From NCBI GenBank assembly GCA_965649765.1, contig OZ287755.1:11718001-11782000 (forward strand): a stretch of DNA of 64,000 nucleotides, given 5' to 3'. Both the position numbers and the translations under genes were made by a program. The notes below the pieces were generated by a model. The model saw only the letters and a program-made list of their open reading frames with translations. It made no database searches and was not told the origin of the DNA. Shown here in pieces: positions 1 to 64,000 of this stretch. The number at the start of each line of letters is the position of its first letter. Positions within the stretch are counted from its first letter, which is position 1. Source of the DNA: Bispira polyomma (lineage: Eukaryota).

Positions 1-1092
1 TTTTGTCCCATAGCCATCCGTCTCCAGTTGGTGCCAAAAATGGTCACCCCACAGGTGCAAGAAGGTTATCATAGCACCAGGGTCCAGAGATGTTGTTGGT
101 TTGGGATCTGGTCTACCTCTTGACTTAACAAAACCAGACTTCCTCTATGGCCAAAAGTGTTGAAGCAATTGCCGGCAACAGATTTCTCAGAAATCTGGTG
201 TACCTGAACCTTGGCACCTAGAGTGCAGAAGACAAAGGATTTCTTTAAGAGGTGACAAATCAGATTAAAGCACCCCAGAGACTATCCTAAAGGAAGGTCT
301 ATGGATATTTCCAGTAAAACTGATTTCTTAAACTACTTGTTTGAGGAAAACAATCTTAAGCCTTCGGCAATAGAGGACTGGTTAGAGGACTGCTATTCCA
401 TATGGACTAGGTTCTTGAGGTGAGACTTTCTAAAACAGTTTGGACTTTTAGCTGGTTTTCATAGAGACAAATCAGCTGCCAATAGGGCCATTCCCTCCTG
501 GGATTTGTCTCTTATATTATTGTCTCTCACTAGGGCTCCTTTTTAACCTCTTCAAAGATTCTGATGTTTAAGACAATTATTTTGGCCTTACCTTCGGACG
601 ATAGTATGATTTAAGTGTATTATTTAACCACTTTTAATAGGTATCTGCTGTTTGTATGTCATCTTATTAATAATAATATGTCTGTCATAGATTTTATAGT
701 TTTGTTGTCTCTTTTTTCCAGATTTAACATGATTTTCTATGATGTACATATGTTGTTTTGAATGTGACATGTTGTTACAGACTTCTCTGGATATTGTTTA
801 GGTGAGTACAGGTAATCTTTCAATATTGTATGACAAATTATTGATCTTATTATTTATGTATTACCAGTGACATTTTTGTCTGTAGAATAAATACTTCCCT
901 CCTTCCTACATGGATGAATTCAGCTAATGCTCAAGTCAGCCATGGGTACGACAAAGGATGCCTGGTCATCGATTGTGGTGCTATAGAAGTAAAAACATTA
1001 ACATTGTTATGAAATGGTAAGTGCAATTTTTGCAATAAAATTGGCAAATTTAAAATAATTTTAAATTATGTTGGATAATTACTTACCATTTC
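1..1092 (+). mobile_element. Decayed DIRS1-like tyrosine recombinase retrotransposon remnant (YR fragment and possible terminal inverted motif)
   Basis: From 493 the sequence reads PSWDLSLILLSLTRAPF*PL, matching the PxWDLxxVLxxLxxxPFEPL motif of DIRS1-group recombinases. NNLKPSAIED occurs near 349-378. An inverted pair gaaatggtaagt (1011-1022) / acttaccatttc (1081-1092) follows. Boundaries approximate. Confidence 0.6.
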
Positions 1093-1139
1093 CTGACAAG
1101 GTGAGTTTCTCAAAGCGTCCCCCATAAGTTAGTATTCAC

Positions 1140-2232
1140 AATGGGCTGTCTATAGAAGATTATGTAATATGTATGTCACACTACTTTTGTTTCTATATAC
1201 AGAACAAATAATGTGTGTGAAATGGGGCAAAAGTGTTTTGACAAAAACTCCATTACAAACAGTGTCAAACAAGGTGGAGTAATCTCTCCTATTATGTTTA
1301 CTGTTTATATTGAAGAATTGTTTAAAAGATTAGTTGCATGTCGATTTGGATGCTAAATCAGTAATAAATTTATGGGAGCTTTTGGATATGCCGATGACTG
1401 TCTATGTTAAGTCTACTCAAGGCTTGTGACAACTATGGTAGGTAATTCTATGTCACGTTCAAACTATCAGTTTCTCCACTGTACCAGAGCAAGACGTCAA
1501 TGTGAAGGTATCACTTATAAGGGTACTTGTATCAAAGCTACGCAAACAACTGTACATTTTGGTAATCATTTATCAAATAATTTAATGTCAAATAGAAGTA
1601 TAAGTAATGCATGTAATAATTGTTAAGTAAGTGTCAACTCGGTCACCACTTTGTTCTTCAATGCTTACTGTAGTGTAAGACACCTTATTCTCTCTCAGTA
1701 TTGTATCACTTTATATGGTCATTTATGGGACTTGATTTCCTCATATATTAGTTAATTGTATACCATGTGAAAAAAGCAGTTTGAAAAGTATGTAGGTTAC
1801 CATATGACATCCATTGTTATTACCTGTGAACCTGTGTTGATATGTGTAGCGCAATGTCTAATGACAATCAAATATCAATGTGTAGTAAATTAGCTTTTGC
1901 TGCTAGTAATAACATAAATTATATAGCTGAGATGGTTAAATGTAATAAATTTAAATTGTCAAAAATGAATATTGATCAATTAATACCTTTATTTGTGTCT
2001 AATATGTTCATATGTGGTGATGGTGATAAAATAGAAGGCAGTATTATAAAAGAGTCTATAACTATGAGGAATAAAAGTAAACACATTTTTCACACAATTA
2101 TGTGTCCGTACACATTTATGTAAATGTACGCTGTATATATTTTCCATATATATTTTCGGGGTTTTGTGTTGTTTGGTTTGTACATTGAAATGCTTGAAAT
2201 TAATTTACATATAAGCATAAATAAATAAAAAA
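1140..2232 (+). mobile_element. Degraded non-LTR retrotransposon (LINE) reverse transcriptase fragment
   Basis: 1264-1398 translates VKQGGVISPIMFTVYIEELFKRL...C*ISNKFMGAFGYADD (QG and YADD motifs, with an internal stop). An A-rich tail lies near 2218-2232. Confidence 0.85.
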
Positions 2233-2239
2233 TACAGCT

Positions 2240-2842
2240 CAATTAAATATCACTTTTATATTGATCATACACAATTATACATTAACATGTCACCATCCAA
2301 TGTTATTACAGCTTTCAATACTCCCAATACTTGCTTGGAAGAGGGGTTGGAATAAGGTGCAATAAGCTGAATTCTGACCAAACTAATTGATTGCTTTTTG
2401 GATCTCGTAATCAAGGCACTGAATTATCATGTCTTTTTCCAATAAGCATCCAAGGGAATTTGATATCACCCTCAGATGGTGTGCATAATCTCGGAGTGAT
2501 GATTGATGCAGATTTTTCTTTCAGCAAACATATCACTTTAATCTGTAAATTTGTTTTGTCAGTCTGATAGATCAAAGACAAATGAGATGCTATATGTCAC
2601 AAGATACAGCTGCATTATTGGCTAATGCACTCGTGAGCAGTCGCAGTGAATACTGTGACTTATTGTTATACAGTTTGTCTGCCAAAGACATAAATGTTTG
2701 TGTATGTTCAAATATGCCACATTGAAATACCTCAGCCCCTACCTAATCCCTTACAATCAGTAAATCGATATAGGCCATGGTAATCCTACTTTGAATGCCG
2801 CATACATAAATCAAAAGTTGATTTCAATCACACTTTCTCATA
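2240..2842 (+). mobile_element. Degraded L2/CR1-group LINE 3' fragment interrupted by a SINE
   Basis: HNLGVMIDADFSFSKHIT near 2484-2537 and AALLANALVSSRSEYCDLLL near 2609-2668, resembling the L2-type LVxSRLDYCNSLL motif. Confidence 0.7.
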
Positions 2843-3111
2843 GGGGCCGCAGTGGCCTAGTGATCAGCAAGCATTGCGCCTCACAATCACTGGTCTCTCA
2901 CCTCTGAAGGTCGACTAGCGTGGGTTCGCCTCCTGTCACTGTCTATGTGGGAAAGATGGTAGTTCCTTACTGTGGGCCGCTGGTTTTAGTGCAGAACCAT
3001 GATCAACTGTATGCGGTGTTTCCTCCAGCGTTTCCAACTACCTGTCCCAATATAACCCACACAGGTACTAGAGTGGACGTTAAATATCCCAATTAAAAAA
3101 ATAATAATAAT
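2843..3111 (+). mobile_element. tRNA-derived SINE, family 1, full length
   Basis: Starts ggggccgcagtggcctagtg (A-box-like) with gggttcgcctcc (B-box-like) and ends in an A/AAT tail. Flanked by a perfect 15-bp TSD tcacactttctcata (2828-2842 and 3112-3126). Four further copies are in the window. Confidence 0.92.
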
Positions 3112-4400
3112 TCACACTTTCTCATAAACTGCATGGATTATCCACAGTCAGCTTCCTGGGCCGAGTGTGTCTTCTTTAACCCAGGGTTGATAAAGGATGC
3201 TGAGAGGCTGGACCTCCCCTCACCAGCGGAAGGTGTCGTAGGCCCATGGGGCTGACTCCGGTGTTTAGAGTATTAGAATATTGAGATAAAATGTATTATG
3301 TCTTGTTTCAACCTCAATTTTGCCCTTCTAACACAGAACGTTCAAATATTTGAATTTTGGCTAGTCCGTTTTACTATTCACTTGATGTGAATTGATGTTA
3401 TAAATAGAATATATTGTAGTTCTAACGGAAATAATAAATTGACATTTGTGCGGACTCCGAATAAGTACACTGTAATTAGCTTACTCTGTGCTGGCCAAGT
3501 GGCTATGAAGTAAGAAGTGTTGTCTTCTTCATACAATAAATGTCTTTATATTTTGTCTTGACAGAATATTCTTGATGTAGCCATACACCATTGTTAACTT
3601 TCTTTGTGACAGGTAAGACATTTTAATGTAGGGTTGTATACCACTGATGTATTGATATTTGATTCACATATAGAATATTATTATTATTATTTAGTCTTGA
3701 TGTATGATTTTTATTATATTATTGTTATGGGTGTTTTAAAAATTATACTTACAATTTTTAAAAATTACTTTTAACCCTGTCTCCCCTGTAAACTAATGTT
3801 CTAACATGTACATAAATAAATGCTCAATTGACTAGTTCTACGATATCTTTTCTTACACCACATAAGTGACCTTTATTGATTTGACCTTTTCAAATCTGGA
3901 CAAACTGTTCACCATTACGAAATAGATTATCTCATATTAGATACTTAATTACTACGGCAATATATGTACCTTGACAGATATTGTACAGAAACTAAATATT
4001 GAAAACAAGGTAGAATATGGTAAAACAGTGCCACAGATATAAACAAAGAGGGTATGATTAACGGTACACCCACACAAGGTAAATTAGACAGAACGACTAA
4101 AAGAAATGTTAACATGATAACAGCCATGATCGGAAGACATCAAATGAACTTTTGTTTTTAAACATCCAGAAAGAAACAAAATATCACCTCTCCAGTCCAG
4201 GAGATTTTTCTCACCTGGAACGCATCAGCAGCAGTGAACATCAAAAGAGCATCAAAAGAAATATAGGTACATATTCAAAAGTGAGAGCCGCCTATTGTCA
4301 ACTATAGAATGTGTTTAAAACAATCAAATTAATATCCAAACAAACTAACGTTAATACAAAAAAATGTTAAATCAGTGTTGCTCTATAGTACTAAAAACAT

Positions 4401-4508
4401 GGGGTGGTATTTACATAAGGGCTAAGCCAACACTTTGTCTTAGATGTAGTATACTGTTGTACCAGATTAAGTACAATGTCTAGACTTAACCCGTGTGCGA
4501 ATACCGCC
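4401..4508. mobile_element. Short palindromic MITE, decayed
   Basis: ggtggtatttac...gcgaataccgcc inverted ends; same layout as 4966-5073 and 5798-5904. Confidence 0.55.
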
Positions 4509-4965
4509 AATGGTGGCTAACCAAACATGATATTAACCTCCTTTCATCACACAGACATAAGAAAGATCTGTAAAATATACTGGCCAAAAATAATTACTAA
4601 TAAAGATATCTACTAAACCACAGCACAAACAAAAATCTAGAAAAACAGCAATCAAGAACATGAGATGGAGGCAGATTGGCCTCATGCTCAAGAAACAACA
4701 AACAGCACTGCGAAAGTCACCATAAATGGATCACAGATGGAAGACGAACGAGGGTAAGACTAAAAAAGACTGACAGACTCATGGTGAAATGTCAGCTAAG
4801 GCAACGAAACGGTTTTATGTTTAAGCTGAAAACTGGCAAGAAAACACAACAAAGTGAAATCATGTCTTTGGCCTGATGTGATGCTTATCACAAAGAGGAT
4901 AAGTAAGTAATGAAGTCCAACAGATGGTATCACAAGTTGATGTCTGGGTTTGGATGCTCAATCTG

Positions 4966-5073
4966 AGGTGGTATTCACCAAAAGGATACGCCAAGATTCT
5001 GTCTTAGACCTAGTATATGTTTGTGCTAGATTTAGGAATGTATCCAGACTTGTCCATTTTGTGAATACCATCC
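4966..5073. mobile_element. Short palindromic MITE with CTG flanks
   Basis: ctg|aggtggtattcac...gtgaataccatcc|ctg: inverted termini plus a 3-bp CTG duplication, suggestive of PIF/Harbinger origin. Confidence 0.65.
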
Positions 5074-5097
5074 CTGTTCTCAACCTGAATTACATTC

Positions 5098-5598
5098 ACA
5101 CAAACCAATTGGCGACGTAGACAAGGTCCATAATGTACCCATATATTTATATTTTCTTTTTTTAAGGCTAATTAAAACTAAAACAGGAACATATTTAAGT
5201 ACACATAATAAATTTTAAAAAAATATAAATTAATTTGAAAACACAAATAATTTAGCATATTACATACTTTCATAACTACATATCAAGCTTGTGAAATCTA
5301 CACACTCAAGGGTTAACAAATCGTAAATGTTACCATATATTGTGAGCAATTCACTCTTTTTATGGTTATTTTGTCAACATAAGCAATATAGAGGCAGTAT
5401 AAAACTATGTTAGAGTTGACATTATACCATAGAGCAAAAATATTTAATAGTGAAAGCTATATATTTTACATCCATCAGAATTACATCCATTTAACAATAA
5501 TTGGCCACACTATTATAACCTAGTGTCATTTAGCTTTGACAATGTGCCTATATGTACCTAAAAAAAGTGTTACACCAATGCAGACACAAAGTGGCACT
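5098..5598 (+). repeat. Dispersed repeat of about 450-500 bp, copy A
   Basis: Colinear with 19085-19518 from acacaaaccaattggcgac to acacaaagtg. Confidence 0.85.
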
Positions 5599-5797
5599 AA
5601 GAAGGAATACTTTTCTATGCTTCAATAATTCTTCAAAAAGAATCTTTGTGAATTGGGTCCCTGATGTGTAGACGTACTTGGCTTACGGGCTAGATGTTTA
5701 AGTTTGATTACTGAGACTCTGCATGGTGTTTGTTTATCTGAGTTTTTCATGCTTTATTAAGTGCAGATTGATATATGACTAGAGTCATATACATCTG

Positions 5798-5904
5798 GGC
5801 CCGTATTCACAAACAGACTTAGCCAAGTTTTAGGCTTAGATCTAGCACAAAATATACTAGATTTAAGCCTAAGATGTGGCTAAGTCTGTTACTGAATACA
5901 GACC
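5798..5904. mobile_element. Short palindromic MITE with CTG flanks
   Basis: ctg|ggcccgtattcacaaacagacttagcca...tggctaagtctgttactgaatacagacc|ctg; nearly the whole element folds back on itself. Confidence 0.75.
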
Positions 5905-6879
5905 CTGTGATACTGATTCTGTTTCTACATATATATTTTAACGTGTTTACGTCTTTTTATAAATGTTACAATATGTTGGCTGTTATGTAGTCACTTGGCG
6001 CAAATGGTCAGAAATAGTTAACCAAGACTAGTATTTCAACTTGACACTGTTCACGAAGAATATGAGACTGTTCCTAGACTTTGCCAAGGTTTTAAACTTA
6101 ACAATAGAATTCTTACGCTGAGTTTACCTGGTAATGTTTTTACAAATATTGTGCCTTTAACTTTGTTAATATGTTCAAACATATTTTGCCAGTTTGCTGT
6201 ATCATCAGATAATAATTAAAATAACATGGTAGTTTTAGCATTTTAGTCAAACTACTCTGATGAGGGCACTTGTTCAACGTTAAGTATTTTAGAGCTCCCT
6301 CAAGATTATGTTTCTTCGTCTATATCTGTTTAGTTATTTGTACTGAACCAACATTCATAGATTATAAACAGAACAAACACACTCTGGGGGAAATCATACC
6401 AGACAGATTTTTCTTGTACCACTGTCTTAGCTAAGTTACCCTTAGCAGAATTCACACATTTTACGATTGAGTTTGAGGTTAACATCTCTTAGAATAGAGC
6501 TAAGGCAAAGACTATGTTTAGCAAAATTCTTTATTTCTTCAAATATGCGAAATTAATATAATAGTATATAATTAATATAGTTGTTTTTTTACTCTTTAAA
6601 TAGAATGAATATATATAAAAATAAGGATATACGAAAACTGAAAGCCGTTGTATGTAATATTATTACAACACAGATTCATAATATGTACATATCTATATAT
6701 GAGGAATGTAGAAATACAAATGTGGTAGTCTCCACTCCTGTGAGTAAGGCATAGAACCTGTATGATTAATGGATTAACTATTATTGAAACTACAAACAAC
6801 AATTATATATCTAATTTATCTATAGGTACCAATAAACAAACATGTTGTTTGTGTTAAAGTTCAGTATACTGCAAAAATA

Positions 6880-7946
6880 ATGGATCATAATAAAGATTAT
6901 CGAAGTTTATGTTCCTTATCAGAAATGGAGGAGGTAATTCAAAAGAGAAGAAAAATGAAGTTTCTTCTTAAGGAATGTGTCATCTTGGCTGAAAAGGTAA
7001 ATGATAAAGGTGTCCTTGGATTGCTTGAGATAATACAGAAGCCCATTGAAAGGGACTCAAAAGATATAACAATACAGTTTCCATTGATCATCAACTTATA
7101 CCATAATTATTGGTTGGTATTTAGATCCATGAAGGAAAAAAATGGAGATGCAGCAATGGAACTTCAAAGTTGTGAAAAAATATTGGAGTTGAATGTAAGG
7201 GATATGGAAAATCTCAACTTGTACTTTGTACTGATTAATCCAGGTGTAAATGTCAATGATATTTTCCTATCTAATCATACCTTACTACATCAGTTTGCAA
7301 GGCGTGGATCAGTGCATTACTTAAAGTGGTTACTTGAGAGAGGTGCTGAAATCAATAGCAGGGAGCGAAAGTCTGGAATGACTGCTCTCATGATAGCTGC
7401 TCGGTTTGGAGATTCCAGTATGGTTAAGTTTTTGTTAGATTCCAAAGCTGATCCATCACTTGTGATAGATCCCAACGAATCGGCTATCAGTCTTGCATTT
7501 ATGCACAGCAGTGATATGACCTTTCAGCTATTACTAAATAGACTACTTAAAAAAGACCCTACTGTAGATATTGCAGCGCACCTCAAACTCATGAAATTTG
7601 AAAAGTCTTTCATAACAACATTGGATGGAAGCACTGACAAATATCTGTTGGCTATTGTGATTAGATGGAGAAAATACTGGAATAAGCATTACCGGTACAG
7701 CGAATCCTTTAGACCAATGGTGGAGTTCATTTGTGATGACAAAGATGTCTATGTCAAGTTCCTGCAGAAGGCAACAATAAGACATGATTATTTAATGGTG
7801 AAGCTACTTCTGCGAATACTATTTCGTATGAAGAATGACAAGATGCATCCATATATCATAAATGGTTTTAAATATGCAGTTGAAAATGGTTGTGATCATA
7901 AAGTTTTACAGCAGTACAGATTCACGAGCACAGGCATTAGTTTGGG
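6880..7946 (+). CDS. Ankyrin-repeat / cGAS-like receptor (ANK-cGLR) copy 1, coding exon 1 (ankyrin region)
   Basis: Ankyrin consensus matches: HTLLHQFARRGSVHYLKWLLERGAEINSRE, GMTALMIAARFGDSSMVKFLLDSKADPS, ESAISLAFMH. The donor GTATGT at 7947 is positionally conserved in copies 2, 3 and 5. The start may instead be ATG 6925. Confidence 0.9.
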
Positions 7947-8269
7947 GTATGTTTTGAGTATTTCTCCATAATGATTGGCCAAATCTCTAAAAAGTTATAA
8001 AAATTGAATTCTTTGGTTATTAGGCGTCAAATATATTGTATATGCAATTTGATACATTTTGCAAAATTGATTTTTACCTACTGCATATTGCCCTATTCTG
8101 AAGTCTAAAACATTTTACATAAACTTGTGACTGTGTGAGTCAACGAAAAAGAAATTGTGTATGTGTGTTTGTCATATAAGTAAAACGCTGCTTTGTTATT
8201 TTTACAGGGAATATAAAGCCTTTTTGTGTGTATCATTGTCCTTAAAGTAAACACTATTTTTTTTCACAG
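7947..8269 (+). other. Phase-2 GT-AG intron of copy 1 (323 bp)
   Basis: GTATGT...ttttttttcacAG. Splicing joins GG+G (Gly) and keeps both long ORFs in frame. Homologous donors and acceptors occur in the paralogues. Confidence 0.88.
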
Positions 8270-9896
8270 GCAATATGTACGTCCCTACTGCTCAGTTGTA
8301 ACTGTGACAGAAAAGTTACATTGTCAACAAAGACACCTATCACAACTCCCAAAGAAGTATCAAAGTAATCTGTTTGTTCTCTACTGTGCTTATTGGCATG
8401 ATCTCATGGGTGGTGTCATTGGAGTCATCATTGATGTTGGACTAGAAAGTCATTTTAGAAAATACCTGTCAGTGAACCCTTACTCTCATCTGTTTATCAA
8501 AGAATACAAAGGACTGCTCTGTTTCCATATGGTCATGCAACGCCCTTGGCTGTGGAAGTATTTCTATGATGACTGCATCAAAGATAACTTCTTTCAAAGT
8601 TTAACTGACAGAAATTCACTAGAAACAGCTTACTATTTTGCTGAGTGGTACCATGTCAACCCCAGAAATGATACAGGATATCCTGCTACTGTAAAATTGG
8701 AATCTTGCTCTAGCCTAGGCACAAAAGACATAAAGAAGCTTGACCTTGCAAAAGTGATGCAAAAGACATATATAGGTGGCATATGCAAAGAATCATCACT
8801 CAAAGAAGAACAATATATTCAGAAATGCTTGATTGAACTTCTTTCTAATTTGTCATCAGAAATTCAGAATAGTTCTGAAGGCACACAGGTGTATCTTGAT
8901 GAATGTGACTTTGCTTTTCACCCCATATTTACTGGCAGCTCTGCTGAAGGCACAAAGGTTGGCTTTCCTGATGACTATGACTTTCTCCTACACATGTATA
9001 ATCTAGATGCCATGTTCAATGACTGTACCTTTTTGCCAGAAAAGTCACTGAGTGTTAAAATAACCAAAAATGGTGAAAACGTTTCTGTGCATAGTTTAAT
9101 CCAGACGTTTGTAGATATTTGCAACAGAAAATTGGATGTTTGCCATTATCCAAAGGGATTTTTTCTGAAGAAGAAGATTACTTATGATTTGAAACCGCTG
9201 TCTCTTGCTGTCCACTGGCGAGGACAATATTTTTTAGATCTGACAATAACAATTGACATTGTTCCAGCATTTAAAATTTGTTCAGCAACATTTTGTAAAA
9301 TCTTCCCAAAAAAAGGACCCCATCTGGTAGAACATGCGATTTACTTTATACCGAAACATCTGGGTTTCACAGACACAGATTTACGTTGGTCTTTCTCAGT
9401 TCATGAGCTTGCGCGTTTAAAAAATCTTCCAGCATGTATTAAAGATGGATATAAGTTGGCAAAAGCCATGCGACATAAGGAAATATGTCCATCAATAGAG
9501 GTGGCGAGAGGAAGATATGTTGATGCAATTGAATCTATTTCATCCTATATGTTAAAAACATGTCTTTTACATGTAGTTCAAGACTCATCAATCAACAATT
9601 CTTGTCAGAGGGTTTCTGAAGGTACTTACACTATCCTCTATCATTTAAGCTTGCTGTGGGCTTTAAAAATATATCGGAAGATGAAGCTATTTCTTCAAAA
9701 TTGTGATGGTATGATACCTAGCTATTTCATACGGACAGCAGATATTTGCTCTAGATATTCAATGGGAAGTATAAGGGGAGAAAATGAGGAAGAGTTGCTG
9801 CAGGAAGATATGAAAACGGTCATGTTTTTTGTTGACACTATCATAGAACTATTGGAGCACCGCTCAAATATGTATCAGAGCACTGCTATGTGTTAA
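8270..9896 (+). CDS. ANK-cGLR copy 1, coding exon 2 (linker plus Mab-21/cGAS-like nucleotidyltransferase)
   Basis: Uninterrupted ORF with TGSSAEGTKVGFPDDYDFLL, ITIDIVPAF, WSFSVHE, YKLAKAMR and SSYMLKTCLLH, the ordered motif set of Mab-21/cGAS-family NTases. Confidence 0.92.
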
Positions 9897-10958
9897 TCAT
9901 CTCTGGAACAAAAATTATTCCATTATATAGAAGACAATTAAAAAAGTCATTTTAAGTATTTTATTAAGTGTTTTTAGTAATTTAAGTGCTTTTAATAATT
10001 TAAGTGTACATGTATGGTATTGGTTACAGAACTTGATGTGATTGCTTTTAAAATAACTTTGTTAGATAAATGCACCCATCTACTTAGGCCTGATATATTA
10101 TAGATTGTGGTTTACAACTTAAAAGCTGCTGTCTGATAAAACTTGTTTACTAATTCAGGAAATCTGTTATGTTACTACCCAGAATAAACTGTGGGTTGTC
10201 CCTTTTTGATGAAATTGGTGCTTGCTACATGTATTGATGATTGACTTGTTAATCAATTAATAAATTGCTTCAGATGAAGTAAGCCACAGAGAAGTAATTG
10301 CATAATTTTGACTGGTTAACAACAGTTCAATGTCAAACTTACACTTCCCTTCTGTTCCGTGACCAAAAACCTCTTTTTTACTTTGTTTCTTAATAAACTA
10401 CATATGTAGAATTTACTATACACTATTACCATTGGCTGGCTTTTCCTGGCTTTTTGCTTTTGGTTCTTCCCAAGCAAATAACAAACGCTATATCAAGGAA
10501 TGAATCTACAATGGTGCCTAATGTAGCTGCTTTTTTTTGGAATAGATACATTTTTTGGGTAACATTAACTTCATGATTAACCCCCATAGTCAAATAGATT
10601 AGAGCGGTATTTACAAAGTTGAATTTTTAAGTATTATTCATTTCACAAAAATCGTAGAAAATACCTGAAAAGTAAAGATCCTGACTGTGCTTTCTCATCT
10701 GAAACACACATCGACAACATGAATTCCTATATAATATTTTTTACTGGTCAGTGACAAGATATCTCATTTAATCTGGTACAGCATTTACTAAGCATAGTCT
10801 TTTGTTATTGGAGGTCTTGATATGCTTAGCACGGCCATAGAGGCGTTTGCTTGTTAAGTTACAAGCTTAAATTAGCTCTACCTTAAATTATTAGGTTCAC
10901 CCTTCATCCTTCTCTTCTGTCTAACCAATTAACACAATCAGATCAATCCCCTGATTTA

Positions 10959-11229
10959 CTTGAATTTGAATTTGGATGTTTAACATCCACTCTAGTACCT
11001 TTTAGTAGGTTATATTGGGATGGGCAGTCGGAACGCTGGAGGAAACACTATATACAGTTGGTCAAGGTTCTGCACTGAAACCAGCGGCCCACAGTAAGGA
11101 ACTACCACTTTTCCCACATAGGCATTGACGGGAGTCGAACTCACGCTAGCCGATCCTAGAGGTGAGAGACCAGTAATTGTGAAGCGAACTGCTTGCTGAC
11201 CACTTGGCCACCGCGCCCCCCCCCCCCCC
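10959..11229 (-). mobile_element. SINE family 1
   Basis: Reverse-complement match to 2843-3111; TSD cccctgattta at 10948-10958 and 11230-11240; poly-C tract at its 5' end. Confidence 0.9.
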
Positions 11230-11972
11230 CCCCTGATTTATCACATCGCTTTCTATTAGTATTCCACCATATTATATTTGTGTTTACATGAGGCTACACT
11301 AAGGAATTTTTAAATCCCACCATCTTTCCCCTAAAAATCTAGCTAATGAAAGGTGTATCATACTATAGAAGGGTGGTCTCCAACCACCAATTATTCAATT
11401 GTTTGGGCTTCCAGATAAGCCTCACATAATTCCAACAATTTGTGTGTTAATGCTTGCTCTGTGAGTCGATGCTCAGACACCGTGTGGAGGGTTCTGTCTA
11501 CTATACCCCCTCTGATGTCACGTTTAGGATGCCCAAGTCGAATAGGAGCCCTGGGAGGCAAAACCCTCTGCTAGGCGATTAGGTGCGGCAGGTGTCGGGC
11601 TTCCACCCCAGAGTAGCACATTAAGCTTAACACCAAAGCTACTATTTCGAGTCGTAAGGCAATATCAGGTTGATACACAAATTTACATAAATTTACGGAT
11701 TCAAACCCATGCTTCTATCACAATTGAACATTTGATAAAGAAACATCATAGGCCTCAGGCCCATGTCAGTAAGGTTATACATGATTATTCGATTTTTTTC
11801 AGCTGTGAATGGTATTTACTCAACTATTCGTAGTTATTTACATGGATCTTCTGCTATGTATACTAATCAGGGCTAGTCCCGCCTACACCTATTATACATG
11901 CTACTCATATATTTTATATATATTTTAAAATTCTTACCAAGGTTTAAATTTTAAACTATTTTATAAATTGTC

Positions 11973-11978
11973 TATATA

Positions 11979-12010
<32 letters not shown>
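11973..12010. repeat. (TA)n microsatellite
   Basis: Direct reading. Confidence 0.95.
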
Positions 12011-12148
12011 TACTAATATGTACAGAATAAATTCTGTAAACAAATCTTCCACTGTCTTTTCAAGGTCACATAACTGTAGCCTAGCATAACTTCACTTCTA
12101 TATATTTAACTTGTAACTGATCTATTCACATAGAATATATCACACTCA

Positions 12149-12254
12149 GTAATATGAAAATGGGGAGGAAAAATAAAATACTTAGAATCTAAAACAAATT
12201 TAGTAATATGAAAATGGGGAGGAACAGTAAAATACTCAGAATCTAAAACAAATT
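12149..12254. repeat. Two-unit tandem repeat, about 53 bp
   Basis: agtaatatgaaaatggggaggaa...agaatctaaaacaaattt occurs twice. Confidence 0.85.
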
Positions 12255-14005
12255 TAATTTAAAAAAAAAGTATTAGTTATACCAAGAATGAAACATTAAG
12301 TTTGAACTTTTCTTTATAAAAAGACTTGCTTAACCACTTTTCTTAAGACTCCACTTCGAACCCAACATATACATAAACATTTCTACACATATAAAAATGA
12401 GTTCCAGGTAATAAGGTGTCACTAACCACATTATATTTACCCATTACCATTCAGTGGAATGCATATTGAAGCCTCAGTTAAAGGTTACACAACAACAAAA
12501 TGGTATTGTATGGGCAGAAATTCTCATTACGAATTACTTTGAGTTATCTTAGCTAATGAGACCCAATAGTGAAAATTTAACTTTGAACTATCAATATGTT
12601 AACGAAAAGGTAGCCATCAGTGAAAATTAATTCCAGTGAACTTCTCTCCAAAACATTGAATTGCTAAATCCACTGATCAAACTTCTGGAGTAGCCCAGTT
12701 TATTATCTTAGTAAGCTTAGTATTTAAGCTGTGGTAAAGGGGCGGTGGTAAAAGATATGGAAAAGACTTCACCCGATTAGCTCCTGTCAATAATTTTAAG
12801 CTAGAGTTGTCTGTATAGCTCATTAAAGAGACTGATCTATAGTTTTTGTAATAGCACAACGTAAATTGTATATCTATATAATGTCTTCCTTTCTATTATA
12901 AGGAAGACATTATATATTGTAAGATATAGCCCATCCAGTGCACTACACAACTATAGTACAGACAAAAAACAAGAATTTAAAAATTTTACTTGTAATTTTA
13001 AGTGATCGATGCTAAAGTTTTAACTGAAAAAAGAAGTAACTGAAACAAAACACACTAAATTAAATAACACATGAATTTCGAAACTTTTACTTGTAATTTC
13101 AAGGGGTGCTAAAGTTTTAACTGAAAATAAATAAGTAACTAAAATGAGAAAGAAAAAACACCCAATAAATAGTTCAGACATAATAACAGTAATATAAAAT
13201 GTCTATAAAAAGCATTCTGATCTCATAGTAAAGTTAGATTATATTTACTATCATTTTATCTTCTTTGTAATACTTGTAGCACATAATTGTTACTCCCCTA
13301 TTGGAAAAGGGGGAAGTTTAAAACATTGTTATTTATATAGTCTAAACTATTGACTGTGTGAACTGAGACAGAAAATAAAGTGGCCATATATTACCATATA
13401 CAGTGGTGTTCCTATTTGGAAACTTGCATCATTGGTATGACTTACGTAGGAAGTTAGAAAGAAGTGCCAATTATTAACCAGTTTTGCCAGTTTAGAATGC
13501 AAATTTGCAGAAACATCTTTAAAAAAATCAACATCTAATTTACTGTAAATGTATGAATTGTTCTCTGCCTGTAATTCGTCACATTAGAAAGTCAGTAGCA
13601 AAGTAATATATCAATGAGGTAAATACAGTAAAATAAACACTCCCATGTATGAAGATATAATCTAAATACATTTTTCAGATATACAGATGACACAGATTTT
13701 ACTCCTAAGGGGTTATATTTTGAGTTCAGTTACAGTATTAATGCATGTTGAGCTACCGGTTTGTAAGAATGTTTCTGGAATTGTTGCAAAGCTTCAGTAG
13801 GCAAATATTGGGATCATAGAAGTATAGTTAAACATCTAGTGAAAACAGTATGTGTTTACAGTGTAGTCTGTTTCAACAAAGTCTTCTGGTGAATGTTTAA
13901 TAAACTATCCCAATGTATTTCTTAATAAGCAGAGTAGAACCTATTATTGAGTGTCATCTCAACATCTGGCACCTTAGCCCTTAGAATAACCTAAAGCTTG
14001 TAAAC

Positions 14006-14790
14006 CTAACAAGCCCCACTACCCAGTTAGCCCAAAGATATAGTACAGTGATGAGACTAAACAAGCCCCACTACCTATTTAGCCCCATGATCTAGTACAC
14101 TGCTAAACTCTACCCAGCCCCACTACCCAGTTAGCCCCACAATCTAGTGCACGGAAGAGATCTAACCAGCCCTACTGCCAAGTTAGCTTATAATATAGTA
14201 GAGTGATAAGATCTAACAAGCCCTACTACCCAGTTAGCCCCATGATCTAGTACAAGGAAGAGACCCAATCAGCCCCATTACCCAGTTAGCCTCATAATAT
14301 AGTACATAGATGAGCTCTAACCAGCCATATTACCAAGTAAGTCCCATAGCCTTGTAGACTGCTAAGACCTGACCAGCCCCACCACCTAGTTAGTCCCATG
14401 TTCTAGTACAGTGATCAGATCTAACCAGACCCACTACCCAGTGAACCCCATGATCTGGTACAGGAAGAGACACAACCAGCCCATTACTTAGTTAGCCTCA
14501 TGATCTAGTACAGGGAAGATACCCAATCAGCCCAATTACGAGTTAGCTTCATGTTCTAGTACAGTGATGTTACCTAACCAGTCATATCATCTAGTACAGT
14601 GATGGGAAATAACCACCCCCACTATCTATTTTGACAAATATTCTAGTACAATGAACACCTAACCAGCTCTACTACTCAGTTTCCCCATAATCTAGTACAG
14701 GAAAGAGAACCAACAAGCCCCACTACCCGTTAGTCCCATAGTCTAGTACAGTGATAAAACCTAACCAACCCCATTACAAAGTAAATGCCA
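14006..14790. repeat. 52-bp minisatellite, about 15 diverged units
   Basis: Consensus close to ctaaccagccccactacccagttagccccatgatctagtacagtgatgagat; tagtac at 14041 and 14093 gives the 52-bp period. Confidence 0.93.
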
Positions 14791-16869
14791 TGTGTAGTGT
14801 GTAGGAGAAAATAGATGAATACAGGTTCAAACAAAATTATTATTTAGGTTTTAGGCAGTCATTTCACTGCTTTAATTGAAACTAGAAATTAGCAAGACAA
14901 AAATAAACTCATAAGGCATTTACAAAATAATATACTAATTGAAGTATTAATAATAGGGTTTTCTAGTATCAAAATAAAGAAAAATGTAATAACACATACA
15001 CAATCACATTACAAAAATAAAAAACAACAAACTTTTTCAGAGTTAATAATTTGAAACACAATGAAACTATATGAAAGACCAGTGTATGATTAAAGCCATG
15101 TCCATGTATCTAAGTATTAGCATTTCTAGATCAGAAACCCCTCAAATAATGTGGTACATATACTAGGTCAGGTGACATCTTATTTAAGAAGACCATGATA
15201 CGTTTGTTTTAAATACCTGAAATAAAAACTGTAGTCTAGACCCTTCAATGATTAAATCCAAATTATTATCTAAATATTTACAGGTTTAAACATGGAGGCT
15301 CTAATTTTACAGTTAATTTCACAGCACAATGTTATTTAAATTCTTGTTTAGGTGGAAAACACTTCTAATAGAAGAAACAATTAGGTTAAACTTTGTAAAT
15401 AAAAGCAAATTCATATCCAAATATTAACAATATTTAGGCTTTACAGTTAACTTGAATGTACAATGCAAATTGAGTTTTTTATTTTTGCAAATAAGACTAG
15501 TAATTTAAAGTTTTATTAAGAGGCACTAAATTCAAATACTTTAAAACAAAACTCTATCACCTTTGATGATAATAACCAAATTTTTTTTACAAATGTTTCT
15601 AAAATCATCAATCGACAGTTAATTTCATAAAATAAGAATGTCAGGTGACCAATCATAAAATATAGTCTCCTGTGGATATACTGATTTCAAATAGAACAGA
15701 ACTATTATCTGAAACTTTTTGTGATTAAAACAAAGTTTATACTCATTTATTACATTTTTAGGTTACCTGTGCTATATTTACAGTAAACATTATGTGTTGT
15801 ATTTATGCACTTTCAGTGAGTTTGTGTAAAACCTAAATAAAGAGGAGGATATACAAACAGGGTTGTTTGTTTATGGCATGTGCCAGGGTTGGGGTAATAG
15901 GTTGGGGTAATTAGTCTTGCACAAGGCTTGCATCAGGTTTGATGGGAAAATAGGCAATTTAATACTAAAGAAATAATGACAATCAATCCATTACATCAAA
16001 TTCATATCAAGTTATTTTAATATTTTCAATGGACAAGTTTACTTACAATAACCTTGTGTTGTATTAAACTGCTTAAAGTTTAAAATGAGTAAGAAAGTTA
16101 CAAAAGTTGATAGCCATGAAGAAGGCTACTATAGTACTTACTTGTGTGTATTTTGTTAGAGACCACAGATAACTATTACAGAGAAAATAAAGTATGTATA
16201 ATATAAACCACTGAGCTGACATCTTGGCATTTTCTTTATTTTTTATAAAATATATTTGACACAAAAACATTGTATAGTTTCTCTAGTGTTCACGTCATAA
16301 AATATTTTAATGTTTACTGCACATTGAAGAACCCAGATCTAAAATATTGTAATTTGCATAATATCTTGTTATCAATCAGAAAAAGACACATAGTTTAGAT
16401 TCCTATTACAGATTATTTTTAATGCATGGATGTTACTGTCTTTTATTGTGCCGAAGCACTGTTTATCTCTTTTAGCTAATTTTTATAAATAAAGTAAATT
16501 AATGTCATAGTTACAAATAATTAAATGTAAGACAACACATAAATAATTTTACATGTGAGTCAGAACATTGAAAAAGTTAGCGCTTCCAGTTTATCTTCTT
16601 AGTTTTATGTAAAGGCCCCAAATGTAATTACAATTTACAAAATTAAGTTATTGCATCAATTTACAGAGTCATAAGAAATAATTGTACTTCAAAAATGGTG
16701 TTTGTCCTATAGTCCCTGGCACCTACCGAAAAGGCTTTTTCAAAATGAATAGCATCAAGATTTTTTTTCAAAAGCAGGTTCAGTGACCAAAACAATCAGA
16801 TAATACATAACACATTCAGCGCCAAGACTGTTTAGATCTATTGACAATACATTATCTATGATCAAGTAC

Positions 16870-16987
16870 ATCTAGTGATGAGACCCAACCAGCCCCACTA
16901 CCCAGTTAGCCAATAATCTAGTACAGTGATAAGAACCAACCAGCCCCACTACTCAGTTAGCTAATGATCTAGTACAGGGATCAGACC
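16870..16987. repeat. Detached block of about 2 units of the same 52-bp minisatellite
   Basis: tctagtgatgagacccaaccagccccactacccagttagcc... repeated. Confidence 0.85.
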
Positions 16988-17058
16988 TATGCGGATTTTA
17001 AACGATCAATGGGGTTGGTGCATTAATTTAACCCCAGAGATCGTTTAAAATCCGCATA
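16988..17058. other. Long hairpin, probably the terminus of an unclassified DNA element
   Basis: Perfect 20-bp inverted repeat tatgcggattttaaacgatc / gatcgtttaaaatccgcata, with an inner tggggtt / aacccca stem. Confidence 0.8.
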
Positions 17059-19084
17059 AAACAGTTTAAGTATTTTATTCCTATTCTAAAATGAAAAAAC
17101 TTTTATTTTCATTAACATGATCCCACGACTACTGAAAATGTGTACGAGACGGTTCCTTGTTCTGTCCATGTTATGGCTGTTCCATGATATAAACATACAG
17201 GACAATGGCTATTTAAAAATAAATGCTGATTATTTATTAATAGCTCAGAATTTACTAGAGATAAAAATGTAATGAAAATATGGTGAGAAAGCTTTTTTTA
17301 TTGCGATTACTGTGCTTGTTGTTGCATTAAAATCGGTTAAGAAATGGCTGAAATAATAAAGTTTAATTACAGGTATCCATCTTTTTACAATTTTTTTTTA
17401 CCGCACCAAGATGGAACAGCGTACATTATACTGCGTGTTTTATGCAGATTTAAAACATTGCGCACAATACGTGTTCACGGGCGTTGCACAGCCTACCATT
17501 TTAGAATCTATAATGATTCATGTGTTGTGCAAAATTGTTTGATTTCATGCCAGTTGTGTTCTCCCGGAATCTCTGCCATTGTCCCAGGCAGGAAAATGAA
17601 ACTTCCAGACATATAGTGACATTTGCTTGACTGATGTAATGATATTTTTGTGTACAAATAGAATATATGCCATCTATATGTACATGTATATACTAAAATG
17701 AATCCTCTCATTAAACTGTCACACACTTGTTTGTACAAGATTGATGTTAAACATATTCAGAAATGAAAAATTTACCTACTGTAGTACTGTACTTAAGCAA
17801 AATATGTATATATATACATTAATATATCAAAGTGCACTGACTGTGCAATATATAGTTGTACTTTGTCAGTAACATTAGACATTGGTAATCCCCTGAGATG
17901 TTAGTCAAGTACAATTGTTTTAGATATTTTGAAAATCAAAGACTTAAGCCCTTTACTTTTAAGACTGACCGTTATGCTGGTGACCTCCCCATTTCATTTC
18001 CTTAAAACCCTTTTCTCCACAGTTGCATGTTATTTCTATTTCCCTGACATCTCCAACTATACCGAACACACCTGCATCCCACAACCGGCATCTTCTGAAC
18101 TACGACCTAAGGCCATTCACTATTTGAGACTGTGTTAACTCTTCTTCTCTGTAATTGGTCTGCTCCCTCTTATTAGCCAGTCACCACTTATATAGTGGAT
18201 GGCCTGGTGCTCTAATCGTCCCTATGGTAACAAACATAACAAATAATAAATAGAAAAATAAATAGCAAAAGTTAAAACCTAAAACACAAGTCAAAACCTA
18301 AGAAAGATATTTCTTTATCCGAATCTACATTGCAACCTATTGGTGAGTCCTTATTGGACGAAGACAACAATTCATCAAGAATTCAACAAAATTTGTTCAG
18401 TGACATAAAACTTAAAATGGTGATCTTGCAACTCCAGTACTTTACCTGTAGACAACTGGGACCTTCAGAATTTCCCCGTTACTAGAAAATTGTCTAGGGT
18501 GAGTACTAATCCTTAATAGTGGTTTCTTTAGCTCAATCCCAGTCGAGTCACCATCCTGATCCCAGAAATCGTCCTGCTAGTTTGCCATCTAAACTCCGAG
18601 ACCCGGCTGGTTTGGTTCCTTGCAGTCGAACCTAGGTCTCTGACACTGCTAGAGGTTTCTCTACAGAGCCAGCAAGAGGGGGCATTCTGCATCAGATGGG
18701 TATGAGAGGGAGGTTGTTGAGAATAATGCAGAGCAGTCACCCAACTATTTCGACACCACTGATACCCTTAAAATTGACTGAACTTAGAGGTATAAGACAT
18801 TGGTTTCCCCCTGTGGTCTTCTAATCCTGTGACGTGGAGAAGATGAGTTCCCAGGAGTCATATGCTTTGCCACCAACCAGTGGTATAATGGAATATGATG
18901 AAATACAGTGCTTCTGGTTCTTCTACTTTTGACAAGGATACAATTCAGCGCCACCAAATACAAAATTATCTCGTTAATTTCGTCAAAAACCAGGGAGGAT
19001 TTTTCTCAAGCTATCAGAAACAAATCCTTCTTATTCAGTCCTTGGAGTGGATTGTCAATTTACAAAAGTTGTGAATAGCAATTG

Positions 19085-19518
19085 ACACAAACCAATTGGC
19101 GACTGATGGACAAGGTTGATAATGCACTCATATAATTATATTTAAAGGTCATTTAGGTACACATAAGAAGATGTTTACCATAATCATAACAAATTTAAAA
19201 AATATATAAGAATTTACACACACAAATAATTTAGCAAATTACATAATTTCATAACTACATATCAACCTTGTGAAATGTATATACTTAAGGGTTAACAAAT
19301 CTTAAATGTTACCACATATGGTTTAAAAAGAGCTGACATTATACCATAGAGCAAATACATTTAATTGTGTAAGCTATATGCTTCACATACATGATAATTA
19401 CGTCCATTTGACACTAATTTGCCACACTATTATAACTTAGTGTCATTTAGCTTTGAAAATGTACCCATATGTACCTGAATAAAACTATTACACCAATGCA
19501 AACACAAAGTGTGCCCTA
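19085..19518 (+). repeat. Dispersed repeat, copy B
   Basis: Colinear with 5098-5598. Confidence 0.85.
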
Positions 19519-19833
19519 CTGTTCTCCAATAAATGTCAACTTGTGTAATATATCATTATGTACGCTTATATAACCTAGTCGCATTCAGCTTTGACATGTA
19601 CTCATATATACCCAAATAGAGGTACTATAGCACAGTATATATGCTGTATGCCTCATTTTTCCCCAAGTAAAGCCCCCCAGACATGCAGTACTTCTGTATC
19701 GGCCTATACATTCTCTGAGGCAGTAAACCATTAAGGCTCTGTTCAACAAATTTAAATGGTTTACCAGTATAAAGTGGCCATATATGTGCATGGTGTGACT
19801 ATATCTACCCACACCTACATTGGTACATCCAAT

Positions 19834-20087
19834 AAATTTTTTAATTGGGATATTTGACGTCCACTCTAGTACCTGTTTAAGTTATATTGGGAGGGATAGT
19901 TGGAAACGCTGCAGGAAACCCTGCATACAGTTGATCAAGGTTCTGCACTGAAACCAGCGGCCCACAGTAAGGAACTACCACCTTTCTCACATAGGCATCG
20001 ATGGGAGTCGAACTCATGCCACCCAGAGGTGAGAGACCAGTGATTGTGAAGTGCAATGCTTGCTAACCACTAGGCCACTGTGGCCCC
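19834..20087 (-). mobile_element. SINE family 1
   Basis: Reverse match to 2843-3111; 12-bp TSD ggtacatccaat at 19822-19833 and 20088-20099. Confidence 0.92.
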
Positions 20088-22161
20088 GGTACATCCAATG
20101 AAACTGTGGTTAATTTGTAAATACTGCTGTATATACAATATACCTGGGAACGTCTCTATTGATGGGCTATCATTTCAGTGTGTTGAACTTACCAAGTGAT
20201 GTGAATAAACCCTATATACTATGATAGTCTAAGGCACACCGATTTCCAAAGCAAATCCAAAAGATTTTAGTTGTATTTACAAAAATAATCCAATGATTTA
20301 TAAAGTATGTGGTGAGCCTTGTTAGATAAGTAGATTCATGGAGAAGACAAGTATTGTTGTTGTTTCATGGAGGAACACTAAAAGCTGAAAACTAATAACC
20401 TTGCAATATCATGTTATTTCTGTTTGTTTTGATAGGCAACCCTATATATTTATATGGCAAATATTGACAATGATTCATGGAGACAAGTCTACAGTTGAAA
20501 ACCTACAAGACACTTGTAAACACATTACTTAATTTTACACCATATTTTCTGTAGTGCTATGTTTTAAACTTATATCTGTTTAAAGCAAGCAAGAATTGCA
20601 TCTTTGAGTCTAAAGCTATTATCTCTTATGTTATACCTTTTTGTCAAAGCCTCATTTTTACAGCACATAAAGGGGGTTTTCAACAAGACCTATACCCACA
20701 GGGGCAGGGACATGCATGTCCACATTGTTGTTTCAATTCACACACTCCATCTTTTTGGTAGGTGGGTTTTTTGGACCTCTTATGGCTGGTGGCATCAGTA
20801 AAACATGTGGAATCATATTGTTTATAATTTATTTTCATTAAATATGCAAAAGAGCTTATGTTTTTGCTCGTGCATTTCCGCGGGTTTGTTTGTTTGCTAC
20901 TAGGATTACATACACAATAATTGCTAAACCAATTTGCATGAAATGGGGCATGGACTAAGGTAGAATTCAGTATAAATAGGATCCGGCTAAAAGGGCTGAT
21001 CCAGAATTTTAAAAATTTTTTGGCACTGTAGCACCTTGGTAGAGCTATACACCCTACTGTGTGCCCATCTTGTTTCATGTTTACTTATATTGAATTGAGT
21101 TATTTATTCATGTATGTATGTGACTGTCGGTGTGTTATTTAAAAATATTATGTTGAAAAGCGTGCAGAAGGCAAAATATACATACCTGTGATACAGGTGG
21201 TGCAGAGGCAACACTCCTGCATCCAACTCTGTAGTCATTGTTTCGAAATGGAGCCATGGCAGAGACTTACTGAAAGCCAGGTGATTTAAGTTTAGTAATA
21301 TTGAATAACTCCCACATTCTGCTATCCTGTATTAATAAACTGCTCATATGCATTAATTAAAAGTGATGTTCACCCAAACTGAATCTAAACATAGTTTGAA
21401 CAATTTAAATACATATATTTTGTTGCACACTTTGTTTGTAGTACGTAGCAACTATGCTGAATTAACACAGAATTGAGTGTGCTAATTTCTATCAACTAAT
21501 TGTATAAACTCAATTTTTACTTGTACAACTACTATCATTCCCCCAGATGATGTAATGAATGTAAACAAAAGTATAATATCACAAAAGAGAATGATAGTTT
21601 AGATGTTGAACAATAATGTCTTGGGTCTTTTAAACTACTAGGAATGTATCTATTTAGTTAGTTCAGTTAAGTTATGGTTTAGGTGCAACATGACATGTGT
21701 TTGACCTAGGACAGTAAAATATAAACATTCACTGTGATGTCCTTTATATTAATACCGTCTTTCAGATACAACATATACATATTGTAATTTTATATTTAAA
21801 TACTTATTGCATTTGTTTGCATTCAGAATTGGCAAAAAATTACTTCACATTATAAATATCTATAGTATGGTTCTCAATATGATGCTTATGTTCCTTAGCC
21901 TGAGCACAAATTTTCAGAATGTAAAGTTCATGGCTGCAAAGCAAAAATTAAACATCAAGTTGTGACATTTGTGAACTGTGTAATGAATGTCATAATGTAC
22001 TATGATATCATTAGTGTCCTGTATGGTGCCATTTTAATGCTGCAGCTTATATGTTGTACCACGTAATACTGCAATTATGGGCAGAGATTTGCCATAATTA
22101 AAAGGGAAACAATACGAAAGCCTTAAATATTGTTTGTCTTGTATGTGCAAAATACTTCAAT

Positions 22162-22315
22162 CAGTCCAATGGTGGTGTGAAAAGTTATAAGTTAATAAGT
22201 AAGTTTATTATAAGACAGTAAAAGATTGCATTTGAGGTTTTTATTTACATGTTAGCTTATGTACAGGTTGACAATCAAAGTCAGTTAAAATTTCAGGATG
22301 GAATTTTAAGCCCCA
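22162..22315 (-). repeat. Split direct repeat B2
   Basis: Matches 23415-23568 with one visible mismatch (aataagtaag vs aataggtaag). Confidence 0.95.
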
Positions 22316-23191
22316 TCACGGCTACCATAAAATACAGCCGGGTCAAAAATAAAAACCCATAATAAAGCTAATAATAAGCTAAGAGACAATCACAAATATA
22401 AAGAATAGTGTAAACCCCTCAGTCACACCAGACTTTGGATTAGAACCAATAAAATAACCTCAAAAGAGGAAAATACATTTAAATACATTGATTACTATAA
22501 ACATGACTATCATTAACATCACCTTCAACTAGTTCATTGTGTGAATAATGTACTGTAATATATAACAAAGTTACTTTTGGTGACTAAGATACTAAGAACA
22601 ATTTCAGGGGATAAACTTCCCTGTTTACTGTAAATTCTGACATGTATTTGTGATACATGGATACTAATTGATGCTAGGTGATCGTGTACAAAAAGGTGCC
22701 CTTGTGGGGACCACACGTGTACCCAAGTTATCGTCATTGTGTCTAAATTGGTACGTTGTGTTACTTATTCAACAAGTGGTATTAACTAGCTCAGTAAGTG
22801 TCCCTTGGATCGTTAACTTGAGTCATATGAAGCTGACCACTCTAATGTCGCGTATGTTATAACCCCATATGAGTCAATGTTCAACTATGCTTATAAATTG
22901 AAAATAAGTCCATGCAAGAGAGAACATGCAACGTAGTAACAGCAGGACCCCGGGCCTTGGACACCAACCGCCTAGCAGGGTGAAGTCCAACCTCTCAGAG
23001 CCCCTTATTCCACTCTGGAACCCCAGTGGTGAACTCAGAGGAGGGAGTAAGAAGGAAGGACCCCAGACCCACACGGCCCGGAGCCCGGCCGCCACGTTGC
23101 CATCAAACCTGCCTGGATAACCTTATGCATCAGAGAACCTTAAAAATTTCTATAAATCCTTAATAACGCTGTGGTAAGGGGAGGTGGTGGG

Positions 23192-23568
23192 TTTCAATTT
23201 TCTAAATATCCTGTTCACAGGTGAAAACACAAATTCAATATGGAGGATAGCTATCCTAGCTTAGGGGTCACTAATAGCTAATGCTGTGATTGGACAAGGC
23301 CCAGATGGACAGAAAGTTGGATAATGCTATTGCATTCGCTAGGGATTAAGGTAGTGTGATAGAAAAAGGAGGTTGGACTGATCTAGCAGTCCCCTGGGGT
23401 GGACTTGCTATGCACAGTCCAATGGTGGTGTGAAAAGTTATAAGTTAATAGGTAAGTTTATTATAAGACAGTAAAAGATTGCATTTGAGGTTTTTATTTA
23501 CATGTTAGCTTATGTACAGGTTGACAATCAAAGTCAGTTAAAATTTCAGGATGGAATTTTAAGCCCCA
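23192..23568 (-). repeat. Internal B1-A2 junction (circle-junction copy)
   Basis: On the + strand ...ggacttgctatgca|cagtccaatggtgg... joins the two element termini at 23414/23415. Confidence 0.93.
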
Positions 23569-23575
23569 AGCCCAA

Positions 23576-24549
23576 CTAAGAAGGAGGGATAGCCGCAGCA
23601 AAGGTGAGAGGCACCACTGAAGCAGCTTGGGAGGTCTTCTGTAGGTAGGTCCATACAGCTGAAGACCTCCACAGGCCATGGGACATAATATTCTGCAGTG
23701 ATACGTTTTTATTGAAAGCAAATGTGGCCCCCGACCTCCTAAATGTGTGGAACCCGTGTGAATAGTATGGAATGCCTATGTGTTCTAAGACTCTCTGTAA
23801 TGCGACTCTCACATGTGTCTCTATGACTGGGTAAAATGGTGGTGAGTTAACTGCAAACAGTGGTGCAGATGGAGGGAGAGGCCTAGACAAGATAAGCTGC
23901 TGTATAGCCCTTACTGGACATAAAATTTGGTTTTGAAGTGCAGGAATTTGTATAATGTGGGAGTCTGATCTGTTTTGAAGGTTCTTAGCACATTTCAAGA
24001 TGACATGGGCCCCAGGAGGGGCAAAGATAATATCCTGTCTAAGAAAGTGCCTAGATGGGTCAAACGCTGCCCTAGAGTGAGAAGCCAGATTGGAAAGTCT
24101 CAAGAAGCCGAAAAAGGCTAGAAGGAAAATAGCCCTAAAAAGTACTGGATCCTGCAATATCTGACAAGCTTGGGATATCTGTGTTAACTGATGTATATCA
24201 AACAATCCCTTAGGTCTAGGCCTGAAAGTAGAGTTGATGGTAATGCTTCTCGTAAATAAAGAAACAGAGTTGTGTGTAAAAGGAGCCATACTCCACTGTA
24301 ATTTGTTAGCCATAAATTTAAGTGATGAGAGGTAATTGGCAATGACAGCCGGTGAAAGGCTATTCTGTGCTAAGTATTCTAAGAAAGCCAGAACTGATGA
24401 AACATTAATGTGTTTAATGCCAGCAACATGTAAGAAAGCTAAAAATGTCTTGAATTGGTTACTGTAAGCTGTAGTGATCTTTGGTCGCAGTGCCAAGTCT
24501 ATTCTGTTGCAGGCTGATTGAACAAGTGTATGAGTGGAACTGGCAGAAC
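23576..24549 (-). CDS. Tyrosine recombinase (phage-integrase family) of the Ngaro element
   Basis: Catalytic set FLRLSN (R), HTFRRSGAT (HxxR) and HGLWRSSAVWTY (W, Y). The frame is open up to a splice-acceptor-like site at 24550-24551. Confidence 0.93.
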
Positions 24550-24555
24550 CTGAAA

Positions 24556-26178
24556 TTACACAGATAAGGCCAGGTCAAAGTACCTTATAGGGACCTCATT
24601 CCATTTATAACAATTTTGTAATTTAACAGTTAGCTCTGCAGTAGGAGGTTTATCTGAAAATAGTCTAGAAAGTGCATCTGCAATCACATTATTTTTCCCT
24701 GGAATGTGTTGTATGTCAATTGTGATGTCATGTGTGGCTGCAAGCAGCCAGATATTCCTCAAACATGAGGCCAGAAAGTCATCCTTAGTTTTTTGTGAAT
24801 TCACAACCAGTACTACGGCCATGTTGTTACAGTGAAACAAAACCCGTTGATGCGCCCACTTTAAAGCCCATACACGCAACGCGAGAATGATATTCAGCAT
24901 CTCTAAGTGAACTATTGTCAACTCTCTGCCAAAAACATTGAAATATGGTGTAGCGTACACCTCATCTTTCCACACGCCTCCTAAACCGGTAAGGCAAGCG
25001 TCTAAATGTAACTCACTCATGTTTTGAATCATAGGATGGTCAATGAAAGTTACTCCGTTAAATGTCTGTAAGAACTGCTTGAACCACGCTAAGTCGTTCC
25101 GCATGTCTTGAGAAATAGCAAATTTCTTCTTACCCTCGTTGTTTCTAAATGCGTGAAGCAGTCTATTAATAAAAGTGCATGCCGGCTTGACGCATTTGTG
25201 CACATACAGAAGTTTTCCTAAGAGGGACTGAAACCGACTGCGCGTTATGAAGCGCCTGTTAAACACGTCGCACACACATTCAAGAATCTCTTCTATTTTC
25301 CCATGCTGGATGCTAATAGTACCAGCGACAGTGTCAATGTTAATACCCAAACAAGTAATGCTAGTACTAGGTGGGGTGCGTTTGTTGGCATTCATTACTA
25401 ACCTGGTCATGTATTCAGTATAATCAAAACCCAACTGCTTGAAACAGGCATTATCTCTTTCGAAATAATAAAATGTATCAGCAGCTTGCTTGATTACAGC
25501 CTGGTGATGAGTTTCGACATTAGTATTACTGGTAGTATTTAAAGAAACAGCCTGAACCTGGATTATGGTTTGAAAGGTTTGAATAATACAAAGGTTTTGG
25601 CTAGGTGGAAATTCAACACGAGCATATACACACTTGGCAGCAGTCACGTCATAAAACATGTGGAAATAACCTGAGAATTTTCCATCCCTATCCCTAATGT
25701 AAACAATTGGGGCCAAATTTTGAATTTCCCCACAAAAAGTTTTCCAATTGGTAACTGATACCTGACACGTGTGTGCCTCTTTGTTCCAAGCTGGTGAATT
25801 AGCATAGTGACTGCTCCCATTTGAAATGCAGGCCTCAGTGCTCCTGTCCCATCTATGGTGACCCGACTGGGTCCTGCTCTGAAATTGAATACATTCATTT
25901 ACATTCTTGGTTTCATACTGGTAGTTGTCGCCAGCATCTACTGAAACTGCAAAATTATTAAAGACATCATTATCAACAAAGTTCACCTTTATATCAGTGT
26001 TGAATACATTATTGACAAACCTTGTACTATCTGACATTATCATCTGCTGATAATCATTACTATTGGAACTTTGCACAATTGTATTAATTTCAGACATGCT
26101 TCTGTCGCAATAACCTAATTCACTGTTTTTGTCCTTTATATTAAACTCTTTTACAAATTTACTGTTACCGTTCATCAT
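24556..26178 (-). CDS. pol-like ORF: RT C-terminal part plus DIRS-type RNase H, without a YxDD core
   Basis: KRTPPSTSITCLGINIDT, FQSLLGKLLYVHKCV, LHLDACLTGLGG, IVHLEMLNI, HCNNMAVV and HIPGKNNVIADALSR. No (Y/F)xDD appears in the 540-aa translation. Confidence 0.85.
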   Translation of the reverse strand: MMNGNSKFVKEFNIKDKNSELGYCDRSMSEINTIVQSSNSNDYQQMIMSDSTRFVNNVFNTDIKVNFVDNDVFNNFAVSVDAGDNYQYETKNVNECIQFQSRTQSGHHRWDRSTEACISNGSSHYANSPAWNKEAHTCQVSVTNWKTFCGEIQNLAPIVYIRDRDGKFSGYFHMFYDVTAAKCVYARVEFPPSQNLCIIQTFQTIIQVQAVSLNTTSNTNVETHHQAVIKQAADTFYYFERDNACFKQLGFDYTEYMTRLVMNANKRTPPSTSITCLGINIDTVAGTISIQHGKIEEILECVCDVFNRRFITRSRFQSLLGKLLYVHKCVKPACTFINRLLHAFRNNEGKKKFAISQDMRNDLAWFKQFLQTFNGVTFIDHPMIQNMSELHLDACLTGLGGVWKDEVYATPYFNVFGRELTIVHLEMLNIILALRVWALKWAHQRVLFHCNNMAVVLVVNSQKTKDDFLASCLRNIWLLAATHDITIDIQHIPGKNNVIADALSRLFSDKPPTAELTVKLQNCYKWNEVPIRYFDLALSV

Positions 26179-26232
26179 TGAATTACCCTTATCACTACCT
26201 AATGTTCGTCCAACTGGTTGTGAATCGTGGCC

Positions 26233-27465
26233 CTAGATGTTACCTTGTTGTTTGTCTGGCTGTTTACTTACATTCGCTTTAAAGCATTTGAACTCTGGGT
26301 GCGACGCGTCCTTTCCTAATGTCTTATTACAATACCAACATACATGACGATAATTGCCATGATCCGCCTTGTGAGTACACTTGCCATTATTAAACAGCTT
26401 ACAGATGGATTTACTATCTGAAGAAGCCCCGTTAGCCAAGTTACTGCCATTGTTGCCTACCATAGCCATCTGGGAGGCACTGATGCGATTCAGTGCCCAC
26501 TGAGTGTTGTCCTGCCAGGACAGCCTGCCTTCCTCGATCTCATGCATACTGACAGCCCAGGCTGTCCTGACAGCAGGCCACGGAAGTGTGGCTGCATCCC
26601 GTAGTGCGTGTACCACTTGGTTCACCATAGCTTTCATTGTTGCCGGATCACTTACTTGTAGCGAGTTGGCCAGCTGGCCAGCCGCCCACTGCGGCAACAT
26701 GAGGTCGTCAAAGACTGGCCTTCGACGAGTCGATCCCCCACCCCAACCTTCGTTAGACCATCTGAGTTGGGGATCAGCTAAAGTAATATCTGTGGAGTTA
26801 TAACGACCAGACTTCTGCCTGATTGAGTGCTTACCCTGGACTAGACCCCTCTGGGCCAAGGCTTCGTAGTCAGCCAGCTGCCTGGTAACGGCCGCCTGCA
26901 CGTTTGGAAAAGATCTTAATGCATCGAGACTGGGGACAATGCCATCTGTGTTGTAACCCTGACCTGTTGGTGGTTGCATCATAGGTTGAGCCAGCGGCTG
27001 CGCGACCCCGTTGTACCTGGGAGGGGGAAGAGGTAACGAATAACCCTCGTGTCTCTGTTGGACCACCGTACCATCCCTCATGGTGTGTAATGGAGAATTA
27101 GCAGGTGTAACTGTCTGTTTGTCCTCTACGAGTTGCAATCGCCGGGTTATGTTAGCGTTGGAGGTCTCCAGACCACGCAGGATGGAAAGAACCTCGGACA
27201 TGCTTTGTGACCCGACTTGTGACTGGGGTACGGCCTGAGATGAGAGCCCGGCTTGGCTAGATGATCCATTTAAACTGGTCAATAACTGAGAATCAATAAG
27301 AGGACACGCAGTGTCAGCAATGACTGTTCTATGTATTTCTGATTGATTGTAAGTATTAGTAGTAGTTACCTGACCAGTACCCCTTTTCTTGGCTGTACTA
27401 GTTGAAGTTGTCTTTGTGGTCCGTTTCTTGCTGCTTAACACAGGAGTTGCTTTTGTTTTCCCCAT
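26233..27465 (-). CDS. gag-like ORF1 with C-terminal Cys/His zinc-binding cluster
   Basis: Basic N-terminus from MGKTK, a coiled-coil-like segment, and CKLFNNGKC...H...HVCWYC...H...C; it is the first ORF after repeat A1. Confidence 0.85.
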   Translation of the reverse strand: MGKTKATPVLSSKKRTTKTTSTSTAKKRGTGQVTTTNTYNQSEIHRTVIADTACPLIDSQLLTSLNGSSSQAGLSSQAVPQSQVGSQSMSEVLSILRGLETSNANITRRLQLVEDKQTVTPANSPLHTMRDGTVVQQRHEGYSLPLPPPRYNGVAQPLAQPMMQPPTGQGYNTDGIVPSLDALRSFPNVQAAVTRQLADYEALAQRGLVQGKHSIRQKSGRYNSTDITLADPQLRWSNEGWGGGSTRRRPVFDDLMLPQWAAGQLANSLQVSDPATMKAMVNQVVHALRDAATLPWPAVRTAWAVSMHEIEEGRLSWQDNTQWALNRISASQMAMVGNNGSNLANGASSDSKSICKLFNNGKCTHKADHGNYRHVCWYCNKTLGKDASHPEFKCFKANVSKQPDKQQGNI

Positions 27466-27559
27466 TTCACACAACAATCACTAGTTCCAGTACCACATCA
27501 GTTAATAAAAAGAAGTAAAATATAAATAAAACCAATTCAGTGTAAATACGTGGTTAAAA

Positions 27560-27782
27560 TTTCAATTTTCTAAATATCCTGTTCACAGGTGAAAACACAA
27601 ATTCAATATGGAGGATAGCTATCCTAGCTTAGGGGTCACTAATAGCTAATGCTGTGATTGGACAAGGCCCAGATGGACAGAAAGTTGGATAATGCTATTG
27701 CATTCGCTAGGGATTAAGGTAGTGTGATAGAAAAAGGAGGTTGGACTGATCTAGCAGTCCCCTGGGGTGGACTTGCTATGCA
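27560..27782 (-). repeat. Split direct repeat A1
   Basis: No mismatch to 23192-23414 seen by eye. Confidence 0.95.
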
Positions 27783-28299
27783 AATTTGTGTGTGTTAAAT
27801 ATGCTAATGGATCTGTTCATGAAAACGTCCCAATTTGTTGTATTCATACTTTTCATATGAAAGCAAATGTTTCCTTCGTGTGTTATTTTAAAGGGGGGTG
27901 AAGTCTTCACACAACGGATGTGTGTACATTCTACTGCAAGCAAGACTGCCATTAGTCTTGAATCTTGGGATGTAGTGATCACAGATTGGCCTGGCACCTG
28001 CCTGTAAGCCTCATTAGATGTACCTCAACAACTTGTTGTACATAGTTAGTGCCATTTTGACTGTTAACACAGTTCATATACATATAATCAGTTTTACCAC
28101 TAGTTATAGACTTCCTGTTTTCACCAAAAGTTAAAAACCTCAGTGTTCATATTATTTATACTTGACTTTTTCTTTACTACTAATACTGAAAAGTACATCG
28201 TCCCTGTATGACTTGGGTTTATGATTGTCCGTCTGGTTGTGAAACGTGTCCCTAATTATGACCTTCCAGCTTGTCTGGTTGCTTGCATTACAGTGCCTT

Positions 28300-29565
28300 A
28301 AAGCACTTGAATTCCGGATGTGAAGCGTCTTTACTTAGACTTTTGCTACAGAACCAGCATATGTGCTTGTATGTCCTATAATCGGCCTGATGTGTGCATT
28401 GGCCATTATTGAATACTTTACACACAGAGTTATTTTAAGATGAAGAACCATTGCTGTGATGACTATTGACCATAGCCATCTGCCGACTCTACTCCAACTT
28501 CTGCATACTGAGGGTCCAAGCTGTCCTGACGACTGGTTGCGGCAGGGAGGCAGCATCCCGTAGTGCATGGAAAACCTGGTTAATCATAAACTTCAAGGTT
28601 GCCGGATATGTGACTACTAGTCATTGACTAGTAGCAAGTTGGAGCACAGTTAGGTCATTGAAAGTCGCCCTGCATCTGGCTCACCCCCACCAAAACCCTC
28701 ATTGGACCACTTAAGTGTGGGATCCGCTAGTGTAATTTCCATTGTATTGAACATACTCAACTTCTGCGTTAGGGAGTGCTTACCGCTAGTTAGACCCCTC
28801 TGGGCCGATGCCTCATAGTCGAAAAGTTGTCTGGTTCCAGTCGCCTGAACATTGGGGAATGAGGCTAGGTGCTATGCCATCTCCCGTATGGCCTATGGTC
28901 AGGTCCACTTGTTGTGGGTTATCTGACTGGTTGTAAGATCCCTTGGTATCCGAGGGGAGGAGGGGATAGTGAGTAACTGTCCGACCTCTGCATTTCAACT
29001 ACTGTGCCATCCATCATAGTGTAAGATGGAGAGGCAGTTGGGGTAATGCTGCCTTGTTTCTCTTCTACGCACTGAAGACGCCTTGCTATACTATTTTTCG
29101 ACAATCTCAATTCCCCCAAAATAGTCATCATCTCGGATATGTTTTGATCATAGGCGTGTTGCATGTCTGGAAATTGCACAGTTAACACCTGAGCCTGATA
29201 GTCTGTGCATCTAGTCCGTCAGACAGAATTAGGGTAATACCGGATGATGTAAAAGTGGCTTGTTCGTGTAGATTGGTGGCAATGTTATTTCCCTGGCTAA
29301 CGGTGACCCCCTTTTGACACCTTGTTACTTGCCGTTGTCCTCGTCAAATTCTTTTGTTTCTCACGTGTATTTTCATCATTGTCCCCATATTTGAATCACT
29401 TAGTAGCACGTATAATATATAACAAGTACTAAAAGAACAAGCAAATAAAATAAAATAACCCTGTAAAATCTGGTTATTTAGTTGAAAGTTTCTTAATGTC
29501 CTGTTCACATGTGATATTATCAATTCAATATGGAGTCATGCTACTGAAGCTACTGACTAGTGCTT
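28300..29565 (-). mobile_element. Older, decayed relative of the Ngaro element (gag plus part of repeat A)
   Basis: IARRLQCVEEKQGSITPTASPSYTMMDGTVV parallels the gag segment ITRRLQLVEDKQTVTPANSPLHTMRDGTVV. 29494-29545 resembles repeat A (cctgttcaca...aattcaatatggag). Many frameshifts. Confidence 0.88.
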
Positions 29566-29567
29566 TG

Positions 29568-32035
29568 ATGACTGCTCTCATGATAGCTGCCCGGTTTGGA
29601 GATTACAGTGGTCAAGTTTTTATTAGATTCTAATGCTGATCCTTCCCTTGTAGATCAAGACAAAGCCTCACCTATCACTTGTACCTCTGTGCACAGCAGT
29701 GATATAACCTTTGAGCTATTACTTGATAAACTACTTGAAAGAGACCCTAATGTAGATATTGCAGGGCACCTCAATTTTCTTGCCAAGTATGAAAAGTCTT
29801 TTCTAATGACACAAGACAAAAGCACAGACAAATATCTGTTATCTATTGTCAGTAGATGGAGAAAATACTGGGATAAGCATTACAGGTACAGTGAAGCTTT
29901 TCGACCAATTGTGGAGTATATTTGTGATGACAAAGATGTCTTTACCCATTTCCTACAGAAGGCAACAATGAGAAATGATTATCAAATGGTGAAACTACTT
30001 CTCTGAGTACTATTTCGCGAGAAGAATGACAAAAGGCATCCATATATCATAAGTGGTTTTAAGGATGCACTTTTAAATGGCTGTGATCATAAGGTTTTTA
30101 CAACAGTACAGATTCACAAATACATGCAGTATTGGTTTGTGGTATGTATAAAAGGATTTGTCGTTAATATTTTGAGTCTATATATTTGTAGTAACTTAGG
30201 TAACAAATGTTGGGCTATTATCCTGAAAATATATTAAATATACAAATTGATGTTTATTACAAAATGGTTTGGCATTCATTGCATCGGGTCATATTTAGAA
30301 GTCTAAAACGTTTTAAATAAATATATGTCTCGGTGAATCCAGAGAAATATATCAAAGAATGGTCAATATAAGTATTAACTCTGCTGAAAAGCTTTTTTGT
30401 GTGTAAACCATGTTTATTATTTTCACAGGGAATATGTACCTCACTACTGCACAGTTATTACTTTGAAAGAAAAGTTACATTGTCAACAAAGACACCTATC
30501 CCAACTCCCCATCATAGATCACAGTGATCTATTTGTTCTCTACTGTGCTTATTGGCACGATCTCATGAGTGGCATCATTGGAGTCATCATTGATGCTGCA
30601 GTAGAAAGCCATTTCAGAAAGTACCTCTCAGCGTATCATTACGGTCATCTGTTCAACAAAGAGTTCAAAGGGCTGCTCTGTTTTTATATGGTCATGCAAA
30701 GCCCTTGGTTGTAGAAGTATTTCTATAATAACTGCATTAAAGATAACTTCTTTCAAAGTTTAACTAACACAAATGTGCTAGCAATCGCTTACTGTTTTGC
30801 TGATTGGTACCATGCTACACCCAGAAATGATACAAGATATCCTGCTGCAAGAAAATTGGCATCTTGCTCTAGTCCAGACATAAAGTGCAGAAATCAGGTT
30901 GACCTTGCTAGGATGAGAAAAAAACATATTTGAGTGGGGTATGCAAAGAATCAACACTCCAAGAAGAACGATATATTCAGAAATGCTTGATTGAACTTCT
31001 TGCTAATTTATCATCCCAAATTCAGAATAGTTCTGAAGAGATGTTCTCTTTTTACCCCATACTCACTGGTAGCTCTGCTGAAGGCACAAAGGTTGGCTTA
31101 CCTGATGAATATGACTTTCTTCTACACATGTATAATCTAGAGGGCTTCTTTAAGGACTGTACTTTTTCCTCAAAAACAAATTCACCATCTGTTGAAATTA
31201 ACAGAAATGGTAAAATGGTTCACGTGGGTGATTTAATCCATCGTTTTGTAGATATTTTCAACAAAACACTGAATGTTCACAATTTTTCACAGGGATTTTG
31301 CCTGAAAAGTAAGATAGCTTACCTTGATTTGAAACCACTGTCCTTTAGTGTCTGCTGGCGCGGTCCATATTTCTTGGATCTAGCAATAACCATTGACATT
31401 GTTCCAGCATTTCTAATTTCGTTACCATTACATGAAAAAATTCCTAACCATGAGACCCTGTGTGGTAAAACATGAGATTTACTTGATACCAAAACATTTA
31501 GGCCACCGAGACACAGAGTTGCGCTTGTCTTTCTCAGTTAATGAGCTTGAGATTTTCAAAAGTGTTCCAGCATATATTAAAGATGGATATAAGCTGGCTA
31601 AAGCCATGAGACATAAGGAAATATGTCCATCACTGGAGGTGAGGAGAGGAAGGTATGTTGACGCAATGGATTCTATTTCATCCTACATGCTAAAAACATG
31701 TCTTTTGCATGTGATTCAAGACTCATCAAGTAATATTTCTTCTCAGAGGGTTTCTGAAGGCACTTACACTATCCTCTACCATTAAAGAGGTAGAGTGGGC
31801 TTTAAAAATATATCGAAAAATGAAGCTATTCCTTCAAATTAGCGATGGTATGATACCCAACTATTTCATGTTGGGAGCAGATATTTGCTCAAGATATCAA
31901 ATGATCAGCAAGAGAGGGGAGAATGAGACAAGATTGCTGCATGAAGATTTAAAAAATTTACTGTTTTTTGTTGACACTATCATAGAGCTATTAGAGCACA
32001 GCATCAAAATGCATCACATCACTGGTACACATTAG
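29568..32035 (+). pseudogene. ANK-cGLR copy 2: 5'-truncated pseudogene (exons 29568-30141 and 30429-32035)
   Basis: Homology to copy 1 starts at ATGACTGCTCTC. Frameshift near 29609, TGA 30004, TAG 30712, further frameshifts near 30920, 31430 and 31785. GSSAEG..DEYD is still readable. Confidence 0.92.
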
Positions 32036-33235
32036 ACATTTACCATATTTGCAATAACATAACATATACATTTGATATAGTGTGATTTATCAGTAGTAAT
32101 AACATTTCAAATGTGCTGTGCAATTTACCAAGATGAACTCCAGTAAAAAAATAATTACGTTGCATAGAGGATAATTTAAAGTTATATGATGTACTTTCAT
32201 TAAGTGCTTTTAGTAATTTTGGTGTATATGTATGTACATGTTACTAACCAGGAAGGTAATATGTAATATTGCCACCAGAATAAACTAGTTGTCCCTTGTT
32301 GATAAATTTTGTGGTTCTAACATGTATTCACAATTGATTTGTTAATAAAATTGATAAAGTTTGATACTAAACTTTTCTGGAAATCCTTTTGGGATAATGA
32401 ATGGAGTAACCCAGAGAGAAGTCTGCATTCTCATAACTGGCTAGTAACATTTCAATGTCAAACTTACCTTTTACTTCTTTCCCCTGACCAACAACCTCTC
32501 CTTTGATTGGATTGTTAATCAACTACATGCATTTGGCCCAATGATTAATAAAACTTCATTGGCATTAGTAGCTTAACTCATAAAAACGGCTTTGTCAATG
32601 GTTACCTAAATTTTAGTTCTTTAATTATTATAAAATAACTCAAATGCATAGATGGTCAAGAGCAGACTTTATTCTTCAATAATTTTGAAAAAACTGAATT
32701 GAAGTTCTGTGTGCTAAATTATGTATTGCTAAAGGAATATTCTGAAATACAGCTTAATTTCACTTTATCAATTTGACAGGTAAAATTCTATCATGAGTTT
32801 CGCCATTTTACAAAACAAGATACTAATTTCCCACACAATATTTTAGTACATTAGTAATAGCAATACAACAAACTACTTAACCTTTAAAAATGTACACAGC
32901 AAAGTGCCAATATGGGCATATGAAATAATTGCCATCAAGGTAATTGTGAAACACGATAATGCAATGGTTACATGAATATAGCATACAGATATTGCATTCT
33001 AATCCTAAAAGTTACTGGCTGATCGGTAATAGGCCAAGCCTAGGTTTTTCGCATTGTGGAGGAGTATGAAACAGAAATTATTTGATAAATAAATACCAAG
33101 TAGCACTGCATTATTAAAAAATAATGTAGTGACACTTCAATGGCGATGGATACTGCTTGGGTTTTGTAAATTGTTAATATAAAAATAACAGATAACAGAA
33201 ACCTGTAAGGCATGTGTGCGTTATGATTTTATAGT

Positions 33236-33492
33236 TTTGAATTTGGATTCATAACGTCCACTCTAGTAACTTTAGTTCGGTTACATTGGGATGGATAGTT
33301 GGAACGCTGAAGGAAACATTGCATACAGTTGATCAAGGTTCTGCACTGAAACCAGCAGCCTATAGTAAGGAACTACCACCTTTCCCACATAGACATCGAC
33401 AGGAGGCAAACTCACGACCATTCGATCTCCAGAGGTGAGAGGCCAGTGATTTCAAAGCTGACGCTTATAACCACTAGGCAACCGTGGCCTCC
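33236..33492 (-). mobile_element. SINE family 1, older copy
   Basis: Reverse match to 2843-3111; TSD tatga(t/c)tttatagt at 33222-33235 and 33493-33506 with one mismatch. Confidence 0.88.
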
Positions 33493-33738
33493 TATGACTT
33501 TATAGTACATATAGTTTGGATTAACCACTATTACTGGTGCATAATACAACAAGATCGTTTTGGCAAGTCAAATTAAATTTTTTTTTTTTTTTTAATATGA
33601 CACCTTTAAAAAATCGAGTATGCAGAGCTATAAGACAGTTGATTTGGTATATTGTTTTATTTATGTTTTACATATAAGTAACACAAAAACTGGCTTGACT
33701 TAGTCTATATATGATATATATCCCTGAACACACTGTTT

Positions 33739-33741
<3 letters not shown>

Positions 33742-33773
<32 letters not shown>
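33742..33773. repeat. (AT)n microsatellite
   Basis: Direct reading. Confidence 0.95.
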
Positions 33774-33778
<5 letters not shown>

Positions 33779-33901
33779 CATCCCTGATCTCACATACATT
33801 TTAGACCATTTAATACGGGAAAATAGGAAGTAGCTTAAACAAAAAGAAGCATATCAACAATTATCACCCTTTTAACACGAGGTGTACGTATAACGTTAAT
33901 A

Positions 33902-34700
33902 CTAATTCATCTGAGAGTAAGTCTGAGCTTGAAATGAGTGATGCTTGAAATGGCCAAGCCATACTACTAAAAATAGAATTTGATTGTTGCCAAATAACGT
34001 AGCATCTACACAGATGCTGTACTTTGGTTTTCTATGATTGTACATGACAACAACACCATTTAATACAGCCAGGAAGCCATTGAACCAGGACAAATCCTTA
34101 TGGAATTCTGCATCCAGGGAAAATGCATCAGAATGTTGCCCCCTATGCAAGGTACCCAACATTCGGTTCCTACACAGACTGTCGTATGCAGCAATGTATA
34201 AGGAGCAACCAGCCAAATTAATATGGTAAGCTTTTGGTATTAGTATGACGTCTGTGACGCCAACGTAGGCAGTATAGCCATATGTCATTGAGTCTGGAAC
34301 ATGCACTGTGCCATTCTTGGTGTCAAAGACAACACCCATACACACAATATCTGACTGTGGCAGGCTCCAACTTTGCGTTGCTGATTTAAAACACTGTACA
34401 CAGGTTTCACAGTATGACTCCCAAGAACTCAGAGGTATATCATCATCTATACTATAATTTACTGGGAGTTGGCCCTGACGTTTGTTAGTGATTCAGAGTT
34501 TAACTTGTTCTTACCAGGAGAATGTTCTTCATGTAGGTTGTCTAGATGTCTTAACTGTTTGTCCATTTGTCGTTGTAACTCCTGATTGTAACGGGTAAAG
34601 TCTAAAGAAGGAACAATAGCATTGTCCTTACCAGTCGGGGGATTGGGAAGTAGTGTGTCAAGTGCTGGGCCGGGGCAGTCTAGAGTTAACACAATTTTTA
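33902..34700 (-). mobile_element. Internally deleted YR-retrotransposon remnant (gag and RT-thumb/RNase H pieces)
   Basis: NAIVPSLDFTRYNQELQRQMD parallels gag DGIVPSLDALRSFPNVQAAVT; CMGVVFDTKNGTV, KDLSWFNGFLAVLNGV and ICVDATL parallel the pol ORF. Confidence 0.8.
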
Positions 34701-35713
34701 CGGAGTCAAAGGTCAGAAACAGTTTAATATCCTTATATGCTAGTTGGCATTTCTTGGAGCTCTCTATGATGATAGATTGCCTGATCAACATACAATGCCT
34801 TCATTATCGCTCATTTATATACCTCTGCCCAACAAATTCTTCAGGGGGTTGGTAGGAAATAATACTTAGGTTGAACAGACAGTTAGGGCTAACTGTGTGT
34901 GTGCTGTGGAAGTGCAAACAGTATAGAGTTGTATAAACTCAGTCCGGGACGACCAGGCATGTTCTGCATGAGGGAATATTGTAAAAAACACCATACACAA
35001 AGCTTTAATTCATATTTGTCATTTAACAGCAAAATGCTCATTTATGTGTGTAAAATGTGAGTGCTAATTGATCTATTTATAAAAACGTGCCAATTTCGTG
35101 CATTTATACCCGTACCATGTGAAAGCAAATGTTTTTTTTTCATCTTGCAATATAAGTCTTAATGACAAGAACATGTGTTCTTTTATCCTTAGCTGATCGT
35201 TGTTATATTTGTAAGAATTGAAATAAAAATAGAATTATTCTGCAGACTGGTGAGATTTTTGGATGAATCATGAAATGTTTCATATGTTCTTGCAAATAAT
35301 AATACAACGCAATTACTTATAACTTTCTGTGACTAATATTAAGTAGCATATAAAATCTTGAAGATTGCACTTTAATATTTATTTGTAGGCATTATGTTAC
35401 CATTCGTTTATATAAGATGACAAATTATTTTGTAGCAACAGCAAGCAGAGTGAGAAAGAATCGGAGGTATTACCACATATGGTGTAGATCATTTAAGTGG
35501 CCAGGAATACACATAACTAAATGATTTTAAAAGAGTCAGAGTTAAGCCAGAGATGTGAAAATAAGGTTTACACAGGCTACATACTGTGTGCATCATGTGT
35601 GACAGTGGCTATGGGTGTAACATATAGCAATTGGGAGCCAATCAAATTTTACATTATTATTTGTATTTATAGATACGGACAATGACAACATATCTCCACC
35701 ACAGCACAACAAA

Positions 35714-35919
35714 TCTCTCACCTCTGGGCAGCGTGAGTTTGAATCCCGTCGATGCCTATGTGGGAAAGGTGGTAGTTCCTTACTGTGGGCCGCTGGTTTC
35801 TCTGCAGAACCTTGACCGACTGTATGCAGTGTTTCCTCCAGCGTTTCCAACTACTCGTCCCAATATAACCTACTAAAGGGTACTAGAGCGGACATTAAAT
35901 ATCCCAATTCAAATTCAAA
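35714..35919 (+). mobile_element. SINE family 1, 5'-truncated
   Basis: tctctcacctctg...gtgggaaaggtggtagttccttactgtgggccgctgg...atcccaattcaaattcaaa matches the other copies. Confidence 0.88.
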
Positions 35920-38444
35920 CATGTATGAAAAAGAATGTAGGAGACGCATGTAAAGAAATACCAAGTTATACAGGTATACAATTAATTAAATTTTAAATTA
36001 CAATTTGTCAAATATAGTTTTTTGGACACATTTTGGTATACAAAGTCTTTACATACAGAGTACAAAAATATTCAAATGGCGACCATTTTGAATTTTTGAG
36101 AATTTTCAAGCCTACTAACACAAGTCGAGCATTGTTTTACCTTCCGATTTGATTGCGTGCATTGTAAAGCAGCATCAGTGGATCAGTTTACACAGAGAAT
36201 CATAACATGTCTACATGTCTTAGGTGACACAGTGGAATCATAATGTCCACATGTCACAACAAATAAATGACACTTTCTGAGCGGAAGTGTCAATACTAAA
36301 TACAAGAATAAATACTAGAATAAATCATTAGCCCAAACCAATGGGGACATAAAGGGTTCCTGCCAAAATCCCCACTGCCAGGGAAAAAGGCCAAAGACTT
36401 GCCATTCTGAATTATAAATCTCAGGTGCCCGGAGGGAAATTTCCGCTCTCCCTATGTCCCAAAAAGGCAAGCAAACCTGATATAGGCCATATAGAGCTGA
36501 GCAGTGTGTGATGTAAACAATACAAATACAATTTTAAAATAAAATTGATAAAACTTTGTATTTAAGTACAACTTTTGTATTCAAGTACAATGCACCTAAA
36601 TAAAAGGCTTGACAAAATTATTGATTTTAAACTAAAGATGTGTTAGCTTAGCCGTTGACCATCTAATAAAAATCACCTTTACATGCTGATTTCTTCTTTT
36701 GGATGAATTGTTCCTTTTTGTTTAAGATTGTCCCATTTCTGATGACAATTCTTCCCGGTCCTGATGGCAACACCCACTGCATTCACCCTGATTTGTAAGA
36801 ATGATGATAATTAGTCAAAGTTCAATATTTTCATTTACAGCTGATACTGAAGGGGGGAATCCGAGGATATTCTCATTGATTTACCACGAGTAGGAAAAGA
36901 GTTGTCTGCCACCGTGGTAACCACAATTGATTTTGACACTTGTGTAATATCTGTGCATAGAATCATTCTGTGAGTTAGTGATCATAAGGCATGATAAGCA
37001 AAAATAATATATTAGTACTTCCTGGCATAGCAGCATGACTCTAATATAATATACTGACTTGTTGCACACACTGTATTTGTCCTTCTGTGTAAACATTCTA
37101 GAAAATTTCCCCACTAGTTTATCATAACACAGCAGCAATTTCATCCAGGAGGATATAGACTTCTTTCTTGGTCCAGCATTTTTCTTTGATTATTAAAGCT
37201 ACCGTTACCTCTGTCAACTCAGCCATGTTCACTCCTATGATTTAATAGTTGCAGAATCAGGTCATCTGTAACAGTACATTAGGACTTTCTCTTTACAATA
37301 TTGTCATGAATATCTGGCATACTGATTCAGTTTCTACATTTATTTTAACTAGATGTTGTCTCATATCATGGTTAAATGTTTTATCTGTTAAAAGTAAGTA
37401 GCCACCTGGTGAGAATAGTAACAAATAGTCAAGCAAGACTAGTATTTTAGACTTGACCCTTTCACGAAGGATTTAAGACTGTTGCTAGACTTTTGTATTA
37501 TCAGATAAGAAGGTAAAATGTCATGGTATTTCTAGCATTTTAGAAATAAGGTGGACTTTATTCATTGTTAAGTCTGTGACTTCTAAAATATACGAAAGAA
37601 AAAACTATTCCAGAATTTATGTTTGAATAACGTTCCCTCATTTATATCTATGTAATCAATTGTCTTGAACCAACAATCATTATTTATAAACAGAATTAAA
37701 CACTAACTAGGGGAACTAACTCTAGACAGATTTGCATTGTACAACTAATTTAGCTACTTTGCAGAATGCATGTGACTAAGACTAAGCTTATCTAAGGCAA
37801 TAATATCTTTGCCGAATGGGGCTGAGGCTAAGCATGTGTTTAGTGTAAGATCTTTATTTCTTGGAATATGTAAAATATTAAAGTGGTGATGTAGAATTAT
37901 TAATAAATAATACTATTTAATATACTCTTTAAATAGACTGAATAGCTCTTAAAGTAAGGAGATTTATATGAAAAGTGAGATGTGACCATTACAATGAGCA
38001 ACTAAAAATCAATACACAGCAAACACTCAGTTATACCTAGCTGCTCCATAATTAGGTGTATGTTCAAACATATTATATTGTGTAACTTCAATATCCGAGA
38101 ATGCCTTACTGGATATTGTATGCAATCTAATCATAAAAAAACATTCAAAACATGTATATATTGTGTAACTTCAATATCCGAGAATGCTTACTGAATATTG
38201 TATGCAATCTGATTATAAAAAAAACATTCAAAATATGTAAATATGAGGAATTTAGAAATAAGAATGTAATAGTCCCCACACCTGTAAAACTCTTCATGTA
38301 TTAACGGTAATTATTACTGGCAACTAGAAGCATATACCTAATGTTCGGCACTAATAGACATTGTGGCTGTGTTGGAGTTAAAAATACTGCAAATGTAAGT
38401 GGATCATAATAAAGATTATTGAAGTTTTCATTCTTTATCAAGAA

Positions 38445-41400
38445 ATGGAGGAGTTTATTTGTTATATTAGCCAATTTTGTGACAAGCCTATGTCAATTAC
38501 AATCAGAAGATTAATGGAGAATTTTCTGAAGGAATGTGTCACTGTGGCTCAAAAAGTGAATGACAAAGGTGTCCTGAGACTGCTTAAGATAATACAGGTC
38601 CCTGTTAAAAGTGACTCTAAAAACAAAACAATACGGTTTAAATTGATAAAGAACTGGTTTGTCATGACTGTGATGCTTTTTAGACCCATGAGGGAAGTCT
38701 ACCTTTCACTGCTTGATCGTGCTGAATTCACCACTGGAGATGTACTATCAGACCTACATTGTTGTGACAGCTTATTGGAGTTGAATGCAAGGGATATGGA
38801 CAATCTCAACTTGTACTACGGACTCACTCATTTTGATGTGAATGTTAATGACAGCTTGTCAAATAATTTTCCTTTCTTACACCACTTTGCCATGTCTGGC
38901 TCAGTGCCTTACCTACAGTTGTTACTTGAGAGAGGTGCTGAAATCAACAGCAGGGAGCCAATCTCTGGCATGACAGCTCTAATGCTAGCTGCGCGGTTTG
39001 GAGATTACAGTATGGTTAAGTTTTTATTAGATTCCAATGCTGATCCTTCCCTTGTAGATTACAACAAAGACTCAGTATTCACTTGTGCCTTTCTTCATAG
39101 CAGTGATATGACCTTTGAGCTATTACTTGATAAACTGCTTGAAAGAGACCCTACTGTAGATATTACATGATATTGCATGACAGCTCTAATGCTAGCTGCG
39201 CGGTTTGGAGATTACAGTATGGTTAAGTTTTTATTAGATTCCAATGCTGATCCTTCCCTTGTAGATTACAACAAAGACTCAGTATTCACTTGTGCCTTTC
39301 TTCATAGCAGTGATATGACCTTTGAGCTATTACTTGATAAACTGCTTGAAAGAGACCCTACTGTAGATATTACAGTGCTCCTGAAGCTCAACGAATATGA
39401 AAACTCTTTCATAGTGACACTGGACAAAAGCACTAACAAATATATGTTAGCTATTGTGAGTAGATGGAGAAAATACTGGATTAAGCATTACAGGTACAGC
39501 GAAGCCTTTTGGCCAATTGTGGAGTATATTTGTGATGATAAAGATGTCCTTACCTTTTTCCTACAGAAGGCAACAATGAGAAATGATTATTGAATGGTGA
39601 AACTACTTCTCCGAGTACTATTTCGCGAGAAGAATAACAAAAGGCATCCATATGTCATAAGTGGTTTTGAGAATGCACTTTTAAGTGGCTGTGATGGTAA
39701 GGTGTTACAACAGTACAGATTCACAAATACAGGCAGTATTTGGTTTTGGTACGTATCAAATAATTTATTCCTAATAATTTGCAGTCTCTATATAGTGGCA
39801 GTAATTTAAGTGACAAATGTTTGGCTATTAACCTGAAAATATATTCAATATGCAATTTGATTAGTGAAGATCAATCAAAGATTGTTTGTAATTTCTCCAA
39901 ATAAGACAACAGGTAGTCAATATAAACAATAACTATGCTACAATAGCCTTATGTGTGTATATTTGTCACATAAGTAAACCTTGATTTATTATCTTCACAG
40001 GGAATTTGTACTGCTCAGTGCTATTTTGACAGAAAAGATCCATTGTCAACAAAGACACCTATCACAACTCACCATCAAATATCACAGTAATCTATTTGTT
40101 CTCTACTGTGCATATTGGCACGATCTCATGGGTGGTGTCATTGGAGTCATCATTGATGTTGGACTAGAAAGCCATTTTAGAAAATACCTTTCAGTGTACC
40201 ACTACTCTAATCTATTCATCAAAGAGTTCCAAGGACTGCTATGTTTTAATATGGTCATGCAAAACCCTTTGCTGTGGAAGTATTTCTATGAAGACTGCAT
40301 CAAAGATACCCTCTTTCAAAGTTTATCTGACAAAAATTTGCTTGAAACCGCTTACTCTTTTGCTGAGTGGTACCATGCTACTCCTAGAAATGATACAGCA
40401 TATCCTGCCATTACAAGAAAGGAATCTTGCTCTAGTCTAGACATAAAAGGCAGAAATAAAGTCGACCTTGCCTAATTGATGCAAAAAAGATACGTAAGTG
40501 GTGTATGCAAAGTATCAAGACTCCAAGAAGAACAATATATTCAGAAATGCTTAGTTGAACTTCTTTCTAATTTGTCATCACAAATTCAAAATAGTTCTGA
40601 AGGCACAGAGGTTGGCTATCCTGGTGAACGTGACTTTGATTTTTGCCCTATATTAACTGGCAGCTCCGCTGAAGGCACAAAGGTTGAATATGCCGATGAA
40701 TATGACTTTCTTTTACACATGTTTAAGCTAGAGGGCATATTAATGACTGTACCTTTTCCACCAAAATGCAATCACTGTCTGTCAACATCGACAGAAATGG
40801 TGAAATGGTTCATGTGGGTCATTTAATCCAGCTTTTTGTAGATATTGTCAACAGAGAACTGGATGTTTATCATTTTCCAGAGGGATTTTTCCTGAAAAGG
40901 AAGATAGTTCACATGATTTGAAACCACTGACTTTTGTTGTTCACTAGAGAGGACAAAGATTTTTGGATCTTGCAATAACCATTGACATTGTTCCAGCGTT
41001 TGAAATTTCTTCATAAACATTGCTGAAAATAAACAGAAGCATAAGACGCTCTGTTGAAGAACAAGATATTTACGTCATACCAAAATGTGTAGGCTACCAA
41101 GACACAGATTTACGCTTGTCTTTCTCAATTCATTAGCTTGAGATGTTAAAAAGTGTTCCAGTATATATTAAAGATGGATATAAGCTGGCTAAAGCAATGA
41201 GACATAAGGAAATATGTCCATCAGTGGAGGTGAGGAGAGGAAGGTATGTTGACGCCCTGGAATCTATATCATCCTACATGTTAAAAACGTGTCTTTTACA
41301 TGCGATTAAAGACTTACTGATCAGACCTTCCCCTCAGAGGCTTTCTGAAGACACTATCCTCTATAGTTTAAGTGTGGATTGGGCATTACAGATATATCAG

Positions 41401-41619
41401 AAAATGAAGCTATTCCTTCAAAATAGTGATGGCTCAATACCCAACTATTACGTGTTGAGAGCAGATATTTGCTCAAGATATGAAATGTGCAATAAGAGAG
41501 GGGAGAATGAGACAGAATTGCTGCAGGAAGATTCGACAATTGTCCTGTTTTTCGTTGACACTATCATACAGCTATTGGAGCGGATCATCAAAATGTATCA
41601 ACACACTGGTACACATTAA
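38445..41619 (+). pseudogene. ANK-cGLR copy 3: full-length pseudogene (exons 38445-39748 and 40001-41619)
   Basis: Colinear with copy 1. Internal 200-bp duplication with TGA 39168, TGA 39591, TAA 40473, a frameshift near 40740 and further stops. Confidence 0.93.
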
Positions 41620-44029
41620 ACATGTACCATCTCTGCTGTGGAAATTACAACACCAATTAGAGTATCAAATACAGGACAGAAATAATTCCATTGTAAAGCA
41701 GACAATTTACAAGTGATTTTAAGTTCCTTTGTCGAGTGCTTTTAGTAATTTTACGTGTAAATGTATGTACAGTTTTAAAGATGATGCTACTGGAACGTCT
41801 GCAAATGTCAAAACACTTGATATTGGTTAGAGGCCACATAAAAGCAGACTACTATTTCAGACTGATATATTACAGATTGTGTTTTGCAAATAAAAAGATG
41901 ATGTTTGATAAAAGGTGTTTACATGTTACATCAGGAAATCAGGTAATCTGTAATGTTACCAGGTCAAGCAAACAAGAAGAGATTTGTTATTTCAGGGGCT
42001 GCACTGACCATGCTAACCCTGTGTGTGATTACCTCGTAAAGTTACACAATATATAAAATATATATCTTAAACATACAAACTTATTTCATTGTGAACTGTC
42101 AAACTTGCATTGTGACGTCACAATAGACAGAAGGTTTTTTAATGTAATAAATGTTAATCATTTTAGGGCTTTTGGGGTATTTTTTCTTTTTATTCGATTT
42201 TAAGCTCGATAATGATAACGATAATAAAATATTGTGTGTGCTAATAGTAAAACCTTACGTGTGGTGTGTATTATGAACATGTCTAGCTCAAGGAGACAAA
42301 ATACGGACAACACTGCCCTGACAGGCTCGTTTTGTAATGGTTTGTCTTATTTAATTATATAATTTATTCATACTTACCGGTCATGTGGTTTTACTATTAA
42401 ATTAGTATTAGACATATAAAAAGATATATATGTTGCAGGCAATCTGTCTATTACAGGCAATCTGCCTGGAATTTTCAGGCATTTCTAGTAATCATCCCTG
42501 ATTCACTTAAATGCCAAACAATTTCAGTGTTTCATTACACAAATTGCATAACAACATTTCAGGCAATTTGTGTAATAAGATTTGGTACTACAATTCGTAC
42601 ATTAATTATGAAATATGTTTATATGTCAATGGGAAATGCGTTCATTTTTCAGTTTAATATTTTAAAGTGGAGGAAGTGAAATAAAAGTATAAAAAACAAA
42701 CATCAATCCCAACTTATTTTGTAATTAGTTAAGAATGAGATTATAATTGATATAGTATATAGTAATAAAGGTTTGTATTGCTTGCTTAAAATAGGTTTTC
42801 TAAAACCTTAAAACCTATTATTGATAGTGACAATGCTAAACTCAATTGCATTCCAACGTATCTTTTTCTAAGCAGTGGTGGTACATGAGACCAATTAGAT
42901 AATAGATCCAAAAATAATTAATAGAGACTTTGAAGTAACTCTTAGTGTTTAAGCACAACTATTTCCTACAATAACCTAAAGCTAAATTTATAAATAACTT
43001 TTCTTTTTCTGGGATTTTTGCATTGTATTATGAATATTGTTGTACAGCATTGTATTTATCTATAAAAGGATTAAGTATGACTTTTAATAAATTATTTTTG
43101 AAGGTATTTTTAAAGCACTAATTGTTGACCCAAATCTGAAGTTTTAAAAAGGATTAAGGATTAAAATCAATAACTTCATTGAAGTGTTTCTTAAAGCATT
43201 TTTCTTTGTATGCAGTGGCCTCACTGAGTGGTTCACCCCCGAGTGGGAATTTGAATACTTTGAAGTGCTTTGAAGGCCGTTGAATGGTTTTCAGTGAAAT
43301 AATTAAAATTAAAAAAAGAATACATGAAGAGAATTAAAAGCCTAAGTAATAAATATGGTCAAACTTTGTGTGGAATACTATTAATTGCAATCAGGTTTGC
43401 CAGCTGTAAGGGTTTATAAAAGGTGGCCACATGGGTAATGCTTCATTATAATCTATATCTGAAACAGTCATTATTGTTGAAGAGCAACCAGATAAACCAA
43501 CTCAAACTCAAACACAGGCTGTATCTACAACCAACCAGACAACCTAAGCCTTTAAATCTAAAATTTCCAGACATTTTGCGAAATGCCTAATTACACAGAT
43601 TGCATGTATCCCTTTTTACTTTAGTGGATATTTTGAAATTTACTTCAAGATTGTACTGATAGCCTGTCAAAAAGAGGCACATGGTGATACCAATTATTGC
43701 ACTGATTATTAAGGTTGCAGGATGTGTTGCAATTCTCAGACCACCCTCCCCTCCCCCCTGTTGAAGTAAATTAAAATGCAAAACTAGGGAGCCAGTAGAC
43801 TTCAGTTGGTAATTAGGGACTGACTTGCCCTGTGTCAGATGTGCTTCATAATGATACAATATCTACTTATTTACATTTGTGCATGTCAAAGCAAGAGATA
43901 GATTTGGTGCTATTACCATTTTCTGTGTAGGGTGTGCAACCAGTGAGACAAGGAACTTCTTTATCACATAGATGATATCTCAAAAATTACAAGAGTGGCT
44001 CAGATTACTACTTCAAATTTGAGTTCTCT

Positions 44030-45560
44030 GTCTTTAGATCATATCCCTATTGGCTTGCTAAATAAGTTTGTTAACTTTTTTATTATAATGTATTTTAAAC
44101 ACGTTTTATTTTTAATGGTAGGCATCTTCTAACAGCAACAGCAGAATCAATGATCCAATTGTGAAGTCCATCGGGAAAGCAAGGTTGTAAGGACACATAT
44201 GGGGGTGTATAGGAGGGAACTAGGGTAGTTAGGCAAGGTTAAAAAGATAGCCTCTGAGGTCAATTGGGAGACTATTTCATAACAAGGGAGCTGCAATGGT
44301 AAAACCACCTTCCTGGTGGATCTAATAGAAGAAACAGAGAACTTCTGTAAAAAAAGAATAACAAGGAAGGGATGTGAAGATAGGTTTTTTCGCTTTGGTC
44401 CATTCATAGCGGTTTGTGGGGGGAAGGGTTTTAGAGACCCAAGAAGATGCACAGATCTTGTCTCTCAATTTGTTTCAATCAGGTTAATGTTTCAATCAGG
44501 TTACTGAAAGAGAGAAGGGAAGCGAGGTAGGAGGGCTGTTTAGTGACCACAGCCTTGAATAAGGTAATGTAAATTTTATAATGTAAATTTTGAACAAGAT
44601 TCTAGAGTGAATGGGAAGCTACTGTAGTTTTTTAAATCATCCTGCATAGGTAGTTTTAAATGGACAAGAGCTTTCTGCTATGTAACTTGTTTAGTCCAGA
44701 AAGGAGAGTTGCAGTAGTCAAGACTACTCACAAGAGAATTAGCCACAGTGTCTAGTGACGGCCACTGTTTTCTTGCGGTCCAATGCAAGATTGATATTAT
44801 GGAAAATCTGATAGAAAAAAGGGACCATCCGATAGAAAATATGTTGGTTATGGGTGTATCAAATGATGATTTAGTACAACGCCATTGAAGCTCTTGGTCC
44901 ATTCATAGCTGTTTGTGGGGGAAAGGGACCCAAGAAGATGCACAGATCTTGTCTCTCAGTTTGTCAATATTGGTTTTTCTAATATTTCGTTATTTCATTA
45001 CACAAGGTCCTGGTAAATTTAGATAGGCAAAGGTTGCTAGATGATGCAAAACCCCTTCAGTGACCCAGATTTCACTGATCCAATTGGAATTCGGGCAATT
45101 ACCAGATCAAGTATGTGATTGTGGAGGTGGGTAAGACTGGAGATGAGCTGTGAGAAATTAAAAGTACAATAAAACCTCTATTTTACGTACATCTTGGGAG
45201 AGTGAAAATTTGTTTGGATAATAGAATGTCTGTAAAATAGAAGTGGCATTTTAGTATGAAACAATAGCAAAAAAATAAGTTTGGGAGAGTGACATTGAGC
45301 TAGTACAATCAAATATTTGGATACTAGATGGTTGGATAATAGAGGTTCTACTGTATTAAGTAGGCTGTTGAAGTCTTTTGTTGCGGTGCTTTTTATGTCA
45401 AACTTAATGTTGAAATCACCAAGGATAATAGCTTCAAATGGGAGAAGGTTAAGGGTTTTTAGGAATTCTGAAAACTCGAATTACAAAACTTGAGTAAAGG
45501 TGACTAGAGAAGGCATGGGTGACGGGTAAAAAGAGGAAATAACGAAAACAGGAATGACAA
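44030..45560 (-). mobile_element. Degraded L2/CR1-group LINE fragments
   Basis: TVANSLVSSLDYCNS in the minus-strand translation near 44707-44752; an ILGDFNI-like endonuclease motif near 45405-45430; heavily rearranged. Confidence 0.6.
45167..45353. mobile_element. MITE with TA flanks (Tc1/mariner-like)
   Basis: ta|caataaaacctctatt...aatagaggttctactg|ta; related fragments near 47360-47920. Confidence 0.65.
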
Positions 45561-46299
45561 TTTGAAATTTTGCATGTGATGGATTCAAAATTTTAAGTAA
45601 ATTAATGTAAATTAATATGGAATACAAATGTGTAAGGAATTTAGAGGGGCTCAGATTAATCTCAACCTATGGAAGAAGTGAAGAAAATGTTAAATACACT
45701 ATGAAAGTGTATGTATTTTGTGTATATGTTGTGAGCAAAACCAGACAATAAAACACTGAAGATTAACTTGAATACAATTATCAACAATAAAACATTTGAC
45801 CTTGGATGTATGGATTTTACCTTATATAAGCCTTGCTAAGATTTTATCTCAGTAAATATTTGTAAAAGTAAAAGTATTTTATCAAAGGGTAATTTTTCTC
45901 AAATGTTTTGCACATAAAATGAAGTACTACAGATATACTATAGATTTACATATTTACATGGTAACTGTTCCAGGAATGAGAGTTTACTGAGAATGAATAG
46001 TTGTTTCAAAATTAAATACATACATCCCAAGAATGTCTGGAGGTTTTGTGCCTATTTTATAGCATTACCCACACAGATTATATGAATGGTATACCATACT
46101 CTTTAAAGTGTCAACAGCAAATCATTGTCAAAATGCCAATGTGTAGTTTTGGCCCATGTTTTTGGTGCTCCATAGTGCTGACTAGAAATCAATGGCGGTA
46201 TACCAAAGTGTATTTTGTGGCCATTTTGTAATACCCTGGAAGGCTGACTGGGAATCACTGTTAAAGTGCTAATGCGGTAAGTTGGAAAGTAAGTTGAAA

Positions 46300-46503
46300 A
46301 TTACTTTCAACCTAAAGTATAGGTCATATCACAACAGTCAGTTTTACTGGTGGGAGAAAGCATACTAGTTCGTCAAGAATCTGTGCCGTAAACCACAGGC
46401 CATTGCCAAGTAACTGGTAACTTTCCCACACAAAGCTTCACCGTAGAACCCACCACCGTAGAAGTGGGCGGCAAGTGAGTTAACCACTATGCCACCAAGA
46501 CCC
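46300..46503 (-). mobile_element. tRNA-derived SINE, second family
   Basis: The minus strand starts gggtcttggtggcatagtggttaactc (A-box-like) and shares the tgtgggaaag core with family 1; fragments also near 46960-47140. Confidence 0.65.
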
Positions 46504-48699
46504 ATTAAGTGATGTCACGGTTACGTAAAAAATGTACTCTGTGACATCAATACCTTATGCCTTATATTTCTTTACCCATTGAGTTGGTGAATGTGAAATA
46601 CACAGAAATATAATGGTTAGTTATGGTCAGTGTCCTGTAATAATAAACAACAGAGATAACAAACATCCATACAGTGGTAGATATGTGGACTAAATAGTCA
46701 CCAGAACAAAGCTTTGACTAGATCATTGAACAACTGATAGTAAAGAAATATATTTTACACTTTAGAAATTTGTACCTGATTTTGGTTTGTGCATCACTTT
46801 GTACATATTTTGGTCATTTTGAGACCACTACATTTTTTGACAGAGGACCAGTAGTGCAGTAAACCTGAAAGCAGTGTTTTTTTTATAAAGTAAATGACTT
46901 AAATTTCGGCAAAGTGAACAGGAATATTTAATAAAATTGAATATTTGCTGTAAATCATATGCCTACGGCAAGTACCTGGAAAAGCTTTCCCAAATGAATT
47001 TAGAATGGAGTGGAAGAAAACCAGGGCTAAAGCACTAAAAAAAACATCCGCCTACAGCAAGTACCTGACAATATTTCCCACATAATGGAAGAAGTTGGAC
47101 TATAACCCACTGTCCTGAGAGGTGAGAGGCCTTGTGATACTTACAAAACACTAGTGTCTGTATTTTCGAAATATTTCAATTTCAACTCACACTCAAATCT
47201 GAATTTCACATATTCTGGCTAGAATTAAGTGAGGTGAAATCTGACTGCATATTTTAATTTAGCACTGAAATGTCTATCAAAATGAATGGTCATTACTAGA
47301 GATTTAATATACAAGGACTTTACACAAAACATATATTTGAGTTTAATCTAATATTTCATCGTCTCTACTATCCAAACAAGTCTTTTTTTTTAAATAACAT
47401 GGATTAACAAGCAGGCAAGACAAGATAATGAAATCATTAAACAAATCTTTACGTTTACCAGCAGGTCTCCAAACAGCATTCAATAAAAACCCTAATATCC
47501 AAACTTTTTTATATTGTCTGAATATTCAATTTGATGAACTCCTTTCTACTCTCCCCAAATTGATGTTATTGTGTGTATACCAAATGCCACCCCTATTTTA
47601 TTAACCTTCTATTATCCTAACAAAATCCTGCTTTCCCAGTGTGATTAGATAATAGTGGTTATACTACAATACAAGCATTGTTAACCTAAAAAAAGTATGG
47701 CATGCTAAAGTAGTTATGAAGTCAACAGATTAGGTTTTCGAAAACAATTTAGTTAAGTTTATGTAGATGCTTAAGTAAAATAGAATCTCTATTATCAAAG
47801 CTTCTGTTGTCTGTTTGATGAACTCATCTTCACTCTCCCAAATTTATATCTTCAAATCGTCTAACATAGCAATACCTATTCTCTTTTTATGAACCTTCTA
47901 TTATCTGAACAAAATTGTGGTGTCTCAAATCAGTAATCCAGTAATTGAAAATAATGCACCAGTGTGCTTCGCCCTCATATTTTATCCCAAAAATAATTGT
48001 ATATCCCAATCATGGGTAACTCCTAAACCCTTTCAATCCTAAGATAAAACTATCGCCCGGAGCTAAAGAAAATTTTATGTTTTGGAGGATAATTGGTTTC
48101 TTATAGCTGGTGTCACTAAAACTCGCACTGCAGACTACTTCTGGCAATTAATAACAGCTTTGCCTATTAACTGAAGGATTTGCTTTACCATTTCCTATTG
48201 TGAAGAACTAAAGGAAAATAAAGAATTTTTGGGGCCTGTCGATTGCTTGCCGACAGACATAGGTCATGGGAGTAACAAATGCTGATGACTGTTAGTCGTA
48301 CTAATATTCGCACAATGCAGTAGTGTCGCCATATACACTTATCACATATATGTTGAGAAGTCCTCCACATTGCTGTGTAAATCCGTCAGATTGTCTGGCT
48401 AAAGTAAATTTACCATATAGGAGACTTTCTTGGCATTCACCCTGCTGTAGGTGTTACCAAACCTCAGCACGTCTATGCAACAGTTAGAGTGACATGTGTA
48501 TAAATCTAAACAACATACAATAAATGTAAAACAGATACACCCAGCCCACCAGAGAGCTTATAAGTTACTTTAACCTGATACAATCAATCATGCGTGTGGT
48601 GATATACAATATGTGACAGGATATAGTCATTATTTACTCTTGTAAGGTTAAAGATGTAACCATGGCGATTTAGTTCTGTCCAAAAGGTCAAAGATAGGT

Positions 48700-51600
48700 T
48701 GCCTTTACAAGTTTCAGATCCACTTTGCTGAACACAGTAAAAAAACTTTTGAGAATTTTAATGTGTACATATTAGTAAGGATATATACACGGTCGAATAG
48801 TATCACAGAGGTATACATTTAAAATTTTAAAAATCTCAAGCCAAACTAAGAAAATTTTGTAATAACAGAGACAAAAGTAAGCGATACTACTGAAGCATCC
48901 TTGTGAGTTGAATTAAGGTATGTCCCTACTGCTAAAAAACCTCCATAATGTGACATTATATTTTGAAGGGAACATTGTTATTAAAAGCAAAATTGGCACC
49001 AGATGTGCGAAATGTGTGGAAACTGTGCGATTGTACTGGTATGCCTAAAGGAATAACTACTTTCCTGAGAGCATTTCGGACATGTGAATCTACAATAGTA
49101 TTATGTGAAGCTGTACAGGCTCCAAATAGAGTTAAGAGTTAAACATTTTTGTGCTGTAACTGGGCACCATACATGATTGTCTAGCTGAGGGATTTGTATG
49201 ATGTGTGCTTGGTCCTTGTTCTGTAAGTTGTTGGCCCATTTTATAATAATGTGGGTCCCTGGAGAGCCAAATATTATATCCTTCTGAAATAAATATCGGT
49301 AAGGATCAAATGTTGAAGTAGAATGTGATGCCAGATTAGACATCCTGAGGAGTCCGAAAAATGCCAAATGAGAATTGCCTTATATAATGGTGGATCATCA
49401 AGACTTTTGAAATCAGAGCCGGATGCGAATCTCAAAGATTTCTTTTGGGATGTGGTTTAAAGTGTTAAGTATGTTTCAGGCTTCTAAGATACAATGCAAT
49501 GCTATTATGTGGGAAAATTGACAAATTCCACTCAAATTTGTTTGCCATAAATTTTATGGCTGCGAGGTAGTTATTAATCACTTTGGGTAAAATGTGATTT
49601 TGAAGCAAATATTCTAAGAAAGCTATATCGAAACTTCTTGAATGCCTGTAAAGTAGTGAAAAGCTAGAAATGTTTTGAATTGGTTGTTGTAAGCTGCTGC
49701 TGTTGAAGTTTGCGGTGCTGAACTAATTCTTTGGTAGGCTTTGTCCATCAGTTGTTGAGTGTGATGAGTTGCACCTAAAATCATATATGTAAATTTTAGT
49801 TAAAGTGTTGTATGGGTACTTGATGCCAGGTACATATATTTCCTCAATTATGTGTTTATTTGGTGGATTGTAGAATATAGTCTGGACAAAGCATCAGCGA
49901 TTGTGTTCTTCTTGCCCTGTATGTGCTGAAAAAAAACAGTGTGATGTCAAAAGTTGCTGTAATAAGCCAGATTGCATTTAAGCAGTCAGCTCGGAAAGTA
50001 TCTTTAGTCTTGTTCGAACCGACAACAAAAACTAAGGCCATGTTGTTGTAATTAATTAAAATTCTATGGTGAATCCACTGCTCGACCCTAGCGTGAAGCA
50101 CCACTATTATATTTACCATGTCCAGGTCTACAATGGTTATTTCTTGACCGTATACATTGTAAAATGGTGTAGCATATACTTGGTTCGCCCAGATAGCTCC
50201 AATTCTGGTTAAGCAAGAGTCTAGGTAAATTGTATCTATAGGACTAATTTCTAAAGGTTTAAATTTGCGAAGAAAATTCAAAAACCACTGTATGTCACTG
50301 CGGATGCTGTCAAATTCCATAAAGAGTATATTTATAAAAGCCCTGGCTAATCGCATGCACTGATGGACATACAGAAGTTTTCCTAGAATGGATTGGAATT
50401 TACTGCGCGATATCTGTAAATTTCCTTATATTATTCCAGAATAGTGCCCTCGTATGTGAACATCTATCCCTAAGCATGTCCCAACTATTAGGTGTAGATA
50501 GTTTGTGTTTGTTAATAGGAAGACCTAGATTGGTCATTAAATCATGCAAATCTGAATGCCGCGTTTGAGGCACCCCTAGGAGAGACGCAAATATAATCAT
50601 TGATGTATCAATTGACAGTGTCTCCCTTTTGACGTATGATGTCAGCATTGTTCAACTGAAGTAATTTTCACAGTGTCCATATCAGCTTCATAAAATTTTT
50701 AATTTGTGTCAGAAAGGGCTAGAAAGCTGTATTACTTATCAGGATTGTTGATATCAACAATTCTGGTTTTACTTAAGTCTCATTTGCTGCTGTCAGATTT
50801 TCTAGAGAAGTGTTAATCCAGAACAGATAGAAGCAAATATCAGATCACAACCAGCAGGTGCACTGCCATTATCAGCATACAACTGGTTAGAACATGCCTT
50901 TGTGTTATTTGTAACATTTGTGTCAGAATTAGTCAGTTTATCAATGATTTCCACAATATACTGACTGTATGACTGACCATACAATTTATGACATTTCTTG
51001 TCTTTCTGATACATGATAAATTCCTGTTTAGCATTCTGGATGCCTTTCCCGGTGTAATTATTTACATTTGTGTCAGAAACATTAGTCCCATGTTCCAAAT
51101 TGTCATCTTCAATGACATATAAGTTTGGAGGTTCCACCGTTTTTGTGGAGGGGTTGGTGTTTTGGTTTTTTTTTTCACTTCTTGAAATATTTGATTCTTT
51201 GGTTGTTGGAGAACTACCCATGCACTGTTTTTATTTGCTTATTTGAATTTGCTTCATAACATTTGTTACTTTAAGTGGGGGCTATCTTTGTGTAACGTTT
51301 GAGCACAGAACCAGCACTTATGTTTATATTGTCTGTGGTCAGCCTTGTATGAGCATCGACCAGAGTTGAAAAGCTTACATTTTCTTACCATCTTTAATCC
51401 TAAAACTACCTTTAGAATTTGAACCCTGGGAAATGTCACTCTGTGAATTTACCATAGCAGTGCGGGAGGCAGTTAGCCTCTTAATTTCCCACTGTGTGCT
51501 GCCCATCCATCCCAATCTACCTTCTTCCACACTTCATGCATATTTACTGCCTATGCATTTTTAACTACAGTCCAGGGGAGCGCTGTTTTCAACGTCAAGA

Positions 51601-52450
51601 TTACCTGCCGAATCATCTCATCTTTGGTGGTGGGGTCGGTTACCTGAATGATATTTTTTAACTTTCCCGCTGCCCACTAAGGCATAGAAAGTTTGTTGAA
51701 TCTATGTCTTTACTTCTGTGCAGCTGCCCATCTCCAGCCTTTATTAGGCCACCTATGAGTAGGGTCAGCGAGCACAACATCACTACAATTAGATCTACCA
51801 GATTTTTTACGAGCCGTTAGCTTATCTTGAAAGAGGTTTACTTGGGCGAGAGTCTAGTATTCAGCCAGTTGCGTGTTGACTTCTTGCTGTATGTCGGGCA
51901 TCGACTTGAGGACATCCAACTTTGGAACTCTTTCATCACCAATTCCTGTTATGCTGGCCTAACGTGCAACGAGGATGGAGCTGTCAAGGGGTTAAACTGT
52001 TGCTGTGTCAGACCAGCCCTGGCTGGAGGGGAAATTGTGAATGCCCTTTGGTACCATTGTTGAATAGTGTTCCGTGAGCTGCCTGGGTAAGCGAGTTCAG
52101 AGAAGTCAAGTTTGTCGAGCCATGAGCTTCTATTCTATCTTTACGTCTGACCATCGCTGTGTTGGCTCGTCAAATCCTCACTGAGCCTGAGTGTTAGGAG
52201 GATGCGGTTGTGTGTCTACGTGGAGAGACATGGACGATCTTTCCTTGAAATGAGTATTGATGGTGGGGGTGTCACCGAACTCGTCCTGTGTACTGGACAG
52301 CAGATCACTTAAGTAGCAAACTTTCCAACTTAAAGCTGGTGTGGGTGTGTTAACCACTATGCCACTATTAATATAGGTTTTAGTACACCACAAAGCCAAA
52401 TCAAAAGTTGAACACCAATTTGCTCATTTCTACACATTTCTTTGCATTTC
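48700..52450 (-). mobile_element. Decayed near-full-length Ngaro-type element (gag, pol, YR)
   Basis: AFFGLLRMSNLASHS...HIIQIPQL (YR) and IYLDSCLTRIGAIWANQVYATPFYNVYG (RNase H); gag traces at 51300-52400; same gene order as 22162-27782; many stops. Confidence 0.88.
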
Positions 52451-53278
52451 CAGTCCAGAAATGGTGGTAAATGATGGTTTACATTGAACACAACACACAG
52501 CCAAGTGCAGGAATAAATTCCAGCTATTAAGTTTGCTTACCTACACTCTACATGGTGTTTGTGTGTCTTTGCAGAATCAGGTAATCTGTAACAGTACATC
52601 ATAACTTTTTTCACTCTAGTGCTATACATAAAAATATCTGCAAAACTGATTCAGTTTCTACATTTATTTTAACTAGTTGTTGTCAATTGTTTTGTCTCGT
52701 TCTCCTTTATGCCCCGACCAGATCCCTAAATTGTTTCATTCCAAGTTATATGTGCAGATGGTCATTTTAGTGGTGACTTGACGGTAATTCGTAACTATGC
52801 CGGTTAATTGTTTCCTTCAAAGTTATATGTGTAGATAGTCATTTTAGTGGCGACTCGCCTGTAATTGATAACTATGCCAATTAGAATGCTAGACGTATCG
52901 ACCTAACAAACGTTTTGACCCTTTTTATCTGTAATGTAGTGTTCATACTATATTCTACATTGTATTCAAACACAACAGTCGGAAATAAGCAACTGTCAAT
53001 ATTGCTTAACACAATGATACTACCAGCCATTAATACGGTCCATAGTGACTGTAACTGGTGAATACCGGTAATGAAAATATCTAGTATCTTCGCGCTTCAA
53101 ATTATCGATAACGTAAGCATTGCCTTCTTATTTTTTCACTTCCAGTGATCAATAATAGGAAGGTTGATGATATTTGTGTGTCAAAAACTGCTCAAAAGCA
53201 AACCATGTATACTGTCAGCACCCATCTTGCTGGTGTATATTTGTCATATAAATAGACCTTGGTTTATTATTTTCACAG

Positions 53279-55326
53279 GGAATTTGCACTGCTCAATATT
53301 GCTGCGACAGAAGATTTACGCTGTCAACAAAGACATCTATTACAACTCAGCAACTATTATCACAGTAATCTATTTGTACTCTACTATTGGAACTATTGGA
53401 ACGATCTCATAAGTGGTATCATTGGAGTCATTATTGATGCTGGACTAGAAGCTATTTCAGAAAATACATATTATTGTTGAAATCTTGCTCTAGTTTAGAC
53501 AAGAAAGGCAGCAATGAGTTCGACCTTGCTAAACAAATACAAAAAAGGTATATAAGTGGTGTATGCAAAGAATCAACACTGCAAGAAGAACAATATATTC
53601 ACATATGCTTGGTTGAACTTCTTTCTAATTTGTCATTAGAAATTCAGAATAGTTCTGAAGGCACACAGGTTGGGTATCCTGATGAATGTGACTTTGCTTT
53701 TCACCCCATACTTACTGGTAGCTCTGTTGATGGCACAAAGGCTGGCTGTCCAGATAAATATGACTTTCTTCTACACATGAATAAGCTAGATGATATATTT
53801 AATGACCGTACCTTTTCAGTAAAAGGCCAGACACTGCTTTTTGAGAGTAGAGATGACAAGGTCCATATGGGTCCTATATTCTAATCTTTTGTAGATATTT
53901 TCAACAAAAAACTGGTTGTTTACCATTTTCCAAAGGGTTTTTCGCTGAAAAGTAAGATTGTTTGTCACGAGTTGAAATCATTGACTTTTGCAGTCCACTG
54001 GCGAGGAGTATATTTCTTGGATCTCGCAATAACTATTGACATTGTTCCAGCATTTAAAATGTCTTCTCCAGTACTGAACAAATTCCCAAGCATCAGACAA
54101 CATGTACAACATGAAATGTACTTGATACCAAAAAGTTAGTTTTGCTCAAGATATACAATGGCAAGTAAAAGAGTATATACTCAAATCCTTGAGTATGACT
54201 ATAGCATACTCAAGGACTTGAGTATAGGACAGAATATTAATAATAACCATGCTATATCTTCACTTTTCATTTATAAAATGAGATATACAAGTCAGAAACA
54301 ATTAGAAAATGTTACTTTATTGTGTAATTCAATCACACTATGATTATTCAAGCTGTTTAACCCAAAACTCAAAGCCTACTGAAGAGTACATAATATAGAT
54401 AATTGTTAGTTAATTTATATTTAATTAAGTCACTTGCTATTGTTTTTCCTAAACTTTGTTGAAGAAAGGTTAATAATTTATACTATTAATATAAAATATT
54501 TGCCTTTTGTGAGTTGTGTGTAGGCTTTATTTTACACCAATAATTTATATGAACGTAGTTTAAACAGTGAATTAAGGTACATATTTTGTGGCTTGTAAGT
54601 AATGATATTGTCACTAAATTCTATTTCTGTTCCTTTAACATTCAAGAAATAACTCAATATACTGCAACAAGTCATTGAAAGACAAACATTTTAACACTGG
54701 CATATCTATTTATTCCTTCTTCCATGTGTGCACAACACTTAGAAATAATAAACAAAAACAGAAATAAAGTTTATGTAAAAATAATAAAAAAACTTGTATC
54801 TTATATTGGAAAGACAAAATGTTAAAGGCTTGCACCATTAATAAATCTTTTTTGATAAGAAATTACAAAACTTGTTGTACAATAACATAATTTACTGCGA
54901 ATTTGTCAATCAGTGACATCATACAGTTGAGTATATACTCAAAATATGCCTGAGTTTATACTTAGTTGAGTTTACGTTCGAGAATACCAATTTGAGTATA
55001 AACTCAGCTGAGTATAAACTCAAGGTTTGAGTTGAGTACATACTCAGATTTGAGTATACATTTTAAACATGACAGTACTTGAACTTCTAGAAAAACTGAT
55101 ACACTGATACACTTTCAAAAATGAAACTATTTTTTTAAACTAATGATGGCATGATACCCAGCTATTTTATTCAGCCAGCAGATATTTGCTCAAGATATAC
55201 AATGGCAAGTAAAAGAGTAGAAAATGAGTTAGGGTTGCTGCAGGACAATATCAAAATTGTCTTTTTTTTGTTGATACTATCATAGAGCAAAGCATCAATA
55301 TGTATCAGAGCACTGGTATGTGTCAA
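53279..55326 (+). pseudogene. ANK-cGLR copy 4: exon-2-only, rearranged pseudogene
   Basis: Acceptor at 53277-53278; internal deletions; catalytic motif altered to GSSVDG..DKYD; interrupted at about 54136-55115; C-terminal coding remnant 55116-55326; exon 1 absent. Confidence 0.9.
54176..55058. mobile_element. Non-autonomous TIR element inserted in copy 4
   Basis: Termini tatactcaaatc / gatttgagtata (imperfect to about 25 bp), many subterminal tgagta...tactca palindromes, TA context, AT-rich non-coding interior. Confidence 0.7.
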
Positions 55327-56442
55327 ATATCTCTGGTATGGAACAGCAGGACAAAAATGATTTCATTGTATAATACAGTGGAAATTGTCTTCATTGTATA
55401 GTAGAGTAGAATGGTCTCCCTAATATTCTTTGCACTGAGGCAAGGATTACAGGTTTCAGGAAAAAGCTCAAAACACATCGGTACCAACCTGCTTTTGCAC
55501 CTTAACATTCATCTCCTGGTCATTACTGACCTCTGATCAAAAATCATTTCTAATTTTTTTGCTTGCTGATTGGGATGTGCACCACAGAAAATGCCTGGTC
55601 ATCTACTGTGGCGCTTTGGAAGTAAAACCATTAACATTACAGCATTTAACATTCATCTGAAGTACTTTCATCAAGTGATTTTAGTAATTACACTTATATA
55701 TGTATGTGTACAGTTCTAACAATTTTAAACATGACAGTACTTGAACTTCTAGAATAACTGATACACTGATACACTTTCTTGATATTGGTTAGGTTCTCAT
55801 AATGTAAGTACTTTTCACAGGACTTTATTGGATAAATGCCCCCACATACTTAGATCTAATATATTACAGATTGGGTTTTTGGAAATTATAAAGCTTCATA
55901 AGAGTTGTTTACATGTTACTAATCAGGAAATTTGTTATGTTACTACTCAGAATAAACCCTTTTTGATATATTTGACGCTTGCAACATGTATTGACAATTG
56001 ATTTGTTAAAACATTAATGCAGTGTAATACGTGTGAAACTATATGGAGACACTTTTGTCTGCATTCTCTAGACTTTCTAGCAACATTTCAACATGTCAAA
56101 CTTGCCATTTACTTCCTTCTCCTGACCAAAACCTCTCCTTCTCTTGATTTGATTGCTAATAAACTACATACACTAGGTCCCAGGATGCACTGTACATTAT
56201 TGACATTAGTAACTTAAAGCATGAAAACTGCTTTTTTTGATGGTTCTGTCGATTTGGTTTGGAACACAGTAGTGCAATTAAGAATTTTATATTTTAGTCT
56301 GGCAACTTTTATTTTTATACTGATGTAATCTATTTTAGTTTTACAATTATACATATATTAGGGTCTAGTATATGTCAGTAACCAAAATTTATTTTCATAA
56401 TGTACTCGTATAGTTCTATTAAATGTGAACACTCCAGAGACT

Positions 56443-56876
56443 CCACAGTTGATGTGTTTTTCTTGTCTTTCGGGTGTATCGGGGTCTGCATCAAATCAGT
56501 TCCTATTTTTTTTTTTAATTTTGGTGGGACCATTCGATTTATATCTTGTTGATTTTACAAGCTGGACCCATCCACTCAATCTTTTATGCTCTATTTCTAC
56601 CTTAATTGTTTGTATCAAAATATTCAACTTAATGTGGCATGACCGTAATAATGTATAACAAATTGGATATGTACATATAATGTAGTAATAGTACACATTG
56701 ATAAAAAATAAATACAAGTAACCACAGTTGATGTGTTTTTCGTGTCTTTCGGGTGTATCGGGGACTGCATTAAATCAGTTCTTAATTTTTTTTTTTACTT
56801 TTGGTTGGACCATTCGATTTATATCTTGTTGATTTTACAAGCTGGACCCATCCATTCAATCTTTTAGGCTCTATTT
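56443..56876. repeat. Direct repeat pair, about 155 bp (56443-56596 and 56722-56876)
   Basis: ccacagttgatgtgttttt...gctggacccatcca...gctctattt occurs twice, about 125 bp apart. Confidence 0.9.
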
Positions 56877-57403
56877 GTATTTTTAGAAATCTGAAGACTT
56901 AAACTCCATTTGGTGTGTTTTTTGCTGTAATACATCTTACATGAATTGTTAAATATGCAAGATTTTAATACACTCCTTTATTGTATTTTAATGAATGTAC
57001 TTTAACATTTAGACTGAATAGCTCTTAAAATAAGGATTATGTGAGAACTTAAATGGCACTGTAACACAGAAAAAACAAATCAATACACATAACAAACACA
57101 CAGTTATGCCTAGCTACTTACGTCATATTTGGGTGTGTGTAAATATATTACTTTGTGTTACTTATATATATGTTTTGTTTTCCATTGTATTCAGTACAAA
57201 TATAAAACAGACTCACAATATGTTTGTATCTATATATGACAAATGTAAAAACAGGCACATATGATAACTGCTTTTGGCAAATAATACACCAAATGTTTAT
57301 GCCTGTACCAAAAAAAAACATGGTGGTGGTGTTAAAGTTAAGTCTACTGCAAATTTAATGGATTGTAATAAAGATTCTTGAAGTTTTCATTCCTCATGAA
57401 GAA

Positions 57404-60386
57404 ATGGAGGAGTCTATGCGTCATGTTAGGCAAATTTGTGCAAAAAAAAACATGCCAATTCTAATTAGAATGTTAATGAAGAATGCTCTCGAGCTAGAGA
57501 AATGTGCCACTGTGGCTCAAAAGGTGAATGATAAAGGTATCTTGAGACTGCTTGAGATGATCAAGGAACCGATTAAAAGTGACTCTAAACTTCAAACAAT
57601 ACAGTTTGATTTGATAAAAAAATGGTTCTACAGTTCTTTCTTTATTTTTCAACCCATGCAGGAAGATCACCTTTCACTGTTTGAGGGGGCTGGGTTGATC
57701 ATGGGACATGAAGAATCCCAACTGATCTGTTGTGACAGCTTAATGGAGTTGAATGCAAGGGATATGCAAAATCTTATTTTTTACTACGGACTCATTCATT
57801 TAGATGTGAATGTCAATGACAGCTTGCCGTTTGGTTTTACCTTACCACTTTGCCAGGTGTGGCTCAGTGCTTTACCTTAAGCTGTTACTTGAGAGAGGTG
57901 CTAATGTCAACAGCAGGGAACCATGCTCTGGCATGACAGCTCTCATGATAGCTGCATGGTTTGGAGATTACAGTATGGTAAAGTGTTTGTTAGATTTCAA
58001 CGCTGATCCATCTTTTGTAGATCACAACAAAGAATCGGCGATCACTTGTGCCTTTACTCACAGCAGTGATATGACCTTTGAGCTATTACTAAATAGACTA
58101 CTTGAAAGAGACCCTAATGTAGATATTGCAGCCCAACTCCACCTCAAAGAATATGAAAAGTCGTTCATATTGACACTGGATAAAAGCACTGACAAATATA
58201 TGTTAGCTATTGTGTGTAGATGGAGAAAATATTGGACTAAACATTACAGGTACATCGAAGCCTTTAGGCCAATGGTGGAGTTCATTTGTGATGACAAAGA
58301 GGTGTATCCCAATTTCCTGCAGTTGGCAACAGTAAGAAATGATTATCAACTGGTGAAGCTACTTCTTCGAGTACTAATTTGTGAGAAAAGTGACAAAAGG
58401 CATCCTTATATCTTAAGTGGTTTCAAGAATGCACTTCTAAATTCCTGTGATCATAAGGTTTTACAACAGTACACATTCACAAAAGTGTGTAGTATTGGTT
58501 TGTGGTACGTATAAACGATTTCATCATAATAATTTACAGAATCTTTAAATATTTGTAGTAATAGAAGTGTTTAGCTATCAAACTTATAATATATTTAATA
58601 TGCAATTTGACGTATTTTACAAAATTGATTGGACCCAATTGCAAATTGCTGTACAGGAAAAATAAATTAAAGAATGAGAAGAAATGTTTCTAATTTCTCC
58701 AAGTAAGACAACAGTAGTCAATAAAAGTATTAACCATGCCATAAAGCATTTTTGTGTGTATCATTGTCCTGTAAGTAAACACTAATTTTTATTTTCACAG
58801 GCAATATGTACCTTACTACTGCTCAGTTGTTACTGTGACAGAAAAGTTAACAAAGACACCAATCACAATTCACTGACAAGTATCGCAGTAATCCTTTTGT
58901 TCTCTACTGTGCTTATTGGCATGATCTCATGAGTGGTGTGATTGGAGTCATCATTGATGTTGGAATAGAAAGCCATTTTAGAAAATACCTTTCAGTGTAC
59001 CATTACTCTCATCTGTTTACCAAAGAATTCAAAGGACTACTCTGTTTGCATATGGCCATGCAACGCCCTTGGCTGTGGAAGTACTTCTATGACAACTGCA
59101 TCAAAGATCATTTCTTTCAAAAGTTAACTGACACAAATGCACTAGAAAAAGCTTGCCAATTTGCTGAGTGGTACCATGTCACCCCTAGAAATGATACTGG
59201 ATATCCAGATGCTGTAAAATTGAAATCTTGCTCTAGTCTAGACACGAAAGGCAGAAATGAGGTTGATTTTGTAAAAGTGATACATAAGACATATATAAGT
59301 GGTGTATGCAAGGAATCAACACACAAAGAAGGACAATATATTCAGAAATGCTTGGTTGAACTTCTTTCTAATTTGTCATTACAAATACAGAATAGTTCTG
59401 ACGAGGCGTTCTCTTTTCACCCCATACTTACTGGGAGCTCCGCTGAAGGCACAAAGGTTGGCTTTCCTGATGAATATGACTTTCTTCTACACATGTATAA
59501 ACTAGATGGCATATTTAATGACTGTACCTTTGCCACAACAGAATCTCTGTGTGCCGAAATTACCAAGAATGGTGAAATGGTTCATGTGGGTGAATTACCG
59601 TATTGTTTTGTAGATATTTTCAACAGAAAATTGGATGTTTACCATTTTCCAGAGGGATTTTTTCTGAAGAGGAAGGTCATTTTCTTTGATTTGAAACCGC
59701 TGTCGTTTGCTGTCCACTGGCGAGGAAAGGATTTCTTAGATCTCACAATAACCATTGACATTGTTTCAGCATTTAAAATTAGTTCACCCACATTGCTCCA
59801 AATCTACCCAAGTGTTGCAAAACATGATATTTACTTGATACCAAAAAATGTGGGCCACCAAGACACATAGTTACGTTGGTCTTTCTCAGTTCATCAGCCT
59901 GCGATTGTAAAAAGTGCTCCAGCAGGTATTAAAGATGGATATAAGTTGGCAAAGGCCATGAGGCATGAAGAAATATGTCCATCAATGAAGGTGAGAAGAG
60001 GAATGTTTGTTGACGCAATGGAATCTATATCATTCTACATGCTAAAAACGTGTCTTTTACATGTGATTAGAGATTCACCAGTCAGTCATTCCTCTCAGAT
60101 GGTTTCAGAAGTCACGGATACTATCCTCTACCATTTAAGCCTGAAGTGGGCTTTAAAAATATATCAGAAAATGAAACTATTCCTGGAAACTAATGACGGC
60201 ATGATACCCAGCTATTTTATTCAGACAGCCGATATTTGCTCAAGATACCCAATGGTAAGTAAAAGAGGAGAGAATGAGGCAGGGTTGCTGCAGAACGATA
60301 TCAAAATTGTCTTGCTTTTTGTTGACACTATTATCAAACTATTGGAGCACAGCATCAATATGTATCAGAGCACCGGTATGTGTTAA
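57404..60386 (+). pseudogene. ANK-cGLR copy 5: full-length, lightly damaged pseudogene (exons 57404-58504 and 58801-60386)
   Basis: Three clear lesions: small deletion near 57845, 8-nt deletion near 58848 and TAG 59868. GSSAEG..DEYD..IDIV and both splice sites are retained. Confidence 0.92.
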
Positions 60387-62039
60387 ACATCTCTGGTATG
60401 GAACAGTAAAGTCAAAAATATAGGACAAAATTGATTTCATTAAAAATAGAGTTGAATTTTTTCTATGTTGTGTAGCAGAGTAGAATCACCTCCCTACTAA
60501 TTTTTGCACTGAGACAAGGTTTACAGGTTTCAGGAAAAAGCTCAAAACACATCTGTAACAACTTGCTTTTCCTTTTTAACATTAATCTGCTCATGACTGA
60601 ACTCTGATATCGAATCTTTTCTCCTATTGAACTAATCTTTTTTCATTCTCTTTGGAATGTGCACAACAGAGGATGCCTGGTCATTGATTGTGGTGCCTTT
60701 GAAGTAAGAACATTAACATTAGATCATTTAAATGTTATTTATCAAGTGACTTTAGTAATTACATGTACTTTTATGTGTACAGTTCTAACAATTTTAAACA
60801 TGATGCTACTTGAACTTCTAGAATCACTAATACACTTTCTTTATATTAGTTAGGACCTAATAATGTGAATACTTTTCATAGGACTTTATTAGATAAATTC
60901 CCCCACATACTTAGGTCTGATATATTACAGATTGGGTTTTTGCAAATTAAAAGCTTTGTAAGAGTTGTTTACATGTTACTAATCAGCATTGTCACTTTTT
61001 GATAAATTTGATGCTTGCCACATGTATTGACAATTGATTTGTTAAAACATTAATGCAGTGTAATACATCTGAAACTATATGGAGACACTTTTTGGGGAAA
61101 CCCACTTTCTAGGAACATTTCAACATGTCAAACCATTCCCTTCTTTCTTCTGACGAAAACCTCTCCCTCTCTTGATTTGATTGTTAATAAACTACATACA
61201 CTAGGTCCCAGGATATACTGAACATTATTGACATTAGTAGCTTAATGCATGAAAACTGCTTTTTTCGTGGTTTTCTTGATTTAGGGTTTTATCACATAAG
61301 ACTATGTGCTCAGGGAACAAACCCTGTATTAAGCAATTTTTATAAGATATAATAAGGAATACATCTACAATGTTGCCGACTGAAGCTGGTTTTTTTGAAA
61401 TGAGATATGGCATGCGATCGAAAATCCAGACTTAATGCTTTTTTGTTGGAAAGTAGTTTTAGATAAAATATGAGTTAAAAATTTTGAATTATTTACCTAA
61501 AAGCAGTTAATAACCAACACGCCTTTATTTATACCTCTTGTTATTTCATCTGCTATTCCATCTAAAGTAGCTAGTGTTAACCATCTATCTAATAGAATAA
61601 ATAAAATGAATCATAAATTATTACACAAGTCATACATTTTAGCAGTCATAAAAAGTATTCACTTTCAAAAGTATATAGTTTAGAGCTTTAAATCTAATTA
61701 AAAGGATAAGATTACTCATACATTACACCGTCTATTTGTTACTACTAACAAAAATCTAACTAGGTAATACACAGTGTAAAAAAAATAGTTTTTTGATCAA
61801 CTTTAATGAGGAAAGTCACTACGTACCAAACAAATTTGGAGACATGTCTAACATATACTGATTAGCTACTTTAAAATTAACCTCATAATGTATAAAAAAA
61901 ATATGGAATTTAAATTCATGTAACATATACTTTAACATAGAAAATGAGCGTATGATGTGAAAATGTCAAATAGCAAAATTCAGTGGCCAGATAACTTCGC
62001 CACAAGCCTTAAAATCTACATATTTACAAAAAGCTATAG

Positions 62040-63560
62040 ACTTTGATAACTACGCATAATTATTCCTCCACATTGTATGAATGTCTGGTACATAAATGTT
62101 GTAGTTTATTACCATCAGTGACAAAGGTAAATGAAATCCATTTGTCATATTTACATACAGATTTCAGACTTACAAGATCAATGGTTTTAACAGGTCTTAA
62201 TTCTATAAACTGGATCAATTCACAGCCACGACATGGCACAATGGTAGTGCAATTCTTGAATAATCTCAACTGTTCTCAAAAATAAGTGTTTCTTGTGCAA
62301 ACATCTGACATTGTGCACCATATAAATCCGAATTTAATGCTTGGAGTGTATATACAGCATATGTGTTAATTCTTTTGCAAACAATATTAAACAATATTAA
62401 GTGAACGGTTGATTAATCTCTTTAATGGTTTCGCTAATGGATAATCAGTCATTTTGATGAACTTTGGAGAGACTCAACCAGGATAATCAGTTTTATTTGG
62501 TTTAAGTTGTTGATTTGGTCAAATACTTCAGTTTCATTAACCTTAATATCTGATAACCTATGATAAGTAGGAAGGTCACCCATTTCATCATTAGATAAAT
62601 TTGCATAACATGTGTCTAAATTTCTATTGATTGCATTTGCTTTAGCTTCATTGTCAACTAGTAATTCCCCAGTTTCAGAGATCAGTGTAGCTATACTGCC
62701 ATTAGATGCATGTGATGGGCATGACTTAGCCAGTCTATAATAAGAAGTATTATCAATAGCCTTTTCGGAATTCAGTTTTACACCTTGGCTACCTCTCAAA
62801 CAAAATTGTTTTGCTCATGCTGGTTTAATTATCTTTAAGTTATGTCTTTTGTCTTTTTGAAACTAACGCTTAACCATGCTGTTTACCCATGATTAAATGG
62901 CTCACAAAGAGTTCAGTAATAGACTCACAAACTTCATCAATATCATTGGAAAGGAAATAGCATTTGTAAAGTCACACACAATCTTATTATAGCCGTTACC
63001 TTTTTCAACTTTAAAGTATATTGTGCAATGATCGTTGTTTAGAAGAGAAGGCTCAACCCCAGTTGCCTTAGCACATCAGGGGAAATTTGTAAACATTTAT
63101 TTATATCTGTGCTTGTGTTCTCAGTAATCTGTGTTGGTTGATGAATATGTGTAGTATGGCTAATAATACAATCTCAATGTCTGCCTAGTATTCAACGAAA
63201 CTCAGCATTACGATCAACAATTAACAATAGGTTATAATTGTTGCCAGTTATAAAATTGTCAAGACTCATTTGAAGGTTAGTCCAGAAATTATTATCAGAC
63301 AGTGGGATGTATAAAGTACCTAACATGGATCTGTAATTTCTGGCGCAGATTTTTAGCCAAAGTGACTCAATATTAGGTGATTCTAAATTGTACCTGGCAT
63401 TAAATACAATAAAATTGACCCAGCATAGAACACCCCCTCCTAAGTAATAATAGATTTTTAACTTGCTTAACTGATGCCAGACATCTTCTAAAGCACAACA
63501 TCATTCACAAAGTTGGTAAAATCATGGGCTGTTTCCATAGCAAATTCGTGATCGGAGGTG
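62040..63560 (-). mobile_element. Degraded CR1-group LINE (endonuclease and post-endonuclease fragments)
   Basis: The minus strand reads GGGV near 63430, LESPNIESLWLKI near 63350-63390 and LLVDNEAKANAIN...LSDIKVNETEVFDQINNL in 62449-62799. Confidence 0.7.
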
Positions 63561-64000
63561 ACGTGGAGGAGAAATATGCGAGGCTGAAGAGATGTGTCTT
63601 AATGTTACTTCCAAAGTCCGCTTACATGTTCTGGTATTACAGACTAAAATTATGTTTAAAATATATGGAAGCTCATATAGGTTTGCAGCTTTGTATGTAG
63701 TAATATTGGTCTTGAAAATGATGTGGTACCTGACAGGTAGCCTTTTTGAAAATACCTAAACAACTGTTTATTGGATTATGGGTTATTTAATAACTATATT
63801 GTGTGGAACTTTATGACTGACAAAATAAGTTTGACTATATTTTATAGTTTATTGCAAACATAATAAGGACTATTTGTGCAGTTGTACATTATATAATATG
63901 ATACCATATGTTAACCGGTAGATCTTGTATTTGACCTATCATTGAAGGAAACAAGAAGGATTTGTTTAGACAATTAAAGGTTCACAGTAATAGATTAGAA

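Follow-up and report, generated by a model that had tools for sequence, protein, structure and literature searches.

Bispira polyomma very probably carries a lineage-specific cluster of ankyrin-fused cGAS-like receptor (cGLR) genes in which birth-and-death evolution is joined by occasional exchange among paralogues. The evidence centers on a window of 64,000 nucleotides (C8:11,718,001-11,782,000), by which we mean the whole stretch of DNA analyzed. The window is free of N and lies in a genome of 1,035 Mb with at least 14 chromosome-size contigs and a GC content of about 35%. Self-BLAST and tblastn find five ankyrin–cGLR paralogues (W1–W5) on one strand between positions 6880 and 60386, as the initial annotation had proposed from the letters alone. 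The first of them is an intact gene and the other four are pseudogenes.

The intact copy, W1 (6880-9896, plus strand), is spliced in frame into a predicted protein of 897 residues, with no internal stop in the translation of the genomic splice. Its first coding exon (6880..7946) encodes N-terminal helices, two to three ankyrin repeats (residues 112-194) and further helical repeats; this exon matches Pfam Ank_2 (E 3e-14), its structural model is all-helical after residue 90, and its Foldseek matches are ankyrin proteins. An alignment of starts places the start codon conserved among the paralogues at 6925, while the ATG at 6880 belongs to an upstream ORF that is fused in frame in W1 only. Near the N-terminus, W1 has also lost 39 and 33 nt, both in frame. 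The exon is followed by a phase-2 GT-AG intron of 323 nt (7947..8269), whose position is identical in all cluster copies that retain an intron and in distant paralogues on C6, C9 and C10; the W1-type donor is likewise conserved in two loci of a second species. For W1, a GC donor near 7934 was also considered, as was an acceptor lying further upstream, at 8207. Either site breaks the frame, and both were rejected in favor of the conserved pair, donor 7947 and acceptor 8269, which fits it. The last exon (8270..9896), an open frame closed by a TAA at 9894-9896, encodes a helical linker of about 170 residues, a cGLR/Mab-21 nucleotidyltransferase (NTase) core and a C-terminal helix bundle.

Li et al. 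2023 (PMC9980059) define cGLRs by their active-site motif, h[QT]GS X8-20 [DE]h[DE]h X50-90 h[DE]h, and list an ankyrin-fused architecture among them. W1 carries this motif as FTGS, 11 residues, DYDF, 89 residues and IDI: the pattern match to FTGS-X11-DYDF lies at 8928..8984, and the third catalytic Asp, within IDI, at 9255-9257. A short, derived duplicate of the catalytic loop lies at 8874..8912, a 27-nt insert that is 24 nt long in W1. Both lobes, the NTase core and the C-terminal helix bundle, align end to end with relatives, of which 13 of 21 match PF03281 and 5 of 21 match PF20266. In the Atlas, the enzyme exon matches Mab-21 clusters at 0.95, and its nearest clusters there are eukaryotic, molluscan most often. 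Direct sequence searches with the last exon were weak, both in Pfam (Mab-21_C, E 0.06, below the cut-off) and in the PDB (a solved cGLR, E 0.84), and the identity of W1 as a cGLR was decided on fold and homologues. The AF2 model of this exon (pLDDT 75, pTM 0.71) has only cGAS structures as its top Foldseek matches (E 1.6e-10, probability 1.0, target TM 0.65, 14-17% identity).

W1 was searched and folded exon by exon, and the joined protein was translated for the frame check only. The ankyrin exon retrieves generic ankyrin proteins only; the in-frame genomic splice of W1 puts the cGLR core into the same reading frame as the ankyrin repeats, and a 919-residue relative holds both within a single ORF. 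Taken together, sequence and model support the assignment of W1 as an ankyrin-fused cGLR, with all three published sequence and structure criteria of the family found in it. The initial annotation had called this copy intact, and this holds at the level of the 897-residue frame, the GT-AG phase-2 intron, the complete catalytic motif and the cGAS fold (AlphaFold, Foldseek).

cGAS itself is characterized by a zinc ribbon, a basic spine helix and a disordered N-terminus. Although vertebrate cGAS is the best structural match of the W1 core in Foldseek, in W1 the helix downstream of the SFS motif is not followed by a zinc-ribbon insertion, and a zinc-ribbon His/Cys cluster was looked for in the alignment and is absent. 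In place of a basic spine helix W1 has an acidic one, with three Lys and four Glu, its core is neutral (pI 6.5), and its N-terminus is ankyrin. Judged by these features, W1 is not cGAS proper. In Fig. S2 of Li et al. 2023 (PMC9980059), a response to dsDNA or dsRNA is linked to higher pI; the high pI and basic spine that mark nucleic-acid-sensing cGLRs are not found in W1. Since the core is neutral and the spine helix acidic, the ankyrin and helical N-terminal half would be the more likely sensing or autoinhibitory part, a role assigned to it from charge. W1 is predicted to act in the cytosol, with its cGLR core producing a cyclic dinucleotide or a related nucleotide that would signal to STING. 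Bare dsDNA or dsRNA would be a less likely trigger than a protein or a disturbed host complex. Mab-21 matches number at least 16 in the genome, which also holds a STING-like locus with two PF15009 exon matches above the cut-off (C1:73.11-73.13 Mb). In a second species the gene is likewise laid out in two exons and has undergone an expansion of its own, with at least eight relatives.

The initial annotation had described a head-to-tail array of five copies with one survivor, a description that applies to the window but is too narrow beyond it. A genome search extends the local array to eight copies across about 110 kb: W1–W5, U0 about 22.5 kb upstream of the window, and, in window numbering, D6 at about 72 kb and D7 at 83-86 kb downstream, besides an ankyrin fragment at about 77 kb. 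Furthermore, the window copies do lie on the same strand, but as units they do not abut; they are separated by spacers of 8-20 kb that contain transposon remains. Their coding regions are 75-88% identical, and, as claimed, they share intron position and, in part, flanking non-coding sequence: donor and acceptor occupy the same place in W2, W3 and W5, while W4 has the acceptor alone. Because intron and flanks were copied too, the copies must have arisen by duplication at the DNA level, and an origin by retroposition is rejected. Further copies on C8 are A1–A4 at 13.13-13.17 Mb, B1–B3 at 6.98-7.02 Mb and a broken copy at 10.46 Mb; of the more distant relatives, those on C9 and C10 are open and that on C6 has a stop. 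W1 is the sole survivor of the window and of the local eight-copy cluster, but not of the genome, as B1 (C8:6.977-6.980 Mb) is also intact. B1 belongs to the same clade as W1, is 64% identical to it in the last exon and encodes 897 residues from the conserved start. U0 is broken by one TAG, at codon 554 of 904.

The pseudogenes, all on the plus strand, differ widely in their state of decay. W2 (29568..32035, intron 30142-30428) has lost its 5' part and carries stops at 30004, 30712 and 31783 and frameshifts near 29607, 30094, 30916, 31431 and 31786. W3 (38445..41619, intron 39749-40000) is full length, but holds an exact tandem duplicate of 200 nt (38968-39374, 200/200) around a 7-nt filler that contains a stop, together with stops at 39591, 40473, 40945, 41014 and 41134 and frameshifts near 40740 and 40910. 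W4 (53233..55336) has lost its ankyrin exon and terminal stop; it bears a 222-nt deletion at 53477, stops at 53882, 54137 and 55136, frameshifts near 53448 and 55262, and about 950 nt of unrelated, foreign DNA in place of part of an exon (~54165-55110). W5 (57404..60386, intron 58505-58800) is full length and has three lesions only, a 5-nt deletion at 57842, an 8-nt deletion at 58847 and a TAG at 59868. The lesions first named for these copies (a 5' truncation in W2, an internal duplication in W3, exon loss plus insertion in W4 and three small lesions in W5) are all real, but the set is complete only for W5, which it matches exactly; W2–W4 bear seven to nine lesions each. Given these many further stops and frameshifts, the lesion named for W2, W3 or W4 need not be the earliest.

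A matrix of the lesions in W2–W5 contains no stop or frameshift that any of them share, which rejects a single ancestral inactivation, the very case that had been named as refuting independent loss. Elsewhere, a TGG>TAG change at codon 451 is common to W2 and B2, and is best read as recurrent. The history of the frames before their loss can be approached through indels: those common to non-twin paralogues are in frame in six cases and frameshifting in none, against 22 and 38 among those confined to dead copies (Fisher p=0.004), and the private indels of W1, B1 and U0, 13 in total, all preserve the frame. Likewise, dN/dS, computed pairwise or tree-wide, is 0.58 across the family, a value better than 1 by 62 log-likelihood units; it is 0.42 in the ankyrin part, 0.70 in the NTase part and 0.49 in the helix bundle, and rises to 0.79-1.10 between recent twins, the duplicate pairs described below. 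This is the pattern that purifying selection before loss and neutral change afterwards would leave. Between the intact W1 and B1, dN/dS is 0.62 overall and 0.75 in the NTase part; such values of 0.6-0.75 are high for intact copies, and relaxed and diversifying selection fit them equally.

The order of events becomes visible in a duplicated block of at least 52 kb, which extends from window position 40439 to the equivalent of at least 92800 and has a copy from C8:13,131,354 onward with 93-98% identity. This copy sits 1.4 Mb from the window, with order and orientation kept and many indels, and its genes A1–A4 are the twins of W3, W4, W5 and D7. Its left junction falls inside the last exon of W3, with no N gap, and the adjoining DNA is unrelated and without counterpart near the window; just beyond this breakpoint, A1 gains an in-frame start codon. 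Within codons 505-897, four stops and two frameshifts are seen in W3 but none in its twin A1. W5 and A3 are separated by 75 substitutions over 2,534 nt (97% identity) and have zero lesions in common, as the 29-nt and 54-nt deletions of A3 do not overlap the lesions of W5; their common ancestor was therefore open. W4/A2 and D7/A4, by contrast, have some lesions in common, to which private ones were added, and these copies were therefore dead before the block was duplicated. The claim that the copies were inactivated independently after duplication is thus borne out, both by W2–W5, among which no disabling lesion is shared, and by the non-overlapping lesions of the 97%-identical pair. On these comparisons, independent and recent gene deaths appear well supported.

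There is a small but appreciable chance that the 13.1-Mb block is instead the other haplotype, misplaced in the assembly, so that A1–A4 would be alleles of W3, W4, W5 and D7 and the turnover polymorphic within one individual. The kept order and orientation, the 93-98% identity and the many indels suit such a reading, and highly heterozygous marine invertebrates can reach this level of haplotype identity with many indels. The left junction argues against it, as it lies within an exon and leads without an N gap into DNA that has no counterpart near the window. If the block were a haplotype, the twins would be alleles, and their lesions would still be independent.

Duplication and loss do not account for everything that is seen in these genes. 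Trees from four gene segments conflict: the linker places U0 with W1 but the NTase part places it with W3, and W4 joins W5 at the 3' end. Breakpoints are found by maximum chi-square near codons 165-185 (U0) and 833 (W4/W5), with a permutation p of <=0.0005 each over 495 triplets. The 5' flanks of W1 and D7 are 83-92% identical, against 75-83% in their coding regions. Finally, the catalytic-loop duplicate occurs in most C8 copies, including B1–B3, and is absent from W2, W5, A3 and all outgroups; W2, W5 and A3 do not form a clade, and the duplicate was either lost twice or moved by exchange, as far as its distribution tells. Although the copies are 12-25% apart, patchy exchange between them is evident. 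Read from their sequences, they are mosaic, and exchange between paralogues must be added to the birth-and-death account.

In the history that we favor, the copies were made by DNA-level duplication, kept their frames through most of it and then broke singly, several of them inside the last 1.5-2% of sequence divergence, with W1 and B1 remaining open; spare copies that had become redundant would have been lost neutrally. The rapid birth-and-death turnover postulated at the outset is supported in this form by the independent lesions, the in-frame bias and dN/dS, once mosaicism is added.

Selection might also have acted against extra copies, as it would if the tolerable dosage of an auto-activating immune enzyme is limited, and have pruned each cluster to one working gene. 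The counts of intact copies invite this idea, with one of eight here, one of three at 7.0 Mb and none of four complete in the duplicate block, as does W3, where four of about 17 private substitutions are nonsense against 0.7 expected (p=0.004 for one branch, ~0.03 over eight), twin differences being assigned by majority vote among paralogues. However, the same pattern results when redundant copies decay neutrally, stops after the first lesion yield no gain, such that the W3 excess is not predicted, and the other twin branches have no nonsense excess; we consider such pruning rather improbable. An extended version, which we hold equally doubtful, would see here an ankyrin-gated cGLR subfamily that does not sense nucleic acids, whose extra copies are purged by selection to one per cluster, with the survivor differing between haplotypes, and in which segmental duplication created an ankyrin-less enzyme, A1. 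It is less likely still that constraint has been lost throughout the C8 clade, leaving all of it in terminal decay and W1 as the copy that has yet to be hit. The high dN/dS even between intact copies and the N-terminal deletions of W1 could be taken this way, but the active-site residues of W1 are intact, and along a branch of ~0.125 substitutions per site it has gained five private indels, all in frame, and no stop; most twin branches, at 0.01-0.03, already bear two to six lesions. Assembly errors are an extremely improbable source of the lesions: a few 1-nt indels do lie within short base runs (W2 near 30094, W3 near 40740) and the W3 duplicate is identical in 200 of 200 positions, but most lesions are nonsense substitutions or deletions of 4-222 nt, lesions common to W4 and A2, and to D7 and A4, recur at two sites 1.4 Mb apart, and the twins evolve with a dN/dS near 1.

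Birth-and-death is a model of multigene clusters that reportedly goes back to Nei and Rooney. The cluster resembles immune receptor clusters of this type in its clustered paralogues, in pseudogenes among intact genes and in purifying selection before loss. Published work already covers the fusion of ankyrin repeats to cGLRs, the expansion of cGLR genes and their gain and loss. Li et al. 2023 (PMC9980059) describe cGLR expansions in bivalves and in cnidarians including corals, with up to more than 200 genes; pseudogenes go unmentioned in their main text (0 occurrences). With the ankyrin-fused cGLRs of that study, the present subfamily has in common the active-site motif, the NTase core with helix bundle, the cGAS fold and the N-terminal ankyrin fusion, but it adds about 300 residues of helical sequence between ankyrin repeats and core, and the catalytic-loop duplicate of most C8 copies is a 9-residue feature of its own. 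Drosophila cGLR genes have likewise undergone repeated duplication and loss, and one of their clades has a low predicted pI (10.1101/2023.05.08.539652). In flies, however, intact genes were counted between species (2-7 per genome), whereas the present proteins are ankyrin fusions and the broken copies can be seen in place within a single genome. Similarly, the mussel study (PMC7653742), in the part drawn on here, rests on gene presence-absence variation between individuals and the present work on one genome. The cluster thus clearly illustrates a gain-and-loss turnover already known for cGLRs; it is no new kind of system, and it leaves the understanding of cGLR families or immune clusters unchanged.

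Its value lies in the view that it affords. Gain and loss of cGLRs had been deduced by comparing gene numbers across species. In this cluster the turnover can be seen at the locus itself and its steps put in order: several gene deaths are bracketed by the duplicate block, whose copies are about 2-4% diverged, and the internal dating of loss is unusually clear. U0, with one stop, and W5, with three lesions, are the obvious candidates for segregating working alleles. W1 and B1, as intact ankyrin-fused cGLRs with a neutral core, are suited to asking what such fusions sense and make.

The intact copy, W1, is preceded by a short upstream ORF at window positions 6880-6924, which is kept in the pseudogene W5, in the downstream copy D7 and in A3 and A4, two copies in the block at C8:13.13-13.17 Mb. 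Only in W1 is it joined in frame to the main ORF, a fusion that arose when the stop of the short ORF was lost and 1 nt was deleted.

Among the pseudogenes, the truncation of W2 (window 29568) and the start of the tandem duplicate in W3 (38968) each lie no more than 2-3 nt from one and the same codon, at W1 position 7378; this site is possibly fragile. Immediately 5' of the W2 truncation point lies a decayed remnant of a DIRS-like element, and such older, decayed remnants occupy the spacers at 28200-28900, 33900-34350 and 48800-51200. They are related to a DIRS/Ngaro-type tyrosine-recombinase retrotransposon on the minus strand between W1 and W2 (22162-27782), whose split direct repeats measure 223 nt (100% identity) and 154 nt (99%). 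Of its three open frames the first is gag-like, the second bears RNase H and the third is the recombinase; the second has no YxDD motif, so that the element is probably recent and non-autonomous. The window further contains five copies, in both orientations, of an interspersed repeat of about 260 nt that is abundant throughout the genome (2843-3098, 10960-11221, 19839-20087, 33236-33492 and 35714-35918), as well as a 52-nt tandem repeat array at 14006-14790 with a second short patch at 16874-16989.

Between positions 40439 and 41611, four of the roughly 17 private substitutions of W3 are nonsense changes, where 0.7 would be expected (p=0.004 for the W3 branch alone, about 0.03 across eight branches). 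A1, a further copy in the block at 13.13-13.17 Mb (L037:5342-6598; C8:13,131,342 onward), is truncated by the breakpoint of the block duplication, 12 nt outside which an in-frame ATG in strong context opens a frame of 419 codons that includes the entire cGLR core and lacks the ankyrin repeats. Since its catalytic loop carries a Val-to-Asp change, A1 may be dead and free of stops by chance.

Two far more distant Mab-21-like genes are found elsewhere in the genome, at C1:74.55 Mb and C2:55.85 Mb; one sits after an ankyrin-like exon and has a degenerate catalytic triad, and the other is a single open frame of 940 codons. Beyond the closest homologue in the second species come a BIR-domain frame and a frame with faint matches to Polinton-like packaging ATPases (L051:12989-16009).

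Upstream of the window, the array copy U0 (L031:4449-7507; C8:11,695,449 onward) differs from an open gene solely by one TAG, at codon 554, and is the foremost candidate for a null allele that segregates.
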